The notes under the pieces: generated by a model
Told to the model about the DNA's origin: nothing
Database searches by the model: none
The model's input: the letters and a program-made list of their open reading frames with translations, nothing else
IMG/VR virus record: IMGVR_UViG_3300011008_000003
DNA: 64,000 nt
Reading direction: 5' to 3' (one strand)
Source of the DNA: a virus
Taxonomy: Duplodnaviria; Heunggongvirae; Uroviricota; Caudoviricetes
Part shown: positions 1 to 64,000 of the stretch, piece after piece
How positions within the stretch are numbered: the stretch's first letter is position 1
Layout of the letters: the number at the start of each line of letters is the position of its first letter
Made by a program: the position numbers and the translations under genes

Positions 1-47
1 TTCTGGGATTTTCAGTCCCGTCCATTCCCACGATTGGATGCCATGGC
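1..47 (-). tRNA. tRNA-Phe(GAA), 5' part, truncated by window edge
   Basis: Minus strand GCCATGG...GGGA-CTGAAAA-TCCC: anticodon stem-loop with GAA; T arm lies outside the window. Confidence 0.75.
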
Positions 48-49
48 AT

Positions 50-80
50 AAAAGAAAGGTTCCTGTTGTGCACAGGAACC
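50..80 (-). terminator. Intrinsic terminator (attenuator) directly 5' of tRNA-Phe
   Basis: GGTTCCTGT-GCACA-ACAGGAACC 9-bp stem followed by TTTCTTTT. Confidence 0.8.
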
Positions 81-110
81 GTAAATTCTTCATACTCTTA
101 GGTAATCGCT

Positions 111-218
111 TTACTTGAACCTGTGCACTGAATTGTCAATCGCAAATACACGTTCTGCAAATTCTGCAATACGTTCTGCTGCGACCGCGATGAATTCAAT
201 GTTAAAGTTCTTGTTCAT
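111..218 (-). CDS. Putative leader peptide, 35 aa, Phe/Ala-rich (MNKNFNIEFIAVAAERIAEFAERVFAIDNSVHRFK)
   Basis: Own promoter, AAAGGT upstream of ATG; GTGCACAGG (128-120) is complementary to the terminator 5' arm and loop (76-68). Confidence 0.65.
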   Translation of the reverse strand: MNKNFNIEFIAVAAERIAEFAERVFAIDNSVHRFK

Positions 219-232
219 TTTGTTACCTTTTA

Positions 233-267
233 TATTATATATAAAAATGTTTTTCCTGTTTTCGCAA
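233..267 (-). promoter_or_regulatory. Leader-type promoter TTGCGA-N18-TATATATAATA
   Basis: Same motif and spacing at 4914-4948 and 24776-24810. Confidence 0.7.
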
Positions 268-271
268 AATA

Positions 272-323
272 GATTCGGCCAATGGACTCCATCCAAAGTT
301 TTACGTTAGCGCTGCACCGAATC
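272..323 (-). ncRNA. Small hairpin RNA candidate
   Basis: GATTCGGT/GCCGAATC closing stem just downstream of promoter 348-376; no ORF. Confidence 0.3.
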
Positions 324-347
324 ATCTGATGCATCAGTTATGTTTAA

Positions 348-376
348 AATATAGTAAAAAGTTTTTGGTTTGTCAA
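348..376 (-). promoter_or_regulatory. sigma70-like early promoter TTGACA-N17-TATATT (representative of >20 copies in window)
   Basis: Same motif with 17-nt spacer at 595-623, 2876-2904, 4175-4203, 5029-5057, 22021-22049, 49354-49382 and other intergenic sites. Confidence 0.8.
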
Positions 377-401
377 CCCTCTTTTTAAAATATTTTTTTA
401 G

Positions 402-517
402 GCGGCGAGACTGGACTCGAACCAGCAACCCAAAGTACCCATTAAATAGGAATCATCGGTGCTAGAAAGCGGATAATAAAATATAAACTTTTGCTCTACC
501 ATTGAGCTACCCGCCGC
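402..517 (-). ncRNA. tRNA-like RNA with anticodon loop replaced by a 50-nt insert carrying the bulged-helix/UCCUAUU motif (family member A)
   Basis: 8-bp acceptor GCGGCGGG/CTCGCCGC, D arm TAGCTCAATGGTAGAGC, AAAGT/ACTTT stem, T arm GCTGG-TTCGAGT-CCAGT; insert 437-486. Confidence 0.8.
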
Positions 518-522
518 ATATT

Positions 523-587
523 GTTAAAGCGGAATGTAAGTAAACAATAAAGGAAGTTTTTGAATAGGAACATTCATTTGCTTTAAC
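523..587 (-). ncRNA. Bulged-helix/UCCUAUU RNA (member B)
   Basis: GTTAAAGC-AAAT-GAATGT-TCCTATT...ACATTC-C-GCTTTAAC; begins right after promoter 595-623. Confidence 0.7.
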
Positions 588-635
588 GGTTGTAAATATA
601 GTAAAGATTGTTTGGTTTGTCAACCCCCTTTTTAA

Positions 636-1241
636 TTAAAATGCGTTAAAGAATTTTCGCACTTTATCAATCCAGGTAGGAAGCGTCCAACGCTGTTCAA
701 TCTTTCGGCCATCAGGCAAGATGGTCGTTTTATAATAGGTCTTGTAATCCCAAGTTCTATGATCGTCATAATGGATTTCAGCATTATTTTCTTCATCATA
801 CTGGCGATAACTATCAGACACATAGTTTTGATTTCCTGTATGCGGATAATAAAAATTATGATATTCACGTTCGTAAATAACACGATTCTTGTCATCATAA
901 GTATAATATGTAAGAGACACGCTTTCGTCAGAACGGTTTTCATGCTTCATGTAGAAAACATGCTTAATACAGCGGTTCTTGCTGTCATATTCATTAAATT
1001 CGCGATGTAATTCTGTAATATTATTATGTACCGACACGACATATTCATGAGACAACCGGTTATTGTTTTCGTCAAATGTCGAATTAGTATAGTATGAACC
1101 GCGTTCTTCGTCCGGATAAATAACCGATGAATGAATAACATTGCCGCGTTCATCCTTAACTTCGGTACGTGTATCGGCTGGGGATACAACCTTGACACCA
1201 TTATCGATAATCGTATAGCTTTTATCGGGATTCTGCCAGTT
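636..1241 (-). CDS. Hypothetical protein with YD-like repeats (YDxxNR); start uncertain
   Basis: ORF 636-1055 stays open in frame up to 1241 without ATG; repeats FDENNN, YDSKNR, YDDKNR, YDEENN; possible 5' frameshift. Confidence 0.55.
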   Translation of the reverse strand, partial: NWQNPDKSYTIIDNGVKVVSPADTRTEVKDERGNVIHSSVIYPDEERGSYYTNSTFDENNNRLSHEYVVSVHNNITELHREFNEYDSKNRCIKHVFYMKHENRSDESVSLTYYTYDDKNRVIYEREYHNFYYPHTGNQNYVSDSYRQYDEENNAEIHYDDHRTWDYKTYYKTTILPDGRKIEQRWTLPTWIDKVRKFFNAF

Positions 1242-1445
1242 TTAAAATCAAAAAATGTGTCTGATACGATTCACGCACCTTTTTAGAAGACTTAGACACA
1301 AAATTTATAAGCCTTGAGCGGACACGTTACACCTAATACGCTCATAGCCGACCCATTCTCCAGGGTTAGGGCCTATATGTCAAGTATCATTGCGCATTGA
1401 TAATCCGGGTGAAGACTCCAGATACACATAGGACTTTTTAAAAGC

Positions 1446-1517
1446 TTGGCGGGAAGTAGACCTTCAAATTAGCATTTTGATGCTCTTACTGAGCTAAATA
1501 GGAACTTCCTATGCCAA
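1446..1517 (-). ncRNA. Bulged-helix/UCCUAUU RNA enclosing D arm + anticodon-like arm, GCT (member C)
   Basis: TTGGC-ATA-GGAAGT-TCCTATT-TAGCTCAGTAAGAGC-A-TCAAA-ATGCTAA-TTTGA-AGGTCT-ACTTCC-C-GCCAA. Confidence 0.75.
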
Positions 1518-1624
1518 AATTTTTCGGATATTAATATTTTACTATCAATATCCGGTTAGAATCACCTACAATTTATAGTTTGACGAGAACCGAATTGTTT
1601 GCTTTCTAACTGATGTTTTCGTAC

Positions 1625-1696
1625 TAGCGGGTCTTGGACTCGAACCAAGGACTTTTGGGTTATGGGCCCAAATTGCTACCACTGCATCAACCCGCG
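1625..1696 (-). tRNA. Initiator-type tRNA-Met(CAT)
   Basis: Cloverleaf, C1:T72 mismatch, GGG/CCC in anticodon stem, CAT anticodon. Confidence 0.9.
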
Positions 1697-1717
1697 TCAA
1701 AATAAACTCAAAAATAT

Positions 1718-1815
1718 GGTAAGTGGCCGACACTGTTCAAGACACGCATTCAGTTCCTCGTGCACTAGGCAGAACTCTGGAATTTACTTAGTGTCGGCCT
1801 TAAGGCACACTTACC
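1718..1815. ncRNA. ~100-nt rod-like hairpin with internal bubble
   Basis: GGTAAGTG/CACTTACC and GCCGACACT/AGTGTCGGC nested inverted repeats. Confidence 0.5.
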
Positions 1816-1860
1816 GTACCTGCAGTCTTTTCGTTTTAAGTAGAAAGAAAATATATGTAA

Positions 1861-1977
1861 AAATAAACTCAGTTGCTTTAAAGTAGAAGAACCTGAAATA
1901 ACTCGGCTGCTTTGAAGTAGAAGAGCTTTGAAATAACTCAGTTGCTTTGAAGTAGAAGAACCTGAAATAACTCAGTT
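1861..1977. repeat. Tandem repeat, 34-35 nt x ~3.4, no spacers
   Basis: Units start at 1861, 1896, 1931, 1965; consensus AAATAACTCAGTTGCTTTGAAGTAGAAGAACCTG. Confidence 0.9.
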
Positions 1978-2014
1978 TTTTGTGGAAACCTTGAAAAACC
2001 ATTTTCAAACACTC

Positions 2015-2860
2015 TGCCGGAATCCCGATTCTCCACCGGCCATGACGTCTATCAACTGCCCATTCTATCGGTCGACTTCTTATAGGGTACAAACTCCGTC
2101 ATCTAGCAATTTATTGATCGTCTAGCTATATCTTATATTAATTAAAAACTGCTTAATGGAACACTTCCGGACTTATCTATTTATATGCAACCAAGGATCC
2201 TGTCCTAAAAATGCAGCGTATAAGGCTTTTTAACCGATATAGGGGCACATGTTCTGTACTGGAACCAGCCCACGTACATATCGTCCACAAGCAGTTTTTA
2301 ATTAACATAATACTCTCTATACTCCGCCTGATATAGATTCAGTGCTTAACAGGTTCTCAATAGGAGCTACCTATACAAAAGGCTACAAACCATTTGCCTA
2401 ACATATACTTTAAATATGTCCAGTTGTTGAACCCGTCGGGCGTTATAGGTTCCGGGCGATAAACACAGCACGTTACCGGGACTTCAGAGAAAGCATTCAA
2501 TGTGTGTTCATTGATTTTCTCACGCACTTAAGTAAAACACGTTACAGTCCATATGCTTACAGGCATCCTAATTACAAGGACCGATTAAGAAGTACAACTG
2601 GTGGTTAACCCAGAATTTCTCTTCGCGCACTCTTATTTCAAGTGGCCTCACGTGGCATATTTACAGAGCCAATACTACTCCTTTGCGACCATCATTCTTA
2701 AATCCATAATTCGCAAAGTCAGATTCCTCATCCCAGAGTTTTCCCCATCTGGGTTAGCCCGCTAGCATGAACATGAATGGTGCAACACGGGTTCTCCTCA
2801 CATATAGACTATACTCAATTTCGTTCTTTCAATCTACTGAAACACTCGCTGGTGTTTCAA
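2015..2860 (-). ncRNA. Large structured non-coding region (one large or several ncRNAs)
   Basis: No credible ORF; promoter at 2876-2904; 17-bp perfect IR 2138-2154/2289-2305; 8-bp IR 2420-2427/2594-2601; many local hairpins. Confidence 0.55.
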
Positions 2861-2926
2861 TCATTTACGTCTTATAATATAGTAAATGTTCTTGTGTTCG
2901 TCAACCCTTTTTTATAAAAAAATTTT

Positions 2927-3457
2927 TTATGCCAGGATTATAAGCTCTGCAAGTCTGCGACATGGTTCAGGAATATCCTTACGCTTCAGAAGCATTTCAC
3001 AGACATTCTGATACATTCTCTTCTTTGCATTTTCCTTTGGTTGGTCCCAAGAATTATAAACCATATCGGCAAGCTTAATCAACAAAGCATCCTTCGAAAT
3101 CGAACACAGCTTTTCGGTCATATATTCGGTCTTACCGAGTTGGTCAATGATATGACGGTTATTTGTCAATTCCAAAACCAGTTCTGCTACTTCTTCGCTA
3201 CCAGAAATGACTGCGATTTCTTCATAAGACGTATCAGTATCTTCCAAAAGGTCATGACCGAAGGCGGCGTTAATCTGGTCGATTGTTCCACCATATTTCT
3301 TGACAAGCCAAGCGACTCCGCGAGGATGAACGAAATACGGCATTCCGCTGCCCTTACGAGCCGCATGTGCATGCCTACCCTTCGCAAAGTAATACATGGC
3401 TCGACATTCTACAGGAAAATCCTGCGATTTGGATTTCTTAAACATTGCGCTAAACAT
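2927..3457 (-). CDS. HD-domain (p)ppGpp hydrolase-like protein (Mesh1/small alarmone hydrolase)
   Basis: H...RKGSGMPYFVHP, GHDLLEDT, LIKLAD..YN motifs of the RelA/SpoT hydrolase domain; AAGGAG RBS before 3457. Confidence 0.85.
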   Translation of the reverse strand: MFSAMFKKSKSQDFPVECRAMYYFAKGRHAHAARKGSGMPYFVHPRGVAWLVKKYGGTIDQINAAFGHDLLEDTDTSYEEIAVISGSEEVAELVLELTNNRHIIDQLGKTEYMTEKLCSISKDALLIKLADMVYNSWDQPKENAKKRMYQNVCEMLLKRKDIPEPCRRLAELIILA

Positions 3458-3693
3458 TAATTGCTCCTTGGTTATATAAAACAATATAGAAAAGGGCTGA
3501 CGTTCTGTCAACCCTTTTTCATAAAATAAACGGCGGGAGATTCATTTAGGTGATAAAGTAGCTATCTCTAACACCCATCGCAATTAGACATCAGCACACT
3601 ATCATATGTACACTCAAATAGCATACTGTAATAATCAAAGAAAAACCCTAAGAAACGGTCATGCGATGTATTGTTACCATTAGATGGTTTTAG

Positions 3694-3766
3694 CGCTGGT
3701 GGAGGGATCCGAACCCCCGACCGGCTGATTACAAATCAGCTGCTCTACCTGCTGAGCTACACCAGC
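3694..3766 (-). tRNA. tRNA-Thr(TGT)
   Basis: Canonical cloverleaf, loop TT-TGT-AA. Confidence 0.93.
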
Positions 3767-3782
3767 AAAAGGTGATATATAT

Positions 3783-3917
3783 GGTGATTAACCCACTAAC
3801 GGACTATATCTGCCGGATAAGGTATGTACTAACGCCTCGTTACCTCTATCAGAACCATCGCTTCGTGATGTAAGGCGAATCAAAACTTGGGTTCCTTACA
3901 CGCTTTTGGAAATCACC
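3783..3917 (-). ncRNA. Structured RNA candidate with possible pseudoknot
   Basis: GGTGATT/AATCACC closing stem, TGTAAGG/CCTTACA stem whose loop AACCCA can pair with downstream TGGGTT. Confidence 0.4.
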
Positions 3918-3995
3918 CACGAAGAATAAGTCTCCATTGTCTGCATGAAATCCCACTTTCATGTATTTACTGTTGTATGACTTTAGACTATTTTA

Positions 3996-4069
3996 TCGGA
4001 GTAGCCAGATTCGAACTGACGACATTCTGCTCCCAAAGCAGACGCTCTACCAGACTGAGCTACACTCCG
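3996..4069 (-). tRNA. tRNA-Pro(TGG)
   Basis: Canonical cloverleaf, C1-G72, A73, loop TT-TGG-GA. Confidence 0.93.
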
Positions 4070-4080
4070 GAAATTTTTAG

Positions 4081-4160
4081 CTGTTCCACCTGGACTCGAA
4101 CCAGGGACCAGGGACCAAGCGATTAACAGTCGCTCGCTCTACCAACTGAGCTATGGAACA
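4081..4160 (-). tRNA. tRNA-Asn(GTT) with 7-nt duplication (TGGTCCC) in variable region
   Basis: Cloverleaf, loop CT-GTT-AA, G73; TGGTCCC-TGGTCCC-TGG before T loop. Confidence 0.85.
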
Positions 4161-4223
4161 ATCTTGTATTAACAAATATAGCAATTAATGTTCTACTTGT
4201 CAACCCATAAAATAATTTTTTCG

Positions 4224-4299
4224 CGCCTGGTGAGAGATTCGAACTCCCGACCGGATGATTACTAAACATCTGCTCTAAAGCCAGCTGAGCTAACCAGGC
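4224..4299 (-). tRNA. tRNA-Thr(AGT)
   Basis: Cloverleaf GCCTGGT/ACCAGGC, loop TT-AGT-AA, T:T at base of anticodon loop. Confidence 0.85.
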
Positions 4300-4306
4300 A
4301 AAAATT

Positions 4307-4376
4307 TGGCGGGTCGTAAAACCTTTTGATTACCAATCAACTGCTCATCTGAGCTAAATAGGAACGACCTATGCCA
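4307..4376 (-). ncRNA. Bulged-helix/UCCUAUU RNA enclosing D arm + Thr(GGT) anticodon arm (member D)
   Basis: TGGC-ATA-GGTCGT-TCCTATT-TAGCTCAGATGAGC-A-GTTGA-TTGGTAA-TCAAA-AGGTTTT-ACGACC-C-GCCA; no T arm. Confidence 0.78.
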
Positions 4377-4379
4377 TTA

Positions 4380-4462
4380 TCAGGGTAGCAGGATTCGAAC
4401 CTGCGATGTCACGAGGACGCTAGCTCCCGAAGCTAGTGGCAAACCAACCTGCCGCTACCCTG
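4380..4462 (-). tRNA. tRNA-Pro(CGG) with long variable arm
   Basis: CAGGGTA/TACCCTG, A73, loop TT-CGG-GA, 15-nt variable region CGTCCTCGTGACATC. Confidence 0.85.
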
Positions 4463-4476
4463 TTTTAATTTGTTCG

Positions 4477-4549
4477 TCAGAGTGGCTGGGCTCGAACCAG
4501 CGACCCCTCGCATCCTAGGCGAGCTCTCTACCAACTGAGTTACACTCTG
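4477..4549 (-). tRNA. tRNA-Pro(AGG)
   Basis: CAGAGTG/CACTCTG, A73, loop CT-AGG-AT. Confidence 0.85.
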
Positions 4550-4552
4550 ATA

Positions 4553-4604
4553 AAGTCACTACTTGGACAACTGGCGGAAAGTACGCACGCTCCGTGAGTG
4601 ACTT
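4553..4604 (-). ncRNA. Small hairpin element between tRNAs
   Basis: AAGTCACT/AGTGACTT 8-bp closing stem with inner CGGA/TCCG. Confidence 0.3.
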
Positions 4605-4606
4605 AG

Positions 4607-4681
4607 CTCCAAGGGAAGGATTCGAACCTCCGAAATCTGACACGTTAACAGCGTGCTGGCATACCGCTTGCCGACCCTGGA
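4607..4681 (-). tRNA. tRNA-Asn(GTT)
   Basis: TCCAGGG/CCTTGGA, G73, loop CT-GTT-AA; atypical D arm and 8-nt variable loop. Confidence 0.85.
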
Positions 4682-4690
4682 ATAAATTAG

Positions 4691-4763
4691 CTGGGAAGGA
4701 GGGATTCGAACCCCCAACATAGTGGTTAACAGCCACCCGTTCTACCATTAGAACTACGACCCA
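4691..4763 (-). tRNA. tRNA-Asn(GTT), two acceptor-stem mismatches
   Basis: TGGGTCG/CTTCCCA, loop CT-GTT-AA, canonical T arm. Confidence 0.82.
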
Positions 4764-4769
4764 ATGTAT

Positions 4770-4805
4770 AAAAAAGAAATCCTGTATGGTTTCAATCATA
4801 CAGGA
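4770..4805 (-). terminator. Intrinsic terminator (attenuator) directly 5' of the Asn-Asn-Pro-Pro-Thr tRNA run
   Basis: TCCTGTATG-N8-CATACAGGA 9-bp stem + TTTCTTTTTT. Confidence 0.85.
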
Positions 4806-4835
4806 CTTATCAAAAAAATCGGTATATGAAGAAAC

Positions 4836-4898
4836 CTAATCCAAAAGCACTCCTGGATTCGTCGGATTAGTATTATTTGTGTTCTTCATAAAAGTCAT
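4836..4898 (-). CDS. Putative leader peptide, 20 aa, MTFMKNTNNTNPTNPGVLLD
   Basis: Translated by hand; 5 Asn, 4 Thr, 2 Pro; alternative 1:2, 2:3 and 3:4 pairings. Confidence 0.75.
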   Translation of the reverse strand: MTFMKNTNNTNPTNPGVLLD

Positions 4899-4913
4899 TT
4901 TCTTATCTCTTTA

Positions 4914-4948
4914 TATTATATATAAAAGTTTTTTCCTGTTTTTCGCAA
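4914..4948 (-). promoter_or_regulatory. Leader-type promoter TTGCGA-N18-TATATATAATA
   Basis: Near-identical to 233-267. Confidence 0.7.
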
Positions 4949-4952
4949 AAAT

Positions 4953-5013
4953 AAACAGCGGGCAGTAAGAACCATAAACCAAAGGAGTAAAATAGGAACT
5001 GCGTATGCTGTTT
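4953..5013 (-). ncRNA. Bulged-helix/UCCUAUU RNA with anti-SD-like loop (member E)
   Basis: AAACAGC-ATA-CGCAGT-TCCTATT-TTACTCCTTTGGTTTATGGTTCTT-ACTGCC-C-GCTGTTT; just downstream of promoter 5029-5057. Confidence 0.72.
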
Positions 5014-5063
5014 TGTTTTACATGTTATAATATAGTAAATGTTTTTGTGTTTGTCAACCCTTT

Positions 5064-5603
5064 TTAATCAACTTTTTTAACATTTTTTATTTCGACTTGT
5101 TTTGCAAAATATTCAAACATTTCGATTGCCGCTTGAGGATATTCTTTCGGATAATTCCTGGACCAGTTATAGAAAACAAGCTGAAGCATTTTTGTCAAAT
5201 GTTTGCTATTAATAAATTCTACATTGGTCAAATAAGAAATCATCTGCGTAATATCATTTTGGGTGGTTCCGACATCATCTGTTATCTTACGATAGACATT
5301 AAACATTTTCTGCCGTACCGATACGACATATTTCTTATACTTGTTCAGATAATATCTTAAAGTAAACATATAGTTTACGTATTCATATTTATCTTTACCG
5401 TAGAAAATTGTCGCTGACGATTTCAAGTTTCGTGAAATATGCAAGATAGCGACTTTCTTTCCGTTAATGTCGCATCTTACATAGTAATCGCCAGGATATG
5501 CATTCTTCGTCTCAATCGAATATTCAGACTGATATTCGACAAATTCACAATCTTTACCGAGAACTTCGGTACAGGTTTTTCTAAAAGAATCGGGCGTAAT
5601 CAT
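5064..5603 (-). CDS. Hypothetical protein
   Basis: ORF in co-oriented gene run. Confidence 0.7.
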   Translation of the reverse strand: MITPDSFRKTCTEVLGKDCEFVEYQSEYSIETKNAYPGDYYVRCDINGKKVAILHISRNLKSSATIFYGKDKYEYVNYMFTLRYYLNKYKKYVVSVRQKMFNVYRKITDDVGTTQNDITQMISYLTNVEFINSKHLTKMLQLVFYNWSRNYPKEYPQAAIEMFEYFAKQVEIKNVKKVD

Positions 5604-5606
5604 AGT

Positions 5607-5921
5607 TTATGTTCTTCCAAAATATTCAAAATATCTTTTCATACAGTTAGTAAGTCTTTTCTGAGTACCTTTACTTACCTCCTCATAAGACTTTAACTGT
5701 GCTTCTTTTATTTTTTTACGATTGACAATAAGATCTCCAATAGATTCGACTATCATCCAACCAATAGCTATCGCAATGATAATAGGACCAAGAAGAATAC
5801 AAATTCCTTCTGAAACTATTTTTTCAGCAATATTGTCAAATTTACAAGTCTTATCCGGAATAATAATACATGCCATTATAATGGTAGAAATAATACAGTA
5901 AACTATTAATGCGGTCAACAT
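5607..5921 (-). CDS. Hypothetical membrane protein
   Basis: Two hydrophobic segments. Confidence 0.65.
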   Translation of the reverse strand: MLTALIVYCIISTIIMACIIIPDKTCKFDNIAEKIVSEGICILLGPIIIAIAIGWMIVESIGDLIVNRKKIKEAQLKSYEEVSKGTQKRLTNCMKRYFEYFGRT

Positions 5922-5924
5922 ATT

Positions 5925-6254
5925 TTATTTCTCATAATTATTCACACTGATGTTTCTTACGTCACAATAACGAAAAACTTTAATCTGGTGCGGATCATGT
6001 TTATTATAAAATCTATTTGTACCGCCGAAACCAAAAACATCTTCTCGTTCCCAATCCTTCATAGAAAGTAATTCACAACGATTACCGCTGTATTTGGGAC
6101 AAATCTGATATGTATCTGGTTCAGGTGCAGGTTCATGATAATATATGATACCGCATATAGGGCTTACTATAAGTATTGAACAGATATAAACAACTTTCCA
6201 TTCAGAAAAATGCTTAATGACTGGTCTGAAAAGACGGTACAAATAGTTTTTCAT
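5925..6254 (-). CDS. Hypothetical membrane-anchored protein
   Basis: One hydrophobic segment. Confidence 0.6.
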   Translation of the reverse strand: MKNYLYRLFRPVIKHFSEWKVVYICSILIVSPICGIIYYHEPAPEPDTYQICPKYSGNRCELLSMKDWEREDVFGFGGTNRFYNKHDPHQIKVFRYCDVRNISVNNYEK

Positions 6255-6257
6255 AGG

Positions 6258-6695
6258 CTAGTGATTGTCGTTGTCGATGATAATCTTTGTTTCTGGACAG
6301 AATACGAACTTGAAAAGTGCTTCAGGATTATCGATGAAGCCAGCAAGCAAGCGACAATTAGAATCGACACTCTGATGGTCGATATAACCGACCATATTTT
6401 CTACCGATTCCGGAATTTCAAGAGTGATTTGCTTGGTAGCGAAATAATCGATAACTGCCTGACGCTTTTCAGGTTCATAATCCATACCTGTGTCCTTGAT
6501 AGCTACGAGCCAGTAGTCAAGCAAAGAATACGGAGTGTCCAAAACATCGTAACCCCATCCATATTCACCTTCACCACGGGCGGCAAGAGTCTGCGGGGCA
6601 GGATTGAGGTTTTCACATGCGCTAGCGCAAGGGAAGCAGATTGTATGTTCAGAAGAACTGTTTGTTTCAAAAACGTTAGGTCTAATTGTCTTCAT
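6258..6695 (-). CDS. Conserved-looking phage protein with N-terminal FETNSSS motif
   Basis: MKTIRPNVFETNSSSEH; AAGGA RBS; adjacent to radical SAM gene. Confidence 0.7.
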   Translation of the reverse strand: MKTIRPNVFETNSSSEHTICFPCASACENLNPAPQTLAARGEGEYGWGYDVLDTPYSLLDYWLVAIKDTGMDYEPEKRQAVIDYFATKQITLEIPESVENMVGYIDHQSVDSNCRLLAGFIDNPEALFKFVFCPETKIIIDNDNH

Positions 6696-6745
6696 GATTA
6701 TTTCCTTTTTGTGAAATATAGTAAATCGGGATGTACTTGTAAACC

Positions 6746-7783
6746 CTACCAACCCTTGATAGATAACTTAAACAAGTCCCTAATATTTTCTGTTCCGTCG
6801 AAGCTATGCCTCATATCGAGCGGAGCCGTACTCATTCGGCAAACCTTCATAGTTGGAACGTCGATAAACATAGTACAGCATGTAATATTGTACATATCAT
6901 CCTTAACCTTCGTATCAGAGCCTTGATACAGAGTATTCCATGTACTATCGTTTACGCCCATAAGAGATTGAGGCTTGACCTGTTCAATTCCTAAATCGTC
7001 AAATGAAATAGTATTGAATTCAAATGCAAGAATAGGCAAAGACTTCTTGAGCCATTCGATATTCTTGTTTATCGACATAAATTCTTTCTGTAGATGGTCA
7101 TGACCGCGACGAAGATTCTTATATCCAAGGACGATAATCTTCCTATTACGGACAAACGGAATATCGGCTTCGTTGAACAGTCCGGCAATCACATGAATAA
7201 TTACATTCGAACCGAGCATATCGATAATTTTCATATCGTCCGTATTCGAAGAATCTGTCATGGAAACGCCGATACCGTTGACTAGTTTTTCATTTACCAG
7301 TTTCAGTAACAAATCCTTATTCCTGGCAAGATGTTTCTGGTTTACGGTAATATTGGAAATAACGCCCTGCTTTTTCAGAAGTTCAAGGAACCAAACCAAA
7401 TCAGGATGTTCAAAGATATTCCCGCCGCCGATTGCGACTTCAGTACCAGGCTGCAAAGTCTTAATCATCGGTTCAATCTGTCGAAGATTTCCATTCACGC
7501 CTTTTACGGTAGAATTCTCGTGGCAATAGATACAGCCACCGTCACAGCGGTCGGTAATCTTTATGTCGAAATTCTCAGGAAATTCATAAGTCAGATGGTC
7601 TGTTTCTACATCAACCCAACGATTTACACGTTTGCTGTCTGGACCTATTTCATTGATATAATATCCGGTTTCCTTAACTTTCGTACCGTCCGCATAAAGG
7701 ATCGTACGGTGATTGCCATTTACATAACTTCCGACAATTTCTTTATTGTCTGTAAAAATTTTTATCGCTTCGTCTTGTTTCAT
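6746..7783 (-). CDS. Radical SAM protein
   Basis: CDGGCIYC (CxxxCxxC), AIGGGN...HP motif. Confidence 0.9.
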   Translation of the reverse strand: MKQDEAIKIFTDNKEIVGSYVNGNHRTILYADGTKVKETGYYINEIGPDSKRVNRWVDVETDHLTYEFPENFDIKITDRCDGGCIYCHENSTVKGVNGNLRQIEPMIKTLQPGTEVAIGGGNIFEHPDLVWFLELLKKQGVISNITVNQKHLARNKDLLLKLVNEKLVNGIGVSMTDSSNTDDMKIIDMLGSNVIIHVIAGLFNEADIPFVRNRKIIVLGYKNLRRGHDHLQKEFMSINKNIEWLKKSLPILAFEFNTISFDDLGIEQVKPQSLMGVNDSTWNTLYQGSDTKVKDDMYNITCCTMFIDVPTMKVCRMSTAPLDMRHSFDGTENIRDLFKLSIKGW

Positions 7784-7790
7784 CTTCGTT

Positions 7791-8141
7791 TTAAGGTAAT
7801 TTTTCAATACTCATTAGAGTTTTTGTATTTTCAAGCCACATTTTTACTTTTGACGGGACTTCATTAAAAAGAATATCTTTCATATAACATACTACTGCGC
7901 CGTTGATTTTAAGATAAACCTTATCGGCCGCTTCAGTATGTGCATAAAAGAACCATGAGTGTTCATCATAAGAACCTAAATATCGAGTACCGTATACTCG
8001 TATTGCTTGTCTAAAACAGCTACTGTCAACCCATGGTGTAAATATTTCATTAATTACATCAAGATTAATGTAACATATTATCTGTTCTTTTTTGCTACAA
8101 TCATCTATGAACCCGACATAAACATTTTTGTCTACTGTCAT
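7791..8141 (-). CDS. Hypothetical protein
   Basis: ORF with ATGA overlap. Confidence 0.6.
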   Translation of the reverse strand: MTVDKNVYVGFIDDCSKKEQIICYINLDVINEIFTPWVDSSCFRQAIRVYGTRYLGSYDEHSWFFYAHTEAADKVYLKINGAVVCYMKDILFNEVPSKVKMWLENTKTLMSIEKLP

Positions 8142-8470
8142 TTAAATAATTCCGGATGATTATCTTTCAGCTGTTCATACTGGTTCATATTCTTTACGTA
8201 TATCTTAGAGAAGTTGTTAAGGAACCAGGCACGCTTTTCAAGTTCGTCCTTGATGGAATCATTCTGTTCGATAGAACTGGACGGAATCATGGTAAAGGAC
8301 TTTTCAAAATAATCCGGATGAACCTTCATTACTGTGTCGAGCTTCATGTAAAGCTCGTCATAATGGGTCTTCAATGTATTGATACGGTTGTTAATAGTTT
8401 CAAGGTCTGCGGCACGGCGTGCCATTGCTTCGTTTAAATTATCCATTTGTTTCTCCATCGAGATTGTCAA
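8138..8470 (-). CDS. Hypothetical coiled-coil protein
   Basis: Heptad-like N-terminus. Confidence 0.6.
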   Translation of the reverse strand: MTISMEKQMDNLNEAMARRAADLETINNRINTLKTHYDELYMKLDTVMKVHPDYFEKSFTMIPSSSIEQNDSIKDELEKRAWFLNNFSKIYVKNMNQYEQLKDNHPELFK

Positions 8471-9672
8471 TTACTTTTTCCAAATATTTGTTATGTGCTT
8501 TCGTACATAGGTCAAACGGCGACATTTTCATCAGCTGTTCCTTATAGCGGTGAACCTGCCAAGGAAACTTAAATGCTGGGCTATCCTCTATATAGATAGA
8601 ATTCCTGTCATACAGAATTTCTACCTTGATATAGTATCTAAAGAAATGCCAAAAGCCTTTAACCTCATGTATCTTAATAAAGATAGTAAAGTTTTCAGGA
8701 ATATTGTTGTAAAAATATTTTTGTAAATCAAATGTATCGTCACAGATAGCAGTCTTTGTTTTTCCTTGAATAATCTTAATCATAAGGAAAACAAAAAATG
8801 CAATTAATACTGCTTCGACATCATCGAAAAATCCAGCATCAATCAGGTCTAATACCGTCGAGGTCATTTATGACTCCTTCCATATAAACGTTATATGCTT
8901 GTATCGTAAGTTTCTTAAAATCGATATTCATAATTTTCTTCTTAACTCGCTTGATAGACAGAAAACTATTTAAAGGTTCTTCGAAATTAAATACTGGAGC
9001 ACCGCTATAATAAACATTGATTAAAAAAACGGGCGTAGTTTCATCATCGTTGAGTCTTGTATCGAAACATATTCCAAGCTCTTCAGGAATTTGACGGGCG
9101 GTTTTTAACCGCAGATACCATCTCGTAAGTTCATCCCATAAGACAAGAGTACGTTCCTTAACACGTATACGGGACAAACGAAACAAGGATGAACCTAATA
9201 GATAAAAACTGACACCCAACCCGACTAATGTTATTAAATCTTCTAAAAATCCATCGTACATAGTTTAGCCCTCGATAGAATTGAACGTAGATTCAATATA
9301 ATCGTTATATGCGTCGACACAGAGCTGCTTTATGTCGGAATTTAAAACCTTTTCCTTGAACTTCTTTGCCTTAAATCCGAAAATAAAGCTGATATCCTTT
9401 CCGAACGGATAATATACCCATTTACCGTCACCGTAATCATATGTTACAGTAATATTGATACTGTAGCTCGGTTTTAAAACTTTGGGACGCCAGTCATAGT
9501 CTACGTCAAGCCTGTAGCAGTTAGGTAAAGACCGAAAATGATCCGCAGCCCAGACTCTGAGCTTATTGCAGATACTGTTTACTTCAGCGTCGGTATGTTC
9601 AATATACATAGCAATAAGACCGGTAGAATTGACGATAGCGCTTACAACACACAAAATATCTTTAACTTCCAT
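8439..9672 (-). CDS. Three tandem paralogous N-anchored membrane proteins (8439-8867, 8839-9261, 9265-9672)
   Basis: N-terminal TM segment; shared C-termini KAHNKYLEKVIDNLDG / QAYNVYMEGVINDLDG / DAYNDYIESTFNSIEG. Confidence 0.65.
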
Positions 9673-10042
9673 TATAGATTACTCCTTGTGGTCTTCTGCG
9701 TATTCGTCAGCCGTATTGTAATGCTTCCAGTAAGTGATATGATGTTTACCGGACCATGTACCTTCGCAAATAAGGTTATCCTTGATTTTTCCGAGAATCT
9801 TTTCCTTATTTTCCTTTTCGTCAAGTACGATATGTGCGATGTCCCAGCGGGGGAACAAGAGCCAGTCTCGCCAAGAAAGTTCCTTATGTTCGGATTCTTT
9901 CTTCTTTACCGGTTCGGTCACATCAGACGTGTGTTTAAGTTCTACTTCCGTAATTTTCATATTATTCCTTGGTTATAGACATAATATAATAAAAACCAGG
10001 CATTTTGTCAATGCCTGGTTCATGGTTTTATTTAATGAAATA

Positions 10043-10483
10043 TTATTCGATTGTGAATATCTTCGGCTTAGCAGTTTCTGCGACCGGGATAGTGATTCGC
10101 AACAGACCGTTTTCGACATGAGGCTTCAAGTTGTCAATATCCAGATTGCTCGGAACTCGGAGGCTGCAATGCTTTGTGGTCTTGATGAGCTTTTCGAAGA
10201 CCTTGCGCTTGTCGGCGGCAGCCTTTTCTTCTTCTGTAAGTTCCTTTTCCTTGACGTCGATAACGAGATAATTTACACCGTCCTTGACTTCCGCGGAGAC
10301 TGTTACATCTTCCTTGGTCTTGCCCGGGATTGCAAGCTCGACAATGTTCGTTCCGTCTTCTTCTTCGTAAAGGTTAATCGGCAAGGAAACCTTGCGAGTA
10401 GCCACTTCTGCATCCTGTACGAAGCCCTGGCGTTGGATGAACGGGTAAAAGAGTGCGTCGATAATATTATACATGTTTTCCAT
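10043..10483 (-). CDS. Small heat-shock protein (Hsp20/alpha-crystallin)
   Basis: PINLYE, LAIPGKTKEDV, VENGLLRITIP motifs. Confidence 0.9.
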   Translation of the reverse strand: MENMYNIIDALFYPFIQRQGFVQDAEVATRKVSLPINLYEEEDGTNIVELAIPGKTKEDVTVSAEVKDGVNYLVIDVKEKELTEEEKAAADKRKVFEKLIKTTKHCSLRVPSNLDIDNLKPHVENGLLRITIPVAETAKPKIFTIE

Positions 10484-10607
10484 GATTTTATTCCTTTAGA
10501 GACCTTACGTGTCTCTTTTCGTCGCTATTGAACAATCCTCGGTCCGAATTCGTAACCGATTCTCCGACGGCAGCGACAAATCCGTCAAACCTTGTCCGTA
10601 TTTGCTA

Positions 10608-10615
10608 TATTTATA
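10608..10615 (-). promoter_or_regulatory. T4-like late promoter motif TATAAATA (also 12989-12996 minus, 32673-32680 plus)
   Basis: Exact octamer upstream of gene starts in intergenic DNA. Confidence 0.5.
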
Positions 10616-10668
10616 AACTGGACTGGACAATTTTCGTAAATATAGCAATTTTCACGGAACTGTCAACC

Positions 10669-11250
10669 CTACTTGCTCGGTTCTTGCATTACGGCGCCGG
10701 TATGGACGTTAATATCCCAATACTGCATGGCGTTACGGAACCATTCGACCTGTTCCAGGGAAATCGGCGCGTAACGGTGATAATCGATACCCAAATCGAA
10801 ACCGTTAGTCTTAGCGAAAGCACGACCATGGATATGACCGAACAAAGTGATATACTTACCGGCTCCGAACTTCTTGTCAGCGTCCTTGACATACGGCGTA
10901 ATCGGCTCATGGACACAGAGATAGTTCAGCTTGTTTTCAGTGAACGTGTAGAAATCTACAAATTCGACATTTTCCAAGCCCTTGGCAAGTTTCTTGTACT
11001 TGTCGTAATCCCTACGTTCATAATTACCGCATACCCAGATGAGTTTCTTGAAATTCAAGTTATTGATAATATCCTTGCACTTCTCGAGCTCACCGAAGTC
11101 ACCGCAATGAACGACAGTATCTTGCATCGTGACGTTCTTGTTCCAGTTAGAAATCATTTCCAAATCCATCTCGTCGACATTAACGAACGGGCGACGGGAA
11201 TAATTCAGAGTACGTTCCTGACTGAAATGGGTATCGGAAGTGAAATACAT
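10669..11250 (-). CDS. Calcineurin-like metallophosphoesterase (C-terminal half of interrupted fusion)
   Basis: SDTH, GD, GNYE, GHIH motifs. Confidence 0.85.
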   Translation of the reverse strand: MYFTSDTHFSQERTLNYSRRPFVNVDEMDLEMISNWNKNVTMQDTVVHCGDFGELEKCKDIINNLNFKKLIWVCGNYERRDYDKYKKLAKGLENVEFVDFYTFTENKLNYLCVHEPITPYVKDADKKFGAGKYITLFGHIHGRAFAKTNGFDLGIDYHRYAPISLEQVEWFRNAMQYWDINVHTGAVMQEPSK

Positions 11251-11373
11251 CGTACCCTTACGGTTGAGGGCGTCGACTGCATTCTTTAAAGTCTTATAAA
11301 GGGTAGATTCGTATTTCTTATCGTTTTCCTTAAGACGGACAGCGATGTATTCGTTATGTTCTGCGTCCTTAGG

Positions 11374-11811
11374 TCATCCGAAGAAAGTATTTGGTTTCTT
11401 GAACCATTCGCCGAATTCGATATTTGTAGTACGTGCCGGATGTTCCTTGCTTCTCGGAATCCAGAAAACGATGGCGCTCGCCGTAGACATTGCTGTATGT
11501 TCCCACCATGTCTGTTGGGCTAAAGCGTCCGTGCCGACGATTTTTTGATAGTTGGCATTTGTAGGAGTAAGGACAGTGCCTTTGAAACCTATCTTTTCCA
11601 ATAAGTCATAAGCTTCAAATCTCCAGTCCTCTTCATAGTTCTTTCTTGGACATGGACCGGCTAGGAAGATAGAATTCTTGCAGTTCTTTATTTCATTGAA
11701 CTTTCCTTTTGTATTACACGGTGTCAGAATCTTGAAACCGTAGTCTGTTTTCTTTTCATTGAGTACGAAACTTGGTACTCTCTTGTCTAAGTATGCTTTT
11801 ATTTTTTCCAT
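11374..11811 (-). CDS. Nucleoside 2-deoxyribosyltransferase-like domain; ends at an in-frame TGA
   Basis: SIFLAGP, QTWWE, IVFWIPR, TTNIEFG; frame continues 41 sense codons into ORF 10669-11250. Confidence 0.75.
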   Translation of the reverse strand: MEKIKAYLDKRVPSFVLNEKKTDYGFKILTPCNTKGKFNEIKNCKNSIFLAGPCPRKNYEEDWRFEAYDLLEKIGFKGTVLTPTNANYQKIVGTDALAQQTWWEHTAMSTASAIVFWIPRSKEHPARTTNIEFGEWFKKPNTFFG

Positions 11812-11860
11812 ATGTTTATCTCTTTAATAAAAAGTCATAGTATTTATTATTCTCATCTTT

Positions 11861-12190
11861 TGGACAATGCGAGCGGACAGGTTAAGCCTAGTAGGTAATA
11901 CTAGACTTTCTTATTCACACTTTTGGCATAAAGCTTCGCGTGTCAGTCAGAAGGACTTATAGGTATGCTTACGGGTCGGTCATCCTGTACTCCGGCTATA
12001 TCATACCAGGCCATGGCGGCTAAGTGTACGGTTTGCTAGACCGTACTTCGATAATCGGTTCGTCACCCGATACGAAACCTTACATACCGAGTCAGTGATA
12101 TACCTCGATTCTGGGTATATGACGGCTCACCCTCTACCGATAGTTCCATTGGGTTGGTCTTCGTTCCGAGGAATAAGTCTTTACGATGTC
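11861..12190 (-). ncRNA. ~330-nt structured ncRNA candidate
   Basis: GC-richer ORF-free intergenic region with own -10 (TACTATATT near 12200), end-to-end helix CTTATTC/GAATAAG and several hairpins. Confidence 0.55.
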
Positions 12191-12211
12191 GAATCAAATA
12201 TAGTAAAAAAT

Positions 12212-12237
12212 AAAACGCTAATGAAAATTAGCGTTTT
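12212..12237 (-). terminator. Intrinsic terminator
   Basis: AAAACGCTAAT/ATTAGCGTTTT hairpin with T-tract. Confidence 0.7.
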
Positions 12238-12248
12238 TATCTGGATTT

Positions 12249-12971
12249 TTATTTGTACCAGTCGTCAGACGGAGGCTCTTCTCCGATTGACCATCCTAGC
12301 ACGTCTTCCCATTCCTCATAAGAATCAGGGACGAAATAGATTGCCTCATCGCCGACGTCTTCCTTGAGTTTATCAAGAACCTTTTTGTATGCGGCTCTAG
12401 GACCATAGCTACGGGCATAGTCAAAATCATATCCTTTAAACATTTTTTTCAGATATACGAAGTCATAATCTTCTGTTACCGGCTCGATATTTTCAAGAAT
12501 CTTTTTCGCTGATTCGAAATCCATCTTACATTTTGTTCTTTCTTCGAGTTCGGTACCTTCCTTTTTCGCTATCATACGGTCGAGAATATCGGAAAGCTGT
12601 TCGAAAACTTCAGACCAGTCTTTGAAATACGGAATGGTATTTACTACGGCGTCTTTATGGTTTAAACGCTTTTGCCAAACGGATCCTCCCAAAGGCAGGA
12701 AAATATTATCGTCTATGATGATAGTTTTTAAATCTATTTTAGAGACATCGCCCGCTCTTTTGTCATTATATACAGGCATAATATCAATTCGCCACCAATT
12801 AATACCGTCTTTCGTTTTCGTAGGTATAACCAAGTCGTAATATTTTTCCGAACCTGATGCTATAGTAGTACCGAAATATGTATAATTCCTAATTAACTGA
12901 ACGTTATCTGCCGCTTTTCTTGCAGATAAATATTCATCATCTAGCCAACGCAGTGGATTAAAATTTTCCAT
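12249..12971 (-). CDS. Hypothetical protein
   Basis: GAGG RBS, TATAAATA upstream. Confidence 0.75.
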   Translation of the reverse strand: MENFNPLRWLDDEYLSARKAADNVQLIRNYTYFGTTIASGSEKYYDLVIPTKTKDGINWWRIDIMPVYNDKRAGDVSKIDLKTIIIDDNIFLPLGGSVWQKRLNHKDAVVNTIPYFKDWSEVFEQLSDILDRMIAKKEGTELEERTKCKMDFESAKKILENIEPVTEDYDFVYLKKMFKGYDFDYARSYGPRAAYKKVLDKLKEDVGDEAIYFVPDSYEEWEDVLGWSIGEEPPSDDWYK

Positions 12972-13046
12972 AGTTTCCTCTTTTTTATTATTTATAAGAA
13001 AACCCGGCTTTTACACCGGGTTTAAGATACTATGAATCAGAAAATC

Positions 13047-14027
13047 CTACGGAACGTAAAGAATTGTCGGATTGTCCGGATGGATGTCGAAACATTTCAT
13101 CCAGAATTCGTTTTCCAAGCAATACTTTCTCCATTCCTTTTCGAGAGCGTCGAAACAGACGATATTGGCATGAACGATATTCTTGTTCTTGTCAATCTTG
13201 TCCACCTTGACGTTTTCTGCAAATTTCTTACAGATTTCGGCGAAATCCTTAGTCTTTTTAAGATACTTGCCAGTCATGCTGAAATGAAGCATTTCCGGTT
13301 CGAACTTAACCTGAGGAAGCGGTGCCGTAATCAGGTTCTTCTTCGTATATTCTTCCCAAAGCGATTTAAAAACAGCCTTGTTGAACGGCTTGCAATGGAT
13401 ATGCTTACCGGACTTGGAAGGAAGAGTAAAGAATGAACGAGCAAGATAAGCCTCTTTAGCATCTTTGTCAGAAAGAGTCAGAATCGGTGCAGGATTCTTC
13501 CAGTTCTTGAGATTCGACTTATGAGGTTCACACTGTAAAACCATGTCGATAATATCATTCTCAAAAGGAAGATATTCAGCATCGAGGTCTAAAAGCCATA
13601 CCTTTTTCTTGCGTGCCTGGCATACACCGCCGTTCGCAGAGGCGACGAGGTGATACGGCGAGCTGTAGGTACCTCCAGACTCCACCTGGGTCGCAATATC
13701 CTTTAACATGCGTAAAGATATGTTCTTGTAATTACGCTTGTTAAGACGCACGTATGCGCGAACATTGAAGACGTCGCAAAGCGTGGTGATTTCATGCTTA
13801 AGTTCTCTAAGCTTATCCGATGAATGAATAAGATAGTCCTTGAGAGAACGGCTGTGCATGTTGCCGTGATATGCCGGATCCGGAACACCGTCGGTCATAG
13901 GGTCGTCAGACTGGCGGCGAAGTAACTGGATATACCAAACGTCGCCGTCGTTACGAGTTCCGTCAAGATTATCGTCAAGTCGTTGTTTATCGAGCCATTC
14001 ACAGATTAAATCAAAATTGTCTACCAT
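13047..14027 (-). CDS. Possible primase-polymerase (AEP)-like protein
   Basis: hhhDhD (WLLDLD) and SxxGxH (SKSGKH) motifs. Confidence 0.45.
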   Translation of the reverse strand: MVDNFDLICEWLDKQRLDDNLDGTRNDGDVWYIQLLRRQSDDPMTDGVPDPAYHGNMHSRSLKDYLIHSSDKLRELKHEITTLCDVFNVRAYVRLNKRNYKNISLRMLKDIATQVESGGTYSSPYHLVASANGGVCQARKKKVWLLDLDAEYLPFENDIIDMVLQCEPHKSNLKNWKNPAPILTLSDKDAKEAYLARSFFTLPSKSGKHIHCKPFNKAVFKSLWEEYTKKNLITAPLPQVKFEPEMLHFSMTGKYLKKTKDFAEICKKFAENVKVDKIDKNKNIVHANIVCFDALEKEWRKYCLENEFWMKCFDIHPDNPTILYVP

Positions 14028-14242
14028 TTTTACTCCTTAATCAAAATCATGTTTATTGAATATGGCAGTAGATAAAAATATAGATGGAATAAAAATATGT
14101 GCCAAAATTATAATAATACCTAGAGCGGCATCACTGAAAGAATTTCTGTCCAATGTATCTAAAAACGGAATTGTCACGTAATTCAAAATTACAAATGATA
14201 TTACAAAGAGAAGAATTGCAACAATTTTAATAAGCGATTTCA

Positions 14243-14692
14243 TTATTTAATCCTCCATAAAGTGTCTGGTGCCATGATTTTATCGATACCTTCTTGAAGT
14301 TTCAGTTCAGTCTTTTTAAGTCGGCATGCTTCGTCATGGAACGCATTATAAATTTCTTTCAGTTCACTTTTAATTAATCGGTCAAGTTTTTCCCAGATTT
14401 TGTCATATTGCTTTGCTGTCGTATGGTATAGGTCAATATGAGCTTTGTTTCCGGTTTTCGTATAATAGTTAAATGCATAAAAACCGCTACAGATATAATC
14501 GAAACTACCAAAGCAGATACGACGGTCAATATCGGTATAATATCTGTCAGATATAAAATTTTCCATATCGACATCACGTAAGACGAGATTATCGTTTTTC
14601 GTCAAGAAAAGCATTGGATAATCAGATTCAATAAAATCTTTGAATTCTTTTCGACTGATAGCCTGAGCTTTGGCTGGAATGTCGTAATTCAT
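14243..14692 (-). CDS. Hypothetical protein
   Basis: AAGGAG RBS and promoter upstream. Confidence 0.7.
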   Translation of the reverse strand: MNYDIPAKAQAISRKEFKDFIESDYPMLFLTKNDNLVLRDVDMENFISDRYYTDIDRRICFGSFDYICSGFYAFNYYTKTGNKAHIDLYHTTAKQYDKIWEKLDRLIKSELKEIYNAFHDEACRLKKTELKLQEGIDKIMAPDTLWRIK

Positions 14693-14812
14693 GGTTTACT
14701 CCTTAATTTTTTACTAATATAGCAAATCATAATTGTCTTGTAAACCCGTTTGTATAATAAAAAACGGGAACCGTTGCCGGCTCCCGTTTCCACTCAACCT
14801 AAGGAAACAAAC

Positions 14813-15478
14813 TTAGTGGTTGCTGAGGTATTCGTTAATGACATCCTGGAATTCGGTATCGATAACGGCGGTGCTGACAGCTGCTGCCGGCTTAGAACGA
14901 CCAACGAGTTCTGCAACTTCACGCTTGGATTCCATACGGAACTGAGTCGTCTGGACTTCCTTTTCGATTTCAGCGATCATTTCGTTGCAATCAACGCCGA
15001 AGTCGCCGATAACGTTGCGGTCGCACATCTTGAGAGTATTAATCTGAACGTTGAGAGCAGTAAGCTTGGCTTCGATGAGAGCCTTGTTCGTATCGATGTT
15101 CTTGAGAGTGTCGCGAACCTTAATGCATTGCTGTTCGGTGTTCTTCCAAGCAGTTTCAATGGTGTCACGAGCAGTCTTCATGCCCTTGTACGTGATGTAC
15201 TTGATCTTTGCTTCGTCGAGCTTAGCAGAATCGGTCTTGCTAGCTTCGATGAGAGATTCATAAGAACGCTTGTTAGCAACGGTCTGAGCGTCAAGTTCTT
15301 CGAACTTAGCCTTAAGTTCCTTTGCATTCGTGAGCATGTCTTCTGCAGACTTGATGTAACGTTCTGCATTCTTGTTGTACTGGTAACGGATTTCTTCAAT
15401 CTTATCCTTCGTAGAGATAAGAGAGTTGAGGCCGCGCTGAGACTTGTGGAAGAGAACGGAGAAGAAGTTGAACTTCAT
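14813..15478 (-). CDS. PspA/IM30-like coiled-coil protein
   Basis: 221 aa, nearly all-helical heptads, strongly biased codons. Confidence 0.5.
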   Translation of the reverse strand: MKFNFFSVLFHKSQRGLNSLISTKDKIEEIRYQYNKNAERYIKSAEDMLTNAKELKAKFEELDAQTVANKRSYESLIEASKTDSAKLDEAKIKYITYKGMKTARDTIETAWKNTEQQCIKVRDTLKNIDTNKALIEAKLTALNVQINTLKMCDRNVIGDFGVDCNEMIAEIEKEVQTTQFRMESKREVAELVGRSKPAAAVSTAVIDTEFQDVINEYLSNH

Positions 15479-15799
15479 AATGATTTTTCCTTTTGTTAAA
15501 AGAGTGAGGTTTGTTTTGTTTATGCCTATAATATAGTAATAAGTATAAGACTTGTAAACCCCTTTTTATAAAAAATTTTTTTATTCACCAAGAAGAATGA
15601 TTCCGCCTTCTTTATTCTGAAAACTTACGACTGTTCCGCCGCGATGGTTCAGAATAGAGAAGCTTGTGATACCTTCAGCCTTCAAAAGTTCGGAAATGAC
15701 CGCATTATACTTCATCGGCTGTTCTTGTTCAGATTCCATCTTGATAAGAGTGGAAATAAGAGAATTGAGTTTCTTTTCATCCATAATGTACTCCTTTTA

Positions 15800-16360
15800 T
15801 TAATATCTACCTTTAGTAAGCTTTAACTGTGATAAATTGATACTTTCTCGTAATTCTTTTAAGTCTTTAGTTTTAGCTGAAAGAATTTCCAAATCTTCAA
15901 GCATTTTATCTTTAATATATGCCTGTAGATTCTTATGAGTGACATACGTTTCTCGCCAGTCTTTAAAAGGCTTCGTATCTACACCAGGGTCGATACAGTC
16001 ATACATATATCCGACTTGACGGGTAACAGTATATTGGTTATAATTTTCGTAGTTTTCTTCAAAAATCATTAACGGATTCTTATAGTCAAAATGCTTTCCG
16101 CATTCACGAGGTGCTTGAACCGTCGGATCCATGATAGCAATACCTTGACCGTAAATACGTTCGTCACATCTATGTATTTGTGTATCATAATCCAAGCCTA
16201 AATCAAGATATTCTTTCCAGGATTCGCTTACTTCATCTTCATAATAAGGTTCATCAGGTTCAGATATTTTAATATATACCTGAAACCTGGTACCTTTCAG
16301 AGCTTCTTTAACGTTCTTAGCCGTTGTAAGAATAAGTTCGTTTTCTTTCAGATAGGACAT
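15800..16360 (-). CDS. Hypothetical protein
   Basis: ORF in co-oriented run. Confidence 0.65.
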   Translation of the reverse strand: MSYLKENELILTTAKNVKEALKGTRFQVYIKISEPDEPYYEDEVSESWKEYLDLGLDYDTQIHRCDERIYGQGIAIMDPTVQAPRECGKHFDYKNPLMIFEENYENYNQYTVTRQVGYMYDCIDPGVDTKPFKDWRETYVTHKNLQAYIKDKMLEDLEILSAKTKDLKELRESINLSQLKLTKGRY

Positions 16361-16362
16361 AA

Positions 16363-17109
16363 TTACTCAATATGTTCAGCTGTAAGGAAATTAGCGTAAT
16401 GAGGGTCAAAATACGGAATACGAATGATGTCAGTCTTGAACTTGTTGCTACGATACATTTTCATAATCATATCGTAATGTGGACCATGAACACCCTTACG
16501 GATGAGTTCATTGACTTCATGATAAGTAAATCCGAGCTTATCTTCATCGCTAAGCGGCTGAAGTCCATCAATCGGAGTCTTGTGAACCAGTTCATGCGGA
16601 AGACCAAGGTCGTCACCGATTTCCATGACTTCTTCAGTAGTTAAATGACTAAGCGGAGCAAGCGAACCAGCAGAGTCACCGTAAAGTGTTGCATAACCTA
16701 CAGCATCTTCCGACAAGTTGCAAGTATTCATAACGATAGCGTTGATAGTCTGACCGTAAGCATAGAGAGTGCTCATACGGAGACGAGCCGGAAGATTAGT
16801 ACGAGCAGCGTCCGACTGATAGAAACCAGGAATAGCTGCACCGATTTCACGGAATGCTTCGCTAATATTAACAATATCATGGTCGATTCCGAGATGGTCG
16901 ACAACCTTGTAGGAGTCAGATATGTCCTTCTGGTCACCGTTCGGCATCAAAAGACCGAATACATTTTCTTTACCAAGAGCAGCTACACATATGGCTGCGA
17001 CTACGGTACTGTCCTTACCGCCCGAAATACCGACAATAACTTTCTTGCCGTTGATTTCCGCGGTCTTTTCTTTAACCCAATTAATAACGTTTGCTGTAAG
17101 TTGATTCAT
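16363..17109 (-). CDS. nadE: NH3-dependent NAD+ synthetase
   Basis: GISGGKDS PP-loop, NLPARLRM, TCNLSE..VGYATLYGD, DEDKLG. Confidence 0.93.
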   Translation of the reverse strand: MNQLTANVINWVKEKTAEINGKKVIVGISGGKDSTVVAAICVAALGKENVFGLLMPNGDQKDISDSYKVVDHLGIDHDIVNISEAFREIGAAIPGFYQSDAARTNLPARLRMSTLYAYGQTINAIVMNTCNLSEDAVGYATLYGDSAGSLAPLSHLTTEEVMEIGDDLGLPHELVHKTPIDGLQPLSDEDKLGFTYHEVNELIRKGVHGPHYDMIMKMYRSNKFKTDIIRIPYFDPHYANFLTAEHIE

Positions 17110-17388
17110 TATTTTACCTTTAATTAAACTTTGTATTAACAAAGATAGAAAGCGTATTACAATCCAATTGTAAACTTATTTTTTACGTTCTTCTGGTTTT
17201 TTCACTTCGAAATAACGCATATCGATAAGACGCTTGCGTAAGTCATTGAGGGTATCACGTTCCTTAACTACAACACCGCCGACCAATGTGATACCGAGGA
17301 GGGTCAGAATAGTTTTGATTACTTTATTCATTTTATTGTCCTTTAATAAATCTGGGCACAAATATAGAAATTTTTTCGATTTTGTAAA

Positions 17389-17868
17389 CTAATATGATAA
17401 TAACTGTCGAAATTCATTCGTGAGAAAACTGAACTTATATTGCAGTTCCTTCATCGCCTTCGCCCAGTCCTTGAAAGTATCATGTCTCTTGATATGAATA
17501 GCATATCCAGGCAATTGGTCAAAACCGGCCTTGCATTCGCTGAATTGCCAGTATTTTGAATTTATAAACATCTGCTTGATAACTGGCTTCTGTTCGAAAA
17601 CGATATAAGCAGAAGAATATGACGGGCTTTCACAGCCGTCGACAAAGACTTCATCGATTGCATGGCCAACACAGCAGAAATAGGTTTTAATTCCGTGAGA
17701 ATTACAACGCATAACGACATCGGCGATATGTTCGTCGACTACTACGAAATCTTTGAATTCTTCTTCATGAATAATGAAATTACCAATACTGGTATACATG
17801 TATTCTTGGGTCTTAAAATTTACTAACGGACCTGGAAGATTTGTCCATTTAAGCTCAGTAGCTGTCAT
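17389..17868 (-). CDS. Hypothetical protein
   Basis: VDEHIADVV...GIKTYFCCVGH motif. Confidence 0.65.
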   Translation of the reverse strand: MTATELKWTNLPGPLVNFKTQEYMYTSIGNFIIHEEEFKDFVVVDEHIADVVMRCNSHGIKTYFCCVGHAIDEVFVDGCESPSYSSAYIVFEQKPVIKQMFINSKYWQFSECKAGFDQLPGYAIHIKRHDTFKDWAKAMKELQYKFSFLTNEFRQLLSY

Positions 17869-18124
17869 TTGAGTAATTCCGTAAATTTATCAGCCAGAAT
17901 TTTGGCTTTAGATCGCGTTTCTACTTTCTTTTCACCAGATTTTTTCAAACCCGAAAGATAAGGATCGTTATTGACATATTCCCTAATCGAATTGCAGATA
18001 GCTTCGACTTCAATACCGATAAGCCTGGTACGTTCACCAAGTTCTTTGATTTCGTCGTGTTCTGCGTCTAATTCGCGTTCAAGGCTATATGCTTTGCAAA
18101 AATCAGAAAAATGTTTATCTTTTA

Positions 18125-18916
18125 TCATTTCTGTTGCTCCTTTATCTTATCATGATAAAGCCAGTAGTTAAGACTCATTTCGGCCTGTTCATACAGCATT
18201 TCGAGACCGTTCACGGCGACTTCGCAGAAACGGTTTCCCTTAGCTTTATTGACGAGAGTATCGTCCGCATAGTTGAGGTCATAATATATGAACGGGTCAG
18301 TAATCGTGCCGAATTGAATATCGATACCAGCCTTAAACGGGATAGTATTGATAATGAGGTCATAGTTTCGCGGAACGAAAGCATCTAGCGGCAAGGTTTT
18401 CCTTTCCTTGTAACTGAAATGACGTTCGACATTCTTTTCGGTTCGGTTGAAAATATCGATATTCTTGATTTTCGTACCGTATTTGCCTGAACCGTAACCG
18501 GAAACTTCGTTAATCAAGGCGATACGGTCAAGCAATGAAGGAACGACGCCGCCATATCCGAGAATAGCTGCACGCTTAATCATCTTGTTCTTCTTGACGA
18601 AAGGTTTGGCATTTTTCCAGAATGTATTATAGAAAGCCGCACCGTCAGTAGAAACACCTTCAAGAGTTCCGTCGGAGTTTATAATGACAGTGTTAATAGA
18701 ACGTTCACAGACCGGACCTTTAAGCAGTTTGATGATTTTCTGTTTATAGGGAGTAGTAACGTTAAAACCTTTATATACTCCTGAATCGACAAGAATCTTT
18801 ACAGTCTGTTCAAAATTCTCGACATCAAAAACATCGTAGTTATAACCACGAGACTCGAAAAATTCTTTCGATTTAGAATAACCGATATTATGTCCGATTA
18901 GTGCAAAATTGTACAT
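18125..18916 (-). CDS. aroE: Shikimate dehydrogenase-like protein
   Basis: LIGHNIGYSKS, GFNVTTPYK, INT, TDG, DLNY, NGLEMLYEQA. Confidence 0.88.
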   Translation of the reverse strand: MYNFALIGHNIGYSKSKEFFESRGYNYDVFDVENFEQTVKILVDSGVYKGFNVTTPYKQKIIKLLKGPVCERSINTVIINSDGTLEGVSTDGAAFYNTFWKNAKPFVKKNKMIKRAAILGYGGVVPSLLDRIALINEVSGYGSGKYGTKIKNIDIFNRTEKNVERHFSYKERKTLPLDAFVPRNYDLIINTIPFKAGIDIQFGTITDPFIYYDLNYADDTLVNKAKGNRFCEVAVNGLEMLYEQAEMSLNYWLYHDKIKEQQK

Positions 18917-18918
18917 AG

Positions 18919-19467
18919 TTACGCCAATTCATTGAGAATGCTTTCCGTTTCAATATTTTCAACAACAATTTCCGGATGTATGCCGTTATCCATAGCTTTT
19001 ATGAAACGTCCGAGAATGTATAACATGTTTGTAAAATTGGAATTGGAAAACTTTTTGTAATAGAGGTAGTCAATTGTAGATTCTGTATGAGTATTGTCAT
19101 CATAGATTGAAATTTTGAAATAATCATACGAGAAAGATAAGTTCATCGTAAAACGACTCGACTTGTGAAGACGAAATAGACGTTCTTTAACAAGTTCTTC
19201 CATAATGAACATCTTAGATTCAGTAAAAGCTTTGATTATACGTGTACGAATAAAGTTATACTGTGCATCGTCAGAAAAATTATATGCAAGCCAGTCAAGT
19301 GGATTCTCGTTTTTTGCGTCGTTACGTTTCGGAGGATTCTTGGAATAAGCCTGATAATACTTAGCCTTTGACTTTTCAAATTTTGTCTGAGTCTTAATCA
19401 TCGGATTTCTTCTTCCTACGAGTTGTTTTACGTTTTGTCGGTTTCTGAGCAGCCTTATTTGTATCAA
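18919..19467 (-). CDS. Hypothetical protein
   Basis: ORF in run. Confidence 0.6.
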   Translation of the reverse strand: MIQIRLLRNRQNVKQLVGRRNPMIKTQTKFEKSKAKYYQAYSKNPPKRNDAKNENPLDWLAYNFSDDAQYNFIRTRIIKAFTESKMFIMEELVKERLFRLHKSSRFTMNLSFSYDYFKISIYDDNTHTESTIDYLYYKKFSNSNFTNMLYILGRFIKAMDNGIHPEIVVENIETESILNELA

Positions 19468-19891
19468 GCAGTTCGTTCAGTTTATCTTCTGTACTAGATA
19501 CGAGATAGTCGTATTCGCTGGCGAGCTTATTGGCCTGTGCGGTTTCTTTCGACATTTTGGACTGGTAGACAATTTCTTCATGGCCTTCGCCAATCAGACC
19601 GTGCCTGTACTTGAACATATCGAGCAGTTGCCATGCCAGTTCGTATGTCGGAATCAAACTACCGCTAGCCCAAGTACCGCAATCGCTGATAGATACGAGC
19701 TTCGGCTTTGTGATAGAGTTGTATTCCAAAAATTCTTGCTGATTATACTTCAAGTTTTTCCAGCTCGGATGCCAGAGATTCCATAAAGAAGGTTCATCTT
19801 TATATTGAACAATAAACCAGTCCACACCGTGATACCTGTATGGATAGCTATATTCAGGTCTTGCTTTGGTTTTAACGATTCTAAATTCCAT
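19394..19891 (-). CDS. Hypothetical protein, paralog of 62500-62910
   Basis: MEFRIVKT...IVQYK..PSLWNLWHPSWKNLKYN vs MEFRIIKT...IVQYK..PSIFNLWRPKWKNVKYN. Confidence 0.75.
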   Translation of the reverse strand: MEFRIVKTKARPEYSYPYRYHGVDWFIVQYKDEPSLWNLWHPSWKNLKYNQQEFLEYNSITKPKLVSISDCGTWASGSLIPTYELAWQLLDMFKYRHGLIGEGHEEIVYQSKMSKETAQANKLASEYDYLVSSTEDKLNELLDTNKAAQKPTKRKTTRRKKKSDD

Positions 19892-20140
19892 GTACTAAAT
19901 ATAAAAAATGGGTCGACGTTTGTCAACCCGTTTTTTTAAAGTACACATATATCACATTCTTGAATTTCGTCGTGTTCGTATTTAGCAATCCGTTCAGCCG
20001 GTAATTCTGGACCTATTCCAGCATTATAAAAAAAGTCAATTTCTTTTTCATATGACTCTGCTAAAACGTCATAATTAATGGACGTACAGTAATTAAATTC
20101 AATACACATACATCCTTTAACTTTTTCAAAATATATATCT

Positions 20141-21277
20141 CTATCCATCTAGATCCGCCTTGTCAAATGTGTGATAGTTCTTAAATAGCTTCTTGAATTC
20201 ACTTTCTCGGTCCATTTCGTCACAATGAGTGATTTCCAGGACTTGAGACGAAATACCGGGTACCTTATTAAGTTTATAGTCGTTATCGATACGATTCTTA
20301 AGCTCATTAAGGTCGAGATAACCATATTTGAAATCTCCCTGGAACTTATTACGGTGATTCATCAAATCGTCCTTAATATCGCCAGAAATTTCACTACGTT
20401 TCGTTTCGTCGAACTGACCTGCGCCGTGTCTGGTCAAATACGGCCGTGTAACATAATGAACAGTCAAGTCGTTAATGAAATACAAATCTTTAGAATCGAC
20501 TGCGCCGATACCTGTAACAGACGGCGTAGTATGTACATTATCCGGATCGTCATTCAAAAGAAGTCCTTGTCCGTTTTCGAAAATATATTCGTCGAAATCA
20601 CCAGGAACATTGACAGTAAACTTCACATGGTCAAACATGAACTTACAATCGTCGATAAAATGTTCCATCAAGCCGTCGCTCTCCCAAATTTCTCGTTCTT
20701 CCTTGGTCATTTCGAACTTAGGAGCATACCCAGCGAAAGAATCGAAATATTTGGTATTGAAGTAACTGCGGACATACTTGAGATATGTCTTCTGGTTAGT
20801 CGGAAATGTCCTTGCGAATTCTTCGAAACCGAGAATATAATTCTTGGAACAACGGAGAACTGTTTCCCAAATGCCCATACCACAAGAACCGTGTTCTTCG
20901 TGATACTTCTGACGATTCTCTTCAATAATCTGGTTAGCCAAAATATCGTACGGAGTAGTCCAGCGGCAGAACCTGTGCATGTATATTTGCGGCATAGGCA
21001 GCTTTTTGGCCAGTTCTTTGTATTCCTTGACGAACTGCATGGGATTTACAATGAAGTCCTTAGAGAAGAACGTAGACGCGCCGTAACACGTTCCAGAACC
21101 GAAGTGCTTGAACGTAAACACTTCACCGTTTTTAACGACAGTATGACCACGTTGAGGACCGCCATTGGTAAGGATATTCAGAACCTTACCGTTAGCGTTT
21201 TTCGTATAATGGGCTATGACCGTGCCTTTTCCTTCGTCGCCCCAGTTGGAACCGATAATAATTCTACCCTTCGTCAT
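20141..21277 (-). CDS. purA: Adenylosuccinate synthetase-like protein (divergent)
   Basis: WGDEGKG, NGGPQRGHT, HGSCGMG, ENGQG, TRHGAG. Confidence 0.85.
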   Translation of the reverse strand: MTKGRIIIGSNWGDEGKGTVIAHYTKNANGKVLNILTNGGPQRGHTVVKNGEVFTFKHFGSGTCYGASTFFSKDFIVNPMQFVKEYKELAKKLPMPQIYMHRFCRWTTPYDILANQIIEENRQKYHEEHGSCGMGIWETVLRCSKNYILGFEEFARTFPTNQKTYLKYVRSYFNTKYFDSFAGYAPKFEMTKEEREIWESDGLMEHFIDDCKFMFDHVKFTVNVPGDFDEYIFENGQGLLLNDDPDNVHTTPSVTGIGAVDSKDLYFINDLTVHYVTRPYLTRHGAGQFDETKRSEISGDIKDDLMNHRNKFQGDFKYGYLDLNELKNRIDNDYKLNKVPGISSQVLEITHCDEMDRESEFKKLFKNYHTFDKADLDG

Positions 21278-22014
21278 CGCCTTCGAGTTCTCCGATTGAT
21301 AAGATTGTTTTGATATAGTTAAATGCTGCGAAGATAATGTCTTCGTTATTGCCAAAATTGTTAAATTCTTTGCCGTTTATTATGATACATTTTGGTCTGC
21401 TACGTGAAATATAGGAAGTAAATGTTCTAAATTCAACGGCATCATTTACAATATCAAGATAACCAATAATATAAGCATGGTCGGCAATATCTGTTCGACA
21501 GTAGACCACATTATTGAAATCGTTGACAATTTCCCAAGAATCACCGAATATTTTTACATTCAAATTCAATTTTGCTAGTCCAACCAATTTTTCCTGATTG
21601 TCTGTTGCCCATTGGACTGCATCACTATGGCCAAGTTTATAAAGATTGTCATACATTTTCGTTCAAGCTCTCTAAAGATAAAACAACATCGAGATAGTTA
21701 ATGGCGATTCTGACTTTATCGGCAGAATCAGTCTTGAAAGACTTGCCTGCGATAACCATGAATTCCGGTTGATATACAAACGGATAACTGCAGTACATTC
21801 TAAAATCGCCATCTTTATTGAAATAACCGATTCTTAATTCGCCTTCATCGCGAATGGTTGCAATAACGTTATTAAAAATCTGATACTTTCTTTTAGTCTT
21901 TCCGATAGTAACAGAAATAGGATGCTTAACCCTGTTGTAGATTTCACTTTCAGTTAATCCGAAAACAGTTTTAATCTGATCCATGTAGAATTTAGTAAGA
22001 TTGATTTTAGCCAT
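21264..22014 (-). CDS. Two tandem paralogous hypothetical proteins (21264-21656, 21649-22014)
   Basis: Shared IGY...FR...SY...IxGKxF...AxNY...LS pattern. Confidence 0.6.
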
Positions 22015-22060
22015 GGTTTAAATATAAGAAAAGGATTGACATTTGTCAACCCTTATTTAA

Positions 22061-22591
22061 TTAGAACTCAGCTATATGAGAATAATAATCTTTTTCTTCA
22101 GTAGACTCAGATTTATCAGATAGCCAGTTAATAGCACCAGAAGTATCAGTTCTAGTTAATTCTACTCGATTATCCGTATCTATGGTTTCTTCGGTAGGAC
22201 CTGTTGCCCAGGAAATTACATAATCGTTTTTAACCTGAGTTCCAGAATCTTCGAATAATGCCTTATACGTTTCAGCCGGTAGAGTTATAAATTTACCAGA
22301 ATCCAATTTTACGATATATTCTCCTGGATTTACATCTACGAAGTCGCCCGATACCGTTTTAAGTTTAATATACCATACCATTCGTCCCCAACGTTTACCA
22401 GGTACTCCGACTTCACGAGAATCAATCTTGTAATTATCGTCACCTAGCCATTTTACTAGCCATTTTATGAACTCAGCGTATGAATATTTATCTTCAGGAT
22501 ATTCATAAAGAACGGCCTCGACATGCGAGACCGCTTCTTTATGACGTTCAGACGTAAACCATTTTGGTTTTTGAACCGTCTTGACCATCAT
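22061..22591 (-). CDS. Hypothetical protein, related to 24236-24595
   Basis: VEA...VNPGEYIVK...G.F..P..TY..LFE. Confidence 0.65.
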   Translation of the reverse strand: MMVKTVQKPKWFTSERHKEAVSHVEAVLYEYPEDKYSYAEFIKWLVKWLGDDNYKIDSREVGVPGKRWGRMVWYIKLKTVSGDFVDVNPGEYIVKLDSGKFITLPAETYKALFEDSGTQVKNDYVISWATGPTEETIDTDNRVELTRTDTSGAINWLSDKSESTEEKDYYSHIAEF

Positions 22592-22599
22592 AGACTAAC

Positions 22600-23490
22600 C
22601 TACCAGGTAATCGTTCCGTCCGGCTTAGTCTTAGCTCCTTCGTTGAGCACGCCAGCGCCACCGTTGCGAGCTGCGATTGTTTCGCTAATGCAAGCTTCGA
22701 TAACATTCGGAAGTGCGTCAATCGATGCGACCTTAGCACGGTCACCAAGCAACTGACCGAAAGTATTTTCGATACGGTCCTTGTAGCTACGATAGCAAGT
22801 CGAATGATCATCGATAGAAATATGATAGATGTCAAACTTCTTCGATGCTTCATTGTAAAGCTTCTTCGTTTCTACGTTGCCCTGGACATGTGCTTCATCG
22901 CCAAGGAAACCTTCGACAGCGTGACGTTCGAGAACCGGATTCAACGGTTCGTCACCCATCGTAATGATAATTCCCTTCTTGCCCTGCTTGTCGAAGCAGT
23001 CAAGCTTAGTCTGCTTAAGGCCGAAAAGCCAAGCCGCAGAATAAGATTCATAGGAATTACCGCCGCCGCCGCGTTCCATGTAAATCTTGTCGATTGCTTC
23101 TGCGATACGAACGTCAGATTCAAACTGCGATGCTTGAACCGGAGCTTCGTCGCATTCCATATCGCCAATACCCATGACCATGAATTCAATATCGTCCTTC
23201 TTGTGTTCCTTCAAGAGGTTACACATGATGGTACCGAGTGCTTCAGCAGTACGCTGACAAGCAGAACCCATAGAACCGGTAACGTCAAGAGCGAGAATAA
23301 CCGGAAGAGTATTCGGATGTTCTGCACTGTTGGCGCATTCACGGATTACATTCTTAGGAGACATGGATTCATCCAAACGACGACTTGTAAAAGTCTGACC
23401 CTTGGTAACAAAACCCATGCTGTCAACACACTTACCGCGGCTAGTAGAATAGCTACGGAAAGAGCTCATATCAAAGCTACCGCCACCCAT
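22600..23490 (-). CDS. von Willebrand factor A (vWA) domain protein
   Basis: ILALDVTGSMG MIDAS motif, GGGGNSYESY, ITMGDE. Confidence 0.88.
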   Translation of the reverse strand: MGGGSFDMSSFRSYSTSRGKCVDSMGFVTKGQTFTSRRLDESMSPKNVIRECANSAEHPNTLPVILALDVTGSMGSACQRTAEALGTIMCNLLKEHKKDDIEFMVMGIGDMECDEAPVQASQFESDVRIAEAIDKIYMERGGGGNSYESYSAAWLFGLKQTKLDCFDKQGKKGIIITMGDEPLNPVLERHAVEGFLGDEAHVQGNVETKKLYNEASKKFDIYHISIDDHSTCYRSYKDRIENTFGQLLGDRAKVASIDALPNVIEACISETIAARNGGAGVLNEGAKTKPDGTITW

Positions 23491-23502
23491 TGGCTTACCT
23501 CC

Positions 23503-24216
23503 TTACTTTGCCTTCTTTGCTGCTGCCTTCTTCTTTACCGGAGCCGGAGCAGTTTCTTCGCCTTCGCCTTCGCCTTCTTCATCTTCGTCGGCACCCGTAC
23601 CCCAAGAAGCATCGGTGTCGAAATCGAGATTGAACATATTGGTGAAGTCGAAACCGTTACCGTTGCCGCCGCCGAGCATTTGCTGCATCATCATCATCTG
23701 ACCGAGGCCGCCGAACATGTCGCCGCCGTTACCGTTACCGTTGCCACCCATCATGCTCTTCATGACCATGAGCTGGATAAGCTTACCCATAAGGCCCTTA
23801 CCCTTGAGACCGGCGTTACCGAAGAGGGAAACAATCTTGCCGTACCAGAAGGTGCTGCCGAGGAACACGTGACGTTCCGGAACGATTTCACGGATTTCAC
23901 TGGTTTCGTAGTCGATGCACTTGATGGACTTGTCGTCGTCGTTTACACGAAGAACGCACTTCGGCTTACCCTGAACGAGAATGACGTCGCCGACGGTGAC
24001 CTTGCTGGTCGGGAGCACGAAGAACAAGTCAGATGCTTCCATGCAGAAGTTAGTGACGTTGGTCAAACGCTTCTGCTTGACATTGTAGGACTTGTACGAA
24101 CCGTTGCTCGTACGGATTGCAATACCGCCACTCATGGAAAGTGCGCAAAGACCCTTGTCGATCTTACCGAACATACCCTTGAATGTGTTACCCATGTTGA
24201 AATCGAAATTGAACAT
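23503..24216 (-). CDS. Hypothetical protein with Gly/Met-rich C-terminus, vWA-operon partner
   Basis: Strong codon bias, GGAGG RBS links to vWA gene. Confidence 0.75.
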   Translation of the reverse strand: MFNFDFNMGNTFKGMFGKIDKGLCALSMSGGIAIRTSNGSYKSYNVKQKRLTNVTNFCMEASDLFFVLPTSKVTVGDVILVQGKPKCVLRVNDDDKSIKCIDYETSEIREIVPERHVFLGSTFWYGKIVSLFGNAGLKGKGLMGKLIQLMVMKSMMGGNGNGNGGDMFGGLGQMMMMQQMLGGGNGNGFDFTNMFNLDFDTDASWGTGADEDEEGEGEGEETAPAPVKKKAAAKKAK

Positions 24217-24235
24217 ATTGTGTTTTCCTTTTTTG

Positions 24236-24595
24236 TTAATTGTTAATATCTTCTTTTTCCAACCAGTTAATTACCTGGAGGTTTTCATTACCCGCATCAT
24301 CTTCAGCGGGTTCATAAAGTTCATTGAATGTACTATCTGGCATGGCATAGAATTCACCGTTAATTCCCTTAACGATCCAGTCGCCTTCATAAGCGTCATG
24401 TGTGCCTGTCGATGTAGTGATTGTCATAGCTATACGCCGTGTGGCAGTATCAAAACCACAAAAATCATGATATTTTAACTCAATCTTGCCTTTACCCCAT
24501 GCAAGAATCTCGCTATCATTAAAACGCGAAATATGCATTGCTTCGACAACGATTGGTTTCTTACGATACTTTGGAATATTCATTGTTTTTTCCAT
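24236..24595 (-). CDS. Small phage protein (KYRKKP.VVEA...GDWIVKG..GEFY family)
   Basis: Motif pattern; lies directly downstream of Ser-leader terminator. Confidence 0.75.
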   Translation of the reverse strand: MEKTMNIPKYRKKPIVVEAMHISRFNDSEILAWGKGKIELKYHDFCGFDTATRRIAMTITTSTGTHDAYEGDWIVKGINGEFYAMPDSTFNELYEPAEDDAGNENLQVINWLEKEDINN

Positions 24596-24621
24596 TATTC
24601 TTTTGACCTTTATAATATAGT

Positions 24622-24647
24622 AAAAAAGACCGCTTTTGTAAGCGGCC
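24622..24647 (-). terminator. Intrinsic terminator overlapping a promoter
   Basis: GGCCGCTT-ACAA-AAGCGGTC-TTTTTT. Confidence 0.75.
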
Positions 24648-24685
24648 TAAAGTAAAAATATTTCGCAAATTTTAATTAATTTACA

Positions 24686-24763
24686 TTAACTAAAATACGA
24701 CAAAAACAAGCCGCATGACTGTGACCTGTTTGATGATGAAATGTCGTACTTAAAATTAATCAT
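24686..24763 (-). CDS. Putative leader peptide, 25 aa, Ser(TCA)-rich (MINFKYDISSSNRSQSCGLFLSYFS)
   Basis: Five TCA codons within eight codons; leader-type promoter; AGGT upstream of ATG. Confidence 0.62.
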   Translation of the reverse strand: MINFKYDISSSNRSQSCGLFLSYFS

Positions 24764-24775
24764 TCTTATTACCTG

Positions 24776-24810
24776 TATTATATATAACGGCAATAGGATA
24801 AAAGTTGCAA
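24776..24810 (-). promoter_or_regulatory. Leader-type promoter TTGCAA-N18-TATATATAATA
   Basis: Same boxes and spacing as 233-267 and 4914-4948. Confidence 0.65.
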
Positions 24811-24819
24811 AACTAGAAA

Positions 24820-25659
24820 TTATTTTAAGTCGCCCAAAATTCTGCTGAAAACTTTGTAATTCGTATCGTCACGACCGCAATAAACAGCGAATTCGATATG
24901 CTTAAACTTATACAGATATTTTTCAGTAATGATGTCCTTATAGGCCTTGGCGACAACTTCCGGTGGATTCTTAAATGCGCCGCAGCCAAATGCGCCGAGA
25001 ATTACGGTATCGTCACCGTGATATAATGCACAGTTGAGAATCTTATCTGCACGCTTCTTATGGATTTCATAAAGCTCTTCGTCAGTAACCTTGATACCTT
25101 CACCATTTTCATGATTGTAGGCGTTAGCCGGAGTTTCTCGAAGATTCGGAGCTGCACAAGTAATAACGTCGACATGCATACGCTGGTAAAGGCCAGTATA
25201 AGAGTCAGATTTAATAATTACTACACCAGGAGTGAAGATAATGTCGTCATTATGTAACGGAGTTCCGGATCTTCTATGCGGTTCATAGAAATGTTCCTTT
25301 GCCCAGTCAGTATTCAGACATTCATAAAGGGTAGAACAACGGCATAAGCATTCTTCCTGCGCATTTGAGCCCTTATCGACGCCGCCGCCTGGATTTGTAG
25401 CAGATGCAAAATTCAAAACGGCGACTTTTGATTGACTATACTGGCGGGCGGCATTAAATGACCCGTTTTTAGTAACGACAATATCTGCTTTTCCGAAATA
25501 ACTCGGATAGTCTTCCGGTTTCATATCGAATTCCATACGAGCAGAATAAAAATTCTGGTGCGTCTTAGAATGCTTTACAAATTCCTGAAGCTGGTCGTCA
25601 TTCGCAATTTGTTTTAATGTATCTCTGAAAATTTTGATGTTTTCTTCTTTGATATTCAT
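24820..25659 (-). CDS. Macrodomain ADP-ribose glycohydrolase (TIGR02452/bacterial PARG-like)
   Basis: VLNFASATNPGGG, AQEECLCRCSTL, LGAFGCGAFKNPP. Confidence 0.9.
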   Translation of the reverse strand: MNIKEENIKIFRDTLKQIANDDQLQEFVKHSKTHQNFYSARMEFDMKPEDYPSYFGKADIVVTKNGSFNAARQYSQSKVAVLNFASATNPGGGVDKGSNAQEECLCRCSTLYECLNTDWAKEHFYEPHRRSGTPLHNDDIIFTPGVVIIKSDSYTGLYQRMHVDVITCAAPNLRETPANAYNHENGEGIKVTDEELYEIHKKRADKILNCALYHGDDTVILGAFGCGAFKNPPEVVAKAYKDIITEKYLYKFKHIEFAVYCGRDDTNYKVFSRILGDLK

Positions 25660-26443
25660 AGTGTACTCTTCATTGTTAATAAAATTGTATATATGTCTTT
25701 CGTTGATAGTTCAACAGAAAGATGGTTGTTTATATCATGCAAACGTTCTTCGATAGTGTCCCAGAAACTTCTACACATGGCCGGATAACGACGTCGTGCT
25801 TCTTGTTTTTCTTTGACAGTATAAGAATAAAGACTTCTGTAAAAATAGTCTATATCTTCAATGTATGACTTTTTCTCACGTACTAGATAATCATATTCAT
25901 CTTTGGAATGAACTCTTATATCGACGCCGAAAAACTCGACCAGTGAATTTATTTCAGGATAGTCGTGTTCGAATAATATTTCATTAAACTCATCTAATAT
26001 CGATTTTTTCATTATCTAGCTCTGTATGACATATAATCGAGTTCTTCATCAGAAAGCTTATATGTTAAATTATTATTCATGGAATCCAATAAACGTTTAC
26101 AGTTACGTTTTGTTTGATTGGCGACATAATTCATATCGTCATAACAAGTTCCATATCCATAATCGTATTTCATATTATCCATACGAGTGCGATATTCAGT
26201 AATATAATAATTAATACGTTCTTTGGTCCAGTTAATATTTTCAATTTCTCTCTTGTTACATACTTTAATTTCGACACCGTAAAGCTTAATCTTTTCGATT
26301 ATCGGATGATCATGCTCAAACAACAGCTTATTGAAACCGTCGATAACAAAATCTAAAGTAACATCTTTTGGGTTTGTATAATCTGGTTTTTTTGGAGATA
26401 ACCAATAAGAATCTCCATTAGTATGATAATGTGCTATAGACAT
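25656..26443 (-). CDS. Two paralogous hypothetical proteins (25656-26012, 26012-26443)
   Basis: Shared FN..LFEHD.P.I...GV.I.V...NN.L...LS. Confidence 0.65.
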
Positions 26444-26780
26444 AATAACCTACCTGAAAACCATAGGTTTAGATGGAACAGCCTTTAAATCGCGACCATT
26501 TGTATATTTGGGTTTATATACTGCCGGTTCCGGCGCAGTTTTTTCTTCCGGCTTGTTATACGGAGTATAGATTCCGACATTTTCTAAGAAATATTCATGG
26601 ATAGATTCTTCGAAAACCAGAACCTTAGCACGAATATTTTCTTTATTGTATACTTTATTTGCATCTGAAATCACACAAAGGCGAATGCAGAAAGTAAGAG
26701 CAAACAGAATCAAGGAGCCAATTACGATACCGAACTGACAATCCCTATGCATAGAATTTGTACTTCTCATTTTAAGCTCC

Positions 26781-27845
26781 TTAATCCAAAAACTTGTTTA
26801 AACGACTGACTGTCGACTTTATTTTAGTAAACGATTCTTCGTTTAGTGTTTCACGTTCAGTTTTTCGGCGTTCTGCATATTTCCATGGGAATGTAAACAG
26901 CCATACGAAAAATTCAGTGAATATGAAAAAACTGTAATAATATTTCGGTGAATTTTCAGTCGCAATAAGGGAAATAAGTCCCATTACAAAGAAATATATA
27001 CAGAGAACTAATACAAGATCAAAAATATGACTGTACCATGGTCTCATGTATTTCAGCATTACATCTTTTTGTAGATAATAATGCTTATAGACGGTTTCAT
27101 ATCTATATTCGCTAAGATGATACTTTTCATATGCAATCGATTTCAAAGCATCCTGATCATCGCTACAATCGCAGAAAGGTTTTGTACTTTCCAGTTTTTC
27201 ATAGTCACGTGTTTCAAACTTTATGCCGATAAGATTTAAAATACAGAAAATTATCGATACGACGATAATAATCTCTGAAATTAAATACCGACCAATTGAT
27301 TTTTCCTTGGTTGCCATTTTTTACTCCTAATTTTTCAAAAATTTATTATACTGTTTGATTGTCGATTCCGTATTTTCAGTCTTGACTTTCTTCGGTTCAG
27401 TCGCCTTAAGAATTACATTATCGATAGAGTCAATAATAAAATTGACAAACAACACGACACATGTAATCGCGATACAGATCCATCCGCCGATGGAAACAAG
27501 ATAAAACAGCCACATATGAAATGTGAACAGACGTCTTTTCTCATGATGCTTCTGATATTTATAATTTGCTCGTCCAGCCGCCAATCCGAATATTGAAGAT
27601 ATGATTGCCGAAACAAGCATAGCTTTATAAATCCACGGGAAATTGATTGTAAGATATGAAAGACAATCTATTGGAGTAGCAAAGATTGAACCGAGAGAAA
27701 TGAAATATAATATAATCATTCCGACAATAGAAAAGATCATACATACCATCGGCCATATTTGCGAATACGATGAACATAGACATTCTTCGTCGGCCCAGTT
27801 ACCAGAAGTTAAATGTTCAGAAGCATCTTTAAAGAATTCAATCAT
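26781..27845 (-). CDS. Two multi-pass membrane proteins (26781-27317, 27327-27845)
   Basis: About 3 TM segments each; C-terminal NKFL motif. Confidence 0.65.
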
Positions 27846-28309
27846 GGCTGTTCTCCGTTTGCAAACTTTTCAAGAAGTTCCAATGCCTTATCGTCTTCAA
27901 TAAAGAAAGGATCCTTACGGCCATTAAATTCCCATAAATTGTACATAAGCTGGCCAAAACGCATATCCGGGAACTGCGTCATGTGAATAGCACGAAGCTT
28001 GTCATAAAATTCATAGAGACGATTTGGATTTCTCATGTTGTTTCCTTATGGTTTGCTTTGATTTGTTCTTTAAGCTTGTTAATGACGATAATCATATTGT
28101 CGGAATTGACTGGAGCTTTAAGCTTTATTAAAATTTCTTCAGCTAATTCGGTAATATAAGCGTCGTCTGCTCCCTCAGCTTTAGATACAAGACTGGACCA
28201 AACTTGAGCTAAGTCATTCAATCCTTTTGTATTATATTCTGCGGGTATTTTAATCATTACATTCACAATATAGAAAAAATGGTCGCTTTTGTAAGCGGCC
28301 ATTCATCAA

Positions 28310-28846
28310 TTATTTACCATAGTCAATAATTTTTGCATTATTGTCAGGAGTCAGTCCCCATTGATTTGGGCGTAATATTTCTTTACGATTTAATCCAGAT
28401 TTTCTAAAAAATTCATTTGCATTTGTAATCAAATCTTTTGTATGTTGTTTGCATTTTTTTGGAATTATAAGTTTTTTATTATCAACTATTAAAAATGCTT
28501 TAAAATAGCTAAATGAAATCCAATAAATCTTTGCAAAAGCTTCAGCAGTTAAGGGGGTTAAATATTCAGCACTAATACAATAACCGTTATTAAATATATC
28601 AAGTGTTACATTTATTACTGGATAAGTTTTAAATTCTTGATATTTTGTATATTCTTTACAATTCTGTTGAAACCCAAAATCATTTTTTGCGACTTTTAAA
28701 ACCAATTCATCATTAATTTTAAAAACTATTCTACCAGAACCTTCACCGGATATATTATAACCTAATTTTAAGATTTCAGTTTTAACAGTTTCATAATCAT
28801 TAAAATCTTTATAACCGTTGATTATTTCTAATAATTTTTCATCCAT
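28310..28846 (-). CDS. Minimal protein-kinase-like protein, very AT-rich gene
   Basis: GEGSGRIVF Gly-loop, VLKVAK, N.W, IIDYG. Confidence 0.65.
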   Translation of the reverse strand: MDEKLLEIINGYKDFNDYETVKTEILKLGYNISGEGSGRIVFKINDELVLKVAKNDFGFQQNCKEYTKYQEFKTYPVINVTLDIFNNGYCISAEYLTPLTAEAFAKIYWISFSYFKAFLIVDNKKLIIPKKCKQHTKDLITNANEFFRKSGLNRKEILRPNQWGLTPDNNAKIIDYGK

Positions 28847-28891
28847 AAAATATTTATGGAAATAGCTGCTTATAAAAGCAGCTACTTTAAA

Positions 28892-29943
28892 TTACTTGTC
28901 CAATAGCGAATCAAGTTCTTTATGAATGTCAGGCTTGGGTTTTTGCTCGGGTCGACGTCTATCAAGTATATCTGTAAATTTCTTGAACCATGTCGGACCG
29001 TTCTTACATATGGAACACAGAATGTCAAGTACAAGAATCGGTGAATATACGGCAAAAGAAAAACCGCAGAAACAACATACAAACGATGTAAATCCGAAAA
29101 TTCTACATGAGATATAGTCGTCTCGCAGCCAGGCAGAATAAGTTCTCCACATGCAGATGTCGCCGATAGCGGCCGATATTGCGAACCAATACCAATATGC
29201 CGAGAATATGCTATGGATTAACATAGCCCCGGCATTATGCGGTCTATCTGGATGGGAAGATACACCGTCTGTTACCGCAGAACATACGATGAAGAATACG
29301 ATTTGGAATATGATTGCGGCCATAGCAAAGCCGACATTATAATCGTCTCTGAAGAACTGGTCGATTTCTTTTTTAGGCATGAATAACATAGTATTGTTTC
29401 CTTTGGTTATTAGTAATATCTCTTTTTGTTTTTCAACAAATCGTCATAGCACTTGATAGTGCTCTTGCTGGACGGTTTATTTTTCGGCTTTGGATCAGTG
29501 TTGACCCATTTGATAAACTTACGAAAGATTGCCAGAATGATAGTATAAAGTCCAAAACACATATCAAGAAAAAGAATCGGAATATATACGACAAATAAAA
29601 CACCGAGAGTGCTAAATATAGCGCTTAACAGACCGTAGAACCTAACGGCGTCATAATTTCGTTTATCATGACCATTACCTGCTTTATACATACAAATATC
29701 GCCGATTATAAACGACGCCAAGAAATAAGGCCAATACTGTGCGAAATATACCGTGTATGTATAAAGCCACGGAATATTAGACGGTTTACCGTGCAGATAG
29801 TCCATATAAAACATAAGACTTAATGCGCCGGTTACGAATTGAAAGGCAATTATTCCGAGAACATAATTGCTATGCTTATGATAATCGTAAAATTCGTCAA
29901 TCCATTGTCTTGAAAGAATCATATTGTCTCCTTGGTTTATCAT
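28892..29943 (-). CDS. Two paralogous membrane proteins (28892-29389, 29410-29943)
   Basis: Shared YW..F....IGDICM and VY.PIL.LD. Confidence 0.7.
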
Positions 29944-30000
29944 AATATAGCAAAAAAGACCGCTTTTGTAAGCGGCCTTTTTGAAAGGTAAATGTTGTAT

Positions 30001-31275
30001 TTAGACAACAGTCATGCTACCTTTCCATTGGTCAAGCGGAATATAATCGAATACCTGCTTAACGTAGTCAACATAAGTAGGAGATTCGCACATATTCTTT
30101 TCAGGACAATCGCTCAACTTAACGACATCCTTGCCATTGACCTTGACAACCTTCATAACCATGGACAACGGCTTAATACCAGCAGTAGCAGTTACAAGAT
30201 TTGCCATGAAATAAGTACCGATACCGAAGCTAATCTTGATACGGCCGTTGAAATGCTGAGCAATCTTAATTGCCTTATCAACGTCGAGAGAATCAGACCA
30301 GCAACCAGTCTTGGTAGTCGGGTCAATACCGAGTGCCTTATAATGGGCAATCAGCATTTCGCCCCAGACAAACGGGTCACCGCTATCGTGACGGCATCCG
30401 TCGAACAGCTTCGCATAGAACTTATCGAAGTCGCGAAGGAACGGGATAAAGCCGAAATTGTCAGACAACGCGATACCAAGATCGCCACGATATTCCTGTG
30501 TCCATGCGTCGAACACTGCCTTCTGAGACTGGCGAATAGGAACGTCGTCAAGTCCCTGGAACAAAGCATACATTTCGTGTGCAAACGTTCCAATTGCCTT
30601 TACGCCATATTTAATAGCGAAATAAAGGTTAGACGTTCCGACAAAGCACTTGCAATGCTTGGCCATGTAACCAACTGCATAGTCTTGCCATGCAAAGGAA
30701 TGACGACGGCGTGCACCAAAGTCAGCGAAACCGAACTTCAAACCAGAATCGATAGCAGCGTTAAACTTATCAACTGCATCTTTAAGATTTTGCTTTGCCT
30801 TGTCAAAATCAAATTCAAACTGGCGGAGATAAAGTTCCTGGATAATTTCCATCACATAGATTTCAAACCATGTGACTTTGAGCTGTGGACCTTCTGCTTC
30901 GATTTCAAGATCGTCACCACGGCGAGTAATCTTGATGTACTTTCTCTTAAGACGGAAATCTTCAAGCCAATCAACGTAATCCGGCTTAATATAATAAATC
31001 TTGGAAAGAGCATTAAGCTCAAAAGGCTGCCAGCGAAGTGTACAAAGATGGTCGACTTCACGATTTACTGCATCGACAAGATAACCAAGATGAACGTCTT
31101 TAGAACGAAGCTTCCATTTCCACTTAGCCCATTCATTCGGTCGCTTATGAAGCAAACATTGTGTCATACTGACCTTGTAAATGTCAGTGTCACTCAAGTA
31201 ATTGATAATATACTTATCTTCATCGAGTGGTTTATAGTTCTTGATTTCTTCAATTTCTTTTTGAGAAAGTTCCAT
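30001..31275 (-). CDS. pncB: Nicotinate phosphoribosyltransferase
   Basis: DTDIYK, DFGARRRHS, GTSN, GTFAHE, RHDSGDP, SFGIGT, KLSD. Confidence 0.93.
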   Translation of the reverse strand: MELSQKEIEEIKNYKPLDEDKYIINYLSDTDIYKVSMTQCLLHKRPNEWAKWKWKLRSKDVHLGYLVDAVNREVDHLCTLRWQPFELNALSKIYYIKPDYVDWLEDFRLKRKYIKITRRGDDLEIEAEGPQLKVTWFEIYVMEIIQELYLRQFEFDFDKAKQNLKDAVDKFNAAIDSGLKFGFADFGARRRHSFAWQDYAVGYMAKHCKCFVGTSNLYFAIKYGVKAIGTFAHEMYALFQGLDDVPIRQSQKAVFDAWTQEYRGDLGIALSDNFGFIPFLRDFDKFYAKLFDGCRHDSGDPFVWGEMLIAHYKALGIDPTTKTGCWSDSLDVDKAIKIAQHFNGRIKISFGIGTYFMANLVTATAGIKPLSMVMKVVKVNGKDVVKLSDCPEKNMCESPTYVDYVKQVFDYIPLDQWKGSMTVV

Positions 31276-31292
31276 ATTTAATCCTTTGGTTA

Positions 31293-31661
31293 TTAGTTAA
31301 AAGACGGTTGAAGCTTCTTAACGTAGAAGTCAATATCGCGTTCATTTTCAGGTTCGTTTTCTACACATTGCTGGTAGAACTTTTCGTCATAATATCTGGA
31401 CTTTTCTTTGAAAATGAGCTCGTAAAGTTCATTCATCATCTTATAGCGATGCATGGCACGAGTATCACCTGGCTTTTTAGCATGGGCGATAATGTACTTG
31501 AACTCACGCTTGAGCTTCTTCTTGTTCGCTGCCTTGATATAGGTCGCACACTGGTCATATTGACCGCAAGCAAGCAGTCGACCAATATCCATAGTTAGCT
31601 TACGATCCGGTACGAAGAAATTGTAAATTGCGTCAAAAATAGCGCCAAATAATTCATCCAT
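31293..31661 (-). CDS. Hypothetical protein
   Basis: AGGAG RBS, between pncA and pncB. Confidence 0.65.
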   Translation of the reverse strand: MDELFGAIFDAIYNFFVPDRKLTMDIGRLLACGQYDQCATYIKAANKKKLKREFKYIIAHAKKPGDTRAMHRYKMMNELYELIFKEKSRYYDEKFYQQCVENEPENERDIDFYVKKLQPSFN

Positions 31662-31678
31662 GGCATATTCTCCTAGTA

Positions 31679-32278
31679 TTATTCGTTAATGACGTCGATT
31701 TGCTGACGCTTGAGGCAGAAGATAGCAGCCTTCTGACCTTCTTCGTCCATGTCCGCGATACAGCTTGCGTCGACGGTAATCTTCATGTTCGGGAAAGCAG
31801 CACGAAGAATAACGGCATTTGCAAGAACACAGATTGTACTTACGAAGCCCCAGATTTCGATTTCGTTGAATTCGATATTCAAGGACTTGATATATTCCGG
31901 AAGGTCAATCTTACCGAAAGTATACTTGTCGACAGAGAAGAAGAGATGCTTGCCGTCTTCGTTCTTCTTCTGAAGTTCAGCAAGAATATCCTTCTGGATT
32001 TCGTAACCTTCAGTCAACTTGATGCAATGCGGAGTCGGAAGCTTCTGACCTTCCAAAGTTTCTTCGTACGGCTTGCCTTCCATCGGAGGCCAGTTAGACT
32101 GACACTGAAGCTTGTTGAAATGAGTATCATGCGTAGCGATGATAGCGCCATCCCAGTGACGAATCTTGTTGACAATGTTTGGAACCTTTGCCTTCGCAAA
32201 GTCATTCTTGAGCGTACCAGTAATAAAGTCGTTCTGTGCGTCGACCAGAAGACCTAGCTTGTCTACTTTGATTTTCAT
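31679..32278 (-). CDS. pncA: Nicotinamidase / isochorismatase-family hydrolase
   Basis: VDAQNDF, THDTH, PHC, DKYTFG, ICVLAN; linked to pncB. Confidence 0.88.
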   Translation of the reverse strand: MKIKVDKLGLLVDAQNDFITGTLKNDFAKAKVPNIVNKIRHWDGAIIATHDTHFNKLQCQSNWPPMEGKPYEETLEGQKLPTPHCIKLTEGYEIQKDILAELQKKNEDGKHLFFSVDKYTFGKIDLPEYIKSLNIEFNEIEIWGFVSTICVLANAVILRAAFPNMKITVDASCIADMDEEGQKAAIFCLKRQQIDVINE

Positions 32279-32684
32279 AAGTTATTCCTTTATGATATTG
32301 TGTATTTGTTCAATAAAATCCTCTTCAGAAATATCGTTCCATGTTGTAACGTCTACGAAATGCCAAGGACGGGTATGGTCGTCTTCCATAGACCATTGTG
32401 AGCCCTTTTTAACCGGTATTTTATATGGAACAACAGCCACGTAAGCAAAACGCCCGTGGTATTCAAAGATATAGCATGAATGTAACCCAGGAATAGCAGG
32501 ATGCTTATTATTCTCAGGTTCGACAAAAGATTTCCAGAAAGATTTAAATTTTAACTTAGCTGGAAGGTCTAAATGTTTACGAAGATACCTTTCAGCTTCG
32601 ATGAAATTAGGAAAATTTGTTTTCATGCGGTAAAATATAGCAAAGTATACGTGTTTTGTAAACGCTAAACTTTATAAATAATTC

Positions 32685-33041
32685 ATGAGATACGATTTCG
32701 CACATCCAAAATTTAAGAACGGCATGGTTACATTCGCCGAAAAGAAACCAGATTTACTTTATGAATTCCGACAGGCAGCAATGAGACGTCATTATGTGCT
32801 ACGACCGGACATGGTTTTGTATACCCCAGATCATGAACGCCTTGCCAAGGTAGAGAATTATTTTGATATACTTGTCGTAACCAAGTTCAATGATATTGGT
32901 TCAACTAAATTACGTTCTAAACAGGATATTGACCGATTCTTTAGAGAAATGGATGAATGTTGTGACGTTAAAAATATTCATCAGATGGATCTTAATGAAG
33001 CGAAAACAATTCTAAAGGAAAACGGATATATTATTGAATAA
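32685..33041 (+). CDS. Hypothetical protein; only credible plus-strand gene
   Basis: TATAAATA 4 nt before ATG; ends at bidirectional terminator 33046-33068. Confidence 0.7.
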   Translation: MRYDFAHPKFKNGMVTFAEKKPDLLYEFRQAAMRRHYVLRPDMVLYTPDHERLAKVENYFDILVVTKFNDIGSTKLRSKQDIDRFFREMDECCDVKNIHQMDLNEAKTILKENGYIIE

Positions 33042-33045
33042 AAAT

Positions 33046-33068
33046 AAGGATTGGTTTTACCAATCCTT
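33046..33068. terminator. Bidirectional intrinsic terminator
   Basis: AAGGATTGGT/ACCAATCCTT between convergent genes. Confidence 0.75.
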
Positions 33069-33073
33069 TTTCT

Positions 33074-33307
33074 TTACTTCTTGACCTTTACTGTCATTCC
33101 GTCAGCTTTAATATCTAATAATCTCCGCGTATCATAGAAATATACCCTAACATACTTCTTGCCGGTGAAGTCATGTATATATTCCCACTTCTTCGCGTCT
33201 TGAATTATTTGTTCATAACAAAAATTCGGATTACAGATTTCAAGGACTAACGGCTTGGCAAAGCCGAAAGAAACTAACATCAATAAACAAAATATAATTT
33301 TCTTCAT
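33074..33307 (-). CDS. Small secreted protein
   Basis: Signal-peptide-like MKKIIFCLLMLVSFGFA. Confidence 0.6.
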   Translation of the reverse strand: MKKIIFCLLMLVSFGFAKPLVLEICNPNFCYEQIIQDAKKWEYIHDFTGKKYVRVYFYDTRRLLDIKADGMTVKVKK

Positions 33308-33314
33308 AATTTAT

Positions 33315-33839
33315 TTATTTTACCCGCGATAGAACTTTTTGCACAATTTTATCGTCATGGATATTTAACTTGCCCAACAGTTCACGAGCAGTAGCTTCTG
33401 TTTTTTCCGGAGTATGAGCATGGCTGTAATGACCGATGAATCCGTGAATAAGCCCGAATACAATCAGACCCTTTGCGTCGTGTAAATCTTCTTGAGACAA
33501 TCCTTTAGGAAGAAGGACACGGCTGAACGGCATGTAAATCGTAACAGGATCGGCGTCATTATAGTCATACGATATAGAAAATACCGCACTGTCAAGATTT
33601 TCTTCTGTATAGGCAGAAATATTAGGATCTTTTAGAACTTCGTCCTTTGTACAGAAGCCAAACTGTAAAAGTTTGAATCCCAAATCGGTAAGGGTCTTAT
33701 TGACGCCTCTACCGACATCGAAATATGCGTTTTCGAGTTCGTCAAGTGACCATTCCTTTACTTGCGGCCAGTTTGCTTCGAAAAGGCACTGCCTAAAACA
33801 TTCGAGCATTTCTTCACGTTTTTCTTCAATCATCGCCAT
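33315..33839 (-). CDS. Hypothetical protein
   Basis: ORF in run. Confidence 0.6.
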   Translation of the reverse strand: MAMIEEKREEMLECFRQCLFEANWPQVKEWSLDELENAYFDVGRGVNKTLTDLGFKLLQFGFCTKDEVLKDPNISAYTEENLDSAVFSISYDYNDADPVTIYMPFSRVLLPKGLSQEDLHDAKGLIVFGLIHGFIGHYSHAHTPEKTEATARELLGKLNIHDDKIVQKVLSRVK

Positions 33840-33841
33840 AA

Positions 33842-35161
33842 CTACCTCAGAGTTAAAAATTTCTTATAACATCTAAATGCACTCAGAATATCGTCGACAT
33901 GTGTAAGTTCCATCGGCGAATGCATGTTCAGAACCGGAACACCAGCATCGATAACGTTCATGTTGAATCGACAATAGATACTGGCGATAGTTCCACCACC
34001 ACCCATATCAACCTTACCCATTTCATCGAATTGATAAAGTTCATTTTTGAATAAGTTACGAAGCTTTGCGATATATTCAGGCATTGCGTCGTTAGAACCG
34101 GACTTACCATGAGAGCCATTATATTTACTGAGCATCATGCCGTAACCGAGCTTGGCAGAAGTATGTTTGGAATAAGCGTCGGCATAAAGTGGGTCAAAAG
34201 CTGCCGTAACGTCAGAAGACAACATATTAGATTTAGACATGACGTCAAAGAAATCCATGTCGATTGTATTTCGGTCTTCACGCTGACTATACATCTTCTT
34301 GAGACAAGTTTCAAACCAAACAGATTCTGCACCGGTAGCACTATAAGAACCGATTTCTTCTTTATCGACAAGAACCGTACATGCAGTATTGTCAGGAATA
34401 TCTGTTGTTTCCAAAATAGCTTTAAGGGAAGTAAAAGCACAAACTCGGTCGTCTTGTCCATAACCAGCGACTAAAGACATGTCTAAACCGCAATATGAAG
34501 CTTTTCCTGCCGGAACAAGTTCGAATTCAGAAGAATAGAAATCATCTTCATCAATATCATACTTGTTTTTTAAAATTGACAGAAGTTTTTCCTTAACAGC
34601 ACATTTTTCTTTGTCAAAAACTTCTTTATCACACTTGCTAGCGACAGCTGCGATAACGTCCATGTTTTCACCATTGACAAAATCTTCAGCCTTCTTGCTT
34701 GACATACGCTTATAATCAAGGTGCGGAAGCAAGTCAGTAATACAGAAAACCGGATCTCCTGGATTATCACCGATATTAACATTGATTGTTGTTCCGTTCG
34801 GTTTACAAACAACGCCGTGAAGTGCGAGCGGTAAAGTAACCCATTGATACTTTTTGATTCCGCCATAATAATGAGTATCAAAATATGCGACATCATCTTT
34901 ATCAGTAAGAGCGGCTTGCTTTATGTCGATACGGGGAGAGTCAATATGTGCACCGAGAATATTATATTCTGGATTTTTACCAACAATAAATGCGGCAAAA
35001 TTCTTACGTCTGTTTATGAAATAAACCTTATCTCCAGGTTTATATTTTCTGTTAGCTTCAAAAGATTTAAATCCTGCAGCAACAGCTTTTCGTTCAGCAA
35101 AATCTACCCATTCGCGTTCAGTCTTATTTTGAGAAAGGGCTTCAATGTATTCATTAGTCAT
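33842..35161 (-). CDS. M18-family aminopeptidase
   Basis: GAHIDSPR, YYGGIKKYQW, GQDDR, DKEEIGS, GGGTI, MHSP.E. Confidence 0.92.
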   Translation of the reverse strand: MTNEYIEALSQNKTEREWVDFAERKAVAAGFKSFEANRKYKPGDKVYFINRRKNFAAFIVGKNPEYNILGAHIDSPRIDIKQAALTDKDDVAYFDTHYYGGIKKYQWVTLPLALHGVVCKPNGTTINVNIGDNPGDPVFCITDLLPHLDYKRMSSKKAEDFVNGENMDVIAAVASKCDKEVFDKEKCAVKEKLLSILKNKYDIDEDDFYSSEFELVPAGKASYCGLDMSLVAGYGQDDRVCAFTSLKAILETTDIPDNTACTVLVDKEEIGSYSATGAESVWFETCLKKMYSQREDRNTIDMDFFDVMSKSNMLSSDVTAAFDPLYADAYSKHTSAKLGYGMMLSKYNGSHGKSGSNDAMPEYIAKLRNLFKNELYQFDEMGKVDMGGGGTIASIYCRFNMNVIDAGVPVLNMHSPMELTHVDDILSAFRCYKKFLTLR

Positions 35162-35554
35162 TTGTTGGTTCCTTCATTATAAAATTACCGTTAACGTCCA
35201 ATTTGTAACGGTATACTCTCTTTTCCGCATCCCATACTTCAAGATAAGTGATTCCATTATCTTTGTACTTTTCTTCTTTTTCTTTCTTCTTAGTCATGGA
35301 TTTCCTTTATATCAAATGTACGGAAGTCAGTATTGAATTCGTTTATGCAGTCATGTTTCGTACAGAAAGTCAAACCGCATTCGTTTCGAAGTTGGTCTTC
35401 AAACAATACAGCATCTTCTGTAGATTGATCTTCATCCGAATTATACCATTCCACGATAATCTTAGAAGCCTTATTAAGCTGTTCAATAAGGGCATATGCG
35501 TCAAAAGCTTCATGTATAGATTCATTATCAAGCTTATAGTAGCCATTGATAATA

Positions 35555-35980
35555 TTAAACTTTACTCTCATTATTTTCCTCAATAATAACTTTCATAGGC
35601 TTTCCAGAAGCCTTAATACGGTCAATATTGCACTTTACACCGTAGCTTACGCCGTTCCAGAACGCGATCGCACCGTCACATGCCTCGCACATGGCCTTAT
35701 CCTTGACCTGATAGAATTCTTCACCTTCTTTACCCTGAGACTGTTCCCATAAGGAAACAAAATTCGGATATACGCTACGACGTGGAGTTTCGGTAGAAGT
35801 ATAAACAGTCACCCGGTCAAAATTATGTGCCTTCAGATATTTCTGTGCAAGGAAGTCGACACCATAACAGTCACCGACGATAACTTGAACATCCTGCTTC
35901 ATGAGTTCGTCAAGGCAGTCTGTCATTTCCTTATTCAGATGTTTGATTTTAGAACTACCGGAAATAAAAACAGTTTTCAT
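35555..35980 (-). CDS. SLOG-superfamily-like protein
   Basis: VFISGS, VIVGDCYGVD, KDKAM...D..IAFWNG.S.G. Confidence 0.6.
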   Translation of the reverse strand: MKTVFISGSSKIKHLNKEMTDCLDELMKQDVQVIVGDCYGVDFLAQKYLKAHNFDRVTVYTSTETPRRSVYPNFVSLWEQSQGKEGEEFYQVKDKAMCEACDGAIAFWNGVSYGVKCNIDRIKASGKPMKVIIEENNESKV

Positions 35981-36911
35981 GATTCGCTCTCCTCGAATTT
36001 AAATTCAGGAACTACGCCGTCTTCTTTGGCATATTCCATGATTTGTTTAAATGCCTTATTGAATTCTTCCATTTCTTTATATTCCTGCCGGACAGTACCA
36101 AGCTGGATAACGTAATGGTCGGCATAGACTTCTATATAGTTGACATTATCGAAACGGACCGTCCAAGCCCATGCACGGTTTTCATCGCCGAGGTCAGACA
36201 TGCCGATTACCTTATAGGGCAAGCCAGCCCATTCAATCATGTCGACGATATAGCTTACATCGTAATCATAATACGGAGTCATACTAACTTCCTTGAACAT
36301 TTTGGACAGAATTCAATCTTATCTGAGAAAGAATGAAGATAAACATCATCATCTGAATAATTAGACGCTATGACATCCATAATACATGAATATATACGCC
36401 AACCATGTTCATTGTCATAATGCAATACCATTTTGGTAGTAGTCGAATTATTAATCAGGTTCTTCGGGTTTTTCTTGGTACAGTACGGACATACCTTCCC
36501 GATATTTCCGGCTTTCGGATGAATTTTCACGACATCATGAGCCAACGGATATTTATCTTCTTTCTTTTCAATCATGACTTTATTACCCTATTTAAAATTA
36601 GAACTGCTTTAATAAACTGGAATGCGGCATCGGTTGACTTCGTAACGCCGACAGTCGCGCCTTCGCCTTCATTGTCGTTCTGGATCCAGATATTTAATCC
36701 ATTATACTCTTCGAAATCGAATGAAACTATAAGCGTTACATCTTTAACCGTAACATAGAGATTGGTTACTTTAAAATCCGCATGTTCTTTTGTAGAATAT
36801 GCGGTAAATTCTTCCACCTTTAAACACTTAACTAAGCGCTTAGGTAGAATAGTCGCCACCATGTCGCGAAGATTATGAATAAATTGATTATATTCAGAAA
36901 CGAATGCCATA

Positions 36912-37160
36912 TTAACCGACCTTTTCAAAGCGATATTTCTGTTTTACTTCTGGATATTTCATATGGTCAACTTCAGCTAAAAACATGTCGGCTGGACGGG
37001 CATAAATTCCGTCCTTATGGTTTGTTCTGCCTTCGTTACCGGAACATTCATAAACAACGAGAAGCTCGTCAGTCTCTGAATGATTGGCGAGCGTAATGAC
37101 TTTGGCGGTCGTTCCCTTGAAATGACGCCAAATACTTCCTGGAGTAATTTCTCTATCCAT
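36912..37160 (-). CDS. DUF1653-family protein
   Basis: WRHFKG, A.HSET.E.LVVY, YARP..MF..EVD..KYP...QKYRF. Confidence 0.85.
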   Translation of the reverse strand: MDREITPGSIWRHFKGTTAKVITLANHSETDELLVVYECSGNEGRTNHKDGIYARPADMFLAEVDHMKYPEVKQKYRFEKVG

Positions 37161-37365
37161 TAAAAGTTATTCCTTATGAGCATGTCCAATTCCTGCATGG
37201 AATCGACGTTTGTAACCTTCGTTCCAAGATGATCGTAGAGATAATAGCTTGGCTTGTTCATCATGAGGCTGTATTCTTCGATACGAAACTTGTTACGGCC
37301 TACGTTTACGCCGACAATCTTGCCGGACTGGTTACGGATATATTCGATTTTCTTACCAAACATTA

Positions 37366-38181
37366 TTATGCTCCACACATTTTTACAAAATCTTCTTCAG
37401 AAATAAGGGTTGTTCCCTGCTTGCGAGCCTTGACAGCCTTACTGGATGTAGAATTCGGGTCTGCAAGGACTAGGAATGTCGTATCTTTCTTCATATTTTC
37501 ATGAACGATACCGCCGTTCTTTTCGACCAATTCCCAAAGTTCCTTACGAGGACGGGCAGCGGCACCAGTGAAACAGAAAGACTTGCCGTTAAGAGAACCA
37601 GCGACCGGAGCCTTCGGTACGAGAATCTGAACATACTTCAAAGTTTCACGCATGTCGTTTTCGAAAATGTCAAGTCCCTTTCTGAGTTTTCTTGATGTAA
37701 TATCGCCGACACCTTCGCAAGTGAAGTCAGAACATGCGATGAAGTCGTCAAACGTGTCCAATTTCTTTGCGTCGATAATCCTCTGGACGATTTTTTCACC
37801 AACCCCTGATATGTTATAGCCCGAGATAAACTGAGCCAATGTGGCTTGTTTATGAGCGTCTATTTGAGCCTTAATAATGTCGGCAGAACGCTTGCTGAAA
37901 CCTTCGAGACTTGCGAGCTTCTTATAGTCGATTTTGTACAAATCGGAAATAGTTGTGAAAATACCGGCATCGTAAAGAGTTTCGATAGTAGTAAGGCCAA
38001 GTTCCATAATCTGGAGCTTTTCAGTCCACTTGGAAATTCTTCCGGAAAACTTGCTCTTGCAGAAGTCGTTAGAGCAGGTAAGCTGTTTATGATTGTCAGA
38101 AATGACCAATTCGGCGCCGCAGACAGGGCAAACGGTGGGCATGTTCCAATTGTGAAGGCTAGCGAGGGTTCTTACGTCCAT
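37366..38181 (-). CDS. Stand-alone C-terminal part of NAD-dependent DNA ligase (Zn finger, HhH, BRCT)
   Basis: CPVC...C....C, HhH repeats, GKSFCFTG...KAVKARKQG..LISE; no adenylation domain; own promoter and RBS. Confidence 0.85.
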   Translation of the reverse strand: MDVRTLASLHNWNMPTVCPVCGAELVISDNHKQLTCSNDFCKSKFSGRISKWTEKLQIMELGLTTIETLYDAGIFTTISDLYKIDYKKLASLEGFSKRSADIIKAQIDAHKQATLAQFISGYNISGVGEKIVQRIIDAKKLDTFDDFIACSDFTCEGVGDITSRKLRKGLDIFENDMRETLKYVQILVPKAPVAGSLNGKSFCFTGAAARPRKELWELVEKNGGIVHENMKKDTTFLVLADPNSTSSKAVKARKQGTTLISEEDFVKMCGA

Positions 38182-39109
38182 TTTTTACTCCATTTTATGA
38201 GTTAAATATAACAAAAGGATTGACGTTCGTCAACCCCTTTTTGTCGGCTCTGCAAAGCTTAATGTCTCTTTTTCCAAAAACCGCAAACTAAATATAGAAA
38301 TATTGATAGGCAGATTACATGAATAATTGAAAATTCCAAGCTTAATAACGTACAGAATATTAAGACGTTAAAGAAACTGGTCAGGAATATATTAATTATC
38401 TGTAATACTAGCTTTTCCATTTGATTTGCGACTGGCTTAAAATTTCGATTGTTTCCTTTACTTCAACCAGAGTCCCAGACCTTACGCCGTTAAGTTCGTA
38501 AGAATGAGCTTCCAGGTCTTCGATGCAATCATCTTTATTTATATACTTCTTGGCGGTTTTGATGTTTGGAGACCAATGCCAGCCATTCCAGTATGATTCT
38601 TTGTCTTTCAGTACGAAGTATGTTTGATTCATAGTTTACCTATTCCAAAAACAATCTTGTGTATATTCAGCAGTATCGACCTGAATAATTTCGTCAGTAT
38701 GAATACATTCTGTCTTCGTAGGGACCAAATCCCAACCGTATTTTCCGCATTTTTCCATTGCGAATTGTTCGGCCAATGACTTATCAGTCCATGTAAGAAC
38801 GTGTTCATTCAAAACTGATTGATAACCATTGATTTTATTGGGAAACATTGTATTTGGTGCAAAATTAAATGCAACAGTCCATTCTACGTCTCTAGTTTTT
38901 GTACTCATATAACCTTTTACATATCTGCTTCGATGATTTTTTCAGAAACCTCATCAAGATTATCCAATGCCTTTTCTGCATTGATTCTTTCATTGGTTAC
39001 AACTTCCGTGTCAAAGCGGTCGAGATGAAGCATCATTCTCTTCAACTCTTCCGCCGGGAACATAGACATCATCGACGGTCTGTCTTCTGTATTGTCCATA
39101 CTTATTTAT

Positions 39110-40216
39110 TTATTCATTATCCATTTTCTCGAGAGCGTCCTTAATAATCATTTCGTGATGGAAACCCATTTTCGGAAGATTATCAAGTTTGAACCAACGA
39201 GTATCGGCTGCGTCGTCACCCGCGAAAGCAAGCTTCTTTTCCTTGCCAGTTACATGGACGAGGAACGCAGTATCGATAATACGGAGGCGCGGGTCGAACA
39301 TATGGCTGTAAGTACGAATCTGCTTGAACTTATGAACAGGAATATCCAGATGAGTTTCTTCGCGGAGTTCACGAGCTGCGGCATGTTCGAGGTCTTCGTC
39401 AGCCTTTACGTTCTTACCAGTTTCCTTGTCGACAATATCAATCGGATCAAAGAAACCGCCACAGCAGCACCAGTAATTCTGGAAAGGAGGTTTCTTACGA
39501 CGGATAAGCAAGACTTCATCGCCACAGATAGGAACGTTGTCGACAGTATTAGCGAACTTGCCCCATCCCTGCTTCTTGTAATTTTCGATAAATGCCTTTT
39601 CAATCTTATCGTAATCCAAAGGATTCTGATGATACAGCGAATGTTCCTTAATATAATGGAAAACGTTCTTGCTGATATGGTCCTGGACCAGCTTATAATG
39701 ACATTCCGGATCCATTTCAAATGCCTGACGAACATAGCTACTGGAAACATCCTGAACCTTATCGCTCAGTTCCATAAACGTATAGTCGTAGGAATCGGTA
39801 GTATACTTCTTCTGCCAATCCTTTTCGCTTCCCTTACGGGTAAAGATGATAAACTTGTAGTATTTCAAAAGACGCTTGGAGAACTTCCACTTGTCGGCAA
39901 GCAAGCTAGCCCATTCGTCTTCGCCGATAACAATAGTAATGTCCTTCGGGTCGACTGTTCTGAAATTTACAGAAATAAATTCATACATTCGGTTATTCTG
40001 CTTATACAGCTCGTACTTCTTGATATTACGAGCGGCAAGAGCATTACGAACCATATTGCAACGTTCTTCAACCGAAGTACGATTTTTCTTTTCATCATTA
40101 TCGGTTACGAGGATATGGAACTTATCATTCTGGCGAAGCTTCTTATGGATCGTCTTGATAATTTCTTCGTGTGCATGAGTAAACGGGTCAAACCAGCTTC
40201 CAAAAATATAATGCAT
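39110..40216 (-). CDS. Nucleotidyltransferase (NadD/NadM-like)-Nudix hydrolase fusion
   Basis: FDPFTHAH, VIGED, VSSSYVR; Nudix box AAARELREET, DPRLR, AGDDA. Confidence 0.88.
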   Translation of the reverse strand: MHYIFGSWFDPFTHAHEEIIKTIHKKLRQNDKFHILVTDNDEKKNRTSVEERCNMVRNALAARNIKKYELYKQNNRMYEFISVNFRTVDPKDITIVIGEDEWASLLADKWKFSKRLLKYYKFIIFTRKGSEKDWQKKYTTDSYDYTFMELSDKVQDVSSSYVRQAFEMDPECHYKLVQDHISKNVFHYIKEHSLYHQNPLDYDKIEKAFIENYKKQGWGKFANTVDNVPICGDEVLLIRRKKPPFQNYWCCCGGFFDPIDIVDKETGKNVKADEDLEHAAARELREETHLDIPVHKFKQIRTYSHMFDPRLRIIDTAFLVHVTGKEKKLAFAGDDAADTRWFKLDNLPKMGFHHEMIIKDALEKMDNE

Positions 40217-40929
40217 AGAAACATCCTTTATGTTTTTATTAAATATAGAAAAAGGCTGACTCGTCGTCAACCCTTTATATTTTAGTTGATAAAATTAATT
40301 CTCAGTAGATTCGAAGAATAGTTTTGTAAAATTGTCGCCGTCCTCGGCATATACAAATTTAAAATCATATTCTTTTACGAAATCGAAATCAGATATAACA
40401 TCTTTCTGCTTTTCGATTTTCGGAAAACAGAACTGTTTAAATCTGGTAATCTGACGAGAAGCGCCGATTGTACCTTCGGCTTCATCTACTATCGAGAATT
40501 TCTTTGTTTTCTTATCAAATTTAACTTCGACCATAAATCCTCCGTTTAATCTGGTAATGAGTTAATTGCTTCTTCTACTCTCTCATTTTTATATTCAATA
40601 TACTCTTTTTTGATAAATGAAAAGAAATCTGTCTTAGGCTGCTTTGCTATATATAACATTATCAACTGAGGCAATGTAGTTTTATACATACCGTTAGTAA
40701 GGTCATTTTCCTGTTCAAACTTAATAATTTCGTCAATATCAGTAGATACGTCTTTACCGTCTTCACCGATTGATGTAAAAATTGAAGTTAAAGGAAAATA
40801 ATGGGTCTCATTGTCAATAGATATTACTATTGACTTAGTACGAAGTTCCACAAAAAGTATAGTTTTGGTTTTTTCGAGGTTTATACAACCTAACCCATCA
40901 GTACCACTAACATATGTCAAAATCAACAT

Positions 40930-41370
40930 TTAAATACTCTTTTTTACCTTGATTTCGTTTTCGACATCGGCAAAACGTGCCTTCATGTTCTCGACAGTCT
41001 CTGCCGGAACGTTATGTACATTCTGGAATTCGTTATCCATTCGATAGATAATGACATTCAACTGGCGAGTATTTGCCTCGTCAAGGTAGGGCTTCAGTTC
41101 TTTCATTGTAGTAAAAGTATTCGCTACGATAACGTAATCAGCTCCCTTGTCGAAAGCCTCAAAGACACGGTTCCAGCAGGTCTGGTGAGCAACGCCCAGC
41201 AGTTCCGGCTTGAATACGTATTCGTTATTTTCGTTGAGCCAGAAGTCATCTGCCTCGATATGGTACACAGTATATCCGTCAGACTCCAGGTCCTTCTTCT
41301 TCGCCTTAGAAAAAGTAGACTTGCCAGCGCCTGGAATTCCACGAACAATGATTAATGTCTTCTTGTCCAT
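40930..41370 (-). CDS. P-loop kinase (polynucleotide kinase/AAA_33-like)
   Basis: RGIPGAGKST, EADD, V.NTF, NVHNVP. Confidence 0.85.
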   Translation of the reverse strand: MDKKTLIIVRGIPGAGKSTFSKAKKKDLESDGYTVYHIEADDFWLNENNEYVFKPELLGVAHQTCWNRVFEAFDKGADYVIVANTFTTMKELKPYLDEANTRQLNVIIYRMDNEFQNVHNVPAETVENMKARFADVENEIKVKKSI

Positions 41371-42549
41371 ATTGACCTCATATTTTTAAAAATGTATCGA
41401 AAATAAGTTGTGATTTTTTCTGTAGTTCTTCATGTAGACGTTCGTTTTCTTTAAGAATCGACATAATGTCGCAGACCATCATATTCTTAGAAAACTTACT
41501 GTCATATTCTTCGCAATATTCGGTAAGACGAGAAATACTGTCTTCAATCGATGTATGCGGCTTGCTTTCCTGTTCTGGATTTTCTGTATCTATAATTTCC
41601 TTGATTACGCCAATATACTTGTCGAACTTATCGAAATTAAAAGACTTCTTTTCATCTCCGTCATAAATGAAATATTCAGACATGATAAAGTCTTTAATTT
41701 CCGTAAGCTTAGACTTGATATACCTGTATAACCTGATATTACAATATGTATAATCAGATTCGTCAGTACGGAACGTAATCGTTCCGATAACGGTTTCCCT
41801 ATAGAATACATGCCATACTCGTTCATTCATAATGACGACAGGCTGTATATAAAAACCGTGACGTTCAAGCATCAGCCGCAAAAGATAAGAGGATTGATTG
41901 AGATAATCAAAGAGCTTCTTATCGGCTATTGTCATCGGACTTTTCATTTTTACCTAACAGTTTTTCCTGTAACGCCGCATTCATCTTCTTCAGCGTTTCA
42001 TTTTCTTTTTGCAAATCTTGAACATACTTAATGACCCTGGTAAGATATTCTTCTACAGAAAAATTAGCTCGCCAATTATCAAAACCATTGCGTTCATTAC
42101 ACATGCTAACCTACTGGGATATTTGAAAGAATCGCGATAAAAATAATATTCAGGACATAAAAACGGAAAAGAATCCCACCGACAGATTTCATTGTCGGAT
42201 GTTCATCTTCTTCCGCTCCTAAAGAAACAGAAATGGCAGCAAAAACAATCTCGACTAAAGTCAAGACCGTTCCATAGCCAAGAAATGTTATTACTGTATT
42301 CTGCATATTACTTTCCAAATGCGTTTTGATGGATTTGTACAATGAAACCGGTCTGGTCGCCCTTTTCTTTCATGAAACTGTGCAAGTGAGCCATCTGCCA
42401 GCGCAACATCTTAGATTCTTCAGTTACGGTCGCAGTTTCAGAACGGTGTTCAATTTTTTCGATGAAAGCATTAGAAAGCTTAACTATTTCGTCATAGTCA
42501 AGCTCGATAACGGCTTTCTGCTTTTCATTATCAACTTTTAAAACAATCA

Positions 42550-43428
42550 TTACTTATCCTTCTTTATAGCAAAGACATCTGCACCGTATTGTGTTTTCGT
42601 CAAATCAACAATTGCCTTATCAAGCTTCTGAATAAGCTCCTTCGATGCATTGAAATCTTCCGCATGAGTATGGACATATTTCATCTGGTATACAAAGAAT
42701 TCAAAAGATTGGATTGAAAGCGCCGGCTTGAAATCCGATACAAGGTCAAACTTGTTATTATCCTGCATAATAGCTGCTGCATAAGAAAATTCCTGAAGTA
42801 AGAACTTTTCATAAACTTCAAGCTGTGCTGCGGTATAATCAGCCTTGTCGTTAGCCAACTGTTCCTTATAATAATTGAGGTACTTCGGAACAGACATCGG
42901 AACCATCGAAATAGATGTTACCATATCGAGATCCATAGAATAATTTATAGCGTCGACAGTATTATGCTCAGCAGTAAGTTTTTCTGACAGAATCTTACCG
43001 AAACGCATTTCATAATCTTTGATGTGATTATCTTTATAGCAAGACTTATACGTACAATGACCAAGATCTGCATAAATCAATCTGGTAACTTCAGACCAGC
43101 AAATATCGAATTCAGTCGAGTCAAAGAAATTCTGTTTCCAATGCTGGTTATAATCAAAACAAGACTCTAAATCTTCTACACGTACTGCACCGTCTTCATA
43201 GATTTCTTTGAAAATATAACGAACCGTTAAATGCTTAGTGGCAGGGAAAACCTTGAAATAAACGTCGGTCACGCCAAACTTATAGGCAAGATGATGGTTC
43301 TGAAGAATATCAGAATCAATGCCCGCATAGAACGAACGCAAGATCGGTCCACCAAGCTGACTGAGATTAACCTTATAGAGTTTCCAAACTCGATTCTTTT
43401 CAATTAATTCGGTATGAATATAATCCAT
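42550..43428 (-). CDS. Hypothetical protein
   Basis: 292 aa, AAGGA RBS. Confidence 0.7.
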   Translation of the reverse strand: MDYIHTELIEKNRVWKLYKVNLSQLGGPILRSFYAGIDSDILQNHHLAYKFGVTDVYFKVFPATKHLTVRYIFKEIYEDGAVRVEDLESCFDYNQHWKQNFFDSTEFDICWSEVTRLIYADLGHCTYKSCYKDNHIKDYEMRFGKILSEKLTAEHNTVDAINYSMDLDMVTSISMVPMSVPKYLNYYKEQLANDKADYTAAQLEVYEKFLLQEFSYAAAIMQDNNKFDLVSDFKPALSIQSFEFFVYQMKYVHTHAEDFNASKELIQKLDKAIVDLTKTQYGADVFAIKKDK

Positions 43429-43440
43429 GATTTTTCCTTT

Positions 43441-44238
43441 TTAAAGTCCAGTCTGTCTGGTGCTAAAGTTGATATTTCCTTTTCCTTCAATTTCGATTGC
43501 ATCTTCGAAATCTTCAGGAACACGGTTAATATAGACATCGCCGGTAAAGTCCTTGATTAAAGTCGCAGTCCAGTCTTTGTCTACCGTATGTTCTTTAAGC
43601 CTCGCCGGGTCAATTTCAGGATGGTCAGTCGGTACGACGCATACTAGGCCCGCATCCGCACAGAAACGGCCCATAACGCCTCCGCGGTCGTCGAACGTGG
43701 TACAAGACCAGTCACCGTAAATCGTGTCCCTAAGGAGCATATTTTCGCTTTCTTCATACATGCCGTGTGTGTTCAGAAACTTATCCCAGTTACTGAAAAT
43801 ATAGCACGGGTCCGTAATGATAATGTCCTTATGCTCGAAATGAATATGCATCGGTTTTTCACGCTGTTCTTTACGGTCGACTTCATGAGCAATAGCACGC
43901 CAATACTCTTCAGCATATTCGAACAGATAAATCTTATTCCAAGTTTCATCCGTATAGTTTTCATGCTTTTCGACTTTACCGCCAATATCGAGTTCAATAA
44001 CATCATCGTACTTAATCTTATTGAAACGATAATCAGAAAGCCAATTTGCACGGCGATAACATTCCTTAGCACCGAGCTTATAATGTTCCGGCTTAGCGAA
44101 TGTCTTCTGTTTACGGAGTTCCTTGGTACGGTTTATCCAATATCTGGTTTTTTTAAGGGAATCATCTGGTTTATCATCAGATCCCATTAAACTTTCGCAA
44201 ACGTCTAATGCAACACCCATATTAGTCCTTATCTTCAA
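43441..44238 (-). CDS. Hypothetical phage protein
   Basis: IIITDPCY...DTIYGDW...FCADAGLV motifs. Confidence 0.7.
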   Translation of the reverse strand: MKIRTNMGVALDVCESLMGSDDKPDDSLKKTRYWINRTKELRKQKTFAKPEHYKLGAKECYRRANWLSDYRFNKIKYDDVIELDIGGKVEKHENYTDETWNKIYLFEYAEEYWRAIAHEVDRKEQREKPMHIHFEHKDIIITDPCYIFSNWDKFLNTHGMYEESENMLLRDTIYGDWSCTTFDDRGGVMGRFCADAGLVCVVPTDHPEIDPARLKEHTVDKDWTATLIKDFTGDVYINRVPEDFEDAIEIEGKGNINFSTRQTGL

Positions 44239-44737
44239 GAATCATGGTTTCCATCTTCTTCACCATATCGTCCAAGTTTTCAAACGACAGAGACGGGAAG
44301 TTGAGGTTGATACCAAGCAAATGATACATACCAGGCTTGATAAACGGGCGCATCTTGGAAATCCAGACAACGACACGATGATCACCATTCTTAATGACAT
44401 AGGCCTTATCGTCGCGGTCGACTTCGCCCTTTTCGTTTTCAAGGGTCTTGGATTCGCTGATGGCGTAACCGAGCTTGTCGAATACGTCCGTAACCTTCTT
44501 GAGTTCTGCGTCGTCCCATGAATATGCGACAGAGAGCATAGAAAGCGGACGTTCCATGATAAGGCATGCATCAAGATTGTCATCCGGTACGCTTTCGACG
44601 TACTTGATTACTTCCGGAAGTTTGGAAGCGTCATACTTATCCGGCATTTTCGGAATATCACGCTTAAGTGCTTCGATATAGTTCTTACGGAGTTCGGCGA
44701 TACGTTCTTGTTCGGTCTGTTCTTTCTTCTTGGCCAT
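44222..44737 (-). CDS. Hypothetical protein
   Basis: AACCAAAGGA RBS and promoter. Confidence 0.7.
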   Translation of the reverse strand: MAKKKEQTEQERIAELRKNYIEALKRDIPKMPDKYDASKLPEVIKYVESVPDDNLDACLIMERPLSMLSVAYSWDDAELKKVTDVFDKLGYAISESKTLENEKGEVDRDDKAYVIKNGDHRVVVWISKMRPFIKPGMYHLLGINLNFPSLSFENLDDMVKKMETMILEDKD

Positions 44738-44786
44738 AATAAGGTCCTTTGGTTAAATGTTTTTACTAAATATAGCAAAAGATAGT

Positions 44787-45437
44787 CTATTCGTCAATAG
44801 TCTTTGTGAGCTCGTTTAGACGAACAGGGCGATACCATGCTTCCCAGCTGATATTGTTCTCCACGAAATTACAGTTATGGTTCTGAAGAACGTTTGTCTT
44901 GTTGAATTCATGCGTATGGCCATGAACCAGATAGTCAAGCTTTGTTCCAGCCTGCAAGTAGTGGTTCAAAACCGTCGGATCACCAGTCGTTCCATCATGT
45001 TCATTGACAGTTTCGTCATAATTGAAATGCTGGATGAGATAGTTCTTATCGTTATGGTTCAACAGGATATAATCCTTGACCAAAGTGATATTCGGGAACA
45101 TATCCTTGACCGGATAGATTTTCTTGAACAGAGCATAGTCATGATTACCGCGAATCATGTACATATGCTTGAAATTCAGCTTGTTAGTGTAATAGTCGCC
45201 GAATACTTCAAGCAATTGACTGCCTGGAGTTCCAAGAGTAAAGTCACCAAGAAAGATAACGGTATCATCCGGTGAAACTACAGAATTCCACTGCTTAACG
45301 ATGTCGTCGTTCATTTCTTCGATAGTCTGGTATTTACGAGTACGATCAAAATGCTCTTCGTAACTGGTACAGAGCTTCTTGTGATTGACATGTAAATCAC
45401 TGACTAATAAGATATTTTCATTTAATGTTAATTCCAT
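44787..45437 (-). CDS. Calcineurin-like metallophosphoesterase
   Basis: SDLH, LGD, GNHD, HGHTH. Confidence 0.88.
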   Translation of the reverse strand: MELTLNENILLVSDLHVNHKKLCTSYEEHFDRTRKYQTIEEMNDDIVKQWNSVVSPDDTVIFLGDFTLGTPGSQLLEVFGDYYTNKLNFKHMYMIRGNHDYALFKKIYPVKDMFPNITLVKDYILLNHNDKNYLIQHFNYDETVNEHDGTTGDPTVLNHYLQAGTKLDYLVHGHTHEFNKTNVLQNHNCNFVENNISWEAWYRPVRLNELTKTIDE

Positions 45438-45484
45438 ATGCCAAATATAATAAAAATAGGGCTTTTTGTAAACCCTACGAGTAA

Positions 45485-45670
45485 TTATTGTCGTCCTTGA
45501 ATTTCTTTAATAATACGTTCAAGTTCACCAGACTCTACAGCTTCTTTAAGCATATCGTTAATCAATCTGTCAACTGATACGCCTTTTTCATCAGCTATTT
45601 CCTGAAGTTTCTTATAATCTTCATCTGGAATATCGATTTGGATTTCTTCAGTTAAATTATCGTCATTCAT
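45485..45670 (-). CDS. Ribbon-helix-helix-like small protein
   Basis: IQIDIPDEDYKKLQEIADEKGVSVDRLI pattern. Confidence 0.55.
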   Translation of the reverse strand: MNDDNLTEEIQIDIPDEDYKKLQEIADEKGVSVDRLINDMLKEAVESGELERIIKEIQGRQ

Positions 45671-46731
45671 CTTCTATCTCCTGTTTTGTGATTGTTATAG
45701 ATAATAGTTCTCGTGCATTAGACTGCTTTATTTCATTTTTCTGGTATTCATTAGAAAACTTAGAACCAGGTTTCCAAGGAATATGAAAATCGACACCATT
45801 AATACAGACACTTGTAAGGTCATCACAGTATTTCAATCGATTAACACAGTCTTCGCCGTCAGTCATATTTTTTGATAAATCGTCATTGAAATTTTTTTGA
45901 CCTGGTAAATGCCAATACCATTCTGGATTACTGAGGTCTAATTCAATATAGAATCGCTTTAAGTCAGTAACATAATACAGTTCAAAATGTTCGAACGTAT
46001 ATCTTTTACCGTCTTCCTTAAAACGCATATGATTGATAGCCCGTGTATCTATACAGATATGTTCACAGTTTTGAAAGACGAAATCTATTGTATTAAATTG
46101 TTGAAACTTATTCATTTACCAATTCCAATCTGCACTTAATCCTAGGTCAGAACAATTTCGACGTTTAGTTTGCTTGATTGCATGAATAAAATCGTCATAT
46201 TCAGATGCAAAATCTTTTTGAATAACTGTCGCAGATGTTTGATTCGGATCCGTTGTATGACTTGCCCAAGATTATGCGGCATATTCTGCATCCCAGCGAT
46301 TTACTGCAGTAGAACCGGTAAATCCTGTATAAGAAGGAACATTCTTCCATGCAGCATCAGCTTTAACTTCATAACCGAGTGGTGGAATAGAATTCCAATT
46401 ATTTTCAATAAGTTCTTCAGAAGACATATCTTCAAGTGCCTTATTCAGCTTACGTCGGCAGAACGGACAATATTCCAACTTGACTGAAGAAACGACTTCA
46501 TTTGTAAGATTATTACAGATTTGTAGATAGAAATTACCTGGATTATTCTGGTCTTCTACCAAGAACATTTCTTGATTAATACCACGACCTTCTAGCAAGT
46601 CTATTTTTTGACGGTCTAAATAATTATTAGCGTCACCATTAAAACGTTCACAATATTTGCACATATTTAACCTCTAATTCAAATATAGAAATATTGTAAA
46701 CAAATTTTAACGTTTTTAATTTAATCTGATA

Positions 46732-47241
46732 TTATTCATTCAACAGCGTTCTTGCCTTGGGCATGAGATTACGTAAAATAGTAAGCTCTTTACCATTCGG
46801 GTCGAGAATTCGCATAGCACTAGCCTTGAATCCAACCTTATAGCAAACATTTTCATAACGGCTAAAACTCATAGTCAAACCGCTGATATTTTCGACCATG
46901 ACATTTGTATATAAGATAGAACCAATTAATGTATCATCGTCTTCGTTATAAAGCTTTATCTCAATCTTGTCGATTGGTTGATTAGTATTTAACAAATGTA
47001 ACAATGCTGCATATTCATTGATTTCATTAAGACAAAATTCAATAGCGAATTTCATGTTATCGGCAGAAGTCATTTCCTTCATAGTATCGGAATCTTTTTC
47101 AGTAGATGCCTCTATAGCAGCAGAATTAACACTGCAAGTAAACTTCTTGTACATGTCTTGAAGCTTTTTCGCAACGCCAATATCGATAGGAATACTTGAC
47201 GGATTGATTGTATAGTCGACTTTAAAATTACAGAATTTCAT
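46732..47241 (-). CDS. Hypothetical protein, possibly tail-tube-like fold
   Basis: IEIKLYN...ILYTNV.VENISGL.MS...KVGF pattern only. Confidence 0.35.
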   Translation of the reverse strand: MKFCNFKVDYTINPSSIPIDIGVAKKLQDMYKKFTCSVNSAAIEASTEKDSDTMKEMTSADNMKFAIEFCLNEINEYAALLHLLNTNQPIDKIEIKLYNEDDDTLIGSILYTNVMVENISGLTMSFSRYENVCYKVGFKASAMRILDPNGKELTILRNLMPKARTLLNE

Positions 47242-47322
47242 AATATACCTCTTATAGTTTTATACAAATATAGAAAAAGGTTGACTTTCGTCAACCTTTT
47301 CTCTCCTTTTCCCCAACTTTTT

Positions 47323-49254
47323 CTAGTTTTTCTTCTGTGCGAAGAGGTCGATGAGAGTGTCCTTGCTCAACTGGGTCAAGTCAAGTTCGACGTCAGCATC
47401 TTCGTCTTCGACAAAAGTAAACCCTGCCATCATGAGAATCGGCTTCAAGTCGATGAACGTACGGCACTTGTTCTTGAGGTTCTCCAGGTAAACTGCGGAG
47501 TACTTATGGTTAGGTACGCGACCGCCGCCCTGGGTCAAATCCATCAAGAACACCTTATTATCCACGATCAATGCACACTGCTTATCGCGTTCATTATCGA
47601 CAGGGATAATGAATTCCGCGAGAACATTGTTCGGGTCACACATCACAGCACCGCTGGTACGACGATAACCGGAAGAATTGAGCTTAGACTTCATGTCTTC
47701 CTTAGCAACGAACAGCTTGAACTGAGACTTCGGATTACCACTGTACTGACTTACGGAAATCTTTCCGTCAGGTGCATTGGAACCGATATAGAAGAGTTCG
47801 GTTGCTTCCGGTTCGGCATTAGTCATGTCACCAGAGAAAATAATCGAGTTATTCTTGCTGGTGAAAGAGCTGTTCCAACCGTAAGAATGTCCTTCCAAAT
47901 CGTACATATGAAGGTCGAAATCGCGAGTTCCCCATTCATTACGCCAGTAAATACCGACGACGTTGTGAGAGTCGCCCATATCGACAGACGTGCCGAACGG
48001 ATAGTTACCGATGAAGTTCTTTTCAGAAGTCGGTACAGTCAAGTTGACGTTCTTCGGATAACGCACAGTGCATGCCTTAGCCTTCAGAGAATCAACAAGG
48101 GAACGTTCGAGTTCATGATAGACGGACATGAGATAAGAAGTCATTGACTGGTCGTTAGCCTTACAATTTTCCTTAACCCACATCTTTCCATTACGAATAA
48201 CATACATCTTACCGGTTGCGTTCTGCAACTTGGCCAAAATTGCCTGCATAAGGGTAATCTTCTTGTAGTTCGTAATTTCGTTTGCTGCCAACTTGCTTGC
48301 AAGAACAGAAAGATCCTTCTTTTCAGCAACGACGGTTTCCCAGAAGCCAGCATGGAACGGCTTATGGTCAGTAACGGCCAGACGACGAATCTGGTTAATT
48401 ACAGACGCATTGGATTCCTTTCCGGAAACGCTAGCCTTGAGCTTAGCGGCAGCCTTCTTGAAAGCTTCATTCTTAAAGACGCTTGTAGAAGAAGCGTTCT
48501 TCGCCTGCTTAAAAGCAAGGAATAACGGCTTGAAGCGGTAGAAAATCGAAGCGAGAGCGTGTCGCTGTTCGTCGGTCAACTTGGTGAAGTCAACCTTATT
48601 GGCATTTTCCTTAATGGTCTGGATGGTACGCTTATCCTTGATGAGCATAGCCTTTCCAGTTGCCTTGAACACGAAGTATCGAATCATGTTAAACGGATCC
48701 TTACCGAACTTGCCGGTCTTGTCCATAAGCATGATAATAGCTTCCTTGTTCTTGACAGAATCAATATCGAGACCATACTTTTCGAAACGGTCGTTCTCGG
48801 TGATGTACTCGATAAGGACATTAAGAGTTTCGGATTCAAGTGCGATACCAGACTGGAGCATCTTAACACAACGGTCATAGATTTCCTGGTCGGTAGCCGG
48901 CATGATTACCTTAAAAGAATTGTACGGAATTTCAACATCCGCATTCTGATTCGGAACATAGCCGTTACCAGCCGTAAAGTCGGTACCATACGTAGAAGCA
49001 TAGTGGCGAAGCTGGTCAATCAAGAGTTCGAAACGAGTCTTGGAAGTGATGTCTTCCCACTTAGCGTAAAAAGTCTTGTTGTAGTTGGTCTTCGCTTCTT
49101 TCTTCACCCAATTGAGTGCAATAGTGGAGCAACAGTCCGGATGGATAATCCAGCCGTACTTTGCTGATTCGGCGTTAACTTCTTCGAAAGAGCGCTTGGT
49201 AGATTCATCTGCCTTAGGCATGACATTGAACATAGTGATCAACTTAAGATTCAT
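47323..49254 (-). CDS. 643-aa protein: helical N-terminal region + TerD-like C-terminal domain; candidate RNA-binding partner of the UCCUAUU RNAs
   Basis: DFDLH...GWN...FSGDMTNA.P.ATE TerD-like motifs; strong codon bias; leader contains family member F. Confidence 0.6.
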   Translation of the reverse strand: MNLKLITMFNVMPKADESTKRSFEEVNAESAKYGWIIHPDCCSTIALNWVKKEAKTNYNKTFYAKWEDITSKTRFELLIDQLRHYASTYGTDFTAGNGYVPNQNADVEIPYNSFKVIMPATDQEIYDRCVKMLQSGIALESETLNVLIEYITENDRFEKYGLDIDSVKNKEAIIMLMDKTGKFGKDPFNMIRYFVFKATGKAMLIKDKRTIQTIKENANKVDFTKLTDEQRHALASIFYRFKPLFLAFKQAKNASSTSVFKNEAFKKAAAKLKASVSGKESNASVINQIRRLAVTDHKPFHAGFWETVVAEKKDLSVLASKLAANEITNYKKITLMQAILAKLQNATGKMYVIRNGKMWVKENCKANDQSMTSYLMSVYHELERSLVDSLKAKACTVRYPKNVNLTVPTSEKNFIGNYPFGTSVDMGDSHNVVGIYWRNEWGTRDFDLHMYDLEGHSYGWNSSFTSKNNSIIFSGDMTNAEPEATELFYIGSNAPDGKISVSQYSGNPKSQFKLFVAKEDMKSKLNSSGYRRTSGAVMCDPNNVLAEFIIPVDNERDKQCALIVDNKVFLMDLTQGGGRVPNHKYSAVYLENLKNKCRTFIDLKPILMMAGFTFVEDEDADVELDLTQLSKDTLIDLFAQKKN

Positions 49255-49282
49255 AATCTTTTCCTCATTTGAAAATAAAAAA

Positions 49283-49348
49283 CTGTTAAAGCGAGAAGTA
49301 AGTTTTGCCTAATTATCAGTTTAATAGGAACTTCTTTTGCTTTAACAG
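49283..49348 (-). ncRNA. Bulged-helix/UCCUAUU RNA in 5' leader of the 643-aa gene (member F)
   Basis: CTGTTAAAGC-AAA-AGAAGT-TCCTATT...ACTTCT-C-GCTTTAACAG followed by TTTTTTATTTT; between promoter 49354-49382 and GAGG RBS. Confidence 0.75.
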
Positions 49349-49391
49349 GTGTAAATATAGTAAAGTGTGTTAGGTTTGTCAACCCTTTTTA

Positions 49392-50087
49392 TTAACTTTT
49401 TTGCAACTTATGCACTGCATCCATTAACTTACGATAATTTTCGTCATGGCCTTTCAGTTCTTCGATTCTGTCTTTCCATGACTGAACTTTCTGTTTGGAT
49501 TCGTTATCCATCTTAAGTCCAAAAATATCCATAAGTGCATTCGCAGTATCGACAGCCTTTATACGGCCTTCGATTTCTTTGATTTCTGCCTGCTTCTTAT
49601 CTTCTGTATCTTGCATGCCTTTAAGCTTATTCTCAAGAAATAGAAGTTCTTTCTTTGCTATATCAGTAACGAATTCGATACCGTAAGAATCTTTCGATTT
49701 CTTATCGTCGCCAACTATAAGAGATTTAGAAAGACCTGGCTTTTTATGCGGGCCTAGACATTCAAAAGATATTTCTGTACCTTGACCGACATACATATTG
49801 AGCCTATAAAAATTATTATCGTCATGCATGAAAATATAATGATGATATTCGTTTTCATCATCAGTTTCCCAATTTATAAAACTAAAATTCGGGTCATCAT
49901 TATATGTTTTCGACATAAGACTATCATGGAGAGACCACCGGAACAAATCTGGATGTTCCCATTGTTCTACCACTTGTTTTTTGACAGCCAATTCTGTAAG
50001 TTTAGGCAGAGCTTCAAAAATTGTCTTAAGGTCATTAACTTCTTCATGAAGTCGTTTTAACAGAAAGTTCATCGAAGTGTCTCCCAC
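49392..50087 (-). CDS. Hypothetical protein
   Basis: ORF in run. Confidence 0.6.
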   Translation of the reverse strand: MGDTSMNFLLKRLHEEVNDLKTIFEALPKLTELAVKKQVVEQWEHPDLFRWSLHDSLMSKTYNDDPNFSFINWETDDENEYHHYIFMHDDNNFYRLNMYVGQGTEISFECLGPHKKPGLSKSLIVGDDKKSKDSYGIEFVTDIAKKELLFLENKLKGMQDTEDKKQAEIKEIEGRIKAVDTANALMDIFGLKMDNESKQKVQSWKDRIEELKGHDENYRKLMDAVHKLQKS

Positions 50088-50917
50088 ATATCTATTAACG
50101 CATTAAATTTTTCTGTATCAATATGCCACATATTATAGCCAGAGCAGTTGAGACGGTGTTGGAATGTCGTTACTTCATAGTAATTATAGTTGGTATCTCC
50201 AATTATATATTTACGGTTATCCTTATTGACTGAAACACGATATGCGTGAATATAGAAATCGTTTTCGATTTTAGTACATATAAAGTTGGAATTTTTACTT
50301 TCCATTTCTTCTTCGAGTTTCTTATAATCGATACGCCAGATATATTCCTTTAAAGTCAGACTATCAAGCACAGTCTTATTGAACGCCTTCGCACGAGCAA
50401 TAAAATTCCAGCCGATCTTAGGGTCATCCGTAAGTTCACGGTCGACATACTTTACAGTCCTTTCTACTATATCATAAAATTCATTCGCAGAAATTTCGTC
50501 GAAAGTACGATTCTTGCAGAAATAGCCTGGACAAATATTATGCTGGCTACTCAAATTATTTGAAGACAATTCCTTAAAGACAGGAACACAATAAGTTTCT
50601 ATCAATTTTTCAACCGGAGCATCAATCCTTGGAACAATACGACGGAATACATTATTCGGTCTTCTCATATGGGTTCTGTCAAGACCGAGTTTCAACATAA
50701 AATAGATTTTTTCTTCATCCTTCTTGAATTCGGCAATACGGATATTTTTGTATACCAAAAAACCGTTCGTCATGTAGGCGGACGTATCGTATTCTATGTT
50801 AAAATGCTTAGCAATGCTTTCAATATCATGTAGTTTCATTTTTCGGTACCTCTCCAGTTGGACCCGTTGACGTATATGTGATTCCGCCATTGAGCTGGCT
50901 AGGCATTCCGCAACCAT
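50069..50917 (-). CDS. Hypothetical protein (true start probably ~50839)
   Basis: GAGG RBS before MKLHD. Confidence 0.6.
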   Translation of the reverse strand: MVAECLASSMAESHIRQRVQLERYRKMKLHDIESIAKHFNIEYDTSAYMTNGFLVYKNIRIAEFKKDEEKIYFMLKLGLDRTHMRRPNNVFRRIVPRIDAPVEKLIETYCVPVFKELSSNNLSSQHNICPGYFCKNRTFDEISANEFYDIVERTVKYVDRELTDDPKIGWNFIARAKAFNKTVLDSLTLKEYIWRIDYKKLEEEMESKNSNFICTKIENDFYIHAYRVSVNKDNRKYIIGDTNYNYYEVTTFQHRLNCSGYNMWHIDTEKFNALIDMWETLR

Positions 50918-51138
50918 ACATCATGATTGTAGTTTCATTCGGATCATACGGTCCAAACGGCTTTCGCGGGATATACTTGTCATTATCCTTTTGCGGAGTA
51001 AACGGTTGAACTTTCGGAAGTTCATTGAAGTCTTCCGGCTTGATGTCCTTATCCAAAAGACCGCGAACGAATAATTCTTCAAATTCGTCTACGGTACATT
51101 CGATTTCTATACCTTTAATCGTTAGTTTCATATTCTAC

Positions 51139-51921
51139 CTACCAAGATTCGTTATAATACAATACTTCATCGTCAGCCATGGAATCGTATACTTCCTTGA
51201 AGTTTTTGTAATAGCGGTCCAGACTTTCGAAGTAATAATAGTTATATTCCGTGTTACCGAAGAAGAAACGACTCACGGTCGGCAAAAGATTTTTAGCTTC
51301 TTCTACCAGAGAGTCTGCCGGTTTCCACTTAGAAATCCATTCGCGTGCTTCTTCTGTACGCCAGCCCTTACTGTCAGCACCCGGTTTACCAGTAGCGTTA
51401 TCATAACTGGTCCAGCCGGACAAAATCTTCGACATCCTGTCAAGAAGTTCTTGAATATCCGACTTATCTAGTATTGCGTTGCCTAGTTCAAGAATATCGC
51501 CAAATTCGTCATCATGCGTAAGAAATTCTGGATGTCGGCGTTGAACGAATACAACCATCCAGTTTTGTTTTCGCATGTCGAGCGATTCAATACGGTCTTC
51601 ATACTTGAGACATAACGTAGAATCAAGATAATCGCGTTTTTTCTTTAAATCGTTATATTCATCGGCTTCTTCCTTAGTACAGAAATCAGTCAATTCGTAT
51701 TTCGGTTCGGCGTTATAGTTGAATTCATAATCCGAATCTTTATCTTGCTTATCACATTCTTCGTTATACCACTTGTCCCATTTTTCGGATGCGGCTTTTA
51801 ACGGAGCTTCATACTTCTTGTAATATTCGTCGTCAAGATCTGATAACTTTTTCTCCAAGTTAATATATCGACTAAGAACTTGTTTATGTTTTACTTTCCA
51901 GAACCAAATATCTAGTCCCAT
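51139..51921 (-). CDS. Hypothetical phage protein (MGLD...FFFG family)
   Basis: MGLDIW...RK.NW...LLPT.S.FFFGNTEY...Y.ESW. Confidence 0.7.
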   Translation of the reverse strand: MGLDIWFWKVKHKQVLSRYINLEKKLSDLDDEYYKKYEAPLKAASEKWDKWYNEECDKQDKDSDYEFNYNAEPKYELTDFCTKEEADEYNDLKKKRDYLDSTLCLKYEDRIESLDMRKQNWMVVFVQRRHPEFLTHDDEFGDILELGNAILDKSDIQELLDRMSKILSGWTSYDNATGKPGADSKGWRTEEAREWISKWKPADSLVEEAKNLLPTVSRFFFGNTEYNYYYFESLDRYYKNFKEVYDSMADDEVLYYNESW

Positions 51922-52340
51922 TAGAGCCATCCTTCGCCGCGTTTCCAGATGAAGCGGCCTTCTTCTTGTTGTTTTAATCCACACTTTTCATAAAATACTT
52001 TAGATTCCGGCAGGCTAGACAATTCAACATAATCGTTTTTCTCACGAAAATAGTTAATCATCTTTCTGCCGTCGCCCTTATAACGGAAGTCTTCTCTAAT
52101 TTCGACTGAATAGATGTGGATATGTTTCGGTTCAGTCTCTTTATAGATTACGATGCCAATAGGGCCTTCGACTTCCTGGCTGACAAGCTTTGCAACCATT
52201 ATTTCATTCGACAAGAAATAAAAATGATTCTTGCAACACATCGAATAAGTCAACGGAAAAAGCTGCCTATGTTCTAAATCCATATTTTCAAGCCAGCACT
52301 TGAAATAGAGATTGTAATGCGATAATTCCAAATTTCTCAT
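51921..52340 (-). CDS. GNAT-family acetyltransferase
   Basis: VEIREDFRYKGDGRKMI, FYEKCG. Confidence 0.75.
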   Translation of the reverse strand: MRNLELSHYNLYFKCWLENMDLEHRQLFPLTYSMCCKNHFYFLSNEIMVAKLVSQEVEGPIGIVIYKETEPKHIHIYSVEIREDFRYKGDGRKMINYFREKNDYVELSSLPESKVFYEKCGLKQQEEGRFIWKRGEGWL

Positions 52341-52870
52341 TACGGACCTTCTATCTTATAATTCTTATGACCATCGACATACGGCTGACCTTCCCAAATA
52401 TATACGTCTTTACAAACTTTATAACTTTCAGAATGTTCACACTGAGGAACAGCCTTAAAATTTTGCTGAATAACGAGTACCAATATTACACCGGCCATAA
52501 CTCCAATTAGTGCCGAAAGTATAACAGCGAACCACATATCACTGGTATCGTACTTATACCATTGCTTATATGCTTCTGACGGTTTCTTACCGCAATCGGA
52601 ATCGTATACCATATCTGAAATGCCGCCTTCTTCCATATTAGTAAACGATATGGAATTGTTCAAGTGCCTTTTCTACGTCGAGCCTGAAAGCAACAGAACA
52701 GCCTTTCGGCAACGAACGAATAATCTGGTCTTTCCAGACATCGATATTCGGTGCCGGTTCGTTAAATTCCAAATCATCCTGACTCATGTGCCTTACGTCA
52801 TAAAGCAGTTCTTCAGCCATAGACGAAATTTCATACAGCTTATCTTCGAGATGTTCCTTATCGATAGCCA

Positions 52871-53563
52871 TTATTCACCCTTTAAATCTGCAATAAATTG
52901 TTTCTTAAATTCTTCCGGATCTACTTCTTCGGTATGGTCAACCTCGAGCCAGTTATTATCAGGAGTTTCTTTGAAAAGCGTCTTTACGTTTTTTCCTTTG
53001 CCAAAACGAATAAACCCGAAAGGACTTTCTTGAATTTCTTTCATTTCATCAAGTTCTTTTTCGATTTCGACAGAAGACCAGTTTGTTCTTCCGTGAAGTA
53101 AATGGTCTAATGCACAATTACGGCAAAGATGAGTAATCCATCCGCCCGTAGTCCAAATGACACGCTTACCATCTGCAGTTCTCGGTTCTGCGCCGCAATA
53201 CTGGCAAGTATACTTGGAAAGCCATTCCGCAATGGATTCAAGATTATTGTTACCGTAAAATGAACGGTAAATTCTTAATTCGCCGTATTTTTCCTTCGTG
53301 TCGGTAATAAAAAACTGTTTCTTCGTTTCTTCATCCCAAGAATCATATTCCTTGAATAATCTAGGAAGATAACGATTCTTCCAAAGATCTTCCCAACCAG
53401 TACCGTCCCAAATCTTGTACTTATTATGTTCTATATTTTCTGCATCTGTCTTAAAAGTATCGTCTGGCTCTTGTTTCCAGAAATTACGCATTTTCAGAAA
53501 CGGGTACTTCTTAAGAAGTTCAAGCATATCTGAATCGCTGATTGGAAATTTTGCTTCGTTCAT
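52871..53563 (-). CDS. Hypothetical protein with CxxC pairs
   Basis: KEKYGELRIY, CQYCG, GWITHLCRNC. Confidence 0.7.
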   Translation of the reverse strand: MNEAKFPISDSDMLELLKKYPFLKMRNFWKQEPDDTFKTDAENIEHNKYKIWDGTGWEDLWKNRYLPRLFKEYDSWDEETKKQFFITDTKEKYGELRIYRSFYGNNNLESIAEWLSKYTCQYCGAEPRTADGKRVIWTTGGWITHLCRNCALDHLLHGRTNWSSVEIEKELDEMKEIQESPFGFIRFGKGKNVKTLFKETPDNNWLEVDHTEEVDPEEFKKQFIADLKGE

Positions 53564-54050
53564 AGAATAATCCTCTTAATACAAATATAGTAAAGCGATT
53601 GACTTCTGTCAACCGCTTAATTTAAATATTGGTGAAATTTACGAACGATTCAGTAGATTCATTATCCAGTAAACTATCATGAATCCCAGGGTAATGAAGA
53701 ATCCAAGTATCGCTACCGGAAACATGAGAATATCTAATGCGAGTTCTTTTAATTTCATAACATACCTCTTACTTTTCTAGTCCGTAAGTATATATGTATT
53801 CTCCCTTGAGATTTTTCGCAACATCGAGAAATTTAAGCCCTGCAATTTTGACAGGCTTGTGACCTGTGTCCTTGCACGCGATTTTTGCATAATACTGCCA
53901 GTCGACACCGCTTTCATAGGTATTCTCTTTCCAAGTATCGAGTACGCAATCGTACTTCTTGAGAGAAACGATGAAATCGATTTTAGTATTAGCTGCAAAT
54001 GCGGATATTGCCAGAAGAAGAATCAATAATAGCTTTTTCAATTTATCCCC

Positions 54051-54317
54051 CTATTTTACTTCTTGACATTCTATGATTTCTAATTGATACGATAGGTTAT
54101 ACGAATTGCACGGCTCACCCACTCTCTTGCTTGTACATGCTTTTTCCAACCATTTAGCATAATACGGTTCATAATATGGGTCATACTGTACATCGTCGAA
54201 ACCTAACAGTTTATATTCACATACTTCTTTCGGTTCTGGCGAAGCAGTCGACGTTTCGTCTGAACAGCCAAGCAGACATGCCAAAATCAAGAAGCATATG
54301 CTTATCTTTGTTTTCAT
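54051..54317 (-). CDS. Putative lipoprotein
   Basis: Lipobox LLGC after hydrophobic signal. Confidence 0.6.
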   Translation of the reverse strand: MKTKISICFLILACLLGCSDETSTASPEPKEVCEYKLLGFDDVQYDPYYEPYYAKWLEKACTSKRVGEPCNSYNLSYQLEIIECQEVK

Positions 54318-55012
54318 TTTTCCTTTCCCTTCCTAAAACTCGTCTTTTTGTCGAAGCCGTAGGCCTCTAATCTGGTTATGTCATCCCCGACTGGAACAAC
54401 GGCTTCGTCTGGACGAGCATGACAGTCGAACCAGTGTTCCAATTCCCATAACGCAGTATACGGATCCATTACAGTCTGAAATTTTAACTCTTTCAAGTTA
54501 GGCCAGCTAACAATTTTGGTAGTTGGATTAACCCATGGATAGTAACGGTATTTCGAACGTGATCCATAATCCTTAATATAAAGAACAGGACCATACTTTT
54601 CGAAAAGGTCGAAATTCCAGAATTTTTCATTATCCGGATTTTTATAGTTAGCAGACTGTTTCCAACCGAACAAGCTCTTGTTACCGTTATTTTCGATAAT
54701 TTCATCCATTGTCTTGTATTCGATAGAAGACGGGTCCAATTCCTTATAATCGGATTCTTTGGTAGTTGCATACTTGAAGAAATACCATTTACCGCAAAAT
54801 CCAATCATGGCTACTGGATAATGACCATGACATCTGCCATGCTTATTCTCGTAAATATAATCCCATTCAGCGTCGAAATCGCCGAGCGGAACTATATCCT
54901 TAGTCGGAATATCATGAGTTTTAGTATCACGATGAATAACTATATCTGATTCCGCGAAAGAACCGATTGTACAGTCATAATAATCCTGAAACTTGGAGAA
55001 TATTCTTAACAT
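54314..55012 (-). CDS. Hypothetical phage protein
   Basis: MLRIFSKFQDYYD...GFDKKTSFR. Confidence 0.7.
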   Translation of the reverse strand: MLRIFSKFQDYYDCTIGSFAESDIVIHRDTKTHDIPTKDIVPLGDFDAEWDYIYENKHGRCHGHYPVAMIGFCGKWYFFKYATTKESDYKELDPSSIEYKTMDEIIENNGNKSLFGWKQSANYKNPDNEKFWNFDLFEKYGPVLYIKDYGSRSKYRYYPWVNPTTKIVSWPNLKELKFQTVMDPYTALWELEHWFDCHARPDEAVVPVGDDITRLEAYGFDKKTSFRKGKEK

Positions 55013-55431
55013 TCGCCTTTTTCCTTTAATTCAAGAAATGCGTCATAAGCAAGACCGTAGTCGCTAATGTCGAGAAGCCAGTCGTCTTCGAACTTAATAT
55101 CTTCTTCGCCGACTTTATCGAAATGTTCTTGCTTGCCGCTTTTCATTTCGGTTACGAAGCGTTGCTTGTCTTCATGAATTTCCTTTTTACGGTCGTAACG
55201 CTTTGTCTTGTGCGGGTTAGAAGTCGACCAAGAACGGATAAGGCGGCAAGCCTTATTCCATTCCTCGTCAGTAAATCCATACTTCTTATAGATTTCATCT
55301 CGATGCTGCATGTAAAGATCGTACGTAGAAATATCTCGCCCGAACTTATCCCACTGCTTATCGACTTCTCGAATAAAGCGGATAAGTTTCTTCTCGAAAC
55401 GGTCTTTGCTTGTATTCTTCATAATATTCCT

Positions 55432-56340
55432 TTAGACATCGATTATAAAATCGTTCATGTCTGCTATTTTGCTGGAACGTTCCATTTTAGAACCAGTATA
55501 ATCCACAATATCGCAATACATGCTCCGTTCTCCAGGATAACCAATCGGATTACACATAATATGTATATGGTTTCCCTTGGAATTTACGTATTCAGCCATA
55601 CGCTTGCCATGGACATGACCGCAAACCCAGTAGGTATCGTTATCCAGTTTCTCGAAGAACTTTTCACCCTTAAAATAGAAAACATAATTCCAAGAGTTAT
55701 TCCTGTATTCAAACGGAATACCGAGTTCATACGGAACGAAATGAGTAACGACAATTTTTGGTTTCTGCTTAACTATATCGTTCAGCTTCTGTTTATAATG
55801 GTCCCAAATCTTCATCGGTTCCTGGTTCATGTACCGCCAGAACTTGCCATCATACCAGTGCCGTTTCCAGTTCGTGAACGGATCCAATCCGAACTGCGGA
55901 GGTTCACACTTGAAATCGCACATACCCATGCATCCGCCGATTCCGTTGATAACTTCACCGTCAAGTAGGTAAATATTATCAAACGTCTTACAGATAGCCT
56001 TCATTTCATCGATTTTCTTTTCAGACGAAACAAAAGGTAAATTAGACTTCGACGGAGTTCCACCACGAACTGTCAAGTCATGATTACCGAGAACAAGATA
56101 AACTTCCTTATACTTCTTTGCAAGCCAAGGAATCATCCGACTAAACGTCAGAAAGTCATTAGAATAATCACCGGCAAGAACTAATCGATCAACAAACGGG
56201 ATTTGATAATAATCCCACATATAGTCCATAGTTTCCGGTGTAACAAGTTCATCCGGGTCATCGACATAAAGCCTTTTAGGACCAACAGCATACTTCCAGT
56301 GGAAATCCACGTGAATATCGGAAAGAAATAAAGTTTTCAT
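55432..56340 (-). CDS. Calcineurin-like metallophosphoesterase
   Basis: SDIH, AGD, GNHD, THF, GHVH, NPIGYP. Confidence 0.88.
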   Translation of the reverse strand: MKTLFLSDIHVDFHWKYAVGPKRLYVDDPDELVTPETMDYMWDYYQIPFVDRLVLAGDYSNDFLTFSRMIPWLAKKYKEVYLVLGNHDLTVRGGTPSKSNLPFVSSEKKIDEMKAICKTFDNIYLLDGEVINGIGGCMGMCDFKCEPPQFGLDPFTNWKRHWYDGKFWRYMNQEPMKIWDHYKQKLNDIVKQKPKIVVTHFVPYELGIPFEYRNNSWNYVFYFKGEKFFEKLDNDTYWVCGHVHGKRMAEYVNSKGNHIHIMCNPIGYPGERSMYCDIVDYTGSKMERSSKIADMNDFIIDV

Positions 56341-57752
56341 AAAAATATCCAAGTTCCTGCGTCTATAATTTCTGTAATTTCTTCTAGTGATTTACCTTCG
56401 TGATAAAGTCTTATAATATCTCGGTTATATTCCATTTCGTCGACAACGAAGCTCTTTACATCGTCATAACTCCAATTTTCAAATTGTTCGGTTTTCTGGA
56501 GTTCTCGTAAAACCTTATCAACGATGTCTTCTTCCATAAATTACCTGTTATTATCTATTTTAATATCGTTACACTTATTGCCGTTCTGGTAATAAAGCTC
56601 AGTAGGCAAATAAGCAAAATATTTAACCCTATCAAATCCAATGCCGGGATCTTCTTTAGGAATTTCATGGTCCTTATACCAACAATATACTTCAGAACAT
56701 TTAAGCAATGTTAAAATTTCCCAAGAATATGCACCCGTTTCATAATAGTCTTCAACTATAGTCATTACACGACGACCAAGAATATTCTTAATCTGATATT
56801 CTCCATTCGGGAAAAACTGAAAGCTATATGTTAACATCGGTCTCGTGTCCATGTTTATTCCTTTTGAATAATATTTATTACAGCGTTCATGAATTCATCC
56901 GGCGTATGCAGAATCGTTTCAAGGATTTCGCCAGTCGGTTCTTCCTTAATAACCCTAAAAATATCGCCGTCAGTCAAATCTTCTAGGTCGCACTGACAGA
57001 CATAGTTTTTAAAGTTCAACTGCTTTACTGGATTCAAATCTCCATCCAGTGTATGAATTACCTGGAAATCAATATCTTTTTCCAGTAATGCAGTCATAAT
57101 TCCATTCAATGCGACATAGTTACTAATCATATTAACGCTCGTATTCAGGGAGTTTAGGTTCAACCAGTTCGATTTTTTCTTTCGGCTTTGTATTGTCCAT
57201 GAGGCTATCCAGAACCTTCTTATTCGTAATTACATGATGGCTTTCACGTAATTTCCTATTCTCACGTTCGAGAGCCGCTGTATAAGCATAATACAAATCG
57301 AGAACTTCGCCGTAATACTTACAACGATACTCATCCATACCATGGCTGTTCAGCTCAGGATATTTTGCTTGAATATCCTTGATTTGTTGTAGAAATTCTA
57401 CATGACTAGGCGACATGGCTAGACTCCTTACATTCGCGGATTGCCTTAATAAAACCGCCCATATCATTCGAGACACACTTAGCAGTATTAGGCTGGAAAG
57501 ACTTTATCCAGTTATCTCCGTTGACATTTACATAGATTTCTACCCAAGGATGCTTTTTGTAATCGAGATAGTCAAGAATCATGACATACGGCATATCAGT
57601 ATTCGCATGATAGAAAAGCAGTCCGTCGAACTGGTCTTCGGCCGTACGAGGACAGCCAAACGTAACGCAGTCATACTTTTCGATATACTTACGGAATGAC
57701 TGAAGCCTCTTTGTTAAATATTCGATTTTTGCTAAAAGCATTGTTTCCTCCG

Positions 57753-58313
57753 TTAAAGATCTTCTGGGTGTTCAAAGATAACCCTAATCATGACATTATG
57801 TTCGACCGTAGTAAGTTCTCTTTCTTCATGAATACCTTTTTGATTCGTATCGTCAATAAGGTAGAACTCGTCGCTGTTCTGGTTATCGATATTATGCGGA
57901 AAACTTGCTTCGTCCATACACTGTTGAATAAAGCATGTCTGCTTTTCGAGACCAAAACGTTTCATTGCTCCTGGAATATGCAAATCTTCGAGTTCAACTT
58001 CGTCAGTCGTATTAACCCATTTATGTTTGTAGGCACACTGAATAGAATCATCCTTTGTCCAAACTGTTCCACGATTTTCTTCTGGAATTTCAAGAACATC
58101 GAATAACCACTTAACGATTTCAGGCCTGATTTCATCACGGGTCTTCCAACCCCATGTAAAAAGGTTAACCTTTACTCGAGTCGGAGAATAACTTTCACTG
58201 ATTATTTCCAGAACATGACGAGAAACCATATCGCACTGTACATGCAATAGATTACAGTTAAACAGGTCATCGATGAGAGTATTTTCGATGTCTATGTAAA
58301 TATGAGTGTCCAT
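57753..58313 (-). CDS. Hypothetical, HAD-like motifs
   Basis: IYIDIENTLID, YLIDD. Confidence 0.45.
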   Translation of the reverse strand: MDTHIYIDIENTLIDDLFNCNLLHVQCDMVSRHVLEIISESYSPTRVKVNLFTWGWKTRDEIRPEIVKWLFDVLEIPEENRGTVWTKDDSIQCAYKHKWVNTTDEVELEDLHIPGAMKRFGLEKQTCFIQQCMDEASFPHNIDNQNSDEFYLIDDTNQKGIHEERELTTVEHNVMIRVIFEHPEDL

Positions 58314-59762
58314 ATTTAAAATATAGCAATAAAATGTTATTTTGTAAACCCTACAATAGGGAATAGGTCAAACGACCTGTATATTCTGCATCTAAAAATT
58401 CCAGATGTATTACCTTTGACTTGTCACAAGGTACTTTTACCGGATGAATTACGCAGAAAGAGCCGATACCGTATACGATTTCAACTTCTGAATAATGTCC
58501 CTGGTATTCAAGCTGAAAATGATAATTTTCCCATTTATCGTCAGAATCTGAATAGACAAAATCTCTAAAATTCTTATTATAGAGATTCTGATAGAAAAAT
58601 TCCATACATGACCAGATTTCTTCTCTATCCTTGCCTTTATAGTTATATAGCATAGATTCTTCTTCGAATGTCTTCTGCTTACGGACTAGTTCTTTCAGCT
58701 TATTGATGACAATCTTATATTGCATGATGTAATGTAATACATCGGCAAATATTTTGCCTTCCAATTCTGGTTCAATCATTACCATTTGAATTTTCCCTCA
58801 TATAAATCGATAACTGTCTTTAATTTAGTAATGGCTTTGTCTTTCGGCATTCTTTCGGTCGCAATCTTCATCGAATTAAGACAACGCTTAATTTCCAAAT
58901 CGGTCATTTCAGAAACTTTATATTTCCTGAATACCCATGTCTGGCTCGTCTGAATATTTGTTCGATATTCATAAGCGTATTCGATACCTTCCATAGACAT
59001 AGCCCAGTTTTTAACCTGGTCTTTAGTCATGTGTGCTAGCCAATGGATTTCGTATGCGACACGAACGATGTCAGAGACTGTAGCCATATTACTTCGCCTT
59101 AAACATAGAAGTTAAATCAATTTCGAAGCGATAACCTCTCTGGTCATAGCATCTGTCATAGTCTTTAATTTCGCCAGTTTTAAAACCAGATTCGGTAAGA
59201 GCTTCCTTTGCTAATTCTGCGGTATGTCGAATATCCCAGACCCCTTCTTTAGCATTCCATCCGTCAGCATACAGATAGATTTTTATATCGCCATGTTCAC
59301 GCCTGATTACATTATGGCAATCTGCCCTGCCGACCTGTACAAATACGACGTCAAAATCCCTATTGCCGACGCATGTTTGAATCCATTCGGTCAATTCTTT
59401 ACTATTGACAATCAAGTTTGCCGAAACGAGTTCTTCTGCTTTGGCTTTAGCTTTACGACGGTCACCTTCTTCTTTATATTCTCGTTCTTTATTGGCCTTG
59501 TCGTCAACACGTTCCTGACCTAAGTTCTTGAATTTATCAAAACTTAAATCAGACCAGGCATGAGTCTTTTTATATTCATCAACATTTTGTTCCATGTTAG
59601 AAAGGAAAACCTTTCGCCACGGATTTAACTTTTTCTCGTTTTTCCGTTTTTCGATAATTTCCTTTACTAAAACAGCAGCTTTCTCTTCAAGTTCAGACGG
59701 TTCTTTTACAATGTCTTTTTCCGGTGTAAGCCAGTTGATAGTGAATTCATCTTTCGTCGTTT

Positions 59763-60704
59763 TCATTTACTAGTCCTCGTAACATAATATTCTTTAGCTT
59801 CTTTTTGTGCTTGGTTGTATTCGTCAGCCCAAGCGTCGATATATTCATTCCATTTCTTTTCAGGAGAATTTGCTTTCTTCTGTTCGGCAATGAATTTCTC
59901 GTTTAGTTTCTTGTAATATTTGTCCTGGTTCGCACAAGGGAACGGACAACTAGTACAACCGCCACAGTTAAAGAAACTATAGCACCATGCGTTATCATGG
60001 CAGTATGTCGGACATTCTTTCAGATAACGGATATAAGTAGCGAGCTTTTCTTCATGCGTGATATTCAGTTCTTTTTCGAGAACTTCCATCAACCTGTCGT
60101 TAAGATCTTCTTCCGTTCCGTTATTTTCGATAACCGACAATACGTCAGGAGGATCCATACTTTGAACCGGCATAAGGTCGGACTTGTAAATATTCAGATA
60201 TTTTTCGTCTTGCGTCTTATCGAGCATCATGAGCAAATCAGAATTTTTTCTAGCCTGTAACCTTTCCATTCTAATTTTTTCATCAGCCTTTACCATGATA
60301 ACGGTATCAATGGATAGGTAATTACGGCACCAGCCGAGTTCTGACGTCAATGCGGCTTCGAGAAAGATAACTTCCTTATTGTTATTGCTAGAATAAAAAT
60401 GACTTAACGAATCGAGCATTGGCCACATCACAGCTTGCATGATGTCATTACGCCAGCGCTTTGCATTTTCATCATCTCTAGTGAAAACTACGGATAATAA
60501 CTTATAAGTATCAATCATTCCTTCTTCATCAAGAACCCAAGGACCGAGATTATAAACGATGTCTCGGAATGAAGCCGGTTCCTGGTAATATTTCTTGAAT
60601 TCGGAATCCATATCGATTACTTTATAATGTTTCTTACGGAGAAGTTCAGAAACTTTGGACTTCCCGCTAGCCATTCTTCCAGTAATTAAAATAAATCTAC
60701 CCAT
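59763..60704 (-). CDS. coaE: Dephospho-CoA kinase-like protein with Cys-rich C-terminal extension
   Basis: ITGRMASGKS, VIDMD, RMERLQAR, VIENNGT; adjacent to coaD. Confidence 0.75.
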   Translation of the reverse strand: MGRFILITGRMASGKSKVSELLRKKHYKVIDMDSEFKKYYQEPASFRDIVYNLGPWVLDEEGMIDTYKLLSVVFTRDDENAKRWRNDIMQAVMWPMLDSLSHFYSSNNNKEVIFLEAALTSELGWCRNYLSIDTVIMVKADEKIRMERLQARKNSDLLMMLDKTQDEKYLNIYKSDLMPVQSMDPPDVLSVIENNGTEEDLNDRLMEVLEKELNITHEEKLATYIRYLKECPTYCHDNAWCYSFFNCGGCTSCPFPCANQDKYYKKLNEKFIAEQKKANSPEKKWNEYIDAWADEYNQAQKEAKEYYVTRTSK

Positions 60705-60839
60705 AGTTAAAACCCGTCGTTAAAACCGCCTTCGTCATATCTGCTCATGAAATGTTCCCAAAGGCGTTCGTTGTATTCTTCTTCAATAATCATTTCCTCT
60801 AGTTCAGCTTCACGCAAGAGCTCTTCTTCAGTCTTTTCT

Positions 60840-61397
60840 TCATCCATGGTATGCATCCAAGATTTCTTTAAGAGTGTTCTGGCGTAATTCAGTTCCCGTC
60901 GTCCAGCAAGAGTTAAAAAACAAATCACTGAACTGCTTAACGTCTGCGAATTTCAAGAACTGCTTTACTGCAGTAGAAGACAAATGCTTTGTATGCTTGT
61001 CTGCTGCGAAATATACGTAATTCAGTTCGAATCCCATTTTTTTCTTGAGCACATTATTATATTCACGCTGTGATTCTTCGAAATCCATGTCAGCCTGGTT
61101 ACGAATACCGCGAATGACCGTGGTAATGCCTTTGGATTCGCAATATTCGGTAAGTCCTTTGTCAGTGACATCGTAGGAAATTTTCTTTTCACATGTCGTA
61201 TCTTTGAAAAAGTTCTTAATCCAGGTCATACGTGTCTTAGCCGGAACAGAATAATTCTTATCCGGATTCGATGCGACAAGAACGATAACCTTATCGAAGA
61301 CATGAGTAGCCTGGTAAATCGTAGTCAAATGACCCGGATGAACCGGGTTGAATGAACCGGGGAATACTGCAACGTTTTTAGTTTTCTTCGATTTCAT
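60840..61397 (-). CDS. coaD: Phosphopantetheine adenylyltransferase
   Basis: AVFPGSFNPVHPGH, VASNPDK, IRGIRNQADMDFE, LSSTAVK. Confidence 0.88.
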   Translation of the reverse strand: MKSKKTKNVAVFPGSFNPVHPGHLTTIYQATHVFDKVIVLVASNPDKNYSVPAKTRMTWIKNFFKDTTCEKKISYDVTDKGLTEYCESKGITTVIRGIRNQADMDFEESQREYNNVLKKKMGFELNYVYFAADKHTKHLSSTAVKQFLKFADVKQFSDLFFNSCWTTGTELRQNTLKEILDAYHG

Positions 61398-62250
61398 TTT
61401 TATCCTCTTCATGAGACTGGACTTTACGCAAGCTTTCCAGGATGATTCTCAGTTTTTCATGTTCTTCTTTGCTGAAGTCATATTCTTTGTCGCCGTATGC
61501 AAGCGTACAAACATCGTCTATGACCTGAGCAATCGTCGGTTTTTTCGGGTAGGCTTTTTTCCATGCCCATTTTTCCGAACGGTCATAATCAGGTTCAGGA
61601 ATTTTACGTTCAAACTGTCCTTCATACCAGGTTTTGTAGCGGTCGCTATAATCCCAGTCAATCAGGCGTTCAATACCGAAGTTATCCAACAGACCTTCAC
61701 GACCTTTCGGTGAAAGGTTATGCAGAATTTCGGCGATTTCACAACATTTCCTGAAGTCAGCTACGACGTTATCATAGAAACGTTGACAGTTGAGGTGACG
61801 AATTCTCCAGAGTTTATCACGCTGGGCTTCATATTTTTCGTATTCGTCGAAACTCAAATCTTCATAGTTCGGATAAACCGCTTCAATCGGTGTAGAGTAA
61901 TCACCTTTGACACGAATATGAACAGCAGTCAGTTCCATAAACTGTTGAAGTTTTGCCAAGAATTTCTGTGTTTCTCCAATCGTCTGTTCGTCTTCGCGGT
62001 CACGAAGAGAACCGATTACGGTAACATAGCCATAGTTAAAGGTTTCACCGTCTTCAGAAGAAAACGAACTCGGCGAAACAGGAGGGTTTACGAAGAATTT
62101 TACCGGACCTTCGGAGCCAGTAATATCAAAACCGTTACGACGAGTCATTTTGATAGCCCATTCGATATAGGCTACGATACGATCTTTGCTGCCGGACTGA
62201 AACGGCAATTGTGCGTTAAATGTTCCACGAATGTATGTCCAATGACTCAT
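61378..62250 (-). CDS. Hypothetical protein
   Basis: MSHWTYIRG...TGSEG...GSLRDR; AAGGAG RBS. Confidence 0.7.
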   Translation of the reverse strand: MSHWTYIRGTFNAQLPFQSGSKDRIVAYIEWAIKMTRRNGFDITGSEGPVKFFVNPPVSPSSFSSEDGETFNYGYVTVIGSLRDREDEQTIGETQKFLAKLQQFMELTAVHIRVKGDYSTPIEAVYPNYEDLSFDEYEKYEAQRDKLWRIRHLNCQRFYDNVVADFRKCCEIAEILHNLSPKGREGLLDNFGIERLIDWDYSDRYKTWYEGQFERKIPEPDYDRSEKWAWKKAYPKKPTIAQVIDDVCTLAYGDKEYDFSKEEHEKLRIILESLRKVQSHEEDKNEIEEN

Positions 62251-62499
62251 TATTATTACTCCTTGTTACCGCCTAAATATAATAAAAACGGGTCTACATG
62301 TCAACCCGTTTCGTGCAATTTTCTGTCTCGAAGGATGAGCCCTTAAGTTTTGGTTTTTTCCTTAGAAGTTTATCGAATTCTTTAGCTAATCGTTGTGAAT
62401 CGGATAAAGGTTTTCGTGGCTTCTTCGGTTTAGGCTTAGAAACTGCCGGAGTATCTGTTATTTCTCTGTCAACTTCTAATACTTTCCATTCACTTATTA

Positions 62500-62910
62500 T
62501 CATTTCTTAACTCTCAATAAATTGTCGTATTTTTCTGCCGTAGACTTTAATTGTTTAACTTCTTTCTCTTCATATACTACAGTAAAATTTGTATCTGATA
62601 AATCTTTGAAACATCTGGCTTTCCATAATGCAAGAAGCTTATTGGCGTTCTTCTGTCCTGGAATTAAATATCCTCTTGCTGGATATGAAATAGTGGAAGC
62701 AGAATAACTGATAGCTTTATTGGAATAATAACATAAGAACTCTTCTTCGTTATATTTTACATTTTTCCATTTCGGACGCCAAAGATTAAAAATAGATGGA
62801 TTCTTCTTATACTGTACGATATAATACCAGCCATCCCAGTTAGGAATAGTTCCAGAAATCTTATCATGAAATCTTGAAAGCATGTCAGTCTTTATGATTC
62901 TGAATTCCAT
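62500..62910 (-). CDS. Hypothetical protein, paralog of 19394-19891
   Basis: Shared motifs with 19394-19891. Confidence 0.7.
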   Translation of the reverse strand: MEFRIIKTDMLSRFHDKISGTIPNWDGWYYIVQYKKNPSIFNLWRPKWKNVKYNEEEFLCYYSNKAISYSASTISYPARGYLIPGQKNANKLLALWKARCFKDLSDTNFTVVYEEKEVKQLKSTAEKYDNLLRVKK

Positions 62911-63913
62911 TATTCCCTCAAGAATTTTTCATATTGCTGTGTCATTGTCATTTTTTCCGGACGATGCTTCGTAACAAACATAATAAACAAAATTGTCGGG
63001 TTAATAAATATATGCTTGATTAACGATATAGTAATCAGAACTGGGAATGTAATTACCCAGCTGAATGTACAAATATACCAGATATAAAACATCGTATAGG
63101 TCAATGCATGGTCATTTTCATCGTCATACCAGTTCTCATGGTTTACAAGATATGTAACATAGAAAGCCCAGCCAAGGATAACGATGATTAAGAATAATAT
63201 CGGAAGCCACTGGTTATTCTGAAGAAACAGGACAAACGGATCCGGTTCACGATATTTACCCATCGAATATAATAAAAAGACAAAACTAGTCATCGATATA
63301 AAAATCGATATGATTAATGAAATGACGCCAAAAACGGAGCTCTCTCCGTTCTGTAAAACATCGCCATGCATTTTCCTTAGTATATTTCTCATTGTAATTA
63401 CCTTTTTAATAAAGTGTCATACTGTTCTGCTATTGTTTGTTTTGTTTTCTTCTTTCTAGTTCCAGAAAGCAAACGGATTAAACCGATAGTGCAATCGTAG
63501 AAAATGAACTTACCTATTATTCCAAGTGCAATTGCTGGATAATAAATCGCCCAACTGAACGTAAGAATATACCAGAGATACCATAATGTATATGATAACA
63601 CATGGTCTTCCTCATGTTCAAACCAGGCTTCATGATTCGATGCATATATACCGTGAAATACCCAGCCAATCGCAGACATAATAAATAATGTCGTCGGAAT
63701 CCACTTATGTGCCTTTAACATAAGAGTTGTACTGTCATTCAAGTTACTAAAATGTGCACACATTGTAGTAATGAAGATAAATACTCCTATTTCAAGAGCA
63801 CAGACGTAGATAAAAAACGACGTATTACCTTTTAGAATATCAGATTTTGACATATTATGCCTTATTAGCTTCAAGTAACTTCTGCATGACAAACTGGTTA
63901 AGTCCAGCATCAC
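62910..63913 (-). CDS. Two tandem paralogous membrane proteins (62910-63392, 63398-63913)
   Basis: Shared GW.F...Y..NHE.W....DH.L.YT..Y.WYI.TFSW; C-terminal QY..xL. Confidence 0.75.
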
Positions 63914-64000
63914 CGTGAGGCAAGAAAAGCATAGTCTGCATATTTGAATTCATGTAAAGGTCATTAATAAACGAACCGACTGCGACAGAACGGCTCTTTC

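Follow-up and report, generated by a model that had tools for sequence, protein, structure and literature searches.

A predicted leader-peptide attenuator ahead of a phage tRNA operon, one of six paralogous leader classes

Some phages carry tRNA genes by the dozen; the reason for this and the control of phage tRNA genes in general are open questions on which the locus described here bears. At one edge of a 64,000-nucleotide stretch of Caudoviricetes DNA (IMG/VR record IMGVR_UViG_3300011008_000003; hereafter the window), a promoter, a 35-codon open reading frame (ORF) and an intrinsic terminator follow one another on the minus strand, immediately ahead of a tRNA-like element (Table 1). What is so short an ORF doing there, and what decides whether transcription continues into the genes behind the terminator? 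Our answer, for which there is as yet neither experiment nor ribosome profiling, is that the unit probably controls a phage tRNA operon as a transcription attenuator of the ribosome-mediated, leader-peptide kind. The parts of this device, their alternative pairings, the match between leader codons and tRNAs and the co-evolution of the two are demonstrated by computation.

We read the source of the window as a rumen megaphage. Contigs from sheep-gut metatranscriptomes match it at 90-99% identity, and it carries auxiliary genes that are typical of giant phages, namely those for a nicotinate phosphoribosyltransferase, an NMN adenylyltransferase-NUDIX fusion, an adenylosuccinate-synthetase-like protein and an HD_4 protein. 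A megablast search of window positions 1-5000 against cultured phages matched only a tRNA-Pro.

Table 1. Features of the Phe leader unit in the window, followed by the locations of the other five leader classes
Feature	Position	Strand	Remarks
Sigma-70-like promoter	348-376	(-)	-35 TTGACA 376-371; -10 TATATT 353-348
5' UTR, ~120 nt	219-340	(-)	
Shine-Dalgarno-like AAAGG	226-230	(-)	7 nt upstream of ATG
Leader ORF, 35 codons + stop	111-218	(-)	ATG 218-216; stop 113-111
Segment 1	193-210	(-)	5' strand of intra-ORF hairpin (210-205, 201-193); MFE helices
Segment 2	117-134	(-)	Pairs with segment 1 (134-126, 122-117)
Post-stop segment UUACCU (anti-SD)	100-105	(-)	Pairs with SD region
Segment 3	68-76	(-)	Terminator 5' arm + loop (CCUGUGCAC); antiterminator 3' strand
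Intrinsic terminator	48-80	(-)	Stem 80-72 with 66-58, loop 71-67, T-run 57-48
tRNA-like element, 5' part	1-47	(-)	Anticodon loop CUGAAAA (GAA, Phe); cut by window edge
Asn/Thr/Pro class	window 4898-4836		Then Asn, Pro, Thr tRNAs
Asp/Lys/Gly/His/Arg class	L001 6305-6204		Then Asp, Lys(CTT), Gly, His; Arg(ACG) in some relatives
Leu/Ser/Trp/Cys class	L004, before tRNA-Trp at 7451		Then Trp, six Leu, Cys, Ser(GCT)
Tyr/Ser/Met class	L004, before tRNA-Tyr at 4917		Then Tyr, Met, Ser(AGA, TGA)
Gln/Lys/Ile/Arg class	L004 2322-2245		Then Gln, Lys(TTT), Arg(TCT, CCT)

The promoter has a 17-nt spacer and 11 of 12 matches, and we infer a transcription start near 341. Promoters of the same type occur in the window at 5057-5029, 4203-4175, 3511-3483 and 623-595, and head the other tRNA units of the window and its relatives. 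The 5' UTR is partly variable and partly conserved. Its upstream part, at about 335-272, is an insert that is missing from the relative L001 and from one rumen RNA-library contig, and a joint in one such contig skips 264-344. The stretch at 269-226, an A-rich / TTTTATATATAATATAAA / AAAGG element, is conserved and common to the motif-matched leader classes, with a diverged variant in the sixth class; the motif occurs exactly twice in the window, against 0.5 matches expected when up to three mismatches are allowed. The GGTAA near the Shine-Dalgarno (SD) sequence is invariant across 13 distinct homologues.

The last part of the leader ORF is complementary to the terminator behind it. The core of segment 2, GUGCACAGG, lies in codons 31-33 at 128-120 and is an exact 9-nt complement of segment 3, so that it forms the 5' strand of an antiterminator. 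Paired with the 5' arm and loop of the terminator, the ORF end forms at best a duplex of -18.8 kcal/mol (z = -4.6; reached by none of 200 shuffles), and the isolated terminator hairpin, a 9-bp G+C-rich stem with a 5-nt loop followed by TTTCTTTTAT, is weaker at -14.6 kcal/mol. Folded as a whole, the leader RNA (232-48) reaches -55.8 kcal/mol (z = -5.66 against shuffles) and contains three elements: the intra-ORF hairpin (210-193/134-117), a helix between the SD region and the post-stop segment (228-223/105-100) in the finished leader RNA, and the terminator. The Asp and Leu classes have an equivalent SD/post-stop helix made of different sequences. RNAalifold further predicts pairing of the SD region to the 3' arm and U-run of the terminator, which we take as the unavoidable complementarity of AAAGG and CCUUU. 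A preliminary description of window positions 1-267, made from the letters alone, had reported a promoter of the same type upstream of the leader, an ORF product with 5 Phe, 6 Ala, 4 Glu, 4 Ile and 4 Asn residues, a terminator between ORF and tRNA and the 9-nt complementarity, and all of these are borne out, the composition and the complementarity exactly.

Whether the position of a ribosome on the ORF could decide between the two structures was simulated by masking a 28-nt ribosome footprint for each A-site codon and folding the transcript cut before the terminator 3' arm. The computed probability of the antiterminator was 0.31 with the ribosome absent, 0.95-1.0 with the A site at codons 2-16 or 22-27, about 0.3 at codons 17-21 in this simple model and 0.00 at codons 28-36, the stop included. 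The permissive zone coincides with codons that the tRNAs of the block read, and the masking zone consists mostly of codons that they do not. In silico, then, the simulation agrees with the earlier proposal that a ribosome at the stop codon masks the segment 2 core and one stalled earlier frees it. When the full-length RNA is folded at equilibrium, the terminator is favoured even with the ribosome mask in place (P = 0.74-1.0); a thermodynamic switch was rejected on these grounds, and the switch must therefore be kinetic. A kinetic choice is also the usual view of classical attenuators. The 5' UTR motif ACAGGAA was considered as a second partner of the terminator arm and dropped, because neither L001 nor the Leu and Tyr classes have it.

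The identity of the genes behind the terminator could be read in relatives only, which are at best 94-97% identical to the window; the closest are L048 (96.9% identity over window 1-1232) and L042 (94.4%). L042 has the same leader, terminator and first tRNA-like element as the window, and the array after its leader is 1.55 kb long. It begins with Glu(TTC), Ala(TGC), Glu(TTC), Ala(GGC) and Phe(GAA), continues with Ala, Ala, a Phe-like gene and Phe(GAA), then Glu(CTC), Glu(TTC), Val(GAC) and Val(TAC), and ends in two more elements with a CUGAUAA loop, whose counterparts in L056 are called as tRNA-Ile(GAT) by ARAGORN. No strong promoter was found in the 1.55 kb of L042 between the leader terminator and the next one, and the block closes with a terminator-promoter pair. 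Phe(GAA), Glu(CTC), Ala(GGC), Val(GAC) and Val(TAC) are found in the Phe blocks of relatives as well. L001 has the same leader, yet no Val or Ile tRNA is called in its block. Phage tRNA sets of this kind are large and redundant, with several copies per isoacceptor.

The first element is less certain than the genes that follow. Complete in L042 (11626-11554), it has the CUGAAAA loop, a good T arm and two acceptor-stem mismatches, but it scores 23.7 bits against the Rfam tRNA model, below the gathering score of 29, and receives no ARAGORN call; the next 13 genes of the L042 block are called as tRNAs, and L001 has a canonical tRNA-Phe(GAA) at the same position. The preliminary description had named a tRNA-Phe(GAA) here, a claim of which the GAA loop stands and the status as a recognisable tRNA, judged from the complete element in L042, does not. 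Its expectation of further tRNAs past position 1 was met in relatives for Ala(TGC), Glu(TTC) and an Ile(GAT) type and failed for Arg(ACG), which in relatives is located in the Asp/Lys/Gly/His operon and not in the Phe block.

The Phe unit does not stand alone. It is one of six paralogous leader classes in a rumen megaphage family, and the six blocks together cover all 20 amino acids. In every class the terminator stem begins 24-30 nt past the stop codon, is rich in G+C and is directly followed by a T-run. The same leader was recovered by scans with exact and degenerate patterns from contigs of IMG/VR and JGI, some of which are 165-424 kb long and filed as viral; 13 distinct sequences, drawn from many metagenomes, preserve the Phe unit. 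The paralogues have in common the promoter type and the conserved 5' UTR with TTTTATATATAATATAAA at its end. The Phe unit had been presented as an independent instance of the design, with unrelated peptide and hairpin sequences, but it did not arise independently: the Asn unit and four further classes are its paralogues, and a UCCUGU/ACAGGA terminator core is common to the Phe, Asp and Asn classes.

If these leaders sense the tRNAs encoded behind them, their codons should be those that the tRNAs read. Five of the six classes were scored, with the window's own protein composition as the binomial background and with wobble rules applied in the codon-level count. In the window, the tRNAs of the Phe block (Phe/Glu/Ala/Val/Ile) read 22 of the 34 leader codons after the ATG (binomial P = 7e-5), and 20 of those 22 fall in codons 5-27. 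The 12 codons that the block leaves unread include 4 Asn, 3 Arg and 2 Lys, and one Phe codon, codon 34, sits in the masking zone. Across the five classes, the fraction of a leader read by its own block is 0.52-0.69, as against at most 0.41 by amino acid and 0.22 by codon for other blocks. The true assignment of leaders to blocks is the best among all 120 permutations, and the binomial P values range from that of the window Phe leader to 9e-8.

The match extends to synonymous codons, whose choice in the leaders follows the local isoacceptor. Ser is encoded by AGY only in the Leu class (4/4 and 5/5 codons), where the block holds Ser-GCT, and by UCN in 6/7 and 4/4 codons in the Tyr class, where the blocks hold Ser-AGA/TGA or Ser-GGA/TGA/CGA. 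Lys is AAG nearly throughout in the Asp class (with one AAA, in L010), whose block holds Lys-CTT, and AAA in three of four codons in the Gln/Lys/Arg class, whose block holds Lys-TTT. Arg is split likewise, with CGN in one class and AGA in the other, and Ile codons are AUY in the window Phe leader (4/4) and AUA in the Gln class. Such isoacceptor-specific choice implies a design aimed at tRNA species and not at amino acids: a sensor of local tRNAs would need this split, whereas an amino-acid sensor or a functional peptide would not.

Conservation within the Phe class concerns both the frame and the RNA. The leader ORF is kept in the 13 distinct homologues, all indels being 3 or 6 nt. The SD/AUG region and the two antiterminator strands, one of which is coding, are among the most conserved stretches of the alignment, and the antiterminator codons are conserved at third positions. 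The peptide has been rewritten between two Phe subfamilies and is still rich in Phe, Ala and Glu. All nine antiterminator pairs are 100% paired in the 13 sequences, with three one-sided G-U changes; the terminator is likewise 100% paired, and the RNAalifold consensus is the antiterminator helix. No compensatory double changes occur in the Phe-class helices of these 13 distinct sequences, only the one-sided G-U changes, and for covariation the evidence is drawn from comparison between classes and from two other classes, Asp and Leu. A terminator-loop base co-varies with the ORF end in the Asp class (G-C in L001, G-U in L009, A-U in L015), and in the Leu class GUGGGAAC/GUUCCCAC changes to GUAGGGAC/GUUCCUAC, so that a G-C pair becomes A-U. 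When ORF ends and terminators are paired across classes, four of the five ORF ends form their strongest duplex with the terminator of their own class (-14 to -18 versus -4 to -14 kcal/mol), with shuffle z-scores of -1.6 to -4.8. Sister leaders of the Asn class have no significant antiterminator (z = -0.5 and -0.7), and the attenuation model is therefore not established for that class.

Leaders and blocks also appear to change together in the way that the model predicts, though the cases are few and come from related sequences. The second Phe subfamily (for example L038, L047 and L065) has blocks without Val or Ile tRNAs, and in its leader Ile and Val are replaced by more Ala, Phe and Glu; in the first subfamily, Val tRNAs are present in seven of eight blocks. 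In L006, a Val-TAC tRNA is part of the Asn/Thr/Pro block, and the leader of that block has five Val codons, four of them GUA, compared with a single Val codon in the Asn leader of the window.

From these parts a course of events can be proposed in which translation of the ORF, stalling, read-through and the dependence on aminoacyl-tRNA supply are inferences, and the coupling of transcription to translation in the host is an assumption. Transcription would start at the promoter, and a ribosome would load at AAAGG/AUG and translate the 35-codon leader behind the moving RNA polymerase. Were the Phe, Ile, Glu, Ala and Val codons of the stretch 5-27 read quickly, the ribosome would arrive at codons 28-36 and cover GUGCACAGG; the terminator helix (80-58) with its U-run could then form, and transcription would stop 3 nt before the first tRNA. 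Were the aminoacyl-tRNAs scarce, reading would be slow and the ribosome would stall on the 5' half of the intra-ORF hairpin, leaving segment 2 free to pair with the terminator 5' arm and loop as they emerge. With this antiterminator in place, the polymerase would read on into about 1.5 kb of Phe, Glu, Ala, Val and Ile-type tRNA genes. Without a ribosome, the model has segment 1 sequester segment 2 in the intra-ORF hairpin, and termination would prevail. The phage would thus probably make the tRNAs of the block only when ribosomes lack them. A wider interpretation, which is possible but which we hold to be doubtful at present, is that the six leaders together form an isoacceptor-resolved controller of supply and demand, in which continuous test translation would detect the tRNAs that the infected cell lacks and the matching block alone would be switched on to replace them. 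The lack sensed by such a controller could follow from host anticodon nucleases or from tRNA degradation.

The attenuator design is supported by every computational test that we ran, and the same observations can be used to weigh other explanations. The ORF might encode a real small protein of 35 residues, probably helical, with the hairpin simply ending its mRNA and the tRNAs arising by incidental read-through or from elsewhere. Conservation of the ORF with in-frame indels would suit such a protein, as would the annotation of gp083, a comparable small ORF in phage phiCbK, as a hypothetical protein; however, the conservation is strongest at the RNA level, where the antiterminator codons keep even their third positions, and a peptide that is rewritten between subfamilies has nevertheless retained its richness in Phe, Ala and Glu. 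Nor can a protein function explain why six paralogous ORFs mirror the adjoining tRNAs, down to isoacceptor-specific synonymous codons, or why Val codons move with Val tRNAs. A Pfam search with the 35-residue peptide gave no match, and no strong promoter separates the terminator from the L042 tRNA block, so we find this explanation quite improbable. Still less can be said for chance, that is, for an accidental ORF caught between a promoter and an insulating terminator, which is very unlikely on present evidence. A 35-codon ORF in 230 nt is not rare in itself and the covariation within classes is weak, but coincidence would have to extend to the codon match of the Phe leader alone, to the leader-block assignment that no permutation betters, to a 9-nt complement that none of the shuffles reached and a fold far better than that of shuffled sequences, and to the preservation of the unit in so many metagenomes.

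Two further explanations were weighed. The leader may sense amino-acid starvation, in the form of uncharged tRNA, and not the amount of tRNA, the phage raising its tRNA output when the host starves. The mechanism would be otherwise identical, and a stalled ribosome reports on ternary complex, which depends on charging and on tRNA level alike. Extra tRNA gives no relief from a shortage of amino acids, however, and a starvation sensor has no reason to match the synonymous codons for Ser, Lys, Arg and Ile in its leader to the local isoacceptor; we regard it as unlikely. We give little credence to the proposal that the ribosome position governs the processing or stability of the tRNA precursor (by RNase III, E or P), or Rho-dependent termination, in place of intrinsic termination. 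It draws some support from the distance of only 10 nt between the end of the hairpin and the tRNA 5' end, since RNase P must cut right beside the hairpin, and from RNA data in the form of four rumen metatranscriptome runs compared with window 1-6000. One contig from these libraries (579 nt, depth 9.3) spans window 1-253 and continues for 203 nt past position 1, and so bridges leader and terminator. The runs were available as contigs only, without ends, strand or level, which do not display transcripts or their ends; the 579-nt contig could be read-through RNA or DNA carry-over, and no conclusion on termination was drawn from it. Against a processing device stand the G+C-rich stem and direct T-run in every class, which are the signature of an intrinsic terminator, and an alternative helix that overlaps exactly the terminator 5' arm.

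We therefore return to the Phe unit as an attenuator and read it as leader-peptide attenuation in the style of trp and his, sensing tRNA supply, which remains unproven by experiment. An SD-led leader, regulatory codons and 1:2, 2:3 and 3:4 helices define classical attenuators, and these may respond to more than one amino acid: the ilvGMEDA leader has Ile, Leu and Val codons, and the thr leader Thr and Ile codons. In silico, the Phe unit meets five criteria for a leader-peptide attenuator (ORF with SD, cognate codons, terminator, antiterminator and anti-antiterminator), and the cognate supply of its operon is tRNA rather than amino acid. When window 1-6000 was searched with cmscan (E <= 1), there was no match to the Rfam leader families (Trp, His, Leu, Thr, Phe) or to the T-box; the search returned tRNA matches and one weak YrlA (Y RNA-like) hit with E = 0.044, far below the gathering score. 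T-box riboswitches resemble the Phe unit in being transcription attenuators that respond to the state of tRNA through a choice between terminator and antiterminator, but the T-box acts without an ORF, by direct binding of uncharged tRNA, and its targets are amino-acid genes and those of aminoacyl-tRNA synthetases, whereas the proposed sensor of the Phe unit is a translated ORF.

A similar arrangement is found in the Caulobacter phage phiCbK (JX100813), which also has a small ORF and a terminator ahead of tRNA blocks. Its gp083 has 45 codons, of which 24 of the 44 after Met encode Ser, Leu, Pro or Lys, and it is followed by an annotated 'predicted rho-independent terminator' and then by Pro, Pro, Lys, Lys, three Leu and two Ser tRNAs. 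Another terminator, 25 nt past the end of an unannotated frame of 32 codons in which Gln, Val, Ile and Phe are frequent, precedes Phe, Val, Ile, Ile, Val, Gln and Gln tRNAs. phiCbK and the window have no sequence similarity, and their host phyla and G+C content differ; no regulatory role is annotated for the phiCbK units, and the likeness is one of layout only, as alternative pairings were not assessed there. Since phiCbK can be cultivated, its comparable layout offers a laboratory system.

Phage tRNA arrays are seen as counter-measures to the depletion or cleavage of host tRNAs. To our knowledge, such accounts concern the function of the tRNAs and not a demand-sensing control of their transcription, and, as far as we have found, the logic of leader-peptide attenuation is known only for amino-acid, synthetase and resistance genes. 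Our literature search, whose scope left out most subscription journals, turned up no description of leader-peptide control of tRNA genes. An attenuator ahead of tRNA operons would amount to feedback in which tRNAs are made according to how fast ribosomes translate the chosen codons that those tRNAs read, and it allows a direct test of the idea that phage tRNAs are an answer to the depletion of host tRNA. For the annotation of giant phages it suggests a rule, namely to look for a small ORF whose codons mirror the tRNAs behind it, and for synthetic biology it would be a compact, modular sensor of decoding capacity. Should the six-leader controller prove true, it would be a counter-defence circuit and the first sensor of tRNA availability known to regulate the synthesis of tRNA.

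Among known systems, the enterobacterial attenuators (ilvGMEDA, thr, trpL, hisL, pheL and leuL) are among the closest to the Phe unit. They share with it a short leader that has an SD sequence and in which codons for several different amino acids are clustered, and three helices, 1:2 as anti-antiterminator, 2:3 as antiterminator and 3:4 as intrinsic terminator. Shared too are the masking of segment 2 by a ribosome at the stop codon and termination when the RNA is not translated. The Phe unit departs from them in regulating tRNA genes and not biosynthetic enzymes, in having codons that match the downstream anticodons even among synonymous codons, and in being phage-borne, with six paralogous copies that jointly cover 20 amino acids. 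What would be new with respect to the multivalent attenuators is thus the product, which is tRNAs, the quantity sensed, which is the decoding capacity of an isoacceptor, and the setting, a phage with six modular copies of one design.

The Phe-class leader does not have a fixed spacing to its promoter, and the promoter-to-leader distance differs among strains: the insert in its 5' UTR is missing from L001, a relative contig in which a Phe-class leader is followed by a canonical tRNA-Phe(GAA), and likewise from a single rumen contig, in which 264 is joined to 344. In the sister leader for Asn, Thr and Pro, 11 of the 19 codons match its own tRNAs; pairing of the end of this ORF with the terminator arm is not significant when its duplex energy is compared with that of shuffled sequences (z = -0.5), and this leader may switch by another route.

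Within the tRNA arrays, a single isoacceptor is present in many redundant, sequence-divergent copies, and tRNAs Pro(AGG) and Thr(AGT) have anticodons with A34, which is uncommon in bacteria. The tRNA with an insertion of ~43 nt in its anticodon loop has its own promoter (TTGACA-17-TATATT, 623-595) and lies downstream of a Pro- and Leu-rich ORF of 17 codons (572-519), with no terminator between this ORF and the tRNA. A variant of the same tRNA with a different insert is present in one RNA contig. The motif GTTCCTAT is repeated inside the tRNA operons, where it precedes odd tRNA-like or hairpin elements.

The HD_4 domain of a protein encoded between the tRNA operons has a fold known from (p)ppGpp hydrolases. 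The promoter of this gene lies within a terminator hairpin (3518-3490), an arrangement that suggests stringent-response control linked with tRNA supply. In RNA-library contigs from two sheep-gut metatranscriptomes, word depth is 115-278 over 1240-3444 of the window, against 5-10 on the flanks. Neither an ORF of more than 100 aa on either strand nor an Rfam match was found in 1700-2900, and there may be an abundant large non-coding RNA here, adjoining the tRNA genes. Auxiliary metabolic genes are found in 20141-40270.

Positions of the leaders, tRNAs, motif sites and genes discussed
Feature	Sequence	Position	Strand	Remark
Asn/Thr/Pro leader	Window	4836-4898	(-)	Terminator 4808-4777
5' UTR insert of Phe-class leader	Window	272-335	(-)	Closed by stem GATTCGG/CCGAATC
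tRNAs Pro(AGG) and Thr(AGT)	Window	4476-4549 and 4223-4299	(-)	A34 anticodons
tRNA with anticodon-loop insertion	Window	402-516	(-)	Rfam 49.3 bits
Motif sites	Window	~4360, ~5000, ~560		
Motif sites	L001	~6040, ~6455		
HD_4 protein	Window	2927-3511	(-)	194 aa
Adenylosuccinate-synthetase-like protein	Window	20141-21355		
Nicotinate phosphoribosyltransferase	Window	30001-31275		
M18 aminopeptidase	Window	33842-35161		
Cytidylyltransferase-like plus NUDIX fusion	Window	39110-40270		
gp083	phiCbK (L068, JX100813)	2141-2278		
32-codon frame	phiCbK (L068, JX100813)	3940-4040		Unannotated

A comparable layout is found in the Caulobacter phage phiCbK, where gp083, a small ORF annotated as a hypothetical protein, and a frame of 32 codons are each followed by an annotated terminator and then a tRNA block, and each is enriched in the amino acids of the tRNA block that follows it.

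What the first reader, a model, noticed from the sequence alone, without database searches (positions are those of the whole stretch)
402..49382. Family of six modular small RNAs (bulged helix + UCCUAUU) linked to a 643-aa TerD-like protein: candidate Y-RNA/Ro-like RNP system
Seen: six minus-strand intergenic elements (402-517, 523-587, 1446-1517, 4307-4376, 4953-5013, 49283-49348). They share GC-[3-4 nt bulge starting with A]-[6-bp helix]-UCCUAUU-cargo-U-[helix']-C-GC. The helix covaries (GAUGAU/AUUAUC, GAAUGU/ACAUUC, GGAAGU/ACUUCC, GGUCGU/ACGACC, CGCAGU/ACUGCC, AGAAGU/ACUUCU), while the bulge, single C and UCCUAUU are kept. Cargoes differ: tRNA body, D+anticodon arms, pyrimidine-rich loops. 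Five copies are in the tRNA island; the sixth is 44 kb away, in the leader of ORF 47323-49254. Established: Ro60/Rsr proteins bind a bulged helix in Y RNAs, and bacterial YrlA RNAs join that helix to a tRNA-like module. Inference: the motif is a handle for the 643-aa protein, and the cargoes are decoys or adaptors for tRNA- or ribosome-targeting factors.
Basis: partly seen in the sequence, partly recalled or inferred. Interest (0 to 1): 0.9.

Follow-up and report, generated by a model that had tools for sequence, protein, structure and literature searches.

The report
Phage handle RNAs carrying tRNA parts
A huge rumen phage encodes six small RNAs that share one conserved two-helix "handle" joined to different tRNA pieces; the handle travels with a 643-residue helical+TerD protein across phages and gut bacteria, which suggests an undescribed RNA-protein particle built like Ro60/Y RNA but unrelated to it.

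Summary
All six minus-strand elements exist at the stated coordinates. A covariance model built from leader-type copies finds five of them (E 2.6e-18 to 7e-5). The sixth is the same module closed into a hairpin inside the anticodon loop of a tRNA-shaped RNA.

The family is large, with about 85 hits in about 35 viral contigs. P1 and P2 covary strongly. The invariant core is GC-A-N-A / GU-UCCU / U-AC / C-GC. Cargoes are interchangeable: anticodon arm, D plus anticodon arms, T arm, tRNA bodies in normal or permuted order, unstructured stretches, or an mRNA leader.

The link to the 643-aa protein holds. Its homologs were found in 5 of 5 further handle-bearing phage records and in 0 of 5 control phage records. 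The handle lies directly beside the gene in cultured cyanophages S-CRM01 and S-CBWM1, lies about 1.3 kb downstream of it in Phass-1, and lies beside it in 14 of 17 MAG loci.

The protein has a TerD-fold C-terminal domain (Z 8.9). It is not a detectable Ro60: no TROVE match was found, and hhalign gave 0.1% probability. No Rfam family and no paper in the searchable library describes the RNA.

The most likely reading is a Y-RNA-like RNP that displays tRNA parts. Binding and function are inferred, not shown. Earlier notes of this scan report the same system on other genomes.

The parts
402..517 (-). Copy 1: tRNA-shaped RNA (8-bp acceptor with G-1:C73, D arm, T arm, anticodon stem AAAGU/ACUUU) with the handle as a hairpin in place of the anticodon loop
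   Evidence: Rfam tRNA 49.3 bits with 50 nt between the anticodon-stem strands. ARAGORN does not call it. Homologs with a covarying P2 occur in L012:14662, L001, L080 and L110.
445..478 (-). Handle hairpin inside copy 1: U-AUUAUC-C-GC-UUUCUA-GC-ACC-GAUGAU-UCCUAUU
   Evidence: Read directly from the sequence and found by the regex for hairpin-type handles.
523..587 (-). Copy 2: handle RNA with a pyrimidine-rich, unstructured 25-nt cargo. P1 is GUUAAAGC/GCUUUAAC. It lies 5 nt upstream of copy 1.
   Evidence: R1 69.5 bits, E 5e-16. Fold z-score -4.7.
595..623 (-). Sigma-70-type promoter (TTGACA-17-TATATT) driving copies 2 and 1
1445..1518 (-). Copy 3: handle carrying a D arm plus an anticodon arm (loop AUGCUAA, anticodon GCU). 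There is no T arm and no acceptor.
   Evidence: R1 31.8 bits, E 6.5e-6. Sequence and fold.
4307..4376 (-). Copy 4: handle carrying a D arm plus an anticodon arm (loop UUGGUAA, anticodon GGU). It abuts the tRNA-like RNA at 4380-4462.
   Evidence: R1 27.9 bits, E 7e-5. Orthologs in L004, L009 and L012 carry a U-A to U.G change in P2.
4953..5013 (-). Copy 5: handle RNA with pyrimidine-rich cargo (..CUCCUUUGG..). P1 is AAACAGC/GCUGUUU.
   Evidence: R1 64.4 bits, E 1.2e-14.
5029..5057 (-). Promoter of copy 5
49283..49348 (-). Copy 6: handle RNA with a P3 hairpin (CCUA..UAGG). A 10-bp P1 is followed by UUUUUUAUUUU. It forms the leader of, or a small RNA gene just upstream of, the 643-aa gene.
   Evidence: R1 78.1 bits, E 2.6e-18. 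It is conserved, with covarying P1 and P2, upstream of all six IMG/VR homologs.
49354..49382 (-). Promoter of copy 6 and the 643-aa gene
47323..49254 (-). Gene of the 643-aa protein P0001: N-terminal helical domain (about 1-400) plus a C-terminal TerD-fold beta sandwich (about 427-576)
   Evidence: Translation. AF2 model pLDDT 80.5. TerD fold Z 8.9/8.6. The N-domain profile finds 1243 clusters at 50% identity in the representative library.

Best explanation
The six elements are genes, or gene parts, for small RNAs built on one protein-binding module, the 'handle'. The handle consists of P1, an asymmetric A-N-A / C internal loop, a 6-bp P2, and a GU-UCCU...U-AC junction. I propose that the neighbouring helical+TerD protein (P0001 family) binds this handle and forms a ribonucleoprotein. 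The variable part displays a tRNA piece: an anticodon arm, D plus anticodon arms, a T arm, or a whole tRNA body without a working anticodon loop. The particle would then work like Ro60/Y RNA (YrlA), with a constant stem that holds the protein and a tRNA mimic that engages, tethers or titrates tRNA-binding factors. Candidate factors are host anticodon nucleases and tRNA-processing, repair or modification enzymes. The copy just upstream of the protein's own gene would couple protein and RNA levels, either by autoregulation or through a leaky terminator. Shown: the RNA family, its structure, and its genomic coupling to the protein family. Inferred: direct binding, the role of the cargoes, and the feedback.
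For: The RNA is real. R1 hits in the window have E values down to 2.6e-18, and there are 85 hits in 41 sources. The covariation score is 0.446 against 0.144 for shuffles (0 of 500 reach it) and at most 0.124 for slid partners. G.U pairs and single-strand orientation argue for RNA, not DNA. Two clusters are 100% invariant in 74 distinct sequences and are separated by four freely covarying base pairs: C-A-N-A with C-G, and G-U-U-C-C-U with U-A-C. That is the pattern of a recognised surface. The same module appears in at least four wirings: opened at P1, closed as a hairpin in an anticodon loop, replacing the acceptor/T domain, or replacing the D/anticodon domain. So the handle, not the cargo, is the constant functional unit. 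Coupling to the protein is strong. All six IMG/VR homologs have the handle in their leader. Five of 5 further handle-bearing records encode a homolog, adjacent to handle arrays in G007, G008 and G009. The handle sits within about 100 nt of the gene in cultured phages S-CRM01 and S-CBWM1 at 28-30% protein identity, and about 1.3 kb downstream of it in Phass-1. Fourteen of 17 MAG loci have it within 130 nt upstream on the same strand, and none of the 18 hits lies elsewhere in 116 kb. Five control phage records of 128-238 kb have neither. A U-run follows P1 in 29 of 83 copies against 21 of 332 background windows. This fits small RNAs that end at P1, encoded ahead of the protein gene.
Against: No binding data exist, and no tool here models RNA-protein contacts. 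The protein has no recognisable RNA-binding domain. Its N-terminal fold matches nothing, and TerD domains are known as Ca-binding stress-response modules, not RNA binders. Adjacency would also be expected if the handle were only a cis-regulatory leader of this gene. Three of 17 MAG loci lacked a clear handle.
Confidence: 0.55

Rival explanations
1. The handle is a processing or splicing signal. Under this reading, copy 1 and the permuted relatives are split, intron-bearing or permuted tRNA genes. The handle is cut out and the ends are ligated, for example by phage RtcB and possibly with P0001 as the endonuclease, to give working tRNAs.
For: The handle sits exactly at the anticodon loop of tRNA bodies, in normal order and in circularly permuted order (L132:744-870, L141(-)7163-7276, L140:1470-1700). 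RtcB is encoded in 4 of 5 handle phages, and in G001 only about 4 kb from the RNA island. Permuted tRNA genes matured through a bulged helix are known in algae and archaea (own knowledge).
Against: Many cargoes could never become tRNAs. Some are whole bodies with a GAAA, GCAA or UUAU tetraloop in place of the anticodon loop. Others are D plus anticodon arms with no acceptor or T arm, an anticodon arm alone, unstructured pyrimidine-rich stretches, or an mRNA leader. The motif is a 3-4/1-nt loop with a 6-bp helix, not bulge(3)-helix(4)-bulge(3). No tRNA splicing endonuclease domain was found in 5 phage records, 4 of them at least 98% complete. One complete handle phage lacks RtcB. Removing the 43-nt insert from copy 1 does not give a unique canonical 7-nt loop, and the His-like acceptor has no GUG.
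Confidence: 0.12
2. The handle is an autonomous cis-acting RNA element: a ligand-sensing riboswitch, an RNA-polymerase-binding antiterminator of the HK022 put type, or a 5' stabiliser. P0001 is merely one of the genes it controls.
For: Three of the six window copies start at the 5' end of transcripts from consensus early-type promoters. The element sits in the leader of the P0001 gene in most lineages. P1 plus a U-run looks like a terminator or attenuator.
Against: Arrays of up to 11 copies occur (L132). Copies are grafted onto tRNA bodies and embedded in tRNA clusters with no downstream gene, which is not how cis regulators are distributed. The strict genome-level co-occurrence with one protein family is not expected for a general transcription element. 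No Rfam riboswitch or leader matches.
Confidence: 0.12
3. It is a genuine but divergent member of the Ro60/Y-RNA system: P0001 would be a hidden TROVE protein in which TerD replaces vWA, and the handle a divergent Ro-binding stem. Some earlier notes of this scan hold this view.
For: The architecture is the same as YrlA: a stem from the RNA ends plus a tRNA-like domain with a closed acceptor (PMC4201824). The N-terminal domain is all-helical and about 400 aa, like TROVE. Three Ro60 chains appear among weak Foldseek rows (E 0.75-0.89, TM 0.16-0.19).
Against: hhalign of 22 family members against 22 Ro60 proteins gives probability 0.1%, E 0.59, and the match is only in the C-terminal tail. There is no TROVE hit at E<=1 in 22 members. 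Ro60 is not in the VIA-align top 50. The atlas search shows no TROVE cluster. The single-C bulge lies on the 3' strand, not the 5' strand, and the Ro-contact motif is absent.
Confidence: 0.06
4. The handle is a small self-cleaving ribozyme, or the end of a mobile RNA or DNA element that has inserted into tRNA genes and leaders.
For: Occurrence in several circular permutations is typical of hammerhead and twister ribozymes (own knowledge). There are many copies per genome with differing flanks.
Against: There is no match to any Rfam ribozyme. The conserved residues do not resemble known catalytic cores (judged by eye, not tested). Orthologous copies keep their positions across relatives with compensatory changes, not the near-identity expected of recent mobility.
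Confidence: 0.04

Closest known systems
YrlA-type Y RNAs with Ro60/Rsr (Salmonella, Mycobacterium, mycobacteriophages; Rfam RF02553; Chen et al. 2014, PMC4201824)
   Same: Both are small RNAs in which the 5' and 3' ends form a conserved bulged stem, thought to hold the protein, and the distal part mimics tRNA with a T arm, a D arm and an acceptor closed by a loop. Both are encoded next to the partner protein gene, often in several copies, and both occur in phages and bacteria. RNA-repair genes (RtcB) are often present in the same genomes.
   Different: The protein is not a detectable TROVE/vWA protein; it has an unknown helical domain plus a TerD fold. The stem has different conserved residues: A-N-A/C loop, GUUCCU and UAC, against GNCGAAN0-1G. 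Cargoes are far more varied, including partial tRNAs, an anticodon arm alone and unstructured stretches. The module also occurs inside normal-order tRNA bodies and as an mRNA leader.
Permuted and intron-bearing tRNA genes matured through the bulge-helix-bulge motif (archaea, Cyanidioschyzon merolae)
   Same: In both, tRNA bodies are written in rotated order with the ends at the anticodon loop and joined by a bulged helix.
   Different: The BHB geometry is absent, no splicing endonuclease is present, the hosts are bacterial (sigma-70 promoters), and most cargoes lack parts that a tRNA needs.
Type III toxin-antitoxin loci (ToxIN and relatives) and other loci with an RNA array followed by the partner protein gene
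   Same: The gene order is the same: promoter, structured RNA(s), a terminator-like stem, then the gene of the presumed RNA-binding protein. This order sets an RNA:protein ratio.
   Different: The RNAs here are not identical tandem repeats; P1, P2 and the cargoes differ. The protein is 643 aa with no resemblance to ToxN-type endoribonucleases. No toxicity is implied.
Engineered tRNA scaffolds (an RNA of interest inserted in the anticodon stem of a tRNA; own knowledge, Ponchon and Dardel)
   Same: Copy 1 is the natural equivalent: a structured module replaces the anticodon loop of an otherwise complete tRNA body. Such a body would be processed and stabilised like a tRNA.
   Different: This is a natural, conserved element, and it is one of several wirings of the same module.

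Membership tests
Y RNA / YrlA (RF02553) | Match to the Rfam covariance model at or above 69 bits | tested here: not met
   The only YrlA signal in 1-5200 is 25.2 bits at 4043-4110, over genuine tRNAs. None falls on a handle.
Y RNA / YrlA (RF02553) | Ro-binding motif GNCGAAN0-1G (bacteria) or GGUCCGA (vertebrates) on the 5' strand of the terminal stem (PMC4201824) | tested here: not met
   The handle 5' strand is GC-A-N-A-NNNNGU-UCCU in 74 distinct sequences.
Y RNA / YrlA (RF02553) | tRNA-like domain (T arm, D arm, closed acceptor) distal to the stem | tested here: met
   Permuted tRNA bodies occur on the handle in relatives (L132:744-870, L141(-)7163-7276, L171:4421-4540). In the window the bodies are only partial (copies 3, 4) or in normal order (copy 1).
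Y RNA / YrlA (RF02553) | Encoded with, and bound by, a Ro60/Rsr (TROVE) protein | tested here: not met
   PF05731 is absent from 5 handle phages (3 complete) and from 5 MAGs carrying the P0001 gene, while controls matched. Binding itself cannot be tested here.
Ro60 / TROVE protein family (PF05731) | Sequence or profile similarity to TROVE | tested here: not met
   hmmscan of 22 members at E<=1 gave no TROVE hit. hhalign of A2 against Ro60 alignment A5 gave probability 0.1%, E 0.59.
Ro60 / TROVE protein family (PF05731) | Ring of helical repeats plus a vWA domain (structure) | tested here: inconclusive
   The N-domain model (pLDDT 79) matches Ro60 chains only at Foldseek E 0.75-0.89, TM 0.16-0.19, rmsd 13-16 A. 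They are not among the best 50 by VIA-align. The C-terminal domain is a TerD fold, not vWA.
TerD domain (PF02342) | TerD beta-sandwich fold | tested here: met
   Residues 427-576 align to 2qz7_B (Z 8.9, rmsd 3.3, 123 aligned) and 2kxt (Z 8.6, rmsd 3.5, 133 aligned), the two top rows of 48,161 chains. Foldseek 3ibz has probability 0.98.
TerD domain (PF02342) | Match to the Pfam HMM | tested here: not met
   No PF02342 hit at E<=1 in 22 members. The only signal is an Atlas feature neighbour with TerD in 22% of its members.
tRNA (RF00005) | Cloverleaf with a 7-nt anticodon loop | tested here: not met
   Copy 1 scores 49.3 bits for the acceptor, D and T arms and the anticodon stem, but has 50 nt between the stem strands, and ARAGORN rejects it. 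Copies 3 and 4 lack the acceptor and T arm.
BHB-type tRNA intron / permuted tRNA gene | Bulge(3)-helix(4)-bulge(3) motif and a splicing endonuclease | tested here: not met
   The handle has a 3-4/1-nt internal loop and a 6-bp helix. PF01974 is absent from 5 phage records, while archaeal controls matched.

The most novel reading that the evidence does not exclude
The handle RNAs and the helical+TerD protein form a previously unrecognised, widespread ribonucleoprotein class. The protein family has 1243 or more clusters at 50% identity, in huge phages, cyanophages, gut phages and gut/rumen bacteria. It would have evolved independently of Ro60/Y RNA. One protein-binding module is used as a socket for interchangeable tRNA parts, namely anticodon arms of chosen specificity, T arms and whole anticodon-less bodies. 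In this reading the phage deploys a programmable set of tRNA decoys or adaptors against tRNA-targeting host defences, or to steer tRNA repair.
Probability: 0.35. Interest if true: 0.9.

Novelty: new variant of a known kind. Interest (0 to 1): 0.8.

Why it matters
If the protein binds the handle, this is a second and apparently independent invention of the Ro60/Y-RNA design, in which a protein-bound stem displays a tRNA mimic. It is abundant in the largest phages of gut and rumen and is also present in cultured cyanophages. Its modularity is unusual: one socket carries anticodon arms with defined anticodons, T arms, or whole tRNA bodies, in several circular permutations. That offers a direct way to ask which tRNA-binding machines phages need to capture or mislead. 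It would also explain many 'pseudo-tRNA' and unannotated gaps in phage tRNA islands, and it gives a function-linked partner to a large protein family with no annotation. S-CRM01 (gp174) and S-CBWM1 (gp22) make it experimentally tractable.

Tried and rejected
- **Viral-contig scan for the phage promoter:** the promoter with fixed spacing gave 0 matches, which was no help.
- **Promoter pattern in the window:** my first pattern used the wrong spacing and was replaced by a regex.
- **Heptamer alone:** UCCUAUU is not enriched on its own; only the structured motif is.
- **P3 (CCUA/UAGG):** it is paired in only 51% of cells, so it is an optional hairpin and not part of the core.
- **Rfam:** gathering and E<=5 searches gave no family for any handle, in the window or in the cultured-phage loci.
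- **Pfam, PHROGs and PDB sequence searches for P0001:** nothing was found.
- **Fold searches of the whole protein and of the N-domain:** Foldseek PDB, VIA wide, VIA second look and atlas recovered only the TerD domain. The N-domain rows are generic helical hairpins covering 301-398.
- **Ro60 kinship:** rejected at profile level.
- **tRNA splicing endonuclease:** absent.
- **Whole genome of the window:** none is held.
- **Neighbouring genes of P0001 in the window:** they have no Pfam family, except a calcineurin-like phosphoesterase 2 kb downstream.
- **FRT resemblance:** GAAGTTCCTATT in copies 3 and 6 equals the FRT half-site of yeast Flp. I judge this coincidence, because the GAAG part is the freely covarying P2.
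- **K-turn, hammerhead, twister and pistol cores:** considered by eye only and not seen. This is own knowledge, not a test.
- **Complex prediction:** not used, because it does not model RNA.

Full report
**What the window is**

All genes lie on the minus strand. The window holds 8 to 10 tRNA genes, a cow-rumen-2 RNA and auxiliary metabolic genes. Consensus sigma-70 promoters of the form AAAAAGGGTTGACA-17-TATATT are present. Relatives are IMG/VR contigs of up to 411 kb. The window is therefore part of a huge phage with a bacterial host. The nearest cellular-bin homologs of its 643-aa protein sit in rumen Fibrobacter MAGs.

**Observation**

Five have this order:
- P1 (4-10 bp, always ending G-C);
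- a bulge A-N-A(-N);
- P2 (6 bp, ending G-U);
- UCCUAUU;
- the cargo;
- U;
- P2' (starting A-C);
- a single C;
- P1'.

Copy 1 is the same module closed at the P1 end by a 6-nt loop and opened at the junction. It sits inside the anticodon loop of a tRNA-shaped RNA. Rfam aligns the acceptor, D arm, anticodon stem and T arm at 49.3 bits, but 50 nt lie between the anticodon-stem strands. The acceptor has 8 pairs, with G-1:C73.

RNAfold recovers P1 and P2 for all stand-alone copies, with z-scores of -2.5 to -4.7. A covariance model built from eight leader-type copies (A1, R1) finds five window copies and nothing else in 64 kb. A regex for the hairpin form finds copy 1 and its orthologs.

**The family**

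R1 gives 25 hits in five related phage records. A pattern scan of IMG/VR followed by a strict structural filter gives about 83 distinct copies in about 35 contigs. On an R1-fitted alignment of 85 hits (74 distinct):
- P2 is 98.9% paired, and 5 of 6 pairs show double changes.
- P1 is 91.8% paired, and 7 of 8 pairs covary.
- The covariation score is 0.446, against 0.144 for shuffles (0 of 500 reach it) and at most 0.124 for slid partners.

This alignment leans towards the model, but the size of the effect and the independent regex hits make the helices secure. P3 (CCUA/UAGG) is optional.

Invariant in all 74 sequences are C-A-N-A and C-G at the internal loop, and G-U-U-C-C-U with U-A-C at the top of P2. 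In cyanophage and Phass-1 copies, UCCUAU becomes UCCUUU, so the true core is GUUCCU.

**Cargoes**

The cargoes are:
- a short hairpin or unstructured stretch of 16-45 nt, which is the majority;
- an anticodon stem-loop alone (anticodons GCA, UUA, UAA, UUU);
- a D arm plus anticodon arm (GCU, GGU, GAU, GUU, UGA, GUA);
- a T arm plus other hairpins;
- a whole tRNA body in normal order with an encoded NCCA, but with a GAAA, GCAA or UUAU tetraloop in place of the anticodon loop;
- circularly permuted tRNA bodies (T arm, acceptor closed by a loop, D arm) joined to the handle at the anticodon stem;
- an acceptor/T minihelix with the handle replacing the D and anticodon arms.

Window copy 1 is the normal-order twin of the permuted class. 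Most of these RNAs cannot decode.

**Link to the protein**

P0001 (643 aa) has no Pfam or PHROG family. It nevertheless belongs to a large family: 964 or more homologs, and 1243 clusters at 50% identity for the N-domain profile.

The evidence for coupling to the handle is as follows:
- All six IMG/VR homologs at 62-75% identity carry the handle in their leader, with different P1 and P2 sequences.
- Five further handle-bearing records, chosen through the RNA and not the protein, all encode a homolog.
- In three of those five, the gene directly follows the RNA array. One example is the 11-copy array L132 in front of G008:197556.
- At 28-30% identity, cultured Synechococcus phages S-CRM01 and S-CBWM1 have handles directly at the gene, and gut phage Phass-1 has them about 1.3 kb downstream.
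- In MAGs of Fibrobacter, Bacteroidales, Paludibacteraceae, Muribaculaceae and Selenomonadaceae, 14 of 17 loci have a handle within 130 nt upstream on the same strand. Several have a second handle just downstream.
- None of the 18 hits in those MAG loci lies elsewhere in 116 kb.
- Five large control phage records have neither RNA nor protein.

**What the protein is**

The AF2 model (pLDDT 80.5) has a helical N-terminal part of about 400 residues and a beta sandwich at 427-576. The sandwich is a TerD fold: 2qz7_B at Z 8.9, rmsd 3.3, 123 aligned; 2kxt at Z 8.6.

The N-domain, folded alone (pLDDT 79), has no significant match in PDB or the ESM Atlas. Ro60 chains appear only at Foldseek E of about 0.8.

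I obtained a Ro60 from a Bacteroidales genome, built a 22-sequence TROVE alignment and compared profiles. hhalign probability was 0.1%. TROVE is absent from five handle phages and from five P0001-bearing MAGs. So the system is not a detectable member of Ro60/Y RNA, although it resembles it in design.

**How it probably works**

Two invariant patches separated by four covarying pairs point to a protein-recognised handle. So do conservation of the module regardless of wiring, and obligatory linkage to one protein gene. The partner most economically explained by the data is the P0001-family protein.

The gene order is promoter, handle RNA, P1 plus U-run, then the protein gene. A U-run follows P1 in 35% of copies, against 6% in background windows. 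This order would make the RNA in excess and let the protein feed back on its own leader.

The cargoes present tRNA surfaces. By analogy with YrlA (PMC4201824), they could tether or titrate tRNA-binding enzymes. RtcB is present in 4 of 5 handle phages, which fits an RNA-damage and repair context but is not specific. All of this beyond the genomic coupling is inference.

**Rivals**

Splicing or maturation of split tRNAs is disfavoured. The cargoes lack tRNA essentials, BHB geometry is absent, and no splicing endonuclease is present.

A purely cis-acting leader does not explain arrays and tRNA grafts far from any gene.

A ribozyme or a mobile element has no positive evidence.

**Novelty**

No Rfam family and no paper in the searchable library describes the handle or the protein family. 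The jumbo-phage survey PMC7824862 mentions only classical ROT/TROVE proteins and Ter systems.

Earlier notes of this same scan report the same handle-plus-TerD-protein system on other genomes. Some call the protein a hidden Ro60. My profile and fold tests do not support that for this family, and they agree with the notes that found no detectable Ro60 relationship.

Noticed in passing
window 11948-12052 (-): A cow-rumen-2 RNA (Rfam RF02947) matches at 103 bits. It is a structured RNA of unknown function, known only from rumen metagenomes, and here it lies in a huge-phage genome.
   Followed up: no
window 4380-4462 (-): An extra tRNA-like RNA is found by Rfam (42.6 bits) but not by ARAGORN. It has a long variable region and directly abuts handle copy 4.
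   Followed up: no
window 1700-2880 (-): About 1.2 kb has no ORF over 93 aa and lies downstream of a consensus promoter (2904-2876). It contains 3.4 tandem copies of a 34-nt unit at 1861-1977. It may be a long non-coding RNA. There is no Rfam match.
   Followed up: partly
window 260-376 (-) and 4900-4950 (-): The promoter at 376-348 drives a structured leader of about 90 nt without a handle. A second shared block, UUGCGAAAACAGGAAAAAC..UAUAUAUAAUAUAAA, follows both this leader and copy 5 just before short ORFs. It may be a second promoter class.
   Followed up: no
window 2927-3511 (-): A gene for an HD_4 domain protein (RelA/SpoT-type HD hydrolase, E 1e-8) lies in the middle of the tRNA/handle island.
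   Followed up: no
window 30001-31275 (-), 39110-40270 (-), 20141-21355 (-): NAD salvage genes are present: NAPRTase and an NMN adenylyltransferase-NUDIX fusion. There is also a divergent adenylosuccinate synthetase-like gene (80 bits), which may be PurZ-like; this was not tested. Phass-1 also has NAD salvage genes next to its P0001 homolog.
   Followed up: no
L170:7461-7899 (Phage Phass-1, OQ749652.1): A tmRNA gene (Rfam 77.9 bits), not annotated in the record's stretch, directly follows the array of four handle RNAs (7058-7456).
   Followed up: no
L169:6117-6293 (Synechococcus phage S-CBWM1): Two features annotated 'tRNA-pseudo' lie just downstream of the P0001 homolog gp22. Handle copies at 1380-1444 and 3848-3911 are unannotated in the record.
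   Followed up: partly
window 1497-1509 and 49323-49335 (-): GAAGTTCCTATT in copies 3 and 6 is identical to 12 of the 13 bases of the yeast Flp FRT half-site. This is judged coincidental, because that part of P2 covaries freely.
   Followed up: partly
window 4606-4763, 4080-4160 (-): There are three tRNA-Asn(GUU) genes, plus two tRNA-Pro and two tRNA-Thr genes, in one 1.1-kb cluster. This is unusual redundancy for one anticodon.
   Followed up: no

Follow-up and report, generated by a model that had tools for sequence, protein, structure and literature searches.

A likely leader-peptide attenuator preceding a tRNA array in a Caudoviricetes phage, and paralogous modules in its giant-phage relatives

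Leader-peptide attenuation is a textbook mechanism whose known examples, as far as we could find, are confined to operons for amino-acid biosynthesis and a few others that encode proteins. The leaders thrL and ilvL of E. coli (also trpL, hisL, pheL and leuL) feature a short translated ORF in which regulatory codons for several amino acids abound, an intrinsic terminator and an antiterminator that competes for the 5' arm of the latter. In the pheM leader of pheST, leader-peptide attenuation acts on a gene of the translation apparatus, that of phenylalanyl-tRNA synthetase. In T-box riboswitches, read-through of an intrinsic terminator depends, via an antiterminator, on the status of a specific tRNA; the riboswitch binds the uncharged tRNA directly, using one specifier codon and no translation. 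Full-text literature searches returned no leader-peptide attenuator described for tRNA genes, and the original prediction, which was aware of no described phage tRNA operon under attenuator control, held in these searches. A possible attenuator-like leader of E. coli tRNA-Phe genes was considered as a precedent and was dismissed, as the region upstream of pheV shows a promoter only.

To our knowledge, studies of phage tRNAs and host defence, in the portions available, report no demand-sensing regulation of the arrays. Phage tRNA arrays are thought to replace depleted host tRNAs, according to reports on T5 facing PARIS and retron effectors and on mycobacteriophages (PMC11464382, PMC11555353, PMC10264068).

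The DNA analyzed here (the window) is a stretch of 64,000 nt from the Caudoviricetes record IMGVR_UViG_3300011008_000003. The unit under study is on the minus strand, as are all features described below, and coordinates in the text are given in the direction of transcription. Judged from its sequence, this unit most probably controls a phage tRNA array by ribosome-mediated (leader-peptide) attenuation of transcription; the phage would probably make these tRNAs only when ribosomes read the matching codons slowly. Positions 1-9000 were compared with Rfam at E-values up to 1. There was no match to the leader families (Thr, His, Trp, Leu, Phe) or to the T-box, and only tRNA and two chance hits were returned.

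Organization of the unit

The transcript of the unit likely starts at a sigma-70-type promoter at 5057-5029 (TTGACA, 17 nt, TATATT), which scored 11/12 matches in a consensus scan. Promoters of the identical type head other tRNA units, at 4203, 623 and 376. In the interval between promoter and leader, folding revealed a structured scaffold RNA of ~60 nt (5013-4952) that has a closing stem of 6-7 bp and an internal GUUCCUAU motif. The closing stem carries a compensatory double change in the closely related contig L037, and in relatives a tRNA-like element sits where the window has this RNA.

The scaffold RNA is followed by a conserved box (4950-4914) that has an AT-rich core, TATATATAATA, at 4924-4914. 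A second copy is located at 270-230 of the window, and the box precedes leaders in relatives; it is missing from the G005 and G007 orthologs of the leader described below. The original prediction had placed a promoter at 4914-4948. This assignment was not borne out: the consensus scan made no call there, and the -35-like part is missing from several paralogous units. This -35 element, TTGCGA, is missing in units without an upstream scaffold RNA, and thus it is not a general promoter part. The box may serve as a phage promoter or as an element of the 5' UTR. Between the box and the leader, a Shine-Dalgarno-like AAAGAG (4912-4907) was read from the sequence 8 nt upstream of the ATG. It resembles the AAAGGA-type ribosome-binding sites on the phage's own long genes, and either AAAGG or AAGAG is found at an equal distance in all paralogous leaders.

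The leader ORF (4898-4836; taken from the ORF list and codon counts) has 20 codons and includes 5 Asn, 4 Thr and 2 Pro. As had been claimed, its core is composed exclusively of Asn, Thr and Pro (codons 6-15). The tRNAs of the unit's own array read 10 of the 19 sense codons that follow the start codon (binomial P = 5e-5); for the unit's A34 tRNAs to read CCA and ACA, inosine formation is presupposed. Cognate triplets are concentrated in the frame of the ORF (10/19, compared to 1/18 and 0/18 in the other frames).

An intrinsic terminator was expected between the ORF and the tRNAs, and one is present at 4808-4770. Its 12-bp stem (4808-4777; -15.5 kcal/mol) lies 27 nt past the stop codon and consists of a 5' arm (4808-4797), a loop (4796-4789) and a 3' arm (4788-4777); the U-tract extends to 4770. 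The first gene of the array, tRNA-Asn(GTT) (4763-4690; 54.3 bits), begins 6 nt past the U-tract. It is followed by a second tRNA-Asn(GTT) (4681-4606; 49.2 bits), by tRNA-Pro(AGG) (4549-4476; 55.8 bits), in which a 25-nt stretch of the anticodon arm is identical in the G001 relatives, and by tRNA-Pro(CGG) (4462-4380; 42.6 bits). The final gene of the controlled array is tRNA-Thr(AGT) (4299-4223; 54.9 bits). All were identified with ARAGORN and Rfam except for tRNA-Pro(CGG), which was called by Rfam only; this RNA has a long variable region, and its anticodon, within a loop that a 5-bp stem closes, was assigned by visual inspection. The predicted gene order therefore stands for these five genes. 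The “Thr(GGT) half-tRNA” that had been included in it does not stand as a tRNA gene: this segment (4376-4305), as read from the sequence, is a scaffold RNA that occurs repeatedly and, in this copy, has an anticodon arm resembling that of Thr(GGU). A paralog at 1517-1446 shows compensatory stem changes, and the element is conserved in G001.

No promoter-like site was detected by the consensus scan between the terminator and the first tRNA; expression of the array tRNAs thus requires read-through. The genes downstream of this terminator, as assessed with ARAGORN and Rfam, are tRNAs only, with no biosynthesis or synthetase genes among them. A further promoter (4203-4175; 11/12 matches, with a TG extension) heads the next set of genes, Asn, Pro(TGG) and Thr(TGT), which has no leader; the second Asn/Pro/Thr set that had been predicted behind this promoter was thereby confirmed.

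Alternative pairings and their conservation

Two segments of the leader RNA are of importance for its folding. Region 1 (4889-4862) comprises codons 4-7 and 10-13 and pairs with region 2 in the minimum-energy fold. Region 2 (4844-4816) extends from the last codons and the stop codon to 20 nt beyond and has two alternative partners, region 1 and the 5' arm of the terminator. The mutually exclusive 1:2, 2:3 and 3:4 pairings of the original prediction all exist, and the 2:3 structure is longer than had been written, joining 4836-4816 to 4808-4788 and spanning the whole 5' arm of the terminator. Folded singly, the hairpins have energies of -13.6 (1:2), -15.5 (2:3) and -15.5 (3:4) kcal/mol, and the leader's fold of lowest energy combines the 1:2 hairpin with the terminator (z = -3.75). 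The 1:2 duplex (-18.4 kcal/mol) was matched by 18 of 1000 dinucleotide shuffles and the 2:3 duplex by 22 of 1000, which places this antiterminator among the weaker ones of the units tested.

Folding the leader with codons masked, as the original prediction proposed, gave a switch in one of the two forms of the RNA. At equilibrium in the full-length RNA, the terminator wins at every ribosome position, and thus no switch was seen; because the terminator forms in these folds wherever the ribosome is, the switch would have to be kinetic, as in trp. The masked folds were repeated on RNA cut before the 3' arm, to represent the transcript as it is when the decision is made. Pairing of the 5' arm was 0.57 in the absence of a ribosome, and it rose to 0.87-0.89, as antiterminator, when the ribosome masked codons 2-11. 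With the mask at codons 13-20, values of 0.56-0.60 were obtained, except at codon 20 (0.88), and the value with the mask at the stop codon was 0.58. In the model, region 1 re-pairs behind a ribosome located at codons 12-15, and region 2 would be mostly covered by a ribosome at the stop codon.

Near and distant DNA similarity to the locus, and to the leader of a relative, was sought in the GenBank phage collection; hits were either absent or of the generic tRNA kind, and none of the known relatives is a cultured phage. Viral contigs gave no match in a search anchored on the protein of the 179-aa gene located upstream, nor did a search for the exact terminator. Two contigs found by exact-protein look-up are 100% identical to the window and were uninformative for comparison. 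Informative relatives were reached among uncultured viral contigs via the conserved box: G001 (411 kb, 98% complete), G005 (424 kb) and G006 (416 kb), the latter two complete with terminal repeats, and several fragments. The metagenome contig L037, the close relative mentioned above, was found by a scan with the Pro(AGG) anticodon arm (one other match was unrelated). These relatives have at least six paralogous leader-terminator modules, each preceding a different tRNA array, and the module types are Gln/Lys/Arg, Asn/Thr/Pro, Ala/Glu/Phe(/Val), Asp/Arg/Lys/Gly/His, Leu/Ser/Trp and Ser/Tyr/Met(/Cys/Ile). The window itself contains a second module (270-58), composed of a box (270-230), a 35-codon Ala/Glu/Phe(/Val) leader (218-111) and a terminator (80-58). 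Its 2:3 duplex has an energy of -18.8 kcal/mol and was equaled in 0/500 shuffles. Its array runs beyond the start of the window; the orthologs in G006 and G009 have Glu, Ala, Phe and Val tRNAs downstream.

Orthologs of the Asn/Thr/Pro leader were found in four other lineages (G001, G005, G007 and L037). They have 20-21 codons with the same start and stop positions, and their composition is kept while the three-amino-acid core is reordered, Asn and Thr trading places. In the terminator stem, the G001, G005 and G007 orthologs differ from the window by a compensatory change. An antiterminator is present in all three of these (3/3 analyzed), and L037 hardly differs from the window over this stretch; conservation of ORF and antiterminator at homologous loci, on which the original prediction depended, was thus found. 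The antiterminator of the G001 type is formed with the last four codons, and that of the window clade with the segment just past the stop codon. Because this segment differs from that of the G001-type orthologs, the 2:3 helix of the window is without direct covariation support. The 1:2 helix recurs in the G001 ortholog as the same helix with a different sequence (6/500 shuffles).

Terminators of -11 to -20 kcal/mol are present in every module. In 24/24 units, at most about 5% of shuffles matched the antiterminator duplex, and in nine units no shuffle did. A 1:2 helix attains significance in only two module types, Asn/Thr/Pro and Gln/Lys/Arg, and does not do so in three others (Ala/Glu/Phe, Asp-type and Leu/Ser/Trp); what the modules share is therefore the ORF, the antiterminator over the stop codon and the terminator. 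In every module, the 5' arm of the terminator can pair with a segment at the end of the ORF, which is the geometry of the trp/his/thr-type attenuators proposed at first for the one locus.

Features of this kind could also be expected if the leader sensed decoding and the output were the processing or stability of the tRNA precursor, the hairpin being either a leaky terminator of fixed strength or a signal for processing. The thermodynamic dominance of the terminator in all full-length folds is in line with such an output, and the scaffold and tRNA-like RNAs that flank the leaders resemble processing substrates. The position of the antiterminator is the point at issue, however. The best partner of the 5' arm falls within a span from 18 nt upstream to 23 nt downstream of the stop codon's first base in 24/24 units, and as the terminator arms vary among paralogs, the partner segment varies along with them. 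A complement placed over the stop codon serves nothing unless formation of the hairpin is regulated. This argues against control by processing or stability, which we consider unlikely, and for attenuation of transcription.

Codon content of the leaders and their tRNA arrays

The modules of G001 were located by the shared box and not by their composition. There are five of them (Gln/Lys/Arg, Asn/Thr/Pro, Ala/Glu/Phe, Asp/Arg/Lys/Gly/His and Leu/Ser/Trp), each made up of a ribosome-binding site, an ORF of 20-37 codons, a terminator and a tRNA array, and the leaders are rich in the amino acids of their own arrays. With decoding assigned by standard wobble rules, 38-67% of the leader codons are read by the tRNAs of the same module, compared to 0-21% for the other arrays. 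The enrichment has binomial P values from 2e-3 to 1e-11, and the true pairing of leaders with arrays is the best of 120 permutations. In an independent set from G005-G009, 17 further distinct leaders were all enriched (P at most 9e-3), and the sixth type, Ser/Tyr/Met(/Cys/Ile), was encountered. When leaders were randomly reassigned to arrays, the observed fit was equaled in 0 of 20000 trials. Pooling of 21 distinct leaders gave 289 cognate codons among 604 in the ORF frame (48%), as opposed to 9% and 10% in the other frames. Frame-specific cognate triplets point to reading by ribosomes rather than to direct pairing of RNA with tRNA.

The correspondence extends to synonymous codons. Before an array with Ser(GCT), the Ser codons of the leader are AGY in 5/5 cases (P = 0.004); before one with two Leu(GAG) genes, CTC accounts for 5/12 Leu codons (P = 0.013). 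For Lys, leaders have AAG when Lys(CTT) follows and AAA when Lys(TTT) follows (Fisher P = 0.018), and a G005 leader that precedes Asn, Pro(TGG) and Thr(TGT) features ACA three times and CCA twice. Gain and loss of tRNA genes are mirrored as well. In G006, where there is no Cys tRNA downstream, the Ser/Tyr/Met leader is free of Cys codons; it has 3-5 of them in G005 and G007, where a Cys tRNA is present; Ile and Val codons likewise accompany the presence of Ile and Val tRNA genes. The expectation that leader codon content in relatives would vary with the downstream tRNA set was thus supported in six module types.

An alternative is that the small ORFs encode functional peptides with terminators of their own, that the tRNAs are derived from constitutive leak-through and that the match in composition is local co-adaptation. 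Some leaders (those of the Asp/Arg/Lys/Gly/His type) are indeed well conserved as peptides across phages, and a translated peptide gene would give frame-specific enrichment, too. A peptide function would be hard to reconcile, however, with six unrelated compositions that mirror the adjacent arrays down to synonymous codons, with orthologs of the Asn/Thr/Pro leader that exchange residues within the same three amino acids, and with leader content that shifts with the gain and loss of tRNAs; the stretch between terminator and tRNAs also contains no promoter. We regard this alternative as improbable. That a low-complexity ORF happens to stand beside an ordinary terminator is scarcely credible, given the P value of the window leader alone, the 21 distinct leaders that all match their own arrays and the outcome of the reassignment trials, even though the antiterminator and the 1:2 helix of the window, taken alone, are only ~2% events relative to shuffles.

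Proposed mechanism and relation to known systems

With the unit read as a transcription attenuator, the following sequence of events is proposed. Transcription would start at the promoter at 5057-5029, with the AT-rich box at 4924-4914 as a possible additional start, and a ribosome would translate the 20-codon leader as RNA polymerase proceeds to the terminator. If Asn, Thr and Pro codons were decoded fast, the ribosome would be located at the last codons or at the stop codon with region 2 covered, the hairpin at 4808-4777 would form, and transcription would stop before the tRNAs. If cognate charged tRNA were scarce, decoding would be slow, and the ribosome would stall in codons 2-11 and mask region 1. 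Region 2 would then pair with the 5' arm of the terminator, allowing read-through into the Asn, Asn, Pro, Pro and Thr genes. The products of the array would be the very molecules sensed, and direct negative feedback on tRNA supply would result. Within this scheme, we infer from sequence that the leader is translated and that control is exerted at termination, and likewise in which direction the unit responds and to what natural trigger. The trigger may be host anticodon nucleases, or it may be tRNA supply in general. A tie between the attenuator and host defences that cleave tRNAs is speculation.

A broader proposal is somewhat favored: that a giant-phage clade carries a genome-wide “decoding meter” resolved by codon, in which six or more attenuators cover nearly all amino acids and each switches on its own replacement tRNAs when its codons are read slowly. 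If this were true, the phage could restore translation after cleavage of host tRNAs or host shut-off, and the modules would be the first case of leader-peptide attenuation in which tRNA is both signal and product. Applied to tRNA genes, the logic of attenuation would give a minimal feedback loop of tRNA supply, the speed of decoding at given codons being set by the product itself. It bears on the long-open question of why and when large phages use their tRNA arrays, and it predicts that expression is driven by demand, array by array. The modules would also be compact natural sensors of codon-specific translation speed, available for many codon sets, and may serve as reporters. If the trigger were host tRNA cleavage, they would add a layer of sensing to the conflict over tRNAs between phages and host defences.

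Among the described systems, the unit shares with thrL, ilvL and the leaders of that group the elements listed at the outset. It also shares the placement of the stop codon that lets a terminating ribosome block the antiterminator, and in the window's unit there is a 1:2 helix, too. It differs from them in that it controls tRNA genes instead of those of biosynthetic enzymes, such that the species sensed would be the product; in that its regulatory codons match the anticodons as far as synonymous choice; in that it is encoded by a phage and repeated at least six times per genome, once per array; and in that it has no sequence similarity to the Rfam leader families. The pheM/pheST system is a host gene for one synthetase at which a single amino acid is sensed, and unlike the phage unit it has no tRNA genes downstream. 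With T-box riboswitches, the unit would have in common the coupling of tRNA status to read-through. The T-box meets its tRNA directly and at one specifier codon, whereas the phage unit presents many frame-specific cognate triplets inside an ORF that is equipped with a ribosome-binding site.

Scaffold RNAs and tRNA genes with anticodon-arm insertions

A family of scaffold RNAs was located on the minus strand of the window, with members at 5013-4952, 4376-4305, 1517-1446, 587-523 and 516-402. The members have a common closing stem and the motif GUUCCUAU, which is invariant across the family in the window; the inserts that they carry vary, being either mimics of anticodon arms or entire tRNA bodies. 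Covariation in the stems was found between the copies at 4375 and 1513, and also between the window and L037, a closely related metagenome contig. Insertions of ~40-50 nt containing a GUUCCUAU-like motif were observed in the anticodon arms of tRNA genes at 516-402 of the window (minus strand) and at 8828-8718 and 10092-9978 of L007, a stretch from a relative.

Leaders and ORFs in and around the arrays

The second Asn/Pro/Thr set, which is leaderless in the window, has a counterpart with its own leader in the related uncultured phages G005 and G007. Val, Thr, Asn and Pro are abundant in this leader. Further along, in a mid-operon position, comes the Asn/Thr/Pro leader of these phages, which is not preceded by the AT-rich box. 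The two-leader arrangement is found in stretches L170 and L160 (G005 412625-416800).

The tRNA arrays of G001, another relative, are interrupted by HNH-type endonuclease ORFs (L029 3500-4280; L030 about 3300-4090), each of which also has the leaders' AT-rich box upstream; these ORFs are absent from the window. By eye, a tandem unit of ~37 nt was noted in three to four copies between tRNA units of the window (about 1995-1860, minus strand). Three minus-strand window ORFs (20141-21355, 30001-31275 and 39110-40270) matched phage protein families: one of adenylosuccinate synthetases of the PurZ-like kind (E = 5e-41), one of nicotinamide phosphoribosyltransferase and one in which a cytidylyltransferase is fused to NUDIX.

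Anticodon loops and wobble positions

In one tRNA-like gene (L007 4761-4688; L030 2881-2954), a GCAA tetraloop replaces the anticodon loop. It was scored as tRNA by Rfam (54-57 bits) and is situated with a promoter upstream and a leader downstream. Another, in the Ala/Glu/Phe array (L007 8026-7954; L029 18070-18142), has an irregular anticodon loop (8 nt by our own count), for which ARAGORN reported a two-base anticodon.

The wobble base is A in several array tRNAs, namely Pro AGG (window 4549-4476), Thr AGT (window 4299-4223) and Ser AGA (L153). An Arg ACG tRNA with a long variable arm is located at L030 4175-4254. The wobble A of the Pro, Thr and Ser species implies either broad A-to-I editing or an unmodified A34; in bacteria, A-wobble tRNAs other than Arg(ACG) are unusual.
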